Source: Reclinomonas americana ATCC 50394
Lineage: Eukaryota
Direction of reading: 5' to 3'
Assembly: GCA_048213135.1 (NCBI GenBank)
Contig: PS015773.1
Location: 1,588 to 35,060 of the forward strand
DNA length: 33,473 bases
The notes beneath the pieces are model-generated. The model did not search any database. It saw only the letters and a list, made by a program, of their open reading frames with translations, and was not told where the DNA came from. Positions within the stretch are counted from its first letter, which is position 1; each line of letters starts with the position of its first letter. This document shows positions 1 through 33,473 of this stretch, one piece after another. A program made the translations under genes and the position numbers.

Positions 1-200
1 GAGGGAGCAGACGTACACCAACAGCCCATCGCGACAGTGCGCGCGCGTGCACACAATGTGCGAAAGAGAAAGTGAGATGCATGAAGTCGCAATCAACGAA
101 TTCGCACTCTCTCTCTTATCTCTTATGTTTGCGCGCGCGTGTTGTCGCGCTCCCCTCGCACTTGCCTGTGTGCCACGTGTGTTTGCGCGGTGCATTGCAG

Positions 201-2846
201 TGGCACCTGCGCAACAACAACAACAACAACAACAACAACAAACACCAGTGCAAACAGTACCATCAAAGTGCGTCCTCAACTGTGTCTGTGTGTGTGTGTG
301 AGCGCACGTTGTCACGTGTTGTTGACACATGCGCCACAGTTCATTACTCAAACAGTGGTTGGCGGTGTCTGCGAGATCAGAACGAGGTGTGTCACACAAT
401 CACTCTTTACTCACTCACTTTCTCCCTCACTCACTGCACATGTGGTCAGTGATGCGCAACCACAACTTGGCGCTGTTCCGCTTGCTGTCGACGCACGGAT
501 GTCTGTTGGACTCGCGATCGGCGACTCGACTGTCGCGAGTGGAGCACTATGCACAGGATGGCGACTGGGAGTCGGCGGTGCGCACCATCACCGACTGCAT
601 TCGCGATCGTAACGATGCGTGGTCGTTGTACGCACAGGTGTGTGTGAGGCTCTCCACGCCTCGTCACTCGGCTGTTCTCTCCCACTCACTCTGTGTGAGC
701 AGCGTGGTGTCTTGTATCGCTTGGCTGGCGACATGTCGATGAGCATTCGCGATGGGAAGCACGCGGTGCGTCTGTGTGCCGAGCCGACGGAGAGGGCGTT
801 GGCGTCGTGTGCGCTGGGCGAAACAGTTGCGTTGATTGGGAGGGGAGAGAGAGTGGCGCAGCGGCGCCATCTCACACGCATCGGTGCAGTACTTGGCCAG
901 CGGCGACGTGCAGCTGGCGCAGGAAGCGTTCACAAACTCCCTGAAGGACGATCCGGACTCGTGGTACGCGCTGACCGGGAGAGCAGAAGCGTACCTGGCA
1001 CAACAACTATTCAGTCAGGCGCTATTAGATCTCAACCGAGCGGCTGGTGGGGGGCACTACAACACATCAATCTCGTCTCCCACGTCTCACTCGTGGCACT
1101 CGCAGAGCTTGCTGGCGACGACGAAGAGAGCTGGCGCGTGCACGAACTACTTGGCCTGACGCACATGATGCTGGAGAGACCAATGGCGGCTGTGGATGCG
1201 CTGAATCGGTCGTTGGCACGCAATCCGGAGCACTTGGACGCGCGCAAGCTGCGTGGGTCGCTGTACGCGCGTCTCGGCCTCTTTTCTCTCGCCGTCAAGG
1301 ATCTCGATCTGGCGCTGGCCGTGGAGCCCGGCAATGTGGAGCTCATTCTGGCTCGCGGTCGGTGCGTGCACCTGCGTAATGGTTGACGGTGCAGTCCACG
1401 GCCTTCTCATTCGTCTTCGGTGTCATCGCGCAGTTCATATCTCGAGCTCGGGCAATACGAGGATGCGATTCGCGACTTTGAGAGTGTGGTGTTTCAGAAT
1501 CGCAGCAAGGGTTTGTGCATCACGCTGCTGCTCCACACTGCCCTTCAACTGTTTGACTCACTCTCTTTGTGTAGACACATCCGAAATCAGCGAACGCAAA
1601 ATACGACACCTGCAATATGCGTGCAACAATCTCGGCTACGCCTACGCCTGCCTCGGGGACTACGCACGCGCACTGGGCGTGCTGAACAAGTCCGTACAGT
1701 TGGATCCAAACGATGCCTCGGCGTACAGCAATCGCGCCTCGGTGCTCTTTGAGTCCGAGTCCTACGCCGGTATGTACACACACATAGACAAACACGCACT
1801 CAAGTATGGGCTTGCCAACTCACCACACGCCACTCCCGAACGCAGATAGTATTCCGGACTACGACCGCGCTCTGGAGCTCGACAACTCGCTGCACTTGGT
1901 GCGCCTGAACCGCGGCATCGCCCACATGATGACCGGCAACTACGTTGCCGCCGAACGTGACCTGTCTGCCGTGGCCGTGTCGCTGCCAGACAATGTCGAT
2001 GTGTACATTTCCCGCGGTACGATGTGGACGCTGACGCTGCGTGCACTGTCGGCGGAGAACGACCACTTTAGTGTGGCCGATGAAACACGCGACCTGGTCG
2101 GCAAGTCAGCCTCGCAGCCGCAGCAGAAACTGCTCCTGCTGGAGGCTGGTGATTCGCCATCATCATCATCATCGACGTCGTCAAGAGCTGCACACACGGC
2201 AGGTGGCACAGCGGCCACCACAGCCGCCGTGTTGGTGAATGCCGACCAGCCATCACCACAACAACAACAACAACACCAACCCGCACAATCCATACAGCAA
2301 CAACAACAACAACAACAGCAGGTGTCGGGCGTGGAGTCTGCCGTGGCGCCCAAGACGTACGCGCTGTACGAGCCGGGACCGGAGATGCACCCGGTGCGCA
2401 TCCGCACCATTCTGGAGGAGCTGGAGGAGCTCTTTAGGCGCAACAAATCGACCGACAAGCCGAACGAGGGTGACGTCGCAGCGTTGCCGTCATCGCCAGC
2501 ACCGTCCACTACACCGCCACCTCCCGCAGCCGAAGAGGAACAAGAAGAACCGGCGCGCCATCAGCCAGAAGTGATATACAATCGCTTCCTCAGCCGGCGC
2601 GAGTGCTTGCGGCGTGCTGTCGCCGACTTTGAGAAGGCGCTGCAATTGGATCCGTTCCGCGAGGAGCCCTACGATCATCTCATTACGTTGTGGCGCGAAG
2701 CCGGTCGCGACGACAAGGCGGCGCAGGTGCTGGCGCGCAAGGTTCGCGCCATGCTGCAGGCGCAAGCTTACGCACAACAGGAGCTGCAGCAGCTCCAACA
2801 GGAGGACGAGGAGGAGTGGCAGGCGAAGGGTAAGGCAGGCAGATGA
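201..2846 (+). CDS. Multi-exon tetratricopeptide-repeat (TPR) protein, probably 5'-partial
   Basis: Manual splicing across GT-AG introns (e.g. 268-339, 387-449, 638-702, and one starting at 826) gives serial TPR motifs: LGETYLASGDVQLAQEAFTNSLKDDP, LGLTHMMLERPMAAVDALNRSLARNP, NNLGYAYACLGDYARALGVLNKSVQLDP, AVADFEKALQLDP. Contains poly-Q/S insertions; stop TGA at 2844-2846. The exon at 201-267 joins in phase, so the true start may lie upstream of the window. Confidence 0.85.
212..241 (+). repeat. (CAA)n trinucleotide repeat, read as poly-Q in a TPR-gene exon
   Basis: About 10 consecutive CAA units; similar tracts occur at ~2258-2320. Confidence 0.9.
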
Positions 2847-2916
2847 GGTCGGCAGTCACTGTGTGAAGCGTGCACCACGTCGTGTCGAGTCATCTCCGAC
2901 AAGACTGTATATTTCA

Positions 2917-5000
2917 TTATGCGACCTCGACCACCGGCGACACCACGAGAGGCGCTAGCCTCTCGCTCCTCGACTTTTTCAGTGGTGGTGATGCGTCCGG
3001 TGCTGCAGCTGCACTTTCGATTGCGACAAGGGGGGCGGCAGCCGAAGGTAGAACGGGAGCGGATATGGGAGCAGCTATGGACACGGGGCTGGAGCGGCCG
3101 GACGCGGGCGCACTCGCGCTGCGCATCATCATGTGTGCTCCATCGGCAGCTGCGCGAGCGGCCGCCTCCGCAATCGCCGGGCAGCACATCATCTCTGACT
3201 GCACGTGCTGGTGCTGGTGTTGCTGGTGCGCGTGGACGCCCATGTTGGGTGGGGGGAAAGGGGAGAGCGAGGCTGCCCGTCGACGGCCACCTCTTCTCTT
3301 CTCCAGCTTCAATGCCGGCAACACCACCGTCTCCAGCATGTAGTAGCCCTGTTTCATTTGTTCGAGCAGCCGCCGCTCGGCAGAGGCGTCGGCACCAGTC
3401 GCTGCGGTGTACCAGGTGAGTTTTCGCAACGCAGAGGAAAGAGGAGAGGGCAGACCTTCGAGCGCGTCGATGTAAGCCTCTTGGTAGGCGCGCTTGTACT
3501 CGCGCAGCACATCGTTGGTGAGCGCACTCCACGGCAGCATCACCACAGAGTCGGTGATTACGGCGCGCGGCACCACACGGCGAATGGCCTCCTGGAACAC
3601 ACGATTGCTGAACTCGGGAGCCTTGTGACTCAATTCCACGGTCAGCGATACGTGCTCCTGTGATGCGCGTACGCGTCAGCATCCCTCCCCTCTCTCTCCC
3701 TCTCCCTCTCCGCCCTTCGCCAGCCCCCCACCTGCACGAGAAAGTCGGGGTGCTGCGGGCCGATCTGGCGAATCTGACGCTGCAGGTGGTGCGCAATCTC
3801 CTCGGGATTCTCTGCGCAATATCGGAAAAACTGCGTGGTGAGTGTTGTGCTGTGATGTGTGGAGGGAGGGGGCGGACGAGCCACTGCTCAGGCACCTGAG
3901 AGCCACGCCATCAGGCTGTCCTTGGTGCCGTCCGGACACTGGCTCAGCATCGCATCGCACCGCTGCATCAACTCCATCTCCTCGTCGGTGAAACTCACTG
4001 GAGACACATGCATAATACGGCGTCACAAATCACTGGCATGCATGCACGATTGCAGGCATGCAACTGGCAATTGCACCTGGCTTCACTGGCGATGGCGGCC
4101 GCAGCAACCGCGTGATGCTGGCCACAATGTTTGCCACGGTTTCCTCCTCGGCTGCGCATGGATTGAAGTGAGTTCGCTGCAGTCGAGAATAAGTTTGCCC
4201 CATACATGGAGATTCCCTTTGTCTCACCGTCGCCAACGCCCGTGTACCTGGCATCCACCACTTCACCCTCTCTGCGTACGAGTGAGACCAAGAGAGCACC
4301 AGCGTTGCGTGTGCTCGCTTCACGACTGCCTCACCTGGTCGTGAGGCGAATAGAGACACCTCGCCTATCGGGAAGCACCACAGCTGCAGCACCCACAATG
4401 CCTGCAAACACAGCACACAAGCGTACACAGAAGGATATGTTCGCTTATTGAAGCAGCAGCAGCACGAAGAGCGAACAAATGGTGTTGCCCAATCACCACG
4501 AAAGAGAGAGAGAGAGAGAGAGGAGGGAGGAGAGAGGAAGGGAGAGAGGCATACGCTCTCACCTACAAATGTGCGCTGCTTGAGGCGCCAACAGGCTGCC
4601 AGTTGTCGCCTTTCGCATGTTCCATCCACACGAATCTTGTACGTTACCAACACAGTGCTGTGCAGGCACACATGCACGCACACACAACAGCAGAGAGGGC
4701 AGAGAGAGAGAGAGGAGAATGAGCGCGAGAGAGAGACACTCTGAAAATCGCATCTCCAATCTGACACTGCGCACTTGCAGGCAGCCGCGAGGCCACACGT
4801 GGCCAGCGCCAGCATAAAGTCAGCACCTGGGCGTGTGTGCACAACCACAGAGAACTGCACATTGACAAAGAGAGAGAGAATGAGTGAGCGAGAGACAGAA
4901 AGAGAAAGTTTCCACATTCGTCACTCCAATCACGCGCGCGCACCTTTACGTGCACCGAATCCTCCTCGTCGAGTGAGAACGAGGCGTGAGAGGCACCCAT
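2917..5000 (-). CDS. Hypothetical multi-exon protein with an MG start (possible N-myristoylation)
   Basis: ATG at 5000 (MGASHASFSLDEEDSVHVK|FSVVVHTRP...). GT-AG exons join in phase through ...SFTDEEMELMQRCDAMLSQCPDGTKDSLMAWLS|ENPEEIAHHLQRQ...PDFLVQ|EHVSLTVELSHKAPEF... to TAA at 2917. No recognised family; some internal boundaries are uncertain. Confidence 0.6.
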
Positions 5001-5385
5001 GTGTGTGTGTGATCGCTTCACACAATAACAACAACAGAAGAGGGCGAGCAAAATTACTCCTCGAATCCACTCCGTCGCCGATCGGAGAGCAAGGAAGCGA
5101 GCATCCCGCGCGCGTCCGGATTCGAATCACTAAGACACACACTCCGCAGCAGCGAACACCACTCTCTTGCACACACAGTTCCGTCACCAAATCTGTGTAC
5201 ACTGCCGGGCGAGCCGAGACTCGTTCTTTCTCAAAGTCGTCGAAGGAGAATGGGGGAAGAACAAGCGACGAGCGACCGGCAAAAAAAATATGTAGGGAAA
5301 AAGAGAGAAAGCCGCCGGGGAGGGAGGGGGAGGGAGAACAAAAAAGAGTCTGCGTGAGTTGTTGTGTTTGTTTTTCTTCGTGTTG

Positions 5386-5997
5386 TCACTTGCGGATCGT
5401 GTCGACGAGCCATGCCATGGCCTCCTCCAGACCCTCGCCAGTCTCGGCTGAGCATGGCTGGATGGCCCACTTGCGGCCGCGGAGACCACTCAGGTTGAGT
5501 GTTTCCGAGATCTGCCATGCCATGCCGTGGTGTGAGCATCGACAACAACAACAACAACGACGAAGTGAGCAACGAGAGACCTCATCAGGTGGCAACGCAG
5601 TGACCAGATCCTGCTTGTTGGCCAACACCAGCAACGGCACTGCAGCCATTTGCTCCTCCTCCAGAATGAGCGCCAGCTCAATGCTGGTCTCCTCGAGGCG
5701 GCGACGATCGGCGCTGTCAATCACGTACACCAGTGCGTCAGTGTTCTCGTAATAGTTGCGCCAGTACGGGCGAATCGATCGCTGGCCTCCAATGTCCCAC
5801 ACGTTCAGCTTGAAGCCGTCTTGCACCAGACTCTGCGCACGAATCGTCGTCAGAGAGGAGAGGGGCAAAGAGAGAGAAGGAAGAGAGAAGGAGAAAGGGA
5901 GTGCTCTGATCGACTTGTTCACTGCTGCTCTCACGTCTATCCCATTTCTCTGTATCCACGCGTGCGTGCGTGCATGCATGCGTGCGTGCGTGCGTGC

Positions 5998-6036
<39 letters not shown>

Positions 6037-6828
6037 AGTCTACTGATTGACTTGTTCACTGCTGCTCTCCTATCGCTTCTTCTCTTCCTGTCTTTCTTTC
6101 TCATTCTCTCTCATCTCTCTCTCTGTGTGTGTGCCTATATGTTGATCGACTTGTTCACTGCTGCTCTCCTGTCTCTTCTCATCTCTTCCTGTCTTTCTTT
6201 CTCATTCTTTCTCATCTCTCTCTCTCTCTCTCTCTTTCTGTGTGTGTGTGTACCTTGATGTTGAATCCTTGAGTGGGGGTAATGTGTGTGGGATCCTCAT
6301 CGGCCAGCTTCTTGAGGCACGATGTCTTGCCGGCATTGTCGAGACCGAGAATCAAGATGCGAGCTTCTTGCTCGCTCTTCTTCAGCTTGCGCAGCAATGA
6401 CAACAGACCCTGAGAGAGAGAGAGAAGGAGAGTGCCAAAGATAAGTCGGTCATGTCGCACACGCGCACGCGCTCACACTTGAGCGTGCTTGTCTCTTGTG
6501 TGTGTGCGTGTGTGCGTGAGAGAGATGCATGTGTGAATGTGTGTGGAGGTGCACAGAGACAACACGTGCAATTTGAGTTCATGCGCGCAAGTGTGTGCAT
6601 CTCTCTCTGTTTCCACGTACGCATGCACAACAGTGTGTGTGCGTCTATGCGCGTGTGTGTATGAGAGAGAGAGAAGAGAGCAGTGACAAGAGCGTGTCCG
6701 ATGGTGGCCATTCTCACACGCACACACACGCAAAAGCACATGCACAGCTGCCGCCTTTCTCTCTCTCTGTCGCACACGCACACACTCTCTTGCACACACA
6801 CATACACACGACACGCGCAACTCACCAT
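5386..6828 (-). CDS. ARL3: ADP-ribosylation factor-like GTPase 3 (ciliary Arf-family GTPase), 178 aa
   Basis: Exons 6826-6828 (ATG only), 6254-6409, 5581-5832 and 5386-5511 give [77 protein letters not shown] and IRPYW are ARL3-type signatures. Confidence 0.95.
5907..6210. repeat. Three copies of a 26-nt motif (TGATYGACTTGTTCACTGCTGCTCTC) interleaved with GT/CT microsatellites in ARL3 intron 2
   Basis: Copies start at 5907, 6044 and 6143; copies 2 and 3 share further downstream sequence. Confidence 0.85.
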
Positions 6829-6921
6829 CGCTAACAATCTATATCCAACGGTTTACAAGCCCCGTCGATCGGAGTGGAGTGGTGGAAAACACACACATTT
6901 GCACTCTCTTTGCATACGCGC
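6829..6921. promoter_or_regulatory. Putative bidirectional promoter shared by ARL3 and the BART-domain gene
   Basis: Only 93 bp separate the two divergent start codons (6828 on -, 6922 on +). Function is inferred from position only. Confidence 0.6.
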
Positions 6922-7634
6922 ATGACTGAGGAGTTGTTTGAGAAGCTCGCCGTCTTCTTCTTCGACGATGACATCACGTTGCGTAGCAAAGATGGAAAAA
7001 AGGAAGAAAAATCGATTGGTTTGCGCGCGCGCTCACACTTTCTGTCTCTCTCACTCTCACACAGAGGCGCCTTTGAGTCATTCAAGGCAAAGCACGCAGA
7101 GGCGTTTGTTGGAGTTGCGTGTGTGTGTGTGAGTGCGCGCGCGCGCAAGTTGACTCCTCTCTCTCACGTGCATGTTGTTGCGCAGGCGGATTTGACTGGC
7201 GAGCAGAAGCTTGAGTTGCGCACTCTCTGCCTCCATCTCCTCTCTGTGTTATCACTCACATGTGCGTCTCTGCGCGTGCAAAGATGGACGGGCATTTACA
7301 AGGAATTCCAAGAAATGGTTTCGACTCTCAATCATTCACTCGCTCACTCGCTCGCGCGCGGAAAAACACTCATTGTTTGTGTGACACAGTACCAAGCCAA
7401 GCTGGTGGACTTCCTCACACAGGAGAACATTAGCGAGGAGCAGTTTGCGGAGCTGTGTGCCAGTGTTGCGTTCTTACCATTCGATATCATGTTGTTCATG
7501 ATGTGCTGGCTGCTCAGTGTCGTCACACGGTACGTGCGTAGGTACCAGAAGACTCGGATAACGGGCAGATTGTGCAGCTGCTGCTGGCCACCGCCGACTA
7601 CGATGTCTTTTTGCAACTGATGACCACCGACTGA
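6922..7634 (+). CDS. BART-domain protein (ARL2BP / CFAP36-BARTL1 family ARL2/ARL3 effector)
   Basis: Six exons splice to MTEELFEKLAVFFFDDDITGAFESFKAKHAEAFVGADLTGEQKLEWTGIYKEFQEMYQAKLVDFLTQENISEEQFAELCASVPEDSDNGQIVQLLLATADYDVFLQLMTTD*. This fits the ARL2_Bind_BART pattern (F..F.....F, E.KLE.T.I..E, isee.F, l.l....Df..F..lM). Confidence 0.85.
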
Positions 7635-7819
7635 TGCGTGGACGGAAGAGAAAGGAGTGTTGAGGGTTGTTTTTGACGCTCCAGCGGCAGTGAATGCACG
7701 CTGCGCCACTGTAACACAACAACAACGACAGGTACATTGGGGGATTTTTTCTTTCGAGCGCTGCCAGCCGCCCGAAGCAGCAGCAGCAGCAACAACAACA
7801 ACACCGGTAACGAAAACAC

Positions 7820-8983
7820 TCACTGGTCATTGACCAGCTCGACGGAGAGCAGACCCTGTGGCTTGTACGGGTATGGGAGCTTGCCGCCCGTGTTCTGGTG
7901 CATGGTCACGCCGAGATTGATCAGGATCTGCCACACCTTCTTGATGTCGTCGGGGTGTCCGTGAATGCAGCCGTGCGAGTTGGGCTGCGCGCACGCGCAC
8001 ACAGTGAGCAGCGATCACAGAAAACGGAAGAGTGCACGGGCGTGGCGTACCATGGGCATCGAGGGATTCCAGTTGGCCCACTCGCCCGTGTGCAGCAGAA
8101 TGCCGTCGCGAATGTCAGAGATCACAATGGCAGCGTTGCCCTTCAGGCCCTGCACGGCGCGATTGATGGGGTACGGGCCGTAGGAGACTGGATCGGGTTC
8201 GGGAGAGTTCAAGTCAAACGACGACAGGCCAGTGGGCGTCGAGCCATCACCAGCAAACTGCGCACAAGTGATGAGTTCGTCGTGCCAGACGCTCATCCAC
8301 ACAATCATGCTCGCAGTACCTGATTGAGCGCATCGCCGTCCTTGTCGTTCTGCCCATGCGTGCGCACAATGAACTGGTGCAGAATGTTCATCTGCGAGTC
8401 ATACAGCGTCGCCACCGTCTCCACCGACCGGTTGTGGAACACCGGCACGTGTACCTTGTACAGGTAGCCAGGCAGAATGGTACCATCGTCCACGTACCCG
8501 TCATCCATGTGCAAATCGAGGAGCTTTTGCGCCGTGTAGCACTCAAACACGCCCGTCACCTGCAAGCCGTTTCCAATCTGGAACTGACGCACCGCAGTCT
8601 ACAGGTAGGCATGAGTGAGCAGGAGAGAGAGTGTGTGCTGAGCGAGTGAGTGAGAGACCTCGGTGATTGTGTCATACTGCGAGGTGACATTGAGCGGAGG
8701 CGACATGGACTGCACAAACGGCGAGCGCAGCAACAGGTTCTGCGCAATGGTGACGTCATCACCGTGCAGTGGGAGCGGGAAGGTAAAGGTCAACGCGCGG
8801 AAAAACGGCGGTGGAAACACCGGCGTCGCACTCGCACAATCCGTCTTCTGTGTGCGCGTGTGTGTGTGAGTGGTCATGACACGCGCTCGCTCTTAGTGTG
8901 TGTGTAGTGGTGCGCGCAACAGCGGTGACGGTGTGTGCCAACACAGCGCACACAAGCAGCGCGAGAAGCACTGCGCTTTTCAT
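7820..8983 (-). CDS. Secreted peptidoglycan-binding (PG_binding_1-like) + YkuD L,D-transpeptidase-family protein
   Basis: Five exons. Signal peptide MKSAVLLALLVCAVLAHTVTA; PG-binding-like segment GDDVTIAQNLL..YDTITETAVRQFQIGNGLQVTGVF; TPTG motif; catalytic motif ILLHTGEWANWNPSMPM|PNSHGCIH (H-x15-SHGC). Stop at 7820. Confidence 0.85.
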
Positions 8984-9174
8984 TGTGGTGATATGACGTG
9001 AGAAAGTGATTGTCAGACGCGGACTGCGCGACGTTGCAGCAAAACTATATCATTGTTGTTTATCATCGTGTCTATGAACGAACATGTGTGTGTGTGTGAG
9101 CGGGGGAGGAGTGAGCGAGGGACAGGTGCGTGTAGAAAAGCGCGGCCATTTCCGACGCTCATCGCGCGCGACGC

Positions 9175-9561
9175 TCAAGGATCCATGTAGGCGCCGAGCC
9201 CGACGACCCTGCACAACGCGCGTCCCACTATACATAGTGTCAGCGCGCACGCGCGCACTTTGCACACACCAGTCACGTAACATTTGCGACCGAGCATCCC
9301 GCCCAATCGTCTCCAGATCCACGACGTTCCGCGCAACGCCTTTCGCACCTTCCGCGCGGCCTCCTCTGTGCGCAACCGCTCTGCCTTGCTGTCCTCGTCC
9401 TCGCTGCTGCTGCTCGCCTCGAAGTAGTCGTCGGGAATGTCATCGACTGTCGGCTTGATGCGTGCTGGTGAGTGGTGCGAGGGCGGTGGTGAGCGTGGTG
9501 AGCGCGGGGACACGCGTCGTGGTGAGCGCGAGCGCTGGCGAGGCCGCGATCGCCGCTTCAT
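9175..9561 (-). CDS. Possible Arg/Ser/Pro-rich hypothetical protein (structure unresolved)
   Basis: ORF MKRRSRPRQRSRSPRRVSPRSPRSPPP..DDIPDDYFEASSSSEDEDSKAERLRTEEAARK looks coding. I could not fix upstream (to ~10200) or downstream exons. Confidence 0.3.
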   Translation of the reverse strand: MKRRSRPRQRSRSPRRVSPRSPRSPPPSHHSPARIKPTVDDIPDDYFEASSSSEDEDSKAERLRTEEAARKVRKALRGTSWIWRRLGGMLGRKCYVTGVCKVRACALTLCIVGRALCRVVGLGAYMDP

Positions 9562-10278
9562 GCTAGGCGAAGAAAGAAGGATCTGCAGGACACGGAGTCT
9601 CCGTCAATGCCTGTTGTGGTGCGCTCGACACCGCCGTCGGTGGCGGTAACGTCGCGTGCAGGTGCGCTGCTGTCGCTGGCGTGGCAGACGCTGCGATCGC
9701 GGCACTTTGTGGTGACGTCGGTGCTGGCGACGTGTTATGCGCTGGTCGTGCGCGCGCGGGAGACCGCGGCAGGGAGGCGAGCTGCTCCTCGTGAAGGCGT
9801 GCTGGTGTCTTCGTGGAGAGATAAGCCTGTGTCGGTGTCGCGGTGGTGGCGGCGATGGTGGTTGTCGCGGAGCGAGGAAAAGGATGATCGGGAGGAGAAT
9901 GCGGTGCAGTGGGCACAGCGAGTGCGTTCGTTGCGTGAAGGTGTGCAGGCGCAGTCGTCGCGCATGGTGTTGCCTCCACCACCAGTGGCGATCCCACGAC
10001 GCGCGCTGAGATGATGGTGATCAATGAACGTCGCCAGCATGTTTGCAATGAGAATCGATACGCCTGGCGGCAACACAGATGTGCGACAGAGGGCCTATAC
10101 ACGGGCCCACAGACAGCCTTTGTTTGTGGTCGAGTCGCGTCCACTTTGTATTGTTGCGACGTTTGTTGTCGTCGCGTCCTCCATTGTCCATTTTCATCCC
10201 ATCGTCGCTCCTCCGTGTGCGCACTCGTTAACCCCCACTCCTTCTTCAACCTTCTCTCGTTATCCCTTGCTCGTTACC

Positions 10279-13200
10279 ATGGCTTCTGCCTCGCAAGCTC
10301 ACCCGCACGTCGACGAGGTCGACGCCGAGGAGGAGAACCGCCGTTTGGTGGAGGTTCGTCACTGCACACTCACACACACGCTCGCACACACGCACACAGA
10401 CTGGCTTTTGTTGCATGCAACTACATGGAGCGAGATGAGAGACAACACACAGGCAGTTGTCGCGCAAGTGCCATCTTGGCCATGTTCCAAGTGACAAGTC
10501 ACACGCGCACTCTCTCCGCCTCTGTGTGTACTCACGCGTCTCTGCGCTTGCTCTTTCTCGTCGCTGCCCTCCTTGCCCACTGTGCGCGAGTTGCACTTTG
10601 CACGCTCTTGCATGCCTGTTCCATTTTCTTGTACGCGGAACATCTCACCGCCATGTGTGCGTCACCACTCACTCGCACGCGCTCACTCTCTTATTTCTCC
10701 ACCGCGCCTCCCTTCTCGGCATTCCACCTCCTTGTAACTTGCGCGCTCGCTCTCTTTCTCCACGCGCCACTTGCTTTCCACTCGAGTTCTATTTTGGTCA
10801 CTTGTTTTCTCATGTTTCGACAACAGGATGCCCAGTCGCGCATGGCTGCGGCTTTTGGTCGCGAGGCCATCCTCGCCCTCAAGAGCGCCAAGTACATTGT
10901 GTCGGGCCTGAACGGCGTGGGCGCAGAAGTCGGTATGTAAACGACTTGCGCCAAAGAGCAGGTTCCGAGTCTACCTTCTCACGTGCTGCTGTGACACAGC
11001 CAAGAACATCATGCTGACTCGCATCGACACCATTGTGCTGCATGACACGCGCCCGACCACGTTCATGGATCTCTCGTCGCAGGTACCCCCCTGTACTGCT
11101 GCTCAAACACGCACAATCACACTCTCACGTATGCCTCTCTTGTCTCCTCGCACGCACACAGTTTGCGCTGTCGGAGCACGACATTGGCAAGAACCGCGCC
11201 GAGGCCTGCTTCACTCGCATGCACGAGCTCAACCCGGCCATCAACGCTCACCTCGGTGCGTGCCACTGCATCCGCTGCCGTTCCGATCTCCTTTTTCTTA
11301 CACTTTCTTGTGTGCAGAGACTGGCGACCTGTTCGACTTCCTGAAGAAGTCCGAGAACCTGCACCCAGACGGCCGCTCCATCTACGACTGCCTGGTGGTG
11401 CGTGCCACTGTCCCTTGCACCTGCCTGGTCTCTTTTCCATTGTTGCTCACGTTGTATGTCACAGATCTGCGACACCAACATTGATGCCGACCTGCTGGCG
11501 CTCACCGACTGGTGCCACAGCAAGGGCCTGAAGGTGGTGATTGCACTGTCGCGCGGTGAGTGATAATGCTGGCTTGAGGCCAGAGAGGAAAAATGGATGA
11601 TGCTGAGTGGGGGCATGCACACACAGGTCCGTTTGCCATGCTGTTTGCGGACTTTGGCCACGGATTTGTGTGCAACGATCTGAACGGCGAGGAGTTCCAG
11701 GAGCTCCCCGTGCAGATGATTGTTGCGTTGTGTGTGTGTGCTCACAAGCAGCTCGGATGTGTTCTGACAGCCACTCGGGGCGTGATTGCAGGAGGCCATC
11801 CCCGTGTACGACGAGGCCGGCCACCGTGTCGGACACAAGGGTGTGGTGCGCATCCGCGTGGCCGACGAAATCTGGAGCCACGGTCTGCAGGACGGCGACA
11901 CTGTGTCGTTCAAGGTGCTGTGTGTGTTGTGTTGTGTGTGGATTGCCTTCCAGTTGCTGACACTCGCTTGTGCAGAACGTCGACGGCATTGAGGGTCTGA
12001 ACGGCAATGAGTTCCAAGTCACCATCATTGACCGCACTGCGTTCTCGATCGGCATGATCCCGCACGAGGGCGAGTTTGGTGGCAGCGGCTTTGTCAAGGG
12101 TGTGAAGAAGCCGGTGCCGTTCTCCTTCGTTGCGTCGACTGCGAATGACCGCTTTCCGAGTTTGTGCGCGTGTTGCTGATTCTCTTCCTTGTTGTTATCA
12201 CAGCGTCCGCTCCGCGACGTGCTGCAGAACCCGGGCCCGATTGTGCAGTCGGATCTGATGAAGATGTTCTCGTGCAACTCGGAGTCGCTGCACTTTGGCT
12301 TCTTGGCACTGTCGCACTTTGTGGCCGAGAACGGTCGTCTGCCGACTCCGGGCAATGTGGCCGAGGCGGAGCGTGTGGTGCAAAAGGCGGAGACGATCTT
12401 TGCGGCCACTCGTGTGCAGTTTGTGCCGGGCTCGCCGCTCGTGCCGGTGCGCTCAGAGATGCCATTCGAGGAGGTGAACAAGGACCTGGTCCGCAAGCTG
12501 GCGCTGTACTCGCAGGGCAACTTGAACCCGATGGTGCGTCGCGATGAAGGATGGGAAGGAAAGAATGACGAGCGCTGAACTCCTTGCCCCCACAACAGGC
12601 TTCGGTGTTGGGAGCACTTGCGGCGCAGGAGGCACAAAAGGCGGTGACGAAGCGGTACCAGCCGCTGCACCAGATCATGTACCTGGACTTTGTGGAGGTG
12701 TTGCCGGAGGAGCCGCTGTCGGAGGCTGAGCTGGCACCGATTGGAAGCCGCTACGACGGACAGATTGCGGTGTTTGGCAAGGCTGCTCAGGAGCGCATTC
12801 TGCGTCAGAAGATCTTCATGGTCGGCGCTGGTGGTGAGTTTGTTGTGAGAAGGACAGAAGCGAGTGTTTCTGTTGCTCGCTTGCTGATTGGTGATGTGCT
12901 TGCTTCCTGCAGCTCTCGGTTGCGAGTATCTGAAGGACTTTGCGATGATGGGTGTGGGTTGCGGGTGCGTGTCACCGCTGTTTTGTACTCCTTGGTGCTG
13001 TGGACTCACTGCGTTTTTTTTTTTTTGTGGCCAGCGGCGGTGCCATCACGGTGACCGACATGGACACGATTGAGGTGTCGAACCTCAATCGCCAGTTCCT
13101 GTTCCGCAAGCAGCATGTCAACGTTGCGTGCTTTGTGTGCAAGTCGATCAGATCGCAGATGAGATGTTTTCTTATTTTATCTGTGGTTGCCTTCGCGATA

Positions 13201-13354
13201 TCAGAGCTACAAGGCTGCGGTTGCGTGCCAGCAAGCGAGCAACATGAACCCGAATATGCACACCACTGCGCTGCAGCAGATGGTGGCACCGGCCACTGAA
13301 GGTGCGTTGCAAATCCGCAGGCCTGTCTCTGTGACGTAGCCCTTGTGTCGTAAG

Positions 13355-13440
<86 letters not shown>

Positions 13441-13816
13441 CGTCGTCGTCGTTCGTCGTCGTCCGTCCGTCGGTAGGAGGACGAAGTAGTAGGTTGGTAG
13501 GTAGTACGTCGACGTACGACGGAACCGAACGTCGCGNNNNNNNNNNNNNNNNNNNNNNNNNNNNNNNNNNNNNNNNNNNNNNNNNNNNNNNNNNNNNNNN
13601 NNNNNNNNNNNNNNNNNNNNNNNNNNNNNNNNNNNNNNNNNNNNNNNNNNNNNNNNNNNNNNNNNNNNNNNNNNNNNNNNNNNNNNNNNNCGTACGCGTC
13701 GCGACGACGACGAGTAGGTGGTACGGACCGGACCGACCGACGTACGGTAGGTCGGTCGTACGTACGTACGACGACGTCGTCGTCGTCGTCGTGTACGTCG
13801 TCGTCGTAGTAGTTAG

Positions 13817-13894
<78 letters not shown>

Positions 13895-16658
13895 ATCAGG
13901 CCTGTTCGATCGCGCCTTCTGGGAGGACAAGGATATGGTGGTGAATGCACTGGACAACATCCAGGCTCGCCTGTACGTCGACGACCGCTGCGTGCAGTTC
14001 CGCAAGCCGCTCGTTGAGGCCGGCACGGAGGCCGTCAAGTGCAACTGGTGTGTGCATGCATTTTCCTGATGTTTTTTCCCTTATCCTTCGCTCACGAAGC
14101 CTTGGTGTGCACAGCTGTGTGAGTACACTGGCTGTTTGGGAGTGTGTCCAGCGTGTCGTGGCTGGCAGTGTCTCACACCACCACTTTCTCGTGTCCGCTG
14201 TGCAGATTGTGATTCCGGGCTTCTCGGTCAACTACGGCTTCCATCGCGAGATTGACCCGCCAAAGGCCAAGAAGTGCACTGTGACCAACTTCCCTGTGCG
14301 TAACTTGCTTGTGTGGGTGTAACTTGATTGTGCGTAACATGCTGAATTTCGCTGTTGTCTTGTGCGCAGTACGTGCGTCATTGAATAACCCCGGCACCTG
14401 TATTACCAAGCGAACGACTCACATTTGTTTTTTCCCCTCCTTGTTCTTGATTGCATACAGCTGGTGAGTTGGCCCAAGTGTTGCGCGCTGGTCCTGTCAC
14501 GTGTTGCTTAGTTAACCCTTCCACTCGCAGATCGAGCACTGCATCCAGTACGCGCGCGAGATCACGTTCCAGAAGCTGTTTGTGGACTGCCCGGAGGCTG
14601 TGGCCGAGTACCGCAACAACCCGCAGGCCTTCCTGGACAAGGTCAAGGAGATGCCGGAGACGGAGAAAGTCGATGTTGCGTTGAGGCGATCTGTATGTCG
14701 GAGTCGACGGGAAGATACTGATGTGGTGGTGCGTCGCAGGTTGCCCGCAAGCTGGCTGGCATTCTGAGCGCCGAGAACCGCTGCGCCTCTCTGGAGGACT
14801 GCGTGGCGTGGGCGCGCAACCTGTACGAGGAGGAGTTTGTACACTCGGCGTTCCAGTGGCACTCGCTGTACCCTCGTGATGCCAAGAACCGTGACGGTGA
14901 GTGCATTGCCTGCCATGTGAGTTGATGACTTGCTTACTCGGGGCATTATTGCAGGCACGCCGTTCTGGGGTGGCGTCAAGACGTACCCGACGGAGCAGCG
15001 ATTCGACCCGGCAAACCCGCTGCACGTGCAGTTCCTGGTGCGCGACAATCTATTGTTGGCTTGTTGCAGTTGCCCTGCTCATCCCCGGTTGGTGCACAGG
15101 TGACGGCGACTGCGCTGCGCGCCAAGACTCTCGGCATTGCTGTGCCGTCGGAGTTCCGTCTGGATAGCCGCCGTGGAAAGGCGCTGGTGCTGGAGATCGC
15201 CTCGCGCGTCAACGTGAAGGCGTTCAGCAACTCGGCGGTTTGTAAAGCGTGTGGTGGTGGCGCGTGTGTGCCAAGTTCCTCACACCAGTGGGTGAATACG
15301 ATGAGCAGAAGGCATCGACCGACGGTGAGGACGAGTCGAACGTGTCGCTGGTGCAGGAGTTCGACCCGAACGCCGTGCTGAGCTCGCTCCCGTCGCCGAG
15401 CGACATCTCGCCGTCGGTGACCGCCGATGAGTTCGAGAAGGACAACGACCTCAACTACCACGTGGACTTCCTGATGGCCGTGTCCAACATTCGTGCCATC
15501 ATGTACCGCATCGACACGGTGGACCGCCTGAAGATCAAGCTCGTCGCCGGTCGTGTGATTCCGGCCATTGTGACGAGCACGGCTCTGATCTGCGGCTACG
15601 CGAGCTTTGAGATGCTGAAGGTGTGTGTGGATTTTCGGATGAGATTGCACTGAACTTGTCGGTTGGCTGACTGCTGGGTGCAGATCTGGTCTGGCCGGCC
15701 AAACTCGGCGATTCGCGAGTCGACGGTTAACCTCGGCACGCTGATGTTCACCGTGCAGGAGCCGATGGAGGCGCCGAAGGTGAGAGTGTCTATTGTGTGT
15801 GCCTGCTTTCTTCGGAGCGGTAGGGTGATGACTGATTGACGTGCTTTGTTCAACGTGCAGTGGAGCTACAAGGGTGCGAGTGGCGACCACACGTTCACGC
15901 TGTGGGACAGCGTGCATGTGGACGCGCGTGGTCTGACGCTGAAGCAGGTTTGTCGTTGGCGTCGCTCTCTTCGCTGTTGCATTGTGTCTGTCGCTCTCCT
16001 CGCGGTTGCTCTGTGTCTCTGTCACTCTCTTCGCTGCTGCATTGTGTTTCCGTCGCTCTCCTTGCTGTTGCTCTGTGTTTCTGTCGCTCTCCTCGCTGCT
16101 GCTCTTGTGTCTCTGTCGCTCTCCTTGCGGTTGCTCCGTGTCTCTGTCGCTCTCCTTGCGGTTGCTCCGTGTCTCTATCGCTCTCTTTGCTGTTGCTCCG
16201 TGTCTCTGTCGCTCTCCTCGCTGCTGCTCTGTGTCCCTGTCGCTCTTCTGCACACAGGCGTTCTCACCAATGCTATTCATTCCTGGCAGTTCTTGGACAA
16301 GATGAAGGCGGAGCAGGAGCTGAACATCGAGACAATCTCGGTGGTGCGACAGGACTACGTGGTGTGGTTTGGTGCTCGCGGGGCGCTGGACAAGCCGCTG
16401 CTTGAGCTCGTGGAGAATATCGTGAAGAAGAACAAGCTGCACGTGGACCCGTCTGGCATTATCGAGTTCCTGGTGTCGGCACCGTTGCGTAGTAGCCGTC
16501 GGCACCGCGCATGGTGAATCGATTTTGTCTCACTCACGCGCGCGTGGTGATGTTACTGCAGTGATGGCTCCGTGGTGAAGAAGCTGGATCAGGAGGGCAA
16601 GGAGTACGAGGAGGACGGACCGGAGCATCTGCCAAAGATCTTTGTGCGCGTGCACTGA
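10279..16658 (+). CDS. Divergent ubiquitin-like modifier-activating enzyme E1 (UBA1/UBA6 architecture), >20 introns
   Basis: The spliced product has the inactive adenylation domain (SGLNGVGAEVAKNIML, IGKNRAEA, ELNP) and FCCH (HGLQDGDTVSF). The active adenylation domain includes SRYDGQIAVFG, MVGAGALGCEYLK, TDMDTIEVSNLNRQFLFR and NALDNIQARLYVDDRCV. The catalytic Cys lies in KCTVTNFP-YL-IEHCIQYAR, followed by FEKDND and AGRVIPAIVTSTA and a C-terminal UFD (FTLWD). ATG at 10279, TGA at 16656-16658. Confidence 0.93.
13359..13893. repeat. (GT)n microsatellite in an E1 intron, interrupted by low-quality read tails and an N gap (13537-13690)
   Basis: GT tracts lie on both sides of the gap. The flanking E1 exons join in phase (..ATE G|LFDRAFW), so no exon appears to be missing. 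Confidence 0.85.
14115..14118 (+). other. Probable 4-nt microexon (CTGT) of the E1 gene
   Basis: Context cacag|CTGT|gtgagt with flanking introns of 67 and 87 nt, giving KCN-CC-IVIP. A single-intron alternative (KCN-WC-IVIP) also keeps frame. Confidence 0.6.
14370..14463 (+). other. Two tandem 3-nt microexons of the E1 gene: TAC (14370-14372) and CTG (14461-14463)
   Basis: Contexts gcgcag|TAC|gtgcgt and atacag|CTG|gtgagt; introns of 74, 88 and 67 nt. They restore the E1 spacing NFP-x-x-IEH. Confidence 0.85.
15961..16250. repeat. ~30-nt period minisatellite (consensus ~GTCGCTCTCCTCGCTGTTGCTCTGTGTCTCT), about 10 copies, in an E1 intron
   Basis: GTCGCTCTC recurs about every 30 nt between the donor at 15948 and the acceptor at 16289. 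Confidence 0.9.
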
Positions 16659-17072
16659 GCGCACCTGTCGATGCGGTTCGAGGGGGTACTTTGAATGAAG
16701 GAGTGAAACGACTTTCCATCATTTGTTGGGGTAAGGGGAAGTTGGGAAAGGGGACTTGGAGCAGCTGACGTCGATCGTTCTGCAAAGTATAGAAGAAACA
16801 GAGGGAGGAGGAGACCAAAGAGAAGGAGAAGAAGAAGAAAAAATGTTTGGTTCGTAGATCGGTGCGCGTTGTCGTCGATCGATTTTTAATGCATGTGACG
16901 ATGACGATGACGGGCACGACAGCAGCTGTCTCGATCTACAGGCCTGTTGTGGAGAGTTGCCGAGGGTAGTCGAAGAGATAGATGGAGAGAGAGTGAGAGA
17001 GGAGGAGGGGGAGAATCTGTGAGGTGTTGCGTGCCTGGGTTCGTGGTCGATCAAACTTCCCAGTCCAGCATT

Positions 17073-20000
17073 TCATCGGTCCAACATGGTGGGCCATGCA
17101 GGCGCCGACGCCCCGTCCATTTCCGAGGCGAGTTGGTTGGACGCGAGGAGTGTGTGCTGCGAACCACCGACTGTTGCTCCACAGTCGGGACAGTGGCTGG
17201 TTTGCATGGCCCCGCCGCACTCGCCGATAAAGTACGGATGTCCGTTGGGGCACTTGAACCAGTGTCCCGCCGCCGACGAACCACCCAGCTCCTGTCGCAT
17301 GGCGGCCACGATCATCTGTCGTTCCTCCTCGGACAAGCGTTTTGTTACGTCTTTCAGAGCTTCCAGGCCTTCGTACCTCGGATTCAATTCTTGCAGCTGC
17401 GAGAAAGTCGTCAGCGACTGTCAACTGTACAGAAGAAAGCAAAACGCGAGCAGACGGACGCAACAAAACGAAGCAGTCGCTTTGCTTTGTCAACGTTGGC
17501 ATGTTGTCCAGACGACTCCATGACAATCCAGTGGTGCAGGGCGCGACAACGGTGCTCCACCATCACTTGATCGTCAGCCGCCACACGCTGCAGCCGAAGC
17601 AGGTGGTGAGTGAGCGACAAGTGCTCGCCGAAATGAATACCGCTACACACCTCGTACTCTGTGGCGGCATCGACGCGACGGTTCGCCCGTTGATACGCCT
17701 CGGCCAGTTGTAGGCGTGCATCGTGGTGGCTCGGAAGCATGTCCAGAACTCGCTGGAAGTTTTCGATGGCCACCTTCAAGTTGTTTCTGCACACCTCGCT
17801 GTTATTTTCAAGTCGCCTACTCTCACACATTTCGTGAACTGTAATGCGCAACGAATCCAGTGCCGCAAAGCCGGCTGCCATACAACGCTTGCTGTTGAGA
17901 CGACGCTTGACTTTGTCAATGTCGTCCAGCGCGTGCCGAATCGTGGTTGAGTACCGAAGTGTGCGACGCACCGATGCCTGCGGTCACCAGCATCAGAGAC
18001 TAAAGTAGCAGTGGGCACGAGCAAAAGAAGCACATTGGCACGCAACTCGGCAGCTCGGACACTTTGGGAATCCGATTGCCTTGTGCTCCGACGCATCGGG
18101 ATCGTCCTGTTGCAATCCTTTCATGTACTCGTCGAGGCCGGTAACCTCGAAGACGTGATGACAGTCGACAAGCTCGACAAACAGTGCGTCTCCATCAAAC
18201 TGCATCCATGCGGACAGGTGTCAGCATAACACGAAAACAAGCGTCGCAGACGACAACCGCGTACTTCAGAGAGAGGCATCATGTGAATCGGCTCCTCCAT
18301 GTCACCGTTACAGATGCGACACGCTCGCGGACATGGTTCGCCACACACACCAATACACGTATGACCACACTCAAGGACCTCCTGCGATGGTACGTGTCAA
18401 ACCGGATGAAAGCATAGAGGATCGATTGGTATATATATATCTATAGCATACGAACCGCGCAGGGACGCATACATGGCGGCCGATCGCACGGGTCACTGCA
18501 CAGTTGGTGACAGGCATGGTGGTCGCAGTGGTACGCACACGGTTCGCCACATGGCACGCAGATGTCGCCGCACGCCTTCTGGCATCGCGAGTGCACACAG
18601 AAGTTTTCACATGGCAGAGCGCATGGCGGGCAGTCGTCGCAGCATTTCTGTCAATCGATGTGAGATACTTAGTTGCAAAAGCGCGCCCGACAGCGCAAGA
18701 AGCTAATAACGCAACCGACTGACACTTGTGGCCGCACAGAAGGTACCGCTTGCACGGCTCAGTGCACGGTACATGCTGACGACTACCATGACACTTGCCA
18801 CACGTCCCCGCACACGAATGACCACATCGCTCCAGCACGTGTCGACAGGGCTCACGACACTCGATTTTTTCGAGCGGCACTGAGCACGCCACGTAGGCCG
18901 TGTGTCCACACGGAAGCAGTCGGCGCACGTTGTGCCCGCAAGGCGTGCACTCCTCGCTGCACTTGCTCTGCATGATGATAACCCACTGTGAGCATTGCGC
19001 GCACAGCGACTGCCAACCGCTATTGCACAGACTGCTGAAACACACCTGGCACTGATGTCCGCAGGAGAGGATCTTCGGACACAGATGTTGACACTTGTCG
19101 AATTCTGCTGGGTCAAGGTGGCACGGAATTGGCTGGGTGTGTCCGCACGAAGGGATGACCTTGTCGACCAGTTCCATACACTTGCCCTCAAATACGGCCT
19201 TTGCAGTCGGGCATGGCACGGAGACTCTAAGAAGCGCAGATGGCATGTGCTGTGGGAAGAGGGGAAACAACGCCAACGATCGAAAAAACCAACAGACTCA
19301 CCGGTGCCCAGCCGGACAACTGCGCGGAATCACAATCCGATTCTTTGTGCACGGATAGGACTCGCACGATGCAGCGTGGCAGCACAGCGTGCACATGTGA
19401 CCACATTCTCGTCGCCCACCGCACGGTAACTTGCAGCCGCCGAGAATCACGTCATCAAAATCACGCGGTTTGCTGACCGACGTGACGTTCTCTGCAACAC
19501 GAATGTGAGCAAAAAGCACGCATGGGGCACCCTACAAACAAACGACATGTTCCAAACCTGGATGGTGGTGACATTGCAGAGACAGCGCAGGTCCACACGC
19601 ATGTTGCTCGTCCAGATCGCGGAATACTTGCCGCCACAGACCGCAACCCTGCGCCTTCGACAACAACTTGCGGTTGCCGATCACGTACATGGCTGCGTTT
19701 GCGCCGACAACAAGAATGAGAACACCTCCATCGCAAGATACTGAGCACCGCAAGTACTGCAGACTGTACCATGTCGGGCGCGAGAGAGCGCGACACAGAT
19801 GCGGTTCTCGATCTTGACGAATCCAGTGACGCCTTCCATGTTGGATCGAACAAGTGACAACAGGATAATATCGTTCTCCTCGCCCTGGTAATCGTCGATC
19901 GTGGACACACGAACATGTTGAATGTCAGACGTGCCGGGAGTGTTCGCACGAGGGCGGCGGAGCGCATCCTTGAGCTCCATCACTTGTCCCGTATCTGCGA

Positions 20001-23000
20001 CAACAACACACTTAGTTGAGGCGCGGAAAACACTCTTGAGTAGTACCCTCACGCAACAAGTAGTCAGCAAAGTGATGCGGTCGGCCGTGTAGTCGCCTTG
20101 CTGCAAGATATAGCAGCAAAGTCGCACCAAGAACTCGGCCTCGTGAGGGTTCTTCTTGCTGCCCTCTCCGGTCTCCTGGTGCTCGTGCGTCACGAAATAG
20201 AGATTACAGGAAATGCCGCGGACAGACGGGTACTCCAACACGGACTCGTGATCCGTGAGTCGCGGATAGATGGGTCGCACCAACCTGCGCAATGTGCAAT
20301 GGGCACCAACACACCCTCCTAACAAAACACACACGCAAGTACGAACCGACTGATCTCCGGACGCATACGATGCTGATTGGACAGAGTCACGTGTCTGTGA
20401 CCGGCTGCCACGAGGCGTTCTGCGCGCGTTTGAGACCGTCATCAAATTGAGTCAGTTCCAGAATATTGCACGAAGCAAGCGAGAAACTCACCAAACAGGG
20501 AGACATCGTGCTTGTGAACGCGAGAGAGGTGGTAGTCGGCAGCATGAGGTCTTGCAGACATGAAATGTCAGCGCTTGACAAAGAACGGTGTGCACAAGAA
20601 GAGAGCAAACCGAAGTTGCTTGTGGTCGCCGATTAGCACACATTGCTGAACACTGCTGAAAAGAGAGCAGACGGCATGCGCTTCAAAGATTTCAGCAGCC
20701 TCCTCGACAATCACCACGGACGGCGATATCTCGTCACTTGACAACAAACTCGCGTACTTAGCAGCAGCTGCAAGCAACTCAATACTCTCAGCAAAACAAC
20801 CCAAACCCACTGTGCAGTCAACGTGACAAACCAGTCGTGGTCATGGCAATCACTTTGGCGGAAGCCATAGCTCTGCACATTTGCACGCACACAGAGAGTG
20901 CAACAGTGAATTTGAGAGACCAGGTGTCATCGTCATCTTGTTGTCACACGAAACTCAATGTCACGCTCCATGTTCAGCTCTTCCAGCTGGTGTTGCGCGT
21001 CGAGGTACCGTTGATTGTAGTCGTCGATTAGCGGACGCAGTACGTCCATCATGACTTGCTGACGCAGTTGACGATGCAAGACCTTGCGAACGACAGGCGA
21101 GAGCTGCCAGAGATCGTCGACACCAGCGAAATCTACGTTGGCAGCAGGGGCGGCATCAGAATCCAGCTGTGAAAACTCTCCGACAACATCATCAACGTAA
21201 CCAGTTTCCATCATCAGCTTGACGGCTTCGACTGCCTCGGCTTCGGCTTCGGCTATGGAGGGAAACACAATCAACAACAGAAAGTCGGCAAGGCATTATT
21301 CATCTTCAGCCGTTCGGTACCTTGCAGATCCGCAGGAACTGTACAGTGACGACCAACATCAGCGACGAATGCAAAACAACACCAAAGAAAGGCGCAAGAA
21401 ACATGACAAACCATCGCCTGGAGCTTCTCTCGACACCGCTGCGACCGGAGCGACATGTGGGTGCGATGTATGAAAACAGGAGACAGAACAAGAACAACCC
21501 CTCTTACCGTCGTCGTTCGCCTCCGCTTGCTGCAGTGCAAGCTCAAAGTCTGCAAACTTGCGATCCGAGAACTGTTCCACATCGCGGTCGTACCAGCCAT
21601 CGTCATCACCGTCGTCATAATCGTCATCATCGTCAAAGGCTTTCGGAATGATGGTGAAAGCGCGCTCACATCGACGATAGTCAGCGGCCAGCTCCCGAGC
21701 CTTGTCTGGCGAATACCCGAGCCATTGTGCGACGATGGCCATTTCGTCCATCGACTGCGGCCGACCACGCTTCTTGGAAAGAATCTGTTGGCCTCGCTGA
21801 ACAAAGTACTGTCGAAGGTCCGATGGAATTCGGGCATGCTCCAAATCGCACACCGGAAAAACGTACAGCGAGGCCAAGACCTGTATCTGCTCCTCCAGTT
21901 GCTTGGACATCTGACGCAGTTCGTACATGGTCTTCCCGCGACGACCCGTAAGCTTCACCTGCCGTACCGCTTCCATCAGAGTGTACGGCTTCAGGCGCTC
22001 GCTTCGCGACCGGCCACCAATTCGAATCACGCTGGTTGTAGTGTCCAGAATCGCCTCCAGGAACTGATCGATTGCGTGATTGGTGTAGCACACGCACAGG
22101 ATTGGCCGATTTCGCAGGTTGACCGCACGATCCGTGCCCTCCGAGTTGGCCAGCAGCAGTCGAGTGAGAACGAGGCCGATGTACGTCTTGCCGGTGCCAG
22201 GTGGGCCTTGAATCAGTGGCATCTGAGAATTGAAGCACAACTGCAGCGCAGCAAGTTGACTGGGGTCGAGACCAAGTGGAAGGTCCAACCACGTCGGCTG
22301 CCGCGGATTGTGTCGACGGCGGGCAGAGGGGACTAGCGCTCGGTTCTCGGGAGACATCTGAAAACACGGCGTGTTGACCGGTCAGTCAACCTCTCAAATA
22401 AAAAGTATTCAATTGACAACGAGCGCCCGCACCAGAGTTGAGAAGTCCATTGGCGCGGCAATCAGGTAGCCAGGCGGATGTTGGTCATCGACCGAAGCCA
22501 ACAAGTACGGATAGAAGAGTTGAATGTCGTTCAACATGGCCCTCGACTGCAGTCTACGCAGTACGTGCACCGAGGCCTCGAAGTAGCTGCTGGTGGACTC
22601 GACCTGTGAACAGAATAGTTACATGAATACGAGGTCGGCAAATCATCACACTCTTCGCGTTCCGTACCATCGTAAGAGTCTCAACATCGGCACAAGGCAA
22701 CACGAGATCACCACCGGTGACTCCAAGGATCTGCAAATCGACATCCTCGCCCTTGCAACGAGTCACTACTCCACAAATGACGTGCTCCTCAAAGCGGTCG
22801 GCGCTCAACGCGACGAGAGACCCGCCCTTCAACAGATCGCGCTCAGGGCCCTTCTTCGGTCGATTCGTCTGCTTCTTCTTCGACTGGTTTCCTTGCACAA
22901 TCTTGAAGTGGTAGCACAAGCCCACGCGTTGCACCAGAGTCGGTCCTGTGCAGACAACGCGGTCGAAGACGCGCAAGCTGCGTGGAGGTCGGCGGTTGGC

Positions 23001-25213
23001 TCGAGTAGCTTTCCGCAACTCTTCGATGCCTTCACGAAGAGGTCGCATGCAGTCCTCTCGCTGCATCACCAAGGGAAGAAGAGCAAAGGAGAACGGTACC
23101 ATTTTTGAGAAACCGCAACAACACACCAAGGTGTGAACAATCACATTACAACTGACCATGACGTAGAATTGCAATGCCAAGTACTGGTCAATCGACTCGA
23201 GTTTGTGCGACGTGGTGATGTTGGTGTTGAGGGCTGCAGCGACTTGATCCAAGCGGCGGTTGTCAATGAGTTCCTCCAGCTCGGGGAAAAGTGGCACCGT
23301 TCGAAACTCCTCTGCTCCACGACTCATGGTGAGTACGTATACGGCAAGGAGCGTGGCACACCGCCTATGAATTCGCACTCACCAGTGAGGCCGTCGAGTG
23401 AGGCCGGCTGACCTGCGCCTGTCGCTTGCCTGGCGTTTGGTTGTCGACGAGCTCGCTGCTGCCGCAGAACTTCCTCCGCAGCATCTTGGGCCGCAAACAA
23501 CCGATCACTGACTGCGATGATAGCATCCATCAGCTCGCGGCCCGCGACAGCAGACTGTCCGGGCCTGCTTGCGCTGGAGGCCGTCAGACAATCCATCAAT
23601 ATTCGAATTGTGTCGACGGGAATCAACTCCAGAGGGTTTTCAACGCGCCCAAAAACGGCGACATACAGCCGAAGCAGGTGAAACAACAATTGGAAGTCAC
23701 TGACTTGCATCTCGTTGCTCTCAATAGCGTCCTGCATGGCACCAATTCCACACGCACACATGTACTCAGCATTGCATCGACCGACGTCGACTCGTAGCTG
23801 AGTGTTGACTCACCTGCAAATACAGCCGGATGCTCTGAAGGCGACCGGTAAACTTGCGGCATGCCCACAATGCATGCACCAGCTTGATAGATGCATGTTG
23901 TTGGTAAGTCGACGCCTCCAGCAGGAGAGGAACGATCTCCACCAGCCGGTCGAAATCCTCGTCAGAAGGGCAGGCACTGCCAGTGAAATTCGCCTCCATT
24001 GCCGACATGAACTCGGGCGCCGTCAGATCGAGTATCACCTCGTTCGCGACGGAAGAAGTGAGCGCAGCATTTGATGCGCCTGCTTTCACCCGCTTGAAAC
24101 AGTCTCGAAGAAGCACGGCGGGTGGCATTGGACCTGGAGGGAGGAGAGCTAACGTGAGCACAATCGCAGTGGCGTGCTTCACAACGAACTCACGTGCTGG
24201 CTTTCGCTGCTTCTCAGACGGAGAAGACTTTGAAGCCGAGGCCGGAGGAGATTTTGCAGAGGACGCTGAGACGGAGGAGGCGTGTTGAGAAACAAGGCAC
24301 CCGATGCACGGACGGCATGGTAGTCACCTTGAGCTCGAGAGGAAGCAGCTGCAGGGGGGCTCTTCGCGCTCCCATGAGCGCGCGGTGTGCGTGGCTCTGC
24401 ATGTGGTGAGTGACGAGAATGCATTGTGAACATTGTGTGTCAACACACCTGCTGACGAGCTGCCGACCTGCTTGCGAGGTTTCTTGTGGGCATGAGTGGC
24501 CGGGGGAGCAGCAGCGGTGGCCTGCTGCGCATGCGATGCAGGCGGTTTCGCACGCTGAGAAGCTTTGGAGGATCCGGACGCTGCAGGTGCATTCCCCACG
24601 CTGGGTTCTGCTCGTCGCCGTCAGCGAGAACACAGCGGTAGAAGGGCGCAGTGAGCACCCTGAACCTCCCACACACGATATCAACGATCGGGAAGAATGA
24701 ACTCACTTTTGCGGACAGGACCGGCGGTGGGTATTGGGGGACGTGAAGCACTCGCTCCCACGTTTCCCGATGCACCGCCGCCGGCTGCAGCGGTGGCAGT
24801 CGGGGTCGCTGTGTTGGTGGCACGCACGTTCACAGTCTGCGTGAGCCTGCCCTCCCCGAGCGCCTCCGCCACCAAGCCGGCGAACACCGGCTTACTGAGG
24901 ACAGGAAGTGCGCGCTCACTCGCACCCTGCGCAGCAATATCCAGCATGGTTAGTGCGCCGAGTACGTAGTAGAGCACTCGGGCGAGCGCGATGCAATCGC
25001 AACAGCATCGTCGTCTTGGCCAATCCTCATCTGAAACGCGTCATAACGGGAATGCTTCGCGACGTGGTCGCGCAACGATTGCCACTCTGCAGCTGCGGCA
25101 CTTGCTGTTGCTGCGCTGTCGTCGAGCTCCTTGCGCCAAGGCGGTATACCAACATCGCACTCAAAGTACACCGTGATGGTGGCACGCGTGGTGCCACCGC
25201 TCCCAGAGGCCAT
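17073..25213 (-). CDS. ZNFX1: NFX1-type zinc finger-containing protein 1 (ZNFX1)-like UPF1/SF1B RNA helicase with NF-X1 fingers, RING-like domain and C-terminal RZ finger
   Basis: Helicase motifs: REDCMRPLREGI, MVESTSSYFEA, IQGPPGTGKTYIG, CYTNHAIDQFLE, IRIGGRS, MTTTAAAKY, VIVEEAAE, LIGDHKQLRP, SLFERL, QHRMRPEI, LTTYTGQ, DYQGEENDIILLSLVRSN, NRICVALSRARH. These are followed by many LxCGHxC repeats, FVELVDCHHVFEV..KCPSCR, and the RZ finger GHWFKCPNGHPYFIGECGGAM..CPDCGATVGG. The 5' exons (ATG 25213) join in phase but are less certain than the core. Confidence 0.92.
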
Positions 25214-25450
25214 TTTGAGGATTGAAAAAAAGGTGAGGATGCGACGGCGATCGCGACCCGCATTCCTGTCAAATGCATCACATTCCGACCATGTTTCCGG
25301 CCACCACGACTGCGCACAAAGATTCTCACGCCCGGGATAAATGTGCATGTGATCATCTGCCCCGCCAACTTGAACGCACTTGGACCGGCGGTTCCAGCTT
25401 GCCTTGTACAAAACGCATTTCGAATTTTCCTGTCACCTTCTTCTTGTCAC

Positions 25451-27345
25451 ATGGCTGTGAGCTTGTCGACTGAGGCCTTTGCGACGGCGATTCTGCACGC
25501 GTCCGCACACCCCACACGCGCCGTATGCGGAGTGTTTGTGGGCACACAATCGGGAAAGCACGTGGAGGCGCGCCACGCATGCCCTCTCTTCCATCTCTGG
25601 CTCAACTCGTCGGCCATGCTGGAGGTGGCGCTGAGCATGGTGCGGGAGAAGGGAGAGAGGGAGGGAGGGAGAGGGGGAGTGGGGGAGGTGGGAGAGAGGA
25701 GTGTGTGCAAAAGTGTGCTAAAGTACGTGTGCAAGTGTGTATGTGCAGATGTGTGTTGAGTGAGGGTGTGTGTGCAAGAATGTGTGCAGTGTGTGTATGT
25801 GTGCGTGCAAGAGTGTGTGCAAGTGAGTGAGTGTGTGTGCAACAGTGCACACGTGTACAAGAGTGTGCAAGTGTGTGTGTGCAGCTGGTGCAACAGTACG
25901 CAAGTGTGGTGTGTGTGCAAGAGTGTGTGTGTGTTTCAGTGGTCATGAGGCATCTCTCTCTTTCTCTCTCTCTCTCCCTTTCTTACACGTGTGCGTTTCT
26001 CTTCTTTTTTTTTCTTGTGTAGATTGAGGCGTTGTATCCGGGCGAAGAGATTGTCGGCTGTTATCAGGCCAATGAGCGTGCGGATGATGCGGAGCGTGAT
26101 TGCATTGCGCGCTCGTTGCATGCGATGCTGGTGGATCGAGTTCCGCAGGCGTTCTTGTGGATGGTGAGTGTGGGAGAAGGGAAGGGAAAGAGGAGAGAGA
26201 GAGACAACATCATTCTCTGTCACGCATTGGAGAGACTGGGAAGCAGGCGTTCCCTCCTCCTTCATCGCACACGCTGGGAAGCAGACGCGTTCCCTCTTCT
26301 CTCTCACGCCCACACACATTCTCTTGTTCTGAGAGACAGAGACAGCCGCATTCTCTCTTTCTGAACACTCGTCCCTCACTCCCTTTCTCTCTCAGAGCGA
26401 GTGGGGGGCAGAACAAGTTACACGATTCCCCACCACTCTCCCTCTTACCACTTATGCGCGCAATCCCTCGTTGAGAGTGGCAGAGACAGCCACATTCTCT
26501 CCTCTTGAACGCATTTGAGAGACAGGAAGGCTGACGCATTCTCTCCCCTTCCCTCGCGTTGGAAACTGGACGCGTTCCCTTCTGCATCTCTCTCACTCGC
26601 TCTCATTCTGGAAGACAACCGCATTCACTCACTCTCAACTCTAGCGCACACACTCCCTCACTCAGAGAGATAAGATAACAACAGACTCATTCTTTCCCCT
26701 TTCTCTCTCACTCCTCTCCTTCTCACACTCTGGGGGCAGAACAACAGGCACGATTCACTCACCTCCCTTCTCATGCATTCGGAGGGACAGGAGGCAGACA
26801 CGTTCCCCGTTCTCTTTCACACACACACACACGTTACCCTCACACACGCACACGATCCCTCACTCGGAGAGACAGGCAGACGCATACCCTCCCCTCCTCG
26901 CCCTCTCCATTTTTTAATACACGTATCCCTCATTTGGGGAGGCAGAGCAACGTGTGCGATCCTTACTCCCCCTCCCTCCCCACCCTTCCCTCTCCCCCTC
27001 TCCCTCCCTTCTCTACCCCCTTCCCCTCACGCCCTCTTTCCCCCCTCCCCAGGTCCACAACGAGGAGCTTCACCTCCAACAAGATGTGTTTCCGGGCACC
27101 GTTGCGTCCGCTCTCTCACTTTCTTCCCCAGCCTCTTTCCTAATTAACGTGGCCCACAGCTGTACGTCGAGAAGCGCTTGCTCGACGCCGTCGAGTGGCT
27201 GGGAGGGGCGACGGTGAAGAGTGCAGTGGCAAAGACGGCCGCGGTGCGCAAGGCCCACGTGTCGGTGTTTGATTTCGACGATCACTTTGCCGACGTGTCG
27301 CTGGACTGGAGGAATCCGCAGGTGGCTGAAGCGCTGCGAGTATAG
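25451..27345 (+). CDS. EMC8: ER membrane protein complex subunit 8/9 (UPF0172, catalytically inactive MPN domain)
   Basis: Four exons (25451-25639, 26023-26163, ~27053-27100, ~27160-27345) give AFATAILHASAHPTRAVCGVFVG..ACPLFH..MLEVALSMIE..IVGCYQANE..VFDFDDHFADVSLDWRNP*. Confidence 0.9.
25700..25935. repeat. Degenerate GTGCAAG(AG)TGTGT tandem repeat in EMC8/9 intron 1
   Basis: GTGCAA recurs about 10 times within GT-rich sequence. Confidence 0.75.
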
Positions 27346-27462
27346 CATGGACGTATGCGTGGAACAGGAGAGTTGTCATGCGTAGCGCATTTTTTGTTTG
27401 TATTGGTAAGGGGCGCATTCGACTCGGCGAATGAGTGAGCGCGAGAGGGAGTGGACTCGTGT

Positions 27463-30400
27463 TTACAGCACCGGCGTGACGGCGACAGCCATGGACTCCT
27501 GTGCGTGACTGGGTGAGAACAGCGTGCGTGAGCAGGAGTTGATGTGGCTGTTTGCGCAACGATGGCACACTCGTCGGTTCCGCGCTGTGACACAATGTGA
27601 GTCATGAAGCGAAAGACAAGGAGAGACAAAAAAAGGCAGAGTCGACTTACCCGAATGCGGAAGAAACCGTCCTCGCCCCAGGCAGTCTGCGCGAGATGGC
27701 AGTGAGAGGAGTGGGGGAGCAAGAGGCAGCATGCAACCAAGGGAGAGAGAGAGAGACAAACCCCTGTGTTGTTGTGGACATGGCGACGATGAACGCAAAA
27801 GAAATGTGAGAAGACGGGGCATCTTCAGTTGTCTGTCAACCAAGCAACTCACCCCTGCAGTCACACGAGTGAGACATCGCACGACAAGCACACATTGTGG
27901 ACGAAGATATACTCACCAGCTGTTCTTGACCTTCCAGAACTGCGACGATGACGAGGAGACTCGTGTTAGTCAAGAACGGGGGAGGACACGCGCCGAAGCG
28001 AGCAGCGACTCAACCTTCACGCCATCGGATGTGGTTCCGTATCCGACAATTACCACGACTGCAAAGCAAAGAGAGAGGAGTAAGAGGGATAGTCATGCAG
28101 GCTCGGTGGCACGACCACAAACCATCTGCGCAAATGACGACACGTGAGTGGTGCGCAGCATGTCAAAATCAATGACAAAAGGCGCAACGATTGGTCAGCT
28201 GGAACGGGTTGAAGGTCACCAGGTGCGACACTGCGGTGTGCGAGTACACGCCACCCTGCCAGGCAAGCTTCAGTCCAGCAAACGACACACTCTAACCATC
28301 GGTAACGCCACACACCTTGTAGTTGTGCAGGTCGGGGTATACCTCGAACGAGACAGCAATCGGGCCATTCGCCACCAACTCCTCCATCATGTTCAGCTCC
28401 GTGGCCGCACCGTAGTAGCCACCAATGTAGTGGTAGTCGCTGTGCAACGGAGCATGTCAGAGGGAGGGAGAGAGTGACGAAAAAAGCGTGGCGAAAGGGA
28501 ACGAAACGAGGTCCAGTGCAGGCGCGGGTTGGAGCAGCGCTTCGAGCACGACACCTACAGCCATGGATGGTGAGAGAGGTGACAGAAGCGGCAGCGTGTC
28601 CTGCACACACCTCCGTGGCAACATACGGGAAGCAGCTCTCCTCCACGTGTCCAAAGTCGTGGCCGTACTGTGCGGTCGCACGAGGCGAGTGCAGTGAGCG
28701 ACGACTAAATTACACAGGGAGACGAAGAGAACCAGACCTTGCCAGCAGCCAGGTACGGGAAGCCGCCTGCGTCAACACATTTCGTCAGTCGGGTGCACTC
28801 GGCACAGGAAGAGAGGTGACAACACACACCGTTGCAGCCGTGCGAGTAGACAGAGCACGAGACAATGTTCTGAGTACTGAGAATGACCTACACAAATACA
28901 CGCGCACGTGCGTACGTGAGCAAAGCACTCAAGTCATACACTTCAAGCAAGGCAGGCAGGCAAACGCACCGTGTTCGTGTTGTTGGAGAGAATGCGCAGG
29001 CGAGCCTCGAGTGTGGCCGCCGACGCAAAGGCGTAGCAACTGCCGCATTGCTGTGTGGTGCACGGTGATGCGCGCGCATGAGCAAGTCAGAGTGGGGGAG
29101 GGAGGGAGAGAGGGAGGGAAAGAGTGCGACTCACCCCCTGGTTGCTGTTGGCGAAAACGAGAAAAAGAAGCAGATGAGTTCACAGCGTGAGAGAGACAGC
29201 AATCGCGCGACAGGCACGCACCGAATGGGCGACACGTAGCTCACCTGTACAAAATAACACAATCAGCACGTGAGAGACTGCCATAGCACCCCCTGCATTT
29301 CGTGTGTATCACGCAACTCCATTGACATTGGTCCAATCCCACGAGTCCGGCAGCGTCGACGACAGCGACGTGGCCGCGTTCTCCGCCAACTCCGGCTTCT
29401 GCGGCTTGGTGACAGCGGCGGCCAACTCCTGGCGCGCATACGAGCCACCGGCACGGCGCTCCATCTGAACAAGGCAGCGTGGTGAGCTCGAGTTCACAGG
29501 TGTGATCCGAGTCACGCTTCACGCAACATCGCCAATGGTCAACCCGAGGTGCTCGTCGTAGGTAGTGGCCGTCCACAGGCTCTGCGCCTTGTTGATGGCG
29601 TCCACAAACTCAAAATCGTGCTCGTACCTATGCACACGCCATGTGAGTCGACGACATACACGAACGAGGCATCACGAAACACAACTTGAGCTGGGCGCGG
29701 AGCGGGTCGACCACGGCCAAGTCGAGGCTCGTGCGGAGCGGCACCTTGGGCGTCTCCGGCGCGTTCTGCGTCTTGATGCCAAAGTAGCAGCCCCAGTTGC
29801 CCGGCTACAAGTGCCATGAGACGAATGAGCAGCGCACGCACGAAACACAATCTATGCTCTTCAAACGGCCTCACCGCATACTGCTCTCCATCGTTATGGT
29901 ACCACCCCGGCAGCGTCTCGGAGCACACAGAGGTCACATGGCCACTCGGATCGGTCACCCACTTGGAGAAGGCGAAGAAACGACGACCGCCGACCTTGAC
30001 TGCACTCACGGTTGAGAACAATGACGCCAAACACACAATGACAAGCGAGAAAACAAACCGTCAAACGACCTGTCATGAGGGGGTTTACATAACAACAGAA
30101 GGTGATTAGTGAGTGTGCAGTGCGCGCCTGTGCACGGTTCTGTTTGTTACACGAAACATGGAATAAATCATGGTCCAGAAACCCTGATTGCCGGCACTAT
30201 CCGTGACCTTGTCGGGGTAATCCAGTGTGACTGTGTACGTGTTCTCCACCTATTGTACGCGCATCCACTGAGCACACACACAGTGGAGAAGAACAAACAA
30301 GCGCGCGCGCAACAGTGAAGGGATTGGTGCAGTTGATGTTGTCACGAGTGAAGCCGGCCGGACCCAAGTGGAACGTCCACGTGCCACGCACCTGTGACGC

Positions 30401-30613
30401 GCGTGCACAGTGAGTTGCAGTCTGTGAGAGAGAGACAGACAAAGACGCAACGTCCTCGTACATGCAGTTTGCGGGGGTCTGTGACTGCGTGTGTGAGCGA
30501 AAAAGATGATCACAAGTGCGTGCATGACACGCAACATCAGCCACCACTGCATATGGAGCAGCAGCGACACAAAACACCGCGAGGAACACGAGAAGAAGCG
30601 CGCAGAACTTCAT
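27463..30613 (-). CDS. CTSC: Cathepsin C / dipeptidyl peptidase I (papain family C1A with exclusion domain), >20 introns
   Basis: Signal peptide, then the exclusion domain D|TPANCMYED|VRGTWTFHLG..WTMIYSMSFDVKVGGRRFFAF..NWGCYFG. Propeptide FVDAINKAQSLWTA. Mature region [103 protein letters not shown]. Confidence 0.95.
27762..27854 (-). other. Two tandem 2-nt microexons (GG at 27853-27854 and GG at 27762-27763) of cathepsin C
   Basis: Minus strand reads AGCTG|gtgagt..ctgcag|GG|gtgagt..acacag|GG|gtttgt..gcgcag|ACTGCC = S-W-G-T-A; introns of 62, 89 and 75 nt. Confidence 0.8.
28123..28125 (-). other. 3-nt microexon (ATG) completing the catalytic His codon of cathepsin C
   Basis: AAT C|gttgcg..gcgcag|AT G|gtttgt..ttgcag|TC GTG = N-H-V-V; introns of 63 and 64 nt. 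Confidence 0.88.
29135..29144 (-). other. 10-nt microexon of cathepsin C (R-N-Q-G, oxyanion-hole Gln)
   Basis: caacag|CAACCAGGGG|gtgagt restores [10 protein letters not shown]. Confidence 0.88.
30059..30069 (-). other. 11-nt microexon of the cathepsin C exclusion domain
   Basis: tgacag|GTCGTTTGACG|gtttgt gives IYSMSFDVKV, colinear with the cathepsin C IYNQGFEIVL motif. Confidence 0.8.
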
Positions 30614-30666
30614 GAAAAGCGGATGTAATGAAAAGCACATGAAAATTCTTCGCTGCAATCACTCAC

Positions 30667-32004
30667 ATGGAAAGCTTTGCTGAGCGTGAGGAGGCACTGT
30701 TGAAGGCGATTTTCCGTGCACGAAAACAGAGTGCAAGTTGTGTGTGTGTGTCCACTGTGTGTGTTGCATCTGTGCTTTTCTCATTGTGGTGTTTCATGTG
30801 CAGAGGAGCGCATTCTTGCATCGGACGCGGTTCTGTTTGCACTGCGATGTTCCGCGAGTGTTGTTGATGAGCAAGAGGACGATAAAGAGGAAGAGGAGCA
30901 CAGCAGTGTGTTCATGTTATGCCTGCGTCTGAGCATGTCTGTCATCATCACTGATGATTGCTCACTGTTGACATTCTCTAGATCGCAATTGTTGAGTGTG
31001 TTGCAAAGCAGTGCTGTGTTGCGTGCAGTGGAGGAGCATGCAGCAACAGTGGTGCACGTGGAGGAGGAGGAGGAGGAGGAAAGCTTCGTTATGTTGCCTC
31101 CATCGCCATCACTGCAGATCGTTACCATGCCATCGCCGACGCGATGGATGCAGCAACAGTCGCCACTGATGAGTCGACGCGCAATGTCACCAGTGACCAC
31201 ACGGACTCCGTCGTCTCCGTGTGGTGTGGATCACAGTGGACTGTTGTTTTCGTTGTTTGCGGAGCGGCGGCAGCACGGCGAGAGTGTGTCGTTTGTGGAT
31301 CTCTTGCGCATGTGTCACACGTCGCAGTTGCTTGACAATCGGTTGACGGTGGTCGCGGTGGCGGAGATGGTGGAGCGAGTGACGGCGGAGCGGTGTCGTT
31401 GCGTTGCTTATGCGTGTGTGGAGCGCGATCGGAGGCTCACTGCTTCCGCGCAGCCATGAGTTTGTCGTATGAGCAGTTTCGGCAGGTGCTGGAGGAGATC
31501 TCGGTGTCCAAGTTGCGTCGCTGCACACGATGACGGCGATGATCGCTTCTGCTGCTTAGAGGACATGTATATCGCTGCAGGGATCGCAAAATGTCGGGTC
31601 ATGTCACGAGTCCGGTGTCGCTGGCGCGCATTGCCGACATGGTGGCCGGCGCGTCGCAGTCTCGTTCGCGTATCAACTCGCTTCTCATGCGACGGTTTGT
31701 GGTACTTGCAGACGGTGCGCACGCTTGCGCCAGCGTTCTCACGTGTCTGTGTGTGTGGCAGAAACGGGCCGGCGCAATCGCCCTCGTCTCCTTCTCCACC
31801 GCCACCACCTCCACGACCACAATCGCCTGCATCGCCACCGGCACGCACTCCGCCTCCGCAGCGTCTCCCGCTGAGTGAGCGCATCCGCCAGCGCGTTCAT
31901 CCACTCCAATCGTCGGCCGTGTCGGCGCGCTCCCCGCTGTCGGCCATGGCCAGCAGCATGCTGTCGTCCGGCACGATGCACTTGACCGATCTGGAGTCGT
32001 CGCT
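30667..32004 (+). CDS. Hypothetical protein with a p25-alpha/TPPP-like (EF-hand-like) domain and Ser/Pro-rich linkers, 3'-partial
   Basis: ATG at 30667 (MESFAEREEALLKAIFRARKQ..). The spliced segment LFSLFAERRQHGESVSFVDLLRMCHTSQLLDNRLTVVAVAEMVERVTAERCPMSLSYEQFRQVLEEISVSK resembles the p25-alpha pattern. The last visible donor is at 32005, before the N gap. Confidence 0.6.
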
Positions 32005-32122
32005 GTTGCGTACTCTCCTTCCGCTTTCGCTTCCACTTCTCTTCCTCCATCTCTTCCCTTCTCTCCCCCTTCTCTCTTCCCCTCCATCTTCCCCTTCTAT
32101 CCCCACTTCTCTCCCCCCTTCC

Positions 32123-32457
32123 NNNNNNNNNNNNNNNNNNNNNNNNNNNNNNNNNNNNNNNNNNNNNNNNNNNNNNNNNNNNNNNNNNNNNNNNNNNNNN
32201 NNNNNNNNNNNNNNNNNNNNNNNNNNNNNNNNNNNNNNNNNNNNNNNNNNNNNNNNNNNNNNNNNNNNNNNNNNNNNNNNNNNNNNNNNNNNNNNNNNNN
32301 NNNNNNNNNNNNNNNNNNNNNNNNNNNNNNNNNNNNNNNNNNNNNNNNNNNNNNNNNNNNNNNNNNNNNNNNNNNNNNNNNNNNNNNNNNNNNNNNNNNN
32401 NNNNNNNNNNNNNNNNNNNNNNNNNNNNNNNNNNNNNNNNNNNNNNNNNNNNNNNNN
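32123..32457. other. Assembly gap flanked by CT-rich and (GA)n low-complexity sequence
   Basis: Run of N; (GA)n at 32458-32495. Confidence 0.99.
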
Positions 32458-32500
<43 letters not shown>

Positions 32501-32514
32501 TGGTAGACTCGTAC

Positions 32515-33354
32515 CGTCCGACGAGCCACACGCGTGCCGAGTGCTCTGTGTCGCGCCTCCAGCTCCTCCGTTGTGCGAACGCTCGCTCGAGCCAGGAACT
32601 CCACCATCGCCGAGAACGTGAACGGCTTGTTCAACAGCGCCGTCCGCGCATCAAACACACACTGATCGTACAACTGCAAAACAAGGCGCCGTCAGTCCAC
32701 TCCACTCGTTCGCGCCTCGTCCGCACCATCCACTCTCACCTCGTCCACAGTCTGCGCCGCCAGCAAGCGCGGTTGGAGGCCGTGGTCAATGGCAAACCGG
32801 TGCACATCGTCACTGGTCCACTGCAGATGCGGTGACAACTCGAAGCACTCCATCGACACTCGCTCGACGCCACACTCGGGCGCCGCGGTTTCGTGCAGCG
32901 ACGCGCTGTGCTCACTCAGCAGCTCCACCGGACGACATGAGCGACAAGCGTACGCCGCAAACACCTGTGCCGTTGAGAGAGTGTCAGCGAGGACTGTGAA
33001 TGTGGAAGACCAGGAGTAAGTTGCGCTCACCGCGCGCAAGAGCCGGTGACAGCGCCGCAACACCAGCACGCTGTCCCAGTCAAAGAGACCTCGCAGTACG
33101 GCTTCGGAGCCGGCGGCCAAATCGACGCGGTCGCCCTGCGCACGGGGAACACTCTGCAAGGGGCACGCGGTCAAAGACGAGATACACAGAGATGGACACG
33201 GGAAGAATGGCAACGCACGGCCGACTTGCGAACGCGCTCCGTCGACGATGCACGTATCGACGGTGAGGCGGGCGACATGGGAGACGGGGCGCGCGGATCC
33301 TCCGCCGCATCGCCCCTCCCCACAGTCATGACCGGGAACACCGACGGCGACGCA
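32515..33354 (-). CDS. Internal exons of a hypothetical protein, possibly the continuation of the 30667 gene on a mis-oriented contig
   Basis: Four GT-AG-bounded exons in phase: ASPSVFPVMT..RKSA|SVPRAQ..RCHRLLRA|VFAAYACR..WTSDDVHRFAIDHGLQPRLLAAQTVDE|LYDQCVF..FTFSAMVEFLARASVR..RRT. No clear start and no stop in view. Confidence 0.55.
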
Positions 33355-33473
33355 CTGTGGCGAAAGGCAGTGTCACGGGAAGGGAAAGGGAAAGGGGAAG
33401 GGATGGGGAAGAGATGGGAAGAGAAGGGGGAAGAGAAGGGGGAGGAGAATGGGGAAAAGAGAATGGGGAAGAG

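Follow-up and report, generated by a model that had tools for sequence, protein, structure and literature searches.

The window, i.e. the whole 33,473-nt stretch of DNA that was analysed, contains three genes for which spliced alignments were made. All counts given below come from these genes in this one 33-kb window.

10824..16658, plus strand: UBA1 (E1 ubiquitin-activating enzyme) gene, 22 aligned introns and the last one
17094..23312, minus strand: aligned part of a ZNFX1-like helicase gene, 18 aligned introns
27466..30613, minus strand: cathepsin C (dipeptidyl peptidase I) gene, 24 aligned introns and the first one

Single exons of the UBA1 gene match the Pfam families E1_FCCH, E1_4HB, ThiF and UBA_E1_SCCH, the ZNFX1-like gene matches AAA_11, AAA_12, ZNFX1 and the RZ finger, and cathepsin C is identified by Pfam CathepsinC_exc and by the exclusion domain of PDB 1k3b. 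Profiles of homologs were aligned to the DNA in spliced form, with every GT or GC donor scored equal and YAG as the acceptor, i.e. no donor model was used. The scores were 974 for UBA1 (15 homologs), 1460 for ZNFX1 (14 homologs) and 727 for cathepsin C (11 homologs). In these alignments the removal of GT...YAG introns restores the three proteins, and the introns appear to be true spliceosomal introns of the GT-AG type, in a protist whose genes are densely packed with them. The support for a given donor is expressed as the drop, i.e. the alignment score that is lost once this donor is forbidden. We note that introns 11256-11368, 15238-15308 and 22420-22298, the GC donor at 20572 and the donor at 17560 are doubtful members of the homology set.

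The original prediction named 27 donors beginning with GTTGCG, and the hexamer does start at 27/27 of these positions on the strand given. The homology-only alignments selected 13 of the 27 (UBA1 4, cathepsin C 6, ZNFX1 3); the other 14 fit reading frames or conserved motifs and are not pinned by alignment. The sites within the three genes are as follows.

11722..11728, plus strand: GTTGCGT donor, UBA1 intron 11722-11791; homology-only alignment, drop 4.7
12129..12135, plus strand: GTTGCGT donor, UBA1 intron 12129-12203; homology-only alignment, drop 17.0
13123..13129, plus strand: GTTGCGT donor, UBA1 intron 13123-13204; homology-only alignment, drop 14.0
14675..14681, plus strand: GTTGCGT donor, UBA1 intron 14675-14739; homology-only alignment, drop merely 0.3
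16484..16490, plus strand: GTTGCGT donor, last UBA1 intron 16484-16561; coding-potential model, in-frame stop follows
20051..20057, minus strand: GTTGCGT donor, ZNFX1 intron 20057-19995; homology-only alignment, drop 17.0
18709..18715, minus strand: GTTGCGT donor with G at -1, ZNFX1 intron 18715-18648; homology-only alignment, drop 17.0
18040..18046, minus strand: GTTGCGT donor, ZNFX1 intron 18046-17978; homology-only alignment, drop 17.0
17458..17464, minus strand: putative GTTGCGT donor, ZNFX1 intron 17464-17397; frame-consistent, 68 nt
30529..30535, minus strand: GTTGCGT donor, first cathepsin C intron 30535-30479; links a signal peptide whose last residue is D to TPANC
30445..30451, minus strand: GTTGCGT donor, cathepsin C intron 30451-30392; homology-only alignment, drop 15.0
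30307..30313, minus strand: GTTGCGC donor, cathepsin C intron 30313-30250; homology-only alignment, drop 4.5
29521..29527, minus strand: GTTGCGT donor, cathepsin C intron 29527-29465; homology-only alignment, drop 17.0
29311..29317, minus strand: GTTGCGT donor, cathepsin C intron 29317-29245; homology-only alignment, drop 17.0
28182..28188, minus strand: GTTGCGC donor, cathepsin C intron 28188-28126; homology-only alignment, drop 4.0
27554..27560, minus strand: GTTGCGC donor, cathepsin C intron 27560-27499; homology-only alignment, drop 8.4

Several cathepsin C junctions had been proposed as pinned by homology, namely D/TPANC, ECAI/ES and TN/H (the slash marks the cut), and all three are gap-free against the fetched cathepsin C homologs. 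TNHVV (donor 28188) and DEC.IES (donor 27560) are each found in 11/11 homologs, and D-TPANC is contiguous in the 5/11 homologs that show the motif, which supports 30535; since intron 30535-30479 is in frame, its case is one of homology only. At 30451 the spacing of YED/VRGTW is that of the same 5 homologs. In UBA1, the next-best in-phase alternative to donor 13123 would add 4 extra residues, and donor 14675 falls between positions 51 and 53 of the Pfam SCCH profile. Donor 16484 was picked by a coding-potential model that was trained on the other two genes; another in-phase GT is present at 16472. At 17464, where an intron is needed to hold the frame, the homology alignment preferred a different donor, GTGGAG at 17560 (drop only 0.3), and here too another in-phase GT exists.

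These alignments also bear on the idea that the boundaries are misplaced, e.g. that the cut lies at a GC three bases downstream (GTT/GCGT, a GC-AG intron with the Val codon kept), or that some of the introns are not introns. If it may not use the GT, the alignment does take that GC at 20057, 18715, 18046, 29527, 29317 and 12129, and four introns of the list are in frame and free of stops. The GC fallback costs 17 score units each time, however, and adds a residue that the homologs do not have, whereas with the GT donor YEDVRGTW (i.e. the D-V-R spacing), TNH and ECAIES are all gap-free. We consider misplacement very improbable, and regard the GTTGCG sites as real donors.

GTTGCG accounts for 13/63 (21%) of the homology-chosen GT donors, in keeping with its description as a major class. 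It was also asked of the hexamer whether it exceeds compositional expectation at donors, and it does so in the three genes, with 13/63 chosen donors against 22/1296 sense-strand GT sites (binomial P=4.6e-11). The antisense strand of these genes has GTTGCG at 3/888 GT sites. On both strands there are 55 copies against 35.3 and 37.4 expected from first-order and second-order Markov models respectively, so that the raw excess is modest (1.5x). In other words, the signal is in the placement of the copies and not in their raw abundance.

The same GT donors fall largely into two classes. The ordinary class, G/GTNNGT, comprises 38/63 and the offset class, H/GTTNNGT, 19/63 (30%), while 6/63 belong to neither. 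The offset class includes GTTGCGT, GTTGCGC, GTTTCGT, GTTGTGT, GTTCTGT and GTTGAGT, i.e. 13 GTTGCG donors and 6 other GTTNNG sites, which are listed here.

21483..21489, minus strand: GTTCTGT donor, offset class, ZNFX1; homology-only alignment, drop merely 3.0, T at -1
20948..20954, minus strand: GTTTCGT donor, offset class, ZNFX1; homology-only alignment, drop 14.7, A at -1
30151..30157, minus strand: GTTTCGT donor, offset class, cathepsin C, absent from the original list; homology-only alignment, drop 7.1, T at -1
29679..29685, minus strand: GTTGTGT donor, offset class, cathepsin C; homology-only alignment, drop 4.8, A at -1
28501..28507, minus strand: GTTTCGT donor, offset class, cathepsin C; homology-only alignment, drop 21.0, C at -1
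28008..28014, minus strand: GTTGAGT donor, offset motif with G at -1, cathepsin C; homology-only alignment, drop 10.9, shared with neighbouring introns

The GTTGCG donor class is real and major, but its hexamer is just the most frequent form of a more general rule. The offset class appears to be wider than GTTGCG and to take in about a third of the introns, and a signal displaced by one base in so many introns lends itself to testing how the spliceosome decides exactly where to cut.

The base before the intron separates the classes sharply. The predicted avoidance of G holds at 26/27 GTTGCG sites, the exception being 18715, and the predicted preference for G before GTGAGT, GTGCGT and GTGTGT is seen as a -1 G in 36/38 donors with +5 G. 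Between the classes, -1 G is found in 36/38 ordinary and 2/19 offset donors (P=1.9e-10), the two offset-motif donors after G being 18715 and 28014. Both classes share the heptamer G-[G/T]-T-N-N-G-T, with cleavage before its first GT. Where ordinary donors have +5G/+6T, offset donors have +6G/+7T; they invariably carry T at +3, and the first G of the intron stands at the place that ordinary donors give to the exon G at -1. A +3T with +6G and without +5G is found in 19/63 donors, of which 16 have +7T as well, and wherever a non-G at -1 goes together with +6 G, +3 is T (17/17). Enrichment over the sense-strand GT background was 30/63 against 3.9% for the ordinary class (P=1e-25) and 14/63 against 2.2% for the offset class (P=7e-11). 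GTTGCGT had been likened to GTGCGT with one extra T. The one-base displacement is seen, but the offset class is no plain copy and wants a C before the conserved G (16/19 offset against 13/38 ordinary donors, P=6e-4). The +4/+5 positions are GC-rich in 13/19 offset against 9/38 ordinary donors, and GUUGAGU is rare (1) although GUGAGU is common (9).

These figures can be set against the view that there is no shift at all, i.e. that the 5' splice site is degenerate, that contacts of U6, U5 loop 1, Prp8 and U1C compensate for the missing exon G, and that the donors look shifted only because the introns are rich in GT/GC. The introns are indeed rich in GT/GC repeats (GTGTGT occurs 233 times against 79 expected), the raw GTTGCG excess is, as noted, just 1.5-fold, and the offset class has its own requirement for C at +5, which the ordinary class lacks. 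Composition cannot, on the other hand, account for the excess of sense over antisense copies (22 against 3), the placement at homology-defined exon ends, the coupling of +3 T to +6 G or the split at -1, and we regard this view as improbable.

Apart from the donor the two kinds of intron are alike in length (medians 70 and 68 nt), acceptor and phase. Candidate branch motifs resembling CTCAC, CTGAC and CTAAC can be made out within the final 45 nt of most introns. U12-type introns have an RTATCCTT donor and a tightly conserved branch site. As in that system, a second distinct donor consensus occurs in the same genome; unlike in it, offset introns share length, acceptor and candidate branch motifs with ordinary introns, and an RTATCCTT start is found in 0/64 aligned introns. 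A family derived from introners or transposons was likewise rejected, as an all-against-all blastn of the 64 introns gave just 10-19-nt low-complexity matches (best E=2.5e-4).

The reading that we consider most likely, with middling confidence, is that the offset donors pair with U1/U6 with an offset of one base, i.e. in a register shifted by +1. The 5' splice sites would then come in two fixed registers, the ordinary G/GUNNGU with G at -1 and GU at +5/+6, and the offset H/GUUNNGU with a non-G at -1, U at +3 and GU at +6/+7, mostly GUUGCGU. One snRNA surface (the U1 5' end, later the U6 ACAGAGA box) would bind the invariant G..U..GU in a single register, and in either class the heptamer would be cut just ahead of its first GU. 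Binding in the same register with a cut before the first GU implies that G+1 fills the -1 slot. In the offset class it would thus take the place of the ordinary exon G-1 and pair with U1 C9, and U+2 would lie opposite U1 C8 as a tolerated mismatch. Because a C nearly always precedes the conserved G in the offset class, U1 probably has a G opposite it, i.e. a 5' end near ACGCACC.

A search of the window for snRNA genes found none, and the nearest-neighbour duplex models used assumed U1 5' ends. The canonical U1 5' end gave a mean of -1.2 kcal/mol on the offset class against -7.1 on the ordinary class. A hypothetical U1 with G opposite +4 gave -4.2, and its minimum-energy form paired +3U to A7 (shifted) in 11/19 offset donors and G+1 to C8 in 5/19. 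The best of 32 hypothetical 5' ends was ..ACGCACC.. (-9.2 and -5.8).

Pairing of G+1 with C8 is what a bulged U would produce. Here the same U1 would pair as G+1-C8 and U+2-A7, the U at +2 or +3 would bulge and the helix would resume from G+4 to U+7. The cut site would need no special rule, a +3 (or +2) bulge is an established human register according to the available text of PMC4856993, GUUGCGU is GUGCGU plus one U, and the two offset donors with -1 G are in line with it. A bulge leaves C9 free, however, so that a -1 G should be favoured as in the ordinary class, whereas it is found in 2/19 offset donors, under the 6.3 expected from the codon-position background; in this unbiased set the depletion reaches only P=0.024. 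In the ordinary class it is the -2 G that is low (5/38 against 10.3 expected, P=0.03); in other words, G is low 5' of the heptamer in both classes, a pattern more easily reconciled with a shift than with a bulge. The modelled G-containing U1 also reached the shifted minimum in more offset donors than the bulged one. We consider the bulge rather unlikely.

A further reading is a second U1, i.e. a paralogue with A at position 8 (..ACGCAAC..) that serves the offset class while a standard U1 serves the ordinary one. Such an RNA pairs perfectly with GUUGCGU, the C8-to-A form was the best of the 32 modelled ends on the offset class (-9.3 kcal/mol, ordinary -5.8), and the offset class is very uniform (13/19 GUUGCG), as it would be if one perfectly matching RNA served it. 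Lineage-specific U1 5' ends have been described in Entamoeba and Mastigamoeba (10.1101/2022.06.08.495308), but in the available text each of these is the altered form of the only U1, not an additional one. Moreover, the variation among members such as GUUUCGU, GUUGUGU and GUUCUGU parallels that of the ordinary class, and for this a single flexible U1 is the simpler explanation. A pair of U1 snRNAs seems to us quite unlikely.

The shifted reading needs a U6 that accommodates the extra base, and we know of no case where this happens. According to the available text of PMC4856993, U6 need not follow the variety of registers used by U1. The same text cites the human shifted and +2/+3-bulge U1 registers (Roca & Krainer 2009; Roca et al. 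2012). As described there, the human shifted (+1) sites resemble the offset donors in that +5 G is missing, G is found at +6 and the U1 pairs are moved by one position, and in that cleavage is still at the GU, i.e. the binding register is uncoupled from the cut. The human sites are, however, a rare exception that was proven with suppressor U1s, whereas here such sites would make up about 30% of the donors (19/63); these always have U at +3, prefer C at +5 and almost never follow an exon G. The bulge registers of PMC4856993 are similar in that GUU-type donors look like a good donor plus an extra U; they differ in that with a bulge there would be no reason to avoid -1 G, and here -1 G is avoided. 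The offset donors would be a new form of a known, normally rare phenomenon.

Co-evolution of U1 and donors is described in the available text of Roy & Bowser (10.1101/2022.06.08.495308) for Entamoeba (AACAAAC) and for Mastigamoeba balamuthi, whose U1 ACGUAC matches +4C donors (GUGCGC). The present donors likewise have a lineage-specific consensus with C at +4, and the C preference predicts a G in U1 opposite +4. In contrast, those species have, in that text, one consensus and one register, whereas here two registers coexist. It also reports GTGCGY donors in Mamiellales green algae and +4C donors in Thecamonas trahens with a standard U1 kept; these resemble our ordinary class (GTGCGT, GTGAGT, GTNNGT), and the available text describes no offset GTTGCGT class for them. 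Our literature search on these donor motifs found no report of them, and there was none among the titles and abstracts that our searches on registers and on protists listed.

The remaining sites of the original list lie outside the three aligned genes.

826..832, plus strand: putative GTTGCGT donor, TPR-repeat gene; frame, A at -1
6978..6984, plus strand: putative GTTGCGT donor, BART-like gene (ATG 6922); motif, C at -1, 87-nt putative intron
7114..7120, plus strand: putative GTTGCGT donor, BART-like gene; motif, A at -1, 72-nt in-frame putative intron ending in CAG
7215..7221, plus strand: putative GTTGCGC donor, BART-like gene; motif, A at -1, 69-nt putative intron ending in AAG
7465..7471, plus strand: putative GTTGCGT donor, BART-like gene; change from frame f1 to f0 required before the last exon
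8914..8920, minus strand: putative GTTGCGC donor after a signal-peptide-like exon; motif, weakly supported
24997..25003, minus strand: putative GTTGCGA donor, intron 25003-24927; change from frame f2 to f1 needed
27101..27107, plus strand: putative GTTGCGT donor, EMC8/UPF0172 gene, intron 27101-27159; change from frame f2 to f1
31398..31404, plus strand: putative GTTGCGT donor, unnamed gene, intron 31398-31453; frame change required
31512..31518, plus strand: putative GTTGCGT donor, unnamed gene, intron 31512-31580; in-frame stops inside the 69-nt intron
32005..32011, plus strand: GTTGCGT, putative donor; motif

The site at 32005 is followed by a CT-rich tract and then by an N gap from 32123, so that no acceptor is visible. 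The introns at 6978, 7114, 7215 and 8920 are in frame and stop-free, and for these the frame alone is no proof. A homology argument for 7215 would draw on the human ARL2BP sequence; the last exon of this BART-like gene matches PF11527 (E=0.01). Intron 826-889 is needed to connect frame f0 with f1, the frame of the TPR repeats, and intron 25003-24927 has an internal stop and an ACTAAC branch-like motif. In the EMC8/UPF0172 gene, where another in-phase GT is present at 27086, the frame change at 27101 is needed to reach the exon that matches PF03665 positions 159-191.

The window is gene-dense, with a G+C content of 56% and two N gaps (13537-13690 and 32123-32457). Genes were placed by Pfam scans of single open frames as follows:

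about 613-2850, plus strand: TPR-repeat gene
5389-6472, minus strand: Arf-family GTPase (PF00025, E=8e-43)
6922-7634, plus strand: BART / ARL2-binding-protein-like small gene (PF11527, E=0.01, last exon alone)
10824-16658, plus strand: UBA1
17094-23312 (aligned part), minus strand: ZNFX1-like helicase with an RZ finger
27466-30613, minus strand: cathepsin C
plus strand: EMC8/UPF0172

The introns of UBA1, ZNFX1 and cathepsin C were delineated using a purpose-written protein-profile-to-DNA spliced aligner, which charges an equal penalty for all GT donors and a larger one for GC, demands a YAG acceptor and otherwise has no donor information. Homologs of UBA1 were collected by an exhaustive HMMER search of representative proteins, and those of the other two genes by a word-indexed search; a word-indexed search with one UBA1 exon as the query found no longer proteins. 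The top homologs are about 35-41% identical and come from Gefionella, Heterolobosea sp. BB2, Spironema and Willaertia. We obtained 22 introns for UBA1, 24 for cathepsin C and 18 for ZNFX1. The donor census comprises the 63 GT donors chosen by homology, one intron with a doubtful GC donor being excluded; the aligned introns 11256-11368, 15238-15308, 22420-22298, 20572-20420 and 17560-17397 are doubtful. An ab initio coding-potential parser, which was kept out of the census, recovered 16 of the 22 introns in UBA1 but did poorly in cathepsin C (3 of 24) and ZNFX1 (1 of 18). We note that all statistics refer to a single window and three genes.

It is conspicuous that the donors fall into two classes. 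The ordinary class, G|GTNNGT, has a G at +5 (38 of 63 donors; GTGCGT, GTGAGT, GTGTGT, GTTTGT, GTTCGT and others). The offset class, H|GTTNNGT with H denoting a non-G exon base, has T at +3 and G at +6 without the +5 G (19 of 63); it consists of 13 GTTGCG and 3 GTTTCGT donors and one each of GTTGTGT, GTTCTGT and GTTGAGT. The remaining 6 donors belong to neither class. The classes differ in the last exon base: as originally predicted, ordinary donors usually follow a G, which is found in 36/38 ordinary vs 2/19 offset donors (Fisher P=1.9e-10). With stricter definitions requiring +6T or +7T, the figures are 30/31 and 2/16 (P=5e-9). Moreover, T occupies +3 in all 17 donors that combine a non-G exon base with a +6 G. 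Given this split at -1 and the coupling of +3 T with +6 G, both classes fit a single heptamer, G-(G/T)-T-N-N-G-T, in which the cut falls ahead of the first GT. GTTTCGT stands in the same relation to GTTCGT as GTTGCGT does to GTGCGT.

No difference between the classes is seen in intron length (medians 70 and 68 nt), acceptor or phase. The acceptor is CAG in 50 of the 57 introns of both classes and TAG in the rest, a distribution bounded by the YAG filter; at least one likely intron (7215-7283) ends in AAG. For a genome rich in introns, the exon-side signals, i.e. the CAG acceptor and the G before ordinary donors, are of unusual strictness. The offset class does not simply repeat the ordinary one. 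The conserved G is preceded by C in 16/19 offset vs 13/38 ordinary donors (P=6e-4) and by GC in 13/19 vs 9/38, and GTTGAGT occurs once while GTGAGT is as frequent as GTGCGT.

The GTTGCG members of the offset class were anticipated by the original prediction, which named 27 sites as frame-supported GTTGCG donors. All 27 begin with GTTGCG and 26 follow a non-G exon base, as had been stated; the support for donor use is graded. The aligner, guided by homology only, chose 13 of them, and one more is placed by a conserved motif. Eight are supported by frame, and the description does not extend to five, which are compatible with donor use. The sites outside the alignment are:

30535, minus strand: signal peptide ending in D joined to TPANC
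16484, plus strand: followed by an in-frame stop; picked by a coding model whose training set was the other two genes
826, 7465, 27101, 31398 and 31512, plus strand, and 17464 and 25003, minus strand: intron required to keep the frame
6978, 7114 and 7215, plus strand, and 8920, minus strand: within in-frame, stop-free stretches
32005, plus strand: runs into an N gap

Another in-phase GT is available at 16484, 17464 and 27101, and near 17464 the alignment took GTGGAG at 17560 instead, by 0.3 units. When the chosen GTTGCG donors were forbidden one at a time, the alignment score fell by 4.7, 17.0, 14.0 and 0.3 units in UBA1, by 15.0, 4.5, 17.0, 17.0, 4.0 and 8.4 in cathepsin C and by 17.0 in each of three cases in ZNFX1. 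Conserved motifs are restored at the junctions: TNHVV and DEC.IES, both present in 11/11 fetched homologs, are rejoined without gaps, as is NSWG. D-TPANC recurs, with equal spacing to G.W, in the 5 homologs showing the TPANC motif.

The window contains 55 copies of GTTGCG on both strands, as compared to 35-37 expected from Markov models. This raw excess is small, so the question becomes where the copies lie. In the three genes, GTTGCG makes up 13/63 chosen GT donors vs 22/1296 sense-strand GT sites (P=4.6e-11), and 3 of 888 GT sites in antisense. The enrichment at donors is thus above composition, and the GTTGCG donor pattern is real and stronger than first stated.

Three other readings of these donors were discarded. 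They do not fit U12-type introns. An introner family carrying its own donor is ruled out since an all-against-all blastn of the aligned introns revealed no family resemblance. Cutting at a GC donor 3 bases downstream costs 17 units and inserts a residue absent from the homologs. An in-phase GC does lie 3 bases downstream of every GTTGCG donor (e.g. 20054, 18712, 18043, 29524, 29314 and 12132), and the aligner falls back on it once the GT is disallowed. Provided that GC donors are used in this organism, this GC could act as a +3 alternative donor that inserts one Val.

The best available explanation for the offset class, judged from the sequence statistics of the three genes, is a one-base offset between the place where the donor is bound and the cut. 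Two U1 registers could accommodate such donors: a shift, the offset reading proper, in which pairing moves by one base and G+1 lies opposite C9, or, as a rival, a bulge, in which the extra U is looped out and G+1 lies opposite C8. According to the available text of PMC4856993, both are validated exceptions in human cells, the shift with reference to an original 2009 paper and the bulge at +3 or +2. If the C preference of the offset class compensates for a helix of lower stability, a G would be predicted opposite that position in the pairing RNA. Model duplexes, computed with assumed U1 5' ends, agree with this prediction.

Model duplex energies (kcal/mol) for assumed U1 5' ends, 32 hypothetical ends being compared
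Canonical end AUACUUACCUG (PMC4856993): ordinary -7.1, offset -1.2
G opposite +4 (Mastigamoeba ACGUAC form): ordinary -8.2, offset -4.2
..ACGCACC.., best overall of the 32: ordinary -9.2, offset -5.8
C8-to-A form, with the best fit to offset donors: ordinary -5.8, offset -9.3

With the G-containing assumed U1, +3U pairs with A7, i.e. in the shifted register, in 11 of 19 offset donors. The bulge would leave C9 free for a G at -1, which should then be favoured as in the ordinary class; however, -1 G is below the codon-position expectation in the offset class (2/19 vs 6.3 expected, P=0.024). Position -2 of the ordinary class behaves in parallel (5/38 vs 10.3 expected, P=0.03). These small numbers lean towards the shift over the bulge. 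A bolder version, which we regard as improbable, is that the major spliceosome works in two fixed 5' registers, that a second U1 (C8 to A, approximately ACGCAAC) is reserved for H|GUUGCGU, and that the last exon base, G or non-G, decides which U1 binds and thereby where the cut falls. If there were two such U1s, introns could have colonised sites without the usual exon G, which could have contributed to the extreme intron density seen here.

Roy & Bowser (10.1101/2022.06.08.495308) show co-evolution of the U1 5' end and atypical donors for Entamoeba and Mastigamoeba, and report +4C donors alongside a standard U1 in Thecamonas and Mamiellales. According to PMC4856993, the diversity of registers at U1 does not have to recur at U6. 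The available portions of PMC4856993 and of the Roy & Bowser main text contain no description of two coexisting registers. Full-text motif searches, covering few subscription journals, turned up no GTTGCG-type donor class among the papers listed, and the titles and abstract beginnings listed on U1 register, protists included, described no genome-wide offset class.

The binding place and the cut also differ by one base at the human shifted sites, but these are rare; if the rule is genome-wide, there would be thousands of natural cases here, and the handover from U1 register to U6, U5 and Prp8 could be approached by comparative genomics and simple reporters. The concrete prediction for the U1 5' end is a G facing +4; a C8-to-A paralogue is a further possibility. 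In the window, Rfam gave 0 matches at gathering thresholds and no snRNA at E<=1, where the only matches were miRNA look-alikes driven by repeats and one weak scaRNA. Long (GT)n runs and CT- or C-rich tracts (13340-13440, 13860-13895, 26940-27050 and 32010-32122), which account for the spurious miRNA matches, lie inside introns and also adjoin both N gaps; the count of GTGTGT is 233 vs 79 expected and that of CTCTCT 143 vs 43. In practical terms, about 30% of donors (19/63 in the three genes) would escape a gene finder trained on one donor matrix or insisting on +5 G, and most genes of the genome would be mis-framed.

Cathepsin C has an extreme intron density: besides its first intron, 24 aligned ones interrupt 1368 nt of aligned coding sequence, and exon sizes span 2-147 nt. 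Intron length has a median of 70 nt over the three genes. The Andalucia godoyi genome is intron-poor according to the available part of PMC7050145. Cathepsin C also has apparent exons of 3, 2 and 2 nt (28123-28125, 27853-27854 and 27762-27763, minus strand), each between a CAG acceptor and a G|GT donor. The first, ATG, contributes bases two and three of the catalytic His codon in TN-H-VV, and the two GG exons provide the end of Trp plus Gly in N-S-W-G-T; the corresponding gap-free motifs are found in 11/11 (TNHVV) and 10/11 (NSWG) homologs. Nested or abutting introns would be an equally valid description of these micro-exons.

The Arf-family GTPase and the BART-like gene are arranged head to head, and they are possibly a GTPase/partner pair with a common promoter region. 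The PF11527 match of the small gene's last exon falls short of Pfam's cut-off, and a PDB search with the 261-aa ORF returned designed repeat proteins only, i.e. no support for ARL2BP. The 261-codon frame (6835-7617, plus strand) is open across three putative introns of 87, 72 and 69 nt, so retained-intron transcripts of the small gene would still be translatable.

Follow-up and report, generated by a model that had tools for sequence, protein, structure and literature searches.

The locus studied here raises a simple question: does the 235-nt interval that follows the catalytic Cys motif of a UBA1-type E1 gene hold one intron, two introns, or three introns separated by two exons of a single codon each? 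The window, the whole stretch of DNA that was analysed, is 33,473 nt long. Read directly from the sequence, the interval is composed of three GT..CAG units of 74, 88, and 67 nt, with the triplets TAC and CTG between them, both in frame. All boundaries across 14295-14531 follow the GT..CAG pattern, and there is no N within 14206-14674. In translation, the exon before the interval ends ...CTVTNFP and the exon after it starts IEHCIQYAR.... The earlier note had given this layout (CTVTNFP / 74 / TAC / 88 / CTG / 67 / IEHCIQYAR), and its coordinates and letters are as claimed. The features of the region are as follows.

10758..16517, + strand: UBA1-type E1 gene with ~27 introns, ends approximate, located by tblastn and spliced alignment with 26 full-length E1 relatives
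14115..14118, + strand: possible 4-nt exon CTGT, a candidate within the preceding 154-nt gap
14206..14295, + strand: exon ending ...KKCTVTNFP (...TTCCCT), aligned to the Cys motif of relatives
14275-14277, + strand: catalytic Cys codon TGC, inside exon 14206..14295
14296..14369, + strand: intron 1, 74 nt, GTGCGT..GCGCAG, donor 4.7 bits, acceptor 6.7 bits
14370..14372, + strand: putative 3-nt exon TAC (Tyr), from splice-site score, shuffles, homologue residues, and codon choice
14373..14460, + strand: intron 2, 88 nt, GTGCGT..ATACAG, with a pyrimidine-rich 3' end, donor 4.8 bits, acceptor 10.5 bits
14461..14463, + strand: putative 3-nt exon CTG (Leu), from splice-site score, shuffles, spliced aligner, homologue residues, and codon choice
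14464..14530, + strand: intron 3, 67 nt, GTGAGT..TCGCAG, donor 10.5 bits, acceptor 11.9 bits
14531..14674, + strand: exon starting IEHCIQYAR (ATCGAG), start of the SCCH domain, Pfam UBA_E1_SCCH positions 2-51

The exon open reading frames of the gene match the Pfam families ThiF (E 1.1e-8) and E1_4HB (E 4.3e-13), and two of them match UBA_E1_SCCH. A 77-aa exon matches the solved chains of UBA1, UBA7, and UBA6, with a best E value of 2.7e-18; in the solved-structure search with single exons, a 47-aa exon gave chance matches only and a 30-aa exon gave none. CTVTNFP aligns to the Cys motif of relatives, and thus the catalytic motif C-x5-P of the SCCH domain is present. The C-terminal ubiquitin-fold domain has no Pfam match among open reading frames of at least 75 aa; in the spliced alignments, the C-terminal exons pair with the tail of relatives. 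About 25 exons are in frame, free of internal stops, and aligned over nearly the full length of the 26 relatives. Around the Cys, the protein diverges, with KK-C in place of the usual P-x-C and SVNY in place of TESY. The closest relatives have 62% identity in a protein search with the 77-aa exon and at most 68% across 44 metagenome loci, which are mostly intron-free transcripts. Two N gaps are present in the window, one of them within the E1 gene at 13537-13690. The genes of the window alternate strands and have GT-AG introns of ~70 nt. A ZNFX1 gene is also present, for which the exon search reached at most ~55% local identity. Rfam has no match anywhere in the window.

The distance between the Cys motif and the first SCCH helix is strictly preserved among E1 enzymes. 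We fetched 79 E1 relatives. A pattern allowing 0-8 residues between FP and x-x-H matched 41 of them, and a looser one made another 10 readable; the motif did not turn up in the remaining 28, which are fragments or loci broken by introns. The spacer is exactly two residues long in all 51 relatives with a readable motif, in agreement with the earlier note, which had ascribed exactly two residues at this place to UBA1-type E1s. For the gene studied here to have a two-residue spacer between FP and I-x-H, both 3-nt exons have to be included in the mRNA. The residues that the triplets encode also occur at these positions in relatives: Tyr at the first in the pairs YQ, YL, YR, and YM, and Leu at the second in all three relatives that share IEHCI/IDHCI (L012, L015, L030) and in P0030 and P0034 (YL). 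Both triplets are preceded by AG, followed by GT, and in frame, and they encode residues expected from homologues.

Introns of the neighborhood are short and uniform. Thirty homology-anchored introns of the E1 and ZNFX1 genes measure 58-96 nt, with a median of 69.5; against these, 235 nt is an outlier, whereas 74, 88, and 67 nt are typical. Of the introns longer than 100 nt that we found in the window, those of 598, 342, and 418 nt hold a repeat or an assembly gap, and those of 154 and 115 nt are divisible into typical ones. In the 235-nt interval, the only repeat is a weak one of 15 nt at the 5' end, and the first ~48 nt of intron 1 consist of diverged copies, arranged in tandem, of the exon end with its donor. 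We also considered introner or transposon-derived introns, and an all-against-all comparison of 65 introns gave only six short matches of 12-18 nt. Inverted repeats are absent from 14250-14580, and an introner or mobile-intron origin was rejected.

A splice-site profile was trained on the 30 introns with the TAC and CTG sites excluded; this training set is small, and its members were picked by an aligner that requires GT-AG. The six sites of the region score 4.7-11.9 bits, inside the leave-one-out range of true sites. Among the 353 AG-NNN-GT sites on both strands of the window, CTG ranks first and TAC sixth by splice-site score. The second rank belongs to a putative 3-nt exon that homology calls for in the neighboring cathepsin C gene; its flanking introns are outside the training set, which makes it a blind validation of the profile. 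The TAC triplet has the weaker sites, with an acceptor of 6.7 bits and a donor of 4.8 bits that has C instead of the usual G before GT. Downstream of the pair, the donor GTTGCGTT at 14675, after exon 14531..14674, was chosen by the score-informed spliced aligner with 24/26 queries. Upstream, the candidate CTGT exon would split the 154-nt gap into introns of 67 and 87 nt; the donor before it, at 14048, has 8.7 bits, compared with 0.6 for the in-frame donor at 14052, and its own sites score just 3.8 and 3.7 bits.

The arrangement is hardly reached by chance. TAC plus CTG is the sole GT-AG split of the interval that restores 6 nt at a score threshold of 0. Obtaining the two residues by extension of either flanking exon was rejected, as the extension meets a stop or lacks AG/GT. 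In 20,000 dinucleotide-preserving shuffles of the interval interior, the observed summed site score of 32.4 was never reached (0/20,000; best shuffle 28.1), and in no shuffle (0/20,000) did a split restore the frame with every intron within 50-100 nt. Some frame-restoring split with every internal site at or above 4.8 bits, intron length ignored, occurred in 143/20,000. CTG taken singly was matched in 0/20,000 shuffles, and TAC, given CTG, in 32/20,000. Both triplets are preferred codons, as TAC accounts for 28/31 Tyr codons and CTG for 44/81 Leu codons.

It is probable, on this reading of the genomic sequence, that TAC (14370-14372) and CTG (14461-14463) are both real, constitutively included 3-nt coding exons of the UBA1-type E1. 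The evidence that CTG may be taken as an exon is very strong, and that for TAC, the weaker member of the pair, is moderate. Intron lengths, splice-site strength, the shuffle tests, and codon usage in this way support the two single-codon exons proposed in the earlier note. The mature mRNA would encode FP-Y-L-IEH, restoring the two-residue spacer of readable E1 relatives from the Cys motif to the first SCCH helix.

With the score-informed aligner, the CTG exon was used with 26/26 queries, and at the chosen penalty TAC was skipped with 26/26 in favor of a 165-nt intron and a one-residue gap. This is exactly the outcome expected if CTG alone were an exon and TAC lay inside an intron (14296-14460), producing the spacer FP-L-IEH, and the mediocre scores of the TAC sites fit it as well. 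Such a structure is nevertheless unlikely: none of the 51 relatives has a one-residue spacer, a repeat-free 165-nt intron would be an outlier against the anchored introns (30/30 at 58-96 nt), a site of TAC quality is rare in the shuffles, and TAC is the favored codon for Tyr. Without site scores, spliced alignment placed a single 235-nt intron with 16/26 queries, an intron at 14311-14536 with 6/26, and the TAC exon with 4/26, all four of which have Tyr at that position. If the whole 235 nt were one intron, its internal AG/GT pairs would be unused and the E1 would do without the two spacer residues. The sites at the two ends of the interval are valid (donor 4.7 bits, acceptor 11.9 bits), introns of 342-598 nt are present in the window, and the E1 is divergent near the Cys (KK-C, SVNY), so the conserved spacing might not bind this enzyme. 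However, the spacer is absent in 0/51 relatives, the other long introns hold repeats or an assembly gap that the interval lacks apart from its weak 5' repeat, CTG is the best acceptor-plus-donor pair of the 353, and no shuffle reaches the observed score; we therefore regard a single intron as quite improbable. Spliced alignment is not decisive here, as the penalty set on introns determines whether one, two, or three of them are chosen.

Regulated inclusion is a further alternative, in which one or both 3-nt exons are facultative cassettes and their skipping shortens the catalytic loop by one or two residues. The earlier note had pointed out that skipping either exon keeps the frame, which is true by arithmetic, and the weaker TAC sites would favor partial inclusion. 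Some alternative splicing of coding microexons occurs in plants, where inclusion values mostly exceed 0.5, according to the part of the study available to us (PMC8831610). The spacer length, invariant in 51/51 relatives, argues that the shortened forms would be non-functional, and we consider cassettes very improbable. Least credible is the idea that the splice pattern is meaningless, the locus being an assembly artefact or a pseudogene in decay. The two N gaps, one of them in the E1 gene, and the divergence of the protein could be read in its favor, but ~25 exons align in frame to 26 relatives with no internal stop, the key motifs are preserved, and 14206-14674 is free of N.

Tiny exons are not restricted to E1. 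The cathepsin C gene of the window is predicted to contain the following exons, with support given as the number of 41 homologue queries that use the flanking introns.

30059..30069, - strand: 11-nt exon, 25/41 and 29/41 queries
29222..29244, - strand: 23-nt exon, VSYVSPI(R), flanking introns used by 36 and 39 of 41 queries
29135..29144, - strand: 10-nt exon, (R)NQG just before QCGSCYAF, 39/41 queries
28123..28125, - strand: putative 3-nt exon ATG, both flanking introns used by 34/41 queries
27853..27854, - strand: putative 2-nt exon GG, which opens a tandem pair, 33/41 and 31/41 queries
27762..27763, - strand: putative 2-nt exon GG, second of the pair, 31/41 queries

The ATG exon would supply the last two bases of the catalytic His codon (C|AT) and the first base of the next Val codon (G|TC). 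The two GG exons together would yield NSW-G-TAWG, and three residues separate NSW and WG in all 22 homologues with the motif. In one alignment path, 23/24 cathepsin C introns measure 58-89 nt. The gene requires 3-nt, two tandem 2-nt, 10-, 11-, and 23-nt exons, which bears out the claim of the earlier note that microexons are not specific to one gene. Judged by these predicted exons, the phenomenon is general in this DNA, beyond E1.

In cathepsin C, 24 introns interrupt ~1.45 kb of coding sequence, and in E1 ~27 interrupt ~3.15 kb; sequenced genomes reach at most roughly 6 introns per kb according to the available text of PMC3488318. Random intron placement already predicts ~1.1 (cathepsin C) and ~0.7 (E1) exons of at most 3 nt, and therefore no special link to the active site is needed. 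This suggests that the location at active sites reflects ascertainment under very high intron density rather than a functional link, and the warning of the earlier note about ascertainment bias was apt. In an extremely intron-dense gene, the microexons would be the shortest members of the exon-length distribution, not an active-site device.

The short (~60-95 nt), very dense introns are each probably recognized as a unit, by intron definition, which would leave exon length unconstrained. Since a 3'-splice site and the next 5'-splice site are 3 nt apart, the two flanking introns could hardly be occupied simultaneously, and we speculate that they are removed stepwise. After removal of one intron, the 3-nt exon would be fused to an exon of normal size, in a process resembling recursive splicing with three bases kept. 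Recursive splicing uses a zero-length exon, AG|GT, for the stepwise removal of adjacent intron segments. The TAC and CTG sites are alike in the succession of a 3'-splice site and a 5'-splice site and in the stepwise removal of neighboring segments. They differ in that AG does not abut GT but lies three bases from it at both triplets, so that three bases should remain per junction, and in that the segments are ordinary short introns, not parts of a very long one.

Coding microexons of 1-15 nt with canonical sites, encoding conserved residues and missed by annotation, have been described in land plants (Yu et al. 2022, PMC8831610), where they were validated down to 1 nt (APC11, VPS55) and include adjacent exons of 5 nt and 12 nt in a rice transcript, according to the portions of that paper available to us. 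The plant microexons are conserved across species and backed by RNA-seq and RT-PCR, whereas those described here are predicted from genomic sequence, and the introns here are ~70 nt long and very dense. Adjacent pairs of 3-nt or 2-nt exons were not met in the accessible parts of PMC8831610, nor was the phrase 'tandem microexons' in the excerpts of microexon literature that we searched. The dinoflagellate Amphidinium carterae, a protist, has microexons as short as 3 nt, and the available excerpt of that report (PMC12584245) cites them also from Drosophila, mouse, and chicken; tandem cases were not met in the excerpt, and the alternating strands and ~70-nt GT-AG introns found here differ from the dinoflagellate gene structures described in it. 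In animal neuronal microexon programmes and PRP-40-dependent microexons of C. elegans, very small exons also challenge the splicing machinery; as presented in the sections of PMC8378409 available, these are regulated cassettes in long-intron, exon-definition contexts. In contrast to them, the microexons predicted here are most likely constitutive and a side effect of intron density. Plants, animals, and a dinoflagellate are thus already known to have microexons of 1-3 nt, and those predicted here are unusual in being so small, adjacent, and frequent.

If real, the TAC and CTG exons are among the smallest possible for a whole codon, and they are paired. Together with the 3-nt His exon and the paired 2-nt exons of cathepsin C in the same 33 kb, they would provide a natural system for studying how the spliceosome copes with exons smaller than the footprint of the factors on their two splice sites, and for asking whether neighboring introns need a fixed order of removal. 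More tentatively, and with more doubt than confidence, we propose that the housekeeping genes of this eukaryote may have ~9-17 introns per kb of coding sequence, more than the roughly 6 per kb cited above, and may routinely contain exons of 2-4 nt, often in tandem, that the spliceosome may have no practical lower limit of exon size, that removal of neighboring introns may be obligatorily ordered and recursive-like, and that standard annotation may systematically delete catalytic residues. Ordinary gene callers and RNA-seq aligners would yield an E1 model short of two residues next to the active Cys and a cathepsin C model without the catalytic His, and both enzymes would therefore be mis-scored as aberrant or dead.

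The window is eukaryotic, with a G+C content of ~57% and two N gaps, and contains the following genes.

600-2900, forward strand: TPR protein gene
5389-6410, reverse strand: Arf-family (ARL2-like) gene; GLLSLLRK begins the earliest coding exon seen, after an acceptor-like tctcag
~10758-16517, forward strand: UBA1-type E1 gene, exon ORFs with Pfam E1_4HB, ThiF and UBA_E1_SCCH
17076-23400, reverse strand: ZNFX1-like gene with AAA_11/AAA_12 helicase, ZNFX1 domain and RZ-type zinc finger
25226-26400, forward strand: EMC8/UPF0172 gene
~27500-30550, reverse strand: cathepsin C gene, Pfam CathepsinC_exc

A 77-residue E1 exon is up to 62% identical to full-length proteins named by their source as ubiquitin-activating enzyme E1, and also matches solved UBA1, UBA7 and UBA6 chains. 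Using a custom protein-to-genome spliced aligner with 26 full-length E1 relatives, we obtained a gene of ~25-27 introns, whose exons align to the relatives almost from end to end. The sequence is divergent around the catalytic cysteine. The cysteine exon ends at 14295 (...TTCCCT) and the next exon starts at 14531 (ATCGAG); their translations are ...KKCTVTNFP and IEHCIQYAR.... Between them lie 74 nt (GTGCGT...GCGCAG), TAC at 14370-14372, 88 nt (GTGCGT...ATACAG), CTG at 14461-14463, and 67 nt (GTGAGT...TCGCAG), exactly as laid out in the earlier note. In tblastn alignments the upstream exon ends on FP and the downstream exon starts on IEH, and two query residues are left over between them.

The claim that E1s have exactly two residues at this spacer, between FP and the I-x-H that begins the SCCH domain, holds in every readable relative. 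The set comprises 79 sequences, 35 proteins and 44 metagenome or metatranscriptome loci. The spacer is exactly 2 in all 41 sequences that match the pattern C-x5-P to I-x-H with 0-8 residues allowed, and a looser pattern, applied to 29 of the 38 non-matching sequences, made 10 readable, all with a spacer of 2. The motif was not found in the other 28, which are fragments or intron-broken genomic loci. Spacer dipeptides include NA, HA, NQ, NK, NR, YQ, YL, HQ, SL, NL and others. Since YL is present in two E1 proteins (P0030 and P0034), the dipeptides vary, and the three loci that have Cys after His as in the E1 of the window (IEHCI/IDHCI; L012, L015, L030) carry SL, NL and SL, the predicted Tyr-Leu is an ordinary occupant of the spacer. 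Extension of the upstream exon past 14295 encounters a stop, and extension of the downstream exon 5' of 14531 yields in-frame codons without a preceding AG. Among all splits with one or two microexons, TAC plus CTG is the sole GT-AG split restoring 6 nt at a site-score threshold of 0.

Introns of 74, 88 and 67 nt are typical in length, and introns of 235 or 165 nt are atypical. Thirty introns of the E1 and ZNFX1-like genes, each picked by most aligner queries, measure 58-96 nt (median 69.5); on one path, 23 of the 24 cathepsin C introns measure 58-89 nt and the remaining one 115 nt, which another path divides into 56 + 68. Apart from a 154-nt intron and the 235-nt stretch itself, the longer introns seen contain repeats or a gap. 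The figure of 598 nt for one E1 intron may differ from its true length, because the intron includes an assembly gap (13537-13690), flanked by long GT microsatellites (region 13340-13890). An E1 intron of 342 nt is filled by a 31-nt tandem array (15961-16246, 9.3 copies, 84% matches), and these two are the only clearly long introns of the gene. The first intron seen in the ARL2-like gene, ~418 nt, is rich in GA and CA microsatellites; as GLLSLLRK directly follows tctcag, the start codon of that gene must be in a separate upstream exon. In the 235-nt stretch the sole repeat is a weak one of 15 nt, at the 5' end.

A 154-nt E1 intron can be split in two. It precedes the cysteine exon (window 14046-14205) and has this length if the donor is the one at 14052, of 0.6 bits. 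With the far stronger donor at 14048 (8.7 bits), the reading frame is lost unless splicing includes a further tiny exon.

14115-14118, forward strand: candidate 4-nt exon CTGT, cacAG before and GTGAGT after, sites of 3.8 and 3.7 bits

The CTGT split produces introns of 67 and 87 nt, and two residues (WC or CC) are gained with either donor.

Of the 30 introns used to build the donor and acceptor profiles, 27 belong to E1 and ZNFX1 and 3 to cathepsin C; the tested sites were excluded. The donor and acceptor score 4.7 and 6.7 bits for the first intron, 4.8 and 10.5 for the second, and 10.5 and 11.9 for the third; true sites have leave-one-out medians near 6-7 bits. When all 353 AG-NNN-GT sites that the window has on its two strands are ranked by the weaker of the two scores, CTG comes 1st and TAC 6th. 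Dinucleotides and outer site contexts were kept in 20,000 shuffles of the 235-nt interior. No shuffle equalled the 32.4 bits to which the real sites sum (best 28.1), and a split that restores the frame with every intron at 50-100 nt never arose. Some split with all internal sites of at least 4.8 bits arose in 143/20,000, none of them with all introns of 50-100 nt. A site pair of CTG quality occurred in 0/20,000 by weaker score and 2/20,000 by sum; one of TAC quality occurred in 32/20,000 and 56/20,000, respectively, in shuffles of 14296-14460. Among 856 codons of the window that are confidently coding, Tyr is TAC in 28/31 cases and Leu is CTG in 44/81.

The donors of 65 introns of three genes have an unusual 5' splice-site consensus, in which the heptamer GTTGCGT is commonest (9/65, plus 2 GTTGCGC) and outnumbers GTGTGTG, GTGCGTG and GTGAGTT; the consensus may be of use in placing the organism. 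TAC with its flanks (CAG TAC GTGCG, 14367-14377) shares 10 of 11 bases with CAG TAC GCGCG at 14546-14556, which encodes Q-Y-A-R in the next exon; the likeness is probably chance.

The spliced aligner divides over the two microexons. Without site scores, 16 of the 26 queries place a single 235-nt intron, 6 an intron at 14311-14536, and 4, all carrying Tyr at that position, use the TAC exon. With site scores and the chosen penalty, CTG is used by 26/26 and TAC by none, its place being taken by an intron of 165 nt together with a gap of one residue. These results are not decisive because they vary with the intron penalty; they show TAC as the weaker half of the pair. The divergence of this E1 around the catalytic cysteine also counts against the two exons. 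Spacer length, intron lengths, site scores, shuffles and codon choice all favor the two single-codon exons proposed in the earlier note. From this sequence evidence, CTG is very probably a real exon, TAC is quite probably one if CTG is granted, and it is likely that both are real.

In the cathepsin C gene, ~1.45 kb of coding sequence is interrupted by 24-25 introns. On one path its internal exons measure 33, 97, 73, 11, 125, 119, 100, 147, 23, 10, 81, 58, 29, 113, 124, 67, 3, 44, 23, 2, 2, 36 and 24 nt.

28125-28123, reverse strand: predicted 3-nt exon ATG, rank 2 of 353, supplying two bases of the codon for the catalytic His
27854-27853 and 27763-27762, reverse strand: predicted tandem 2-nt exons GG and GG, used by 31-33/41 queries

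We collected 150 relatives and used 41 full-length-like ones. The predicted ATG exon lies between introns of 63 and 64 nt (...ACC AAT C, ATG, TC GTG GTA...), both outside the profile training set and both used by 34/41 queries. Its inclusion gives TN-H-V-VVIVGYG, and its omission gives Leu in place of His; in the 23/41 relatives that fit the motif pattern, His is followed by A/G/S and then V and stands upstream of x-x-G-[YW]-G. Because the second-ranked site is the predicted exon needed for the catalytic His, site scoring alone recovers, unprompted, a 3-nt exon independently demanded by homology. An intron of 62 nt separates ...AAGAACAGCTG from the first GG, one of 89 nt the first GG from the second, and one of 75 nt the second from ACTGCCTGG.... 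The product with both exons is NSW-G-TA-WGEDGFF, and three residues separate NSW from WG in 22/22 relatives having the motif. Immediately ahead of QCGSCYAF, VSYVSPI(R) comes from the 23-nt exon and (R)NQG from the 10-nt exon (36-39/41 queries). With its predicted 3-nt, tandem 2-nt and 10-, 11- and 23-nt exons, cathepsin C bears out the view that the phenomenon is not specific to one gene.

Cathepsin C has an intron density of ~0.0166 per nt (~17 per kb), and E1 one of ~0.0086 per nt (~9 per kb). Random placement would give ~1.1 and ~0.7 internal exons of at most 3 nt, respectively; 3 and 2 are observed. The excess is at most mild and suggests some intron clustering. Since the observed numbers are only mildly above random, tiny exons are most likely not tied to catalysis, active sites being where a missing residue gets noticed. 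Both densities exceed the ~6 introns per kb that a passage of PMC3488318 gives as the upper end among genomes, and two genes are a poor guide to the genome average. The ZNFX1-like gene has only ~3 introns per kb; it is large, with long exons and only ~18 introns of 60-96 nt, and intron density therefore differs ~five-fold between neighbouring genes. In a collection of 5.8 billion proteins, the closest protein to the conserved 77-residue E1 exon has at most 62% identity and that to a 340-residue ZNFX1 exon ~55% local identity at most, so the source organism seems to be unsampled at the protein level.

For introns of ~70 nt, recognition across the intron would be the natural mode, and exon size would then be unconstrained. 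At a 3-nt exon the upstream AG is only three bases from the downstream GT, so factors on both sites would be mutually exclusive and the two introns would be removed one after the other. Whichever intron was removed first, the microexon would be fused into a normal exon. We infer such intron-wise recognition and sequential removal at 3-nt exons, which predicts ordered intermediates in nascent RNA. Recursive splicing, the successive removal of adjacent intron segments, involves the same stepwise removal but differs in that three bases would be kept at the microexons here.

An introner burst as the source of the introns is unsupported, because no common sequence family was found among the 65 introns compared and no inverted repeats at the E1 microexon region. 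Intron 1 opens with ~48 nt of diverged tandem copies of the exon end and donor, which hints at a local duplication at the boundary of the cysteine exon; 14287-14309 and 14321-14343 are 83% identical over 23 nt. The repeat unit consists of the last 9 nt of that exon and GTGCGT (TRF period 15, 3.5 copies, score 43). A second GTGCGT lies at 14330 in intron 1, and its use as a donor would meet a stop.

A passage of PMC8831610 describes validated plant exons as short as 1 nt, as well as two microexons, of 5 and 12 nt, that lie next to each other. Part of PMC12584245 describes 3-nt exons in the dinoflagellate Amphidinium carterae and also refers to Drosophila, mouse and chicken. In the open-access literature searched we found no description of 2-nt or 3-nt exons in pairs, and the phrase 'tandem microexons' was absent from the papers listed, which does not prove that such pairs are unreported. 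The predicted pair of 3-nt E1 exons would be an extreme case of already known microexons, striking for specialists in splicing and intron evolution, and directly testable.

Follow-up and report, generated by a model that had tools for sequence, protein, structure and literature searches.

Two consecutive 2-nt exons are predicted to complete the NSWG motif of an intron-dense cathepsin C gene

The window, that is, the whole 33.5-kb stretch of DNA analysed here, is scaffolded and interrupted by two N gaps. On its minus strand, from 30613 to 27463, lies a cathepsin C (dipeptidyl peptidase 1, DPP1) gene, and UBA1-like, ZNFX1-like and ARL2-like genes are found in the same window. The cathepsin C gene was modelled manually (Table 1). 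Its coding sequence has 1443 nt with the stop codon, translating into a frame of 480 aa that is open over all 26 exons, and homologue P0001, used to guide a spliced aligner, led to the same exon chain as the manual model. Pfam matches rest on single-exon translations. The exclusion domain (PF08773, CathepsinC_exc) was detected in the translation of 29875-30060 (E = 2e-8, 34.9 bits, cut-off 27), and Peptidase_C1 (PF00112) in the exon with the catalytic Cys (E = 2e-5, 25.2 bits, cut-off 20.7). A second exon scored 16.6 bits against Peptidase_C1, under the cut-off of 20.7.

As expected of cathepsin C/DPP1, a papain-family (C1A) peptidase with an exclusion domain, both the exclusion and the papain-like domains could be aligned, and so could the mature N-terminus (...DTPANC...). 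The motifs QCGSCYAF, TNHVV and KNSWG, whose Cys, His and Asn we take to be the catalytic residues of the papain family, matched 12 homologues column for column. The best match in the protein collection had 80% identity over one exon, and none was near-identical. The gene is far more fragmented than the metagenome relatives examined. Its last 150 codons hold 11 introns, compared with 0-3 introns modelled for the same region in 43 of the 50 metagenome loci in which the motif was aligned; higher counts in the metagenome loci mostly include spurious tiny exons from the loose aligner.

The interval 27687-27916 interrupts the NSWG motif. The upstream exon ends at 27917 with ...AAGAACAGCTG, followed on the minus strand by gtgagt from 27916. 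An earlier note on this DNA had proposed that two cagGGgt sites split the interval into three introns around two 2-nt exons. The exon end, both GG sites and the start of the downstream exon at 27686 were all found where the note had placed them, but the downstream exon, described there as large, has only 36 nt (27686-27651). The 230 nt of the interval break down into 62 + 2 + 89 + 2 + 75, and each GG exon has cag before it, gt after it and a complete intron on either side. The three pieces are of normal size, as the note had held, since the remaining 22 introns of the model span 56-88 nt.

Table 1 Features of the cathepsin C gene, in the order of transcription. Positions are those of the window.
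Feature	Position (strand)	Length (nt)	Description
Cathepsin C gene, manual model	27463..30613 (-)		26 exons, 25 GT-AG introns of 56-89 nt
11-nt exon	30059..30069 (-)	11	exclusion domain, …M-S-F-D…
10-nt exon	29135..29144 (-)	10	completes Arg, then Asn-Gln-Gly; just upstream of the catalytic Cys exon
3-nt exon ATG	28123..28125 (-)	3	with the preceding C and the following TC encodes His-Val of catalytic ...TNHVV...
Exon 21	27917..27939 (-)	23	F W K V K N S, then TG as bases 1 and 2 of the Trp codon
Intron 21	27855..27916 (-)	62	phase 2; 5' GTGAGT, 3' ...ctgcag
Putative microexon 1	27853..27854 (-)	2	ctgcag/GG/gtgagt; Trp base 3 + Gly base 1
Intron 22	27764..27852 (-)	89	phase 1; 5' GTGAGT, 3' ...aacacag
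Putative microexon 2	27762..27763 (-)	2	acacag/GG/gtttgt; Gly-codon bases 2 and 3
Intron 23	27687..27761 (-)	75	phase 0; 5' GTTTGT, 3' ...gcgcag; open in frame if retained
Exon 24	27651..27686 (-)	36	begins ACTGCC

Each of the three predicted introns has its own 5' site and its own branch-like CTCAC motif, after which no AG occurs until its own 3' CAG. The CTCAC motif was absent from the 1443 exon bases and occurred 18 times in the 1708 intron bases, in 16 of the 25 introns. Introns 21, 22 and 23 contain exactly one copy each. In intron 21 its A is at 27870, the 16th base from the intron end, and the first AG after it is the 3' site. The A in intron 23 (27703) is the 17th base from the end, and that in intron 22 (27807) is the 44th, farther away than in most introns.

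Four bases, GGGN, are required between exon 21 and exon 24 for the conserved NSWG. When these exons are joined directly, TG+A reads as a stop codon, just as the note had claimed. The motif is NSWG in 11 of the 12 aligned homologues and NSWD in the remaining one, and the Trp and its spacing to the next WG are common to all 12, without a single indel. Among 57 metagenome loci, the alignment reached the motif in 50; N[ST]WG..WG was present in 46 of these and the spacing was kept in 49. We consider it probable, at about 0.85, that the interval comprises three ordinary short spliceosomal introns and two constitutive 2-nt exons. Splicing of all three introns would join TG + GG + GG + ACT into Trp-Gly-Thr and thereby restore the segment after the catalytic Asn. 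From these sequence features we infer that the four G are present in the mRNA.

The uniqueness of the splicing route was assessed by enumeration. Exactly one GT-AG route through the real interval supplies GGGN, and it is the one that the note had put forward. Among 20,000 dinucleotide-preserving shuffles of the inner 192 nt, 34 had any GGGN route with introns of at least 40 nt, one had a route with all introns of 56-89 nt, and none had in addition a branch-like motif in every intron. The corresponding numbers for 20,000 first-order Markov sequences were 4, 0 and 0. The hexamer AGGGGT is not common in the window: it was found three times on both strands together, against 7.35 expected from shuffles, and two of the three copies fall inside the 230-nt interval, on the cathepsin C strand.

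A rival reading takes the interval as a single 230-nt intron with unused AG-GG-GT sites. The mRNA would then run ...AGC TGA, and the gene would be a pseudogene or encode a truncated, inactive protein. Longer introns do exist in this genome, such as a repeat-filled one of ~400 nt in the ARL2-like gene, and therefore length alone does not exclude a single 230-nt intron; the weakness of our splice-site matrices (see below) also leaves room for it. However, the frame stays open through the other 23 exons, and the catalytic Cys, His and Asn are intact. The inner sites would have to be a coincidence of ~1 in 20,000 or less, the unused sites would make up two thirds of all AGGGGT in the window, and each sub-interval has its own CTCAC at working distance. 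We regard a single intron as very unlikely.

Homology-guided alignment recovered the two 2-nt exons with all eight homologues used, as the note's joining of the exons into Trp-Gly would predict. The aligner knows only GT/GC-AG introns and was run with BLOSUM62 and a flat intron penalty of 12. Raising the penalty to 25 or 40 made the local alignment drop the tiny exons with all eight homologues. When either GG site was masked, other GT-AG routes were taken, with scores of 256 or 263 compared with 270 for the unmasked sequence. The alignment score by itself thus discriminates poorly between routes.

The masked routes amount to a further reading, in which another canonical route produces a non-consensus peptide, through either a 7-nt exon at 27847-27841 (…NSCCLTAWG…) or GG plus a 2-nt exon at 27822-27821 (…NSWD…). 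The aligner does find such routes once the proposed sites are masked, at scores 7-14 units lower, but with the sites intact it chose them with none of the eight homologues. They replace the Trp, the Gly or both, against a W in 12 and a G in 11 of the 12 homologues, and we consider them extremely unlikely.

Splice-site weight matrices were built from the 22 other introns; they are weak and insufficient to decide alone. By these matrices, the 5' site of intron 22 scored above 96% of 248 decoy GTs, and none of 95 decoy AGs reached the score of its 3' site. For intron 23, 8% of the decoy GTs matched the 5' site, and in intron 21 the 3' site was no better than 24% of the decoy AGs. Across the window, the pattern YAG + 1-4 nt + GTGAGT/GTTTGT occurred 12 times against 5.97 expected, and five of 200 shuffles reached 12; this enrichment is only modest, and two of these 12 occurrences fall within larger exons as sub-matches. 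No Rfam match was found in the 230-nt interval, and its predicted RNA fold was not unusual (z = 0.23). Neither the antisense ORF (27608-28147) nor the long ORF that is out of frame (27463-27912) matched Pfam.

Both GG sites sit in runs of four G, within 27851-27856 and 27760-27765, and the scaffold nature of the window, with its N gaps, could raise doubts about the assembly. The tiny exons might be real and an assembly error at a G run might hide a true split of 1+3 or 3+1, or one of the two sites might be an artefact. The sites as assembled already sum to exactly the four bases needed, which makes an error superfluous, and we hold this to be highly unlikely. A last possibility is that introns 21 and 22 are removed and intron 23 is retained, which would place 25 extra residues between NSWG and TAWG. 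The 75 nt are indeed free of stops in this frame (frame 2 ORF 27824-27351). An insertion at this place was seen in none of the 12 homologues and in none of the 49 metagenome loci that keep the spacing. Other introns of the gene share the type of 5' site seen in intron 23, where CTCAC lies 17 bases from the end and the 3' site is CAG. Retention is the most improbable of the alternatives.

Relatives were inspected for a similar structure. None of the 50 metagenome loci (of 57) with an alignment reaching the motif had an intron inside NSWG, and there is therefore no conservation support for the exon structure. Exact scans with the 36-nt downstream exon gave no match in either the metagenome contigs or the genome contigs. 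Introner-type or duplicated introns were considered as a source of introns 21, 22 and 23 and rejected: local alignment of each pair scored 15-16, where shuffles averaged 13.0 (sd 2.4). The best of all 300 intron pairs were CT-rich low-complexity matches.

The proposed GG exons are not the only tiny exons in the gene model. Three further conserved places call for exons of 3, 10 and 11 nt (Table 1), and the alignment to the 12 homologues had no indels at any of the microexons. The 3-nt ATG exon was recovered by the spliced aligner with eight of eight homologues. Skipping it would keep the frame and turn His-Val into Leu, so that cathepsin C owes its catalytic His to the inclusion of this exon. 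The 10-nt and 11-nt exons were found both in the homologue alignment and in the spliced alignment with P0001. All five introns after exons of 11 nt or less begin with GTGAGT or GTTTGT, compared with one of the 20 others (Fisher p = 1.1e-4, post hoc).

Elsewhere in the window, the plus-strand UBA1-like gene appears to carry a tandem pair of 3-nt exons, cag/TAC/gtgcgt and cag/CTG/gtgagt, at 14370-14372 and 14461-14463, surrounded by introns of 74, 88 and 67 nt. With both spliced in, the protein would read NFP-YL-IEH. This gene was compared with 46 representatives, 24 of which had no match to the search pattern; all 22 that matched have two residues at that place. Two sets of candidates were discounted, namely the tiny exons that the aligner placed around the N gap of the UBA1-like gene, which were inconsistent at low penalty, and a 1-nt exon in the ZNFX1-like gene, which was obtained with one homologue only. 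Relatives of the ZNFX1-like exon of the window were found at 30-55% identity only.

The cases of 2+2 and 3 nt in cathepsin C and of 3+3 and perhaps 4 nt (the latter at 14115-14118) in the UBA1-like gene suggest, tentatively and with slightly less than even odds in our estimation, that tandem ultra-short exons are a regular outcome of extreme intron density. If so, the spliceosome of this organism would as a matter of routine process adjacent short introns with only two or three exon bases between them. The nearest sites would be paired under a short-intron ruler, with GTGAGT and GTTTGT as the 5' sites after tiny exons. The organism would then be a natural system for studying iterative, recursive-like splicing within coding sequence and the lower limit of exon size.

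A 2-nt exon has no room for factors to sit on its upstream 3' and downstream 5' sites together, which would imply intron definition and stepwise removal. Both would follow logically from exons of this length, and the stepwise order of the introns is likewise what we infer. Each removal step would leave a 5' exon ending in the two bases just ligated. The process would resemble recursive splicing, but with two bases kept per step. A zero-nucleotide ratchet point was rejected as a description of these sites, as two exon bases separate AG and GT at both of them. In stwintrons, the nested spliceosomal twin introns of fungi, a splice site of the outer intron is interrupted by the inner one and forms only after the first excision. 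A stwintron was also rejected here: none of the six splice sites needs a splicing event to become complete, and GGG occupies positions -3 to -1 ahead of each 5' site whether or not the upstream intron has been spliced out.

Two consecutive 2-nt exons would mean three full splicing cycles, in which the exon-binding steps rely on bases ligated one cycle earlier, and would offer zero space for cross-exon recognition. If confirmed, they would be a clean natural test of intron definition, of the order in which neighbouring introns are removed and of how skipping of a two-base exon is avoided. There is also a practical side. Genes built like this will be mis-annotated by standard gene finders and read mappers; this cathepsin C would come out as a protease that lacks Trp-Gly behind the catalytic Asn and, through the 3-nt exon, lacks the catalytic His too.

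Although rare, exons of 1-3 nt have been described, and in the known adjacent microexon pairs there is a larger partner. Literature searches for microexons next to one another and for exons of 2 or 3 nt yielded no tandem pair this small, and those on microexons in intron-rich protists yielded nothing matching tandem 2-nt exons. A GTTGCG 5' site was not found in the splicing literature searched. The tandem 2-nt exons are most likely real, as an extreme variant of known ultra-short exons.

Drosophila ratchet points are zero-nucleotide sites of recursive splicing (bioRxiv 10.1101/006163; PMC8605326). As at the sites described here, a 3' site adjoins a 5' site, and stepwise removal puts the upstream exon before the new 5' site. 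They differ in that no base is kept and the introns are very long, whereas here two coding, essential bases would be kept between pieces of 62-89 nt. The human MPC1 gene has a constitutive microexon of 4 bp, the inclusion of which is reported to rely on exon-definition regions (PMC9929638). Like the exons proposed here, it is constitutive and not divisible by three in length, but its 4 bp are in one exon, whereas the four bases in cathepsin C would be split over two exons in a short-intron context.

Several very small exons in a row, at least two of them and each with its own introns, are also found in rice, which has an adjacent pair of 5-nt and 12-nt microexons (PMC8831610), and in human RPS24, with microexons of 3, 18 and 22 bp (PMC12207440). 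Those sets include at least one exon of at least 12 nt, whereas here both have 2 nt, leaving four exon bases between three introns. The plant genes APC11 and VPS55 have constitutive exons of 1 nt (Guo and Liu 2015, PMC4674806; Yu et al. 2022, PMC8831610). Those exons are single, confirmed by RT-PCR and RNA-seq and conserved in land plants, whereas the tandem 2-nt exons are predicted from sequence only and shared by none of the relatives examined. What they have in common is that the reading frame depends on ultra-short coding exons with canonical AG/GT flanks, which annotation routinely misses.

The 230-nt interval between exons 21 and 24 of the cathepsin C gene (dipeptidyl peptidase 1) was re-read on the minus strand. 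All coordinates in the earlier note were correct, as was its division into 62 + 2 + 89 + 2 + 75 nt, i.e. introns 21, 22 and 23 separated by two GG exons. The downstream exon, described there as large, is only 36 nt long. Spliced out as a single intron, the interval would join TG directly to A, a stop, as had been claimed. Length alone would still permit such an intron, since an ARL2-like gene in the window (~5820-6245, minus) has one of ~400 nt, far beyond the usual 55-100 nt. That intron is full of repeats (CA/GA microsatellites plus one short tandem repeat), and its boundaries were set by eye from frame translations. The reading proposed in the note, two consecutive 2-nt exons, is probably the best explanation (probability about 0.85). 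It draws on the sole route to GGGN (the four bases needed between TG and ACT for Trp-Gly), on chance tests and on the required NSWG motif, which holds the catalytic Asn.

Features of the cathepsin C interval, other very short exons and candidate sites elsewhere in the window
Feature	Position	Strand	Sequence or length	Basis
Exon 21, 3' end	last base 27917	minus	...TTCTGGAAGGTCAAGAACAGCTG	read from sequence
Intron 21 (proposed)		minus	gtgagt ... ctgcag, 62 nt	read from sequence
Microexon 1 (proposed)	27854-27853	minus	GG	read from sequence
Intron 22 (proposed)		minus	gtgagt ... acacag, 89 nt	read from sequence
Microexon 2 (proposed)	27763-27762	minus	GG	read from sequence
Intron 23 (proposed)		minus	gtttgt ... 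gcgcag, 75 nt	read from sequence
Downstream exon	first base 27686	minus	ACTGCCTGGGGCGAG..., 36 nt	read from sequence
Very short exon, cathepsin C	30069-30059	minus	11 nt	model and 12-homologue alignment
Very short exon, cathepsin C	29144-29135	minus	10 nt	model and 12-homologue alignment
Very short exon, cathepsin C	28125-28123	minus	ATG, 3 nt	model and 12-homologue alignment
UBA1-like tandem pair interval	14296-14530	plus	TTCCCT/gtgcgt ... gcgcag at start, tcgcag/ATCGAG at end	
UBA1-like candidate 3-nt exon	14370-14372	plus	TAC	gcgcag before, gtgcgt after
UBA1-like candidate 3-nt exon	14461-14463	plus	CTG	atacag before, gtgagt after
UBA1-like candidate 4-nt exon	14115-14118, in 14048-14205	plus	CTGT	introns 67 and 87 nt
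Further YAG + 1-4 nt + GTGAGT/GTTTGT sites	690, 938-940, 24194-24196	minus		pattern count
Further YAG + 1-4 nt + GTGAGT/GTTTGT sites	7100-7103, 17603-17605	plus		pattern count

Single-exon translations matched the cathepsin C exclusion domain PF08773 (E = 2e-8) and Peptidase_C1 (E = 2e-5, plus a weaker 0.0087); a fourth had no Pfam match. When one exon was searched against proteins, 17 of 21 candidates were hits; all 17 were cathepsin C-like, with identity of up to 80%. The full model, assembled by eye and checked by script, has 26 exons and 25 introns, with a coding sequence of 1443 nt (480 residues), in which a signal-like peptide at the start precedes ...ADTPANC.... All 25 introns are GT-AG and 56-89 nt long. 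Intron density is extreme, with 25 introns in 1.44 kb of coding sequence and a mean exon of ~55 nt. An alignment with 12 homologues showed no indel at any very short exon. The 3-nt exon ATG, flanked by C and TC once spliced, encodes the His-Val of ...TNHVV... and supplies two of the three bases for the catalytic His. Skipping it keeps the frame, with Leu in place of His-Val and loss of the catalytic His, and the His-less product would presumably be inactive.

Exactly one GT-AG route in the interval gives GGGN. When the inner 192 nt were shuffled with dinucleotides preserved, such a route appeared in 34 of 20,000 sequences with introns of at least 40 nt, in one with every intron 56-89 nt, and in none when each intron also had to carry a branch-like motif. 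First-order Markov sequences, modelled on the 22 other introns of the gene, gave 4, 0 and 0 of 20,000. Counting both strands, the whole window contains three copies of AGGGGT where shuffling predicts 7.35, and two of the three are the GG sites.

The gene's 1708 intron bases contain 18 copies of CTCAC and its 1443 exon bases none; 16 of the 25 introns have a CTCAC and 22 a CTNAY. Introns 21, 22 and 23 each hold exactly one CTCAC, whose A lies at 27870, 27807 or 27703, respectively (16, 44 or 17 bases from the intron's 3' end), and their 3' CAG is the first AG past it. Weight matrices built from the 22 other introns carried little information and gave mixed results for the inner sites: the intron 22 5' site outscored 96% of 248 decoy GTs and its 3' site all 95 decoy AGs, while the intron 23 5' site was matched by 8% of decoys and the intron 21 3' site by 24%. 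GTGAGT or GTTTGT starts all five introns that follow exons of at most 11 nt, versus 1 of 20 others (Fisher p = 1.1e-4, post hoc). The 5' splice sites of the gene are unusual, with T at +3 in 14 of 25 introns and GTTGCG seven times; GTTGCG is also found in UBA1-like and ZNFX1-like introns, and a literature search combining it with splicing terms found no paper. The three sub-introns are mutually dissimilar (pairwise scores 15-16; shuffle mean 13.0, sd 2.4), and thus show no sign of having arisen through duplication or from repetitive sequence. The interval matched no Rfam family, its fold was not unusual (z = 0.23), and an antisense ORF had no Pfam match.

We also wrote a protein-to-genome aligner (exons of at least 1 nt, GT/GC-AG only, flat intron penalty, BLOSUM62). 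With one cathepsin C homologue as query, it reproduced the manual exon chain exactly, including the 11-, 10-, 3-, 2- and 2-nt exons. For the C-terminal part, the 3-, 2- and 2-nt exons were obtained with 8/8 homologues at penalty 12. None of the 8 gave them at penalty 25 or 40, since the local alignment was then split into 1-6 exons. Masking either GG site led to other GT-AG routes, with a 7-nt exon or with GG and a different 2-nt exon. These scored 256 or 263, close to the 270 of the proposed route, so the alignment score alone is weak evidence for 2-nt exons. Some in-frame route within 230 nt is easily found, but one giving exactly GGGN is not.

Exact scans of metagenome and genome contigs with the 36-nt exon gave zero matches. 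A profile scan of metagenome contigs detected 57 cathepsin C loci, none exceeding 73% identity over a single exon. The aligner reached the NSWG motif in 50 of them; N[ST]WG..WG was present in 46/50 and its spacing kept in 49/50, yet in none of the 50 was the motif interrupted by an intron. The need for the four bases is thus clear, and the 2-nt exon structure has no conservation support among these loci. Over the last 150 codons, the gene has 11 introns versus 0-3 modelled in most metagenome relatives. A ZNFX1-like exon of the window found only relatives of 30-55% identity, and the source organism appears to belong to a poorly sampled lineage.

Alignment of the plus-strand UBA1-like gene produced a 235-nt 'intron' and a protein two residues short between ...NFP and IEH.... 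Two candidate 3-nt exons would split this 'intron' into three (74, 88 and 67 nt), for a reading of NFP-YL-IEH. Among 46 full-length representatives, the pattern matched 22, all with two residues there (one of them YL); the remaining 24 were not matched. The predicted tiny-exon habit appears to extend beyond the cathepsin C gene. The CTGT region of the UBA1-like gene can be read either with a 4-nt exon or as a single 154-nt intron, which yields a protein of equal length, and the choice is undecided. Confidently aligned introns measured 50-100 nt in 15/25 (UBA1-like) and 16/19 (ZNFX1-like) cases. N runs (assembly gaps) lie at 13537-13690 and 32123-32457; the first is inside the UBA1-like gene, where the exon model is consequently unreliable. 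The ZNFX1/NFX1-type helicase-zinc-finger gene (17300-23900, minus) has one exon of ~940 nt, so intron density differs strongly among neighbouring genes. Across the window, YAG + 1-4 nt + GTGAGT/GTTTGT occurred 12 times against 5.97 expected (5/200 shuffles as high), and some of the further sites may be more tiny exons.

In the proposed mechanism, three separate short introns would each be defined by itself. A 2-nt exon leaves no room for its upstream 3' site and downstream 5' site to be recognized simultaneously (U1 and U2AF binding), so introns 21-23 would be removed successively, one by one. Each inner 5' site has, at its position -3, the G of the AG just before it. Upstream splicing leaves positions -3 to -1 of each inner 5' site unchanged as GGG, and the sequence therefore dictates no order of removal; co-transcriptional, 5'-to-3' removal would be the simplest guess.

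A nested twin intron was rejected, as the unspliced RNA already has all six splice sites intact. The arrangement would work much like recursive splicing, and differs from a Drosophila ratchet point because it retains two bases and involves short introns. In the limited portion of the literature searched, no tandem pair of exons of at most 3 nt was found. Constitutive exons of 1 nt are described as established in plants (PMC4674806; PMC8831610), and adjacent microexons as known, with 5 + 12 nt in rice (PMC8831610). Human RPS24 is reported with microexons of 3, 18 and 22 bp (PMC12207440) and MPC1 with a constitutive 4-bp exon (PMC9929638); a 2026 review still gives the shortest animal microexons as 3-6 nt (PMC13149111). 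Set beside these, the predicted tandem 2-nt exons are an extreme variant of known ultra-short exons.

Follow-up and report, generated by a model that had tools for sequence, protein, structure and literature searches.

The window analysed here, a 33,473-nt stretch of Reclinomonas americana contig PS015773.1, carries a cathepsin C/DPPI gene on its minus strand, a gene for ubiquitin-activating enzyme E1 at 14 kb from it, and a UPF0172 gene. The cathepsin C/DPPI model comprises 26 exons and 25 introns with a 1443-nt coding sequence of 480 codons (Table 1), and all 25 introns are GT-AG and short (56-89 nt, mean 68.3, SD 9.7). It was built using a custom protein-to-genome aligner (GT-AG introns of 35-400 nt, intron penalty 10, gap cost 6) that lets one codon be split over any number of exons and was run with four homologues; the start codon was set by eye. 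The 3' half of the model was the same with all four queries, each of which picked the 3-nt exon 19. The spliced model aligns with five homologues at 49-55% identity over 415-456 residues, gap-free at every microexon.

Exon 17 (41 aa) matches DPPI structures from human and rat (E 5.8e-10 to 1.6e-7), its match to cathepsin B is far weaker (E about 0.1), and it also matches uncharacterised eukaryotic PF00112 + PF08773 proteins at up to 80% identity; the top match in the exon 17 search was 80% identical, and no same-species protein was found among the results. Homologues P0002-P0004, P0008 and P0010 all have the PF08773 + PF00112 architecture. A Pfam search of 219 stop-free open reading frames (ORFs) of at least 88 aa, drawn from 503 ORFs of at least 45 aa, placed CathepsinC_exc (PF08773) at 29542-30060 (E 1.2e-7, 32.4 bits, cut-off 27), with a second match at 30200-30658 falling under the cut-off (E 9.2e-4). 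Peptidase_C1 gave no match among these 219 ORFs; the domain sits on short exons.

Table 1 Features of the cathepsin C/DPPI and E1 genes, in window coordinates.
Feature	Position	Strand	Description
Cathepsin C/DPPI gene	27463..30613	-	Whole gene; ATG 30613-30611, stop TAA 27465-27463
Exon 5, 11 nt	30059..30069	-	GTCGTTTGACG; 3 of 4 queries, P0003 giving a 2-residue deletion instead
Exon 11, 10 nt	29135..29144	-	CAACCAGGGG; oxyanion-hole Gln228 codon; 4 of 4 queries
Exon 18, 67 nt	28189..28255	-	GGVYSHTAVSHLVTFNPFQLTN, then the C that opens the His codon
Intron 18, 63 nt	28126..28188	-	Phase 1, GT...AG; donor GTTGCGCC, CTCAC at -20, acceptor TTTGCGCAG
Exon 19 of 26, 3 nt	28123..28125	-	ATG; bases 2-3 of the His381 codon (C/AT), then the opening base of the Val codon that follows (G/TC)
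Intron 19, 64 nt	28059..28122	-	Phase 1, GT...AG; donor GTTTGTGG, CTTAC at -23, pyrimidine tract, acceptor TTTGCAG
Exon 20, 44 nt	28015..28058	-	(V)VVIVGYGTTSDGVK; homologue-guided model
Exon 22, 2 nt	27853..27854	-	GG; third base of Trp405 and first base of Gly406; 4 of 4 queries
Exon 23, 2 nt	27762..27763	-	GG; completes the Gly406 codon; 4 of 4 queries
E1 exon, 3 nt	14370-14372		TAC; with CTG, links NFP (ends 14295) to IEH as NFP-YL-IEH
E1 exon, 3 nt	14461-14463		CTG; with TAC, links NFP to IEH (starts 14531)

Residue numbers follow 3pdf_A, and residue roles are taken as reported in PMC8836896. The model opens with a predicted signal peptide leading into Asp1 (MKFCALLLVFLAVFCVAAAPYAVVA followed by DTPANC), the Asp codon (30538-30536) being the last of exon 1; this junction was chosen with two of the four queries, P0008 giving SQTPANC and P0004 lacking the N terminus. 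Cys234 lies in QCGSCYAF on exon 12, and its partner in the catalytic dyad, His381, appears only when the 3-nt exon is included. Gln228 falls in the 10-nt exon 11 and Asn403 in exon 21, the Trp405 codon is divided, TG closing exon 21 and G opening the first of the 2-nt exons, and the chloride-site residues Phe278 and Tyr323 are kept (GGFPY and DYHYIGG). Because Asp1, Gln228, Cys234, Phe278, Tyr323, Asn403 and Trp405 are all intact, selection appears to maintain the gene as an active enzyme, and its product is likely to be an ordinary active cathepsin C.

On the minus strand, exon 18 ends at 28189 with ...CAG CTG ACC AAT C and exon 20 begins at 28058 with TC GTG GTA ATT GTC GGA TAC GGA. An exhaustive list of canonical GT-AG chains between these two exons has five members, two of them both in frame and stop-free. 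Removal of a single 130-nt intron gives TNLVVIVGYG (FQLTNLVVIVGYG), in frame and without His; inclusion of ATG gives TNHVVVIVGYG (FQLTNHVVVIVGYG), with His; and read-through of intron 18 or intron 19 meets a stop or a frame shift. The equivalent site of human DPPI structure 3pdf_A reads ELTNHAVLLVGYG, the His being chain position 381. A preliminary description of this DNA had proposed the same exon, with coordinates, intron lengths and two translations that prove exact to the base when read on the minus strand. Its statement that skipping would leave an in-frame, near full-length, His-less protein is borne out by the chain list, as is its view that the His requires the 3-nt exon, inclusion being the sole canonical in-frame route to that invariant residue among the chains listed. 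Homology likewise backs its identification of the gene as cathepsin C/DPPI and of the residue as the catalytic His, which is number 381.

The His is present in all five homologues and in 3pdf_A, and a survey of 57 DPPI sequences reports the Cys234-His381 pair as conserved in every one (PMC8836896). We found 37 metagenome loci, all distant relatives, the closest being 71% identical on exon 17. Thirty-one of them cover the site and yield 33 alignments, each with the His; the other six end earlier or gave no alignment. In all 31 covering loci, distant as they are, no interruption falls within the His codon; some of these loci may be transcript-derived, and those are uninformative on introns.

In leave-one-out position weight matrices, built from only 25-33 introns, the acceptor and the donor of exon 19 itself each rank second of 25 in the gene, the outer donor (intron 18) ranks only 19th of 25 and the outer acceptor (intron 19) sixth of 25. 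A CTNAY branch-like motif lies 9-45 nt before the acceptor in 21 of the 25 introns, against 6.2 expected from shuffles, and introns 18 and 19 each have their own (Table 1). A splice-site scan of the window for exons of at most 4 nt returned 37 candidates, among which exon 19 has the top acceptor-plus-donor score with a matrix trained without the introns flanking 2-3-nt exons; candidate counts are flat over exon lengths of 1-30 nt, so the scan is not specific. One high-scoring candidate, an 'AT' exon at 25749, falls within a repeat-rich intron of 383 nt and was rejected as a false positive.

Beyond exon 19, the window needs at least four further exons of 2-3 nt. At the Trp405/Gly406 junction of cathepsin C, between ...AAC AGC TG (27917) and ACT GCC TGG (27686), the frame cannot be kept with one intron; 29 canonical chains exist, six of them in frame, and only the chain with two consecutive GG exons gives NSWG-TA-WGEDG, with the NSWG-xx-WGE spacing of every homologue. 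The introns around these exons are 62, 89 and 75 nt long, and omission of either exon shifts the reading frame. As neither can be skipped without destroying the protein, such exons must be included faithfully in this organism. The E1 gene needs two tandem 3-nt exons, TAC and CTG, set among introns of 74, 88 and 67 nt and giving NFP-YL-IEH. A first homologue search with the E1 exon returned 100 candidates, none significant; a representative-library search was used in its place. Of 150 proteins examined, 127 were fragments or lacked the motif, and all 23 E1 homologues with the motif have exactly two residues at the NFP/IEH gap, often with Y first and sometimes with L second. Taken together, the two 2-nt exons of cathepsin C and the two tandem 3-nt exons of E1 make exons of 3 nt or less look routine and constitutive here.

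We therefore favour, with a probability of roughly 0.8, the reading of the ATG at 28125-28123 as a genuine, constitutive internal coding exon of a secreted or lysosomal cathepsin C in an intron-dense eukaryote. That the exon is genuine and needed for protease activity is very likely, and homology and splice signals together suggest that it is included in the mRNA and used constitutively.

The preliminary description had gone further and proposed a regulated on/off switch. As a cassette exon whose inclusion is lowered in some conditions, exon 19 would allow the cell to make a full-length dead cathepsin C, possibly as a decoy or as a mere off state, and skipping does keep the frame and leave all other domains intact; regulated 3-nt exons also exist in animals, with cytohesin-1 a reported example (PMC6314551). 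Any 3-nt exon keeps the frame, however, so frame preservation singles nothing out, and we consider regulation of this kind unlikely. Far from being weak, the splice sites of the exon itself rank near the top in the gene, and neither a dedicated cis element nor an unusual RNA structure was found in its region (fold z 0.27, with 114 of 200 shuffles folding at least as well); no Rfam family reached its gathering score anywhere in the window. This transcript can never do without its two 2-nt exons, since its frame depends on both, and accurate inclusion of exons of 3 nt or less appears to be a basic ability of this organism. Retained introns are reported to far outnumber cassette exons in fungi and most protists, in a ratio that follows intron length (PMC2397502), and frequent exon skipping has been described as a trait of bilaterians only (PMC6142364); by these accounts, short-intron eukaryotes mostly err by retaining introns, not by skipping exons.

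A second alternative, which we rate as very improbable, is that the ATG is never used: the single 130-nt intron would be removed, the AG-ATG-GT arrangement would be coincidental and the product would be a natural His-less pseudoprotease. Such an intron is canonical and in frame, and it exceeds the mean length of the other 23 introns by 6.1 SD, whereas the 63- and 64-nt sub-introns fall within the gene's own range. Introns of 342 nt (E1, 15948-16289) and 383 nt (UPF0172 gene, 25640-26022) occur in the window, so a 130-nt intron is unusual and not impossible, and we relaxed a strict intron-length rule in view of them; both, however, are filled with tandem or low-complexity repeats, and the 130-nt stretch is not. 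In 20000 dinucleotide-preserving shuffles of that stretch, a His-completing AG-(3 nt)-GT exon with sub-introns of at least 50 nt arose by chance in 105 (0.5%), and one with sub-introns of at least 40 nt in 192. Coincidence would also have to supply two sub-introns of typical length, two branch-like motifs and top-ranked splice sites. The gene's remaining catalytic and substrate-binding residues, moreover, are all preserved, and a dead enzyme would not be expected to keep them.

It is hardly credible that this is a pseudogene in decay, or an error of assembly, with tiny exons over-fitted to it: the aligner is permissive at an intron penalty of 10 and can yield doubtful small exons (an 11-nt E1 exon appeared with one query and was continuous with the other), and the window has two runs of N, but these lie elsewhere (13537-13690 and 32123-32457), the frame is open across all 26 exons with signal peptide and Asp1 in place, every intron is GT-AG and within the 56-89 nt range, alignment to homologues is gap-free around every microexon, and the four queries agree on the 3' half.

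Introns 18 and 19 are complete, ordinary short introns, each with a GT donor, a CTNAY branch-like motif and a CAG acceptor, and each is probably recognised singly, across the intron (intron definition). The footprints of U1 and U2AF are such that two introns 3 nt apart can hardly be engaged at once. With only 3 nt between the upstream acceptor and the downstream donor, the two introns are probably removed stepwise, not together. Splicing would join C/AT/G/TC into CAT, encoding the catalytic His381, and GTC, encoding Val. On the reading favoured here, the 3-nt exon is a side effect of extreme intron density, with 25 introns spread over 1.44 kb of coding sequence, and not a regulatory device. 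An introner or duplication origin of the introns was considered and rejected for want of evidence: when the 25 introns were compared with one another by BLAST, all matches were short and of low complexity, and introns 18 and 19 did not match each other.

The main value of exon 19 probably lies in annotation and splicing mechanics, the protease biology itself being likely ordinary. Standard annotation of this gene would lose the catalytic His and invite the label 'dead protease', or would break at the two 2-nt exons. At 17 introns per kb, the gene exceeds the densities known to us for well-studied genomes. We suggest tentatively, and with rather more doubt than confidence, that exons of 2-4 nt are common genome-wide in this lineage, including runs (2+2 and 3+3 nt) separated by introns of 60-90 nt and lying inside the catalytic motifs of conserved enzymes. 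Were this so, the spliceosome would routinely and accurately handle acceptor-donor pairs 2-3 nt apart, neighbouring introns would presumably be removed in obligatory stepwise fashion, and standard annotation would make many active enzymes look like pseudoenzymes. The locus is a small and convenient one on which to test microexon-aware gene prediction, and on which to ask how a spliceosome that works by intron definition manages splice sites separated by 2-3 nt.

As a protein, the predicted product resembles cathepsin C/DPPI (MEROPS C01.070; PDB 3pdf, 1k3b, 1jqp) in having a signal peptide, an exclusion domain starting from Asp1, a propeptide and a papain-like domain, and all of Gln228, Cys234, Phe278, Tyr323, His381, Asn403 and Trp405 are found in the spliced model. 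It differs from human DPPI at position 331, which is Ala here and in the human enzyme a free Cys reported to be important for tetramer formation (PMC8836896). None of the 31 related loci covering the site has a gene structure nearly so fragmented.

Exons of 1-3 nt are known, although rare and, by the account in PMC8831610, usually missed by gene finders. Reported cases include the RT-PCR-validated 1-nt exons of plant APC11 and VPS55 (PMC8831610), 3-nt exons in the dinoflagellate Amphidinium carterae (PMC12584245) and a 3-bp exon in human RPS24 (PMC12207440). Exon 19 resembles these validated microexons in being too short for recognition alone, in having canonical flanking introns, in being apparently essential for the correct protein and in being missed by annotation. 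It differs in that it is predicted to carry a catalytic residue, and in that its gene contains another four exons of 2-11 nt, the two 2-nt ones consecutive. Very small exons as such being already documented, the features that appear unusual here are the placing of a catalytic residue on one of them, the occurrence of 2-nt and of 3-nt exons in tandem, and the intron density; the open-access literature searched yielded no description of any of these.

Two other systems invite comparison. Like the SRRM3/4-dependent, switch-like neuronal microexons of animals, as described in PMC12626424, exon 19 is a frame-preserving microexon, here of 3 nt, whose inclusion would alter protein function; theirs are alternatively included, whereas exon 19 has strong sites and no sign of alternative use. 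The stepwise removal proposed for introns 18 and 19 would also resemble recursive splicing, except that 3 nt are kept. Recursive splicing proceeds through AG/GT 'zero-length exons' in long Drosophila introns. In both cases a donor follows an acceptor almost at once, which would force the flanking segments to be removed stepwise; in Drosophila the introns span tens of kilobases, whereas here they are about 60-90 nt long and 2-3 nt would be kept in the mRNA.

Beyond the 3-nt exon that completes the catalytic His381 codon (numbering of human dipeptidyl peptidase I, DPPI, throughout), the cathepsin C gene contains further ultra-short exons at catalytic positions. The Trp405 and Gly406 codons are finished by two consecutive 2-nt exons, each GG. 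The intron between them is 89 nt long, and those on their outer sides measure 62 and 75 nt; there is no single-intron solution that keeps the frame at this junction. The codon for Gln228 lies on a 10-nt exon. Of the five residues of the catalytic site, three therefore touch exons of 10 nt or less: Gln228, His381 and Trp405.

Such exons also occur in the ubiquitin-activating enzyme E1 gene of the same window, where splicing in two consecutive 3-nt exons yields the protein sequence NFP-YL-IEH. Exactly two residues separate NFP from IEH in all E1 homologues having the motif (23/23). Elsewhere in this gene, a candidate 4-nt exon, CTGT, with its two introns would give KCN-CC-IVIPG, and an alternative reading dispenses with the exon and removes one 154-nt intron to give KCN-WC-IVIPG; the two products are equal in length, so length favours neither. 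The E1 gene is broken into by a run of 154 Ns (window 13537-13690), and a second run, of 335 Ns, occupies window 32123-32457.

Ultra-short exons and other features of the window.
Feature	Gene or family	Window	Strand	Remarks
2-nt exon GG	Cathepsin C	27853-27854	-	First of pair
2-nt exon GG	Cathepsin C	27762-27763	-	Second of pair
10-nt exon	Cathepsin C	29135-29144	-	Holds oxyanion-hole Gln228
11-nt exon	Cathepsin C	30059-30069	-	
3-nt exon TAC	E1	14370-14372	+	First of pair
3-nt exon CTG	E1	14461-14463	+	Second of pair
Candidate 4-nt exon CTGT	E1	14115-14118	+	Introns 67 and 87 nt
Long intron	E1	15948-16289	+	342 nt
Long intron	UPF0172 family	25640-26022	+	383 nt
Gene	TPR-repeat protein	600-2850	+	Pfam
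Gene	Arf-family GTPase	5389-6039	-	Pfam
Gene	Large ZNFX1-like helicase with RZ-type zinc finger	17076-23378	-	Pfam AAA_11/AAA_12; ZnF_RZ-type E 7e-26

The cathepsin C gene (window 27463-30613, -) carries 17 introns per kb of CDS, whereas the nearby helicase-like and TPR genes give unbroken matches of >100 residues. Seven of its 25 introns start with GTTGCG, an unusual donor consensus; the remaining donors are GTGAGT, GTGCGT, GTGTGT, GTTTGT, GTTTCG and similar. Introns are usually 56-94 nt, in contrast to the two long introns, which consist mostly of tandem or low-complexity repeats. The spacer between the UPF0172-family and cathepsin C genes (about 26180-27040) holds many CT/CA tracts and loosely repeated units such as ...ggagagacagg...cgcattc...ctc...

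The cathepsin C model has Ala at DPPI position 331 (window 28403-28405, -); the corresponding residue in the homologues P0002, P0003, P0004, P0008 and P0010 is Cys. Human DPPI has a free Cys here that matters for assembly of the tetramer (PMC8836896), and the Ala may bear on oligomeric state.
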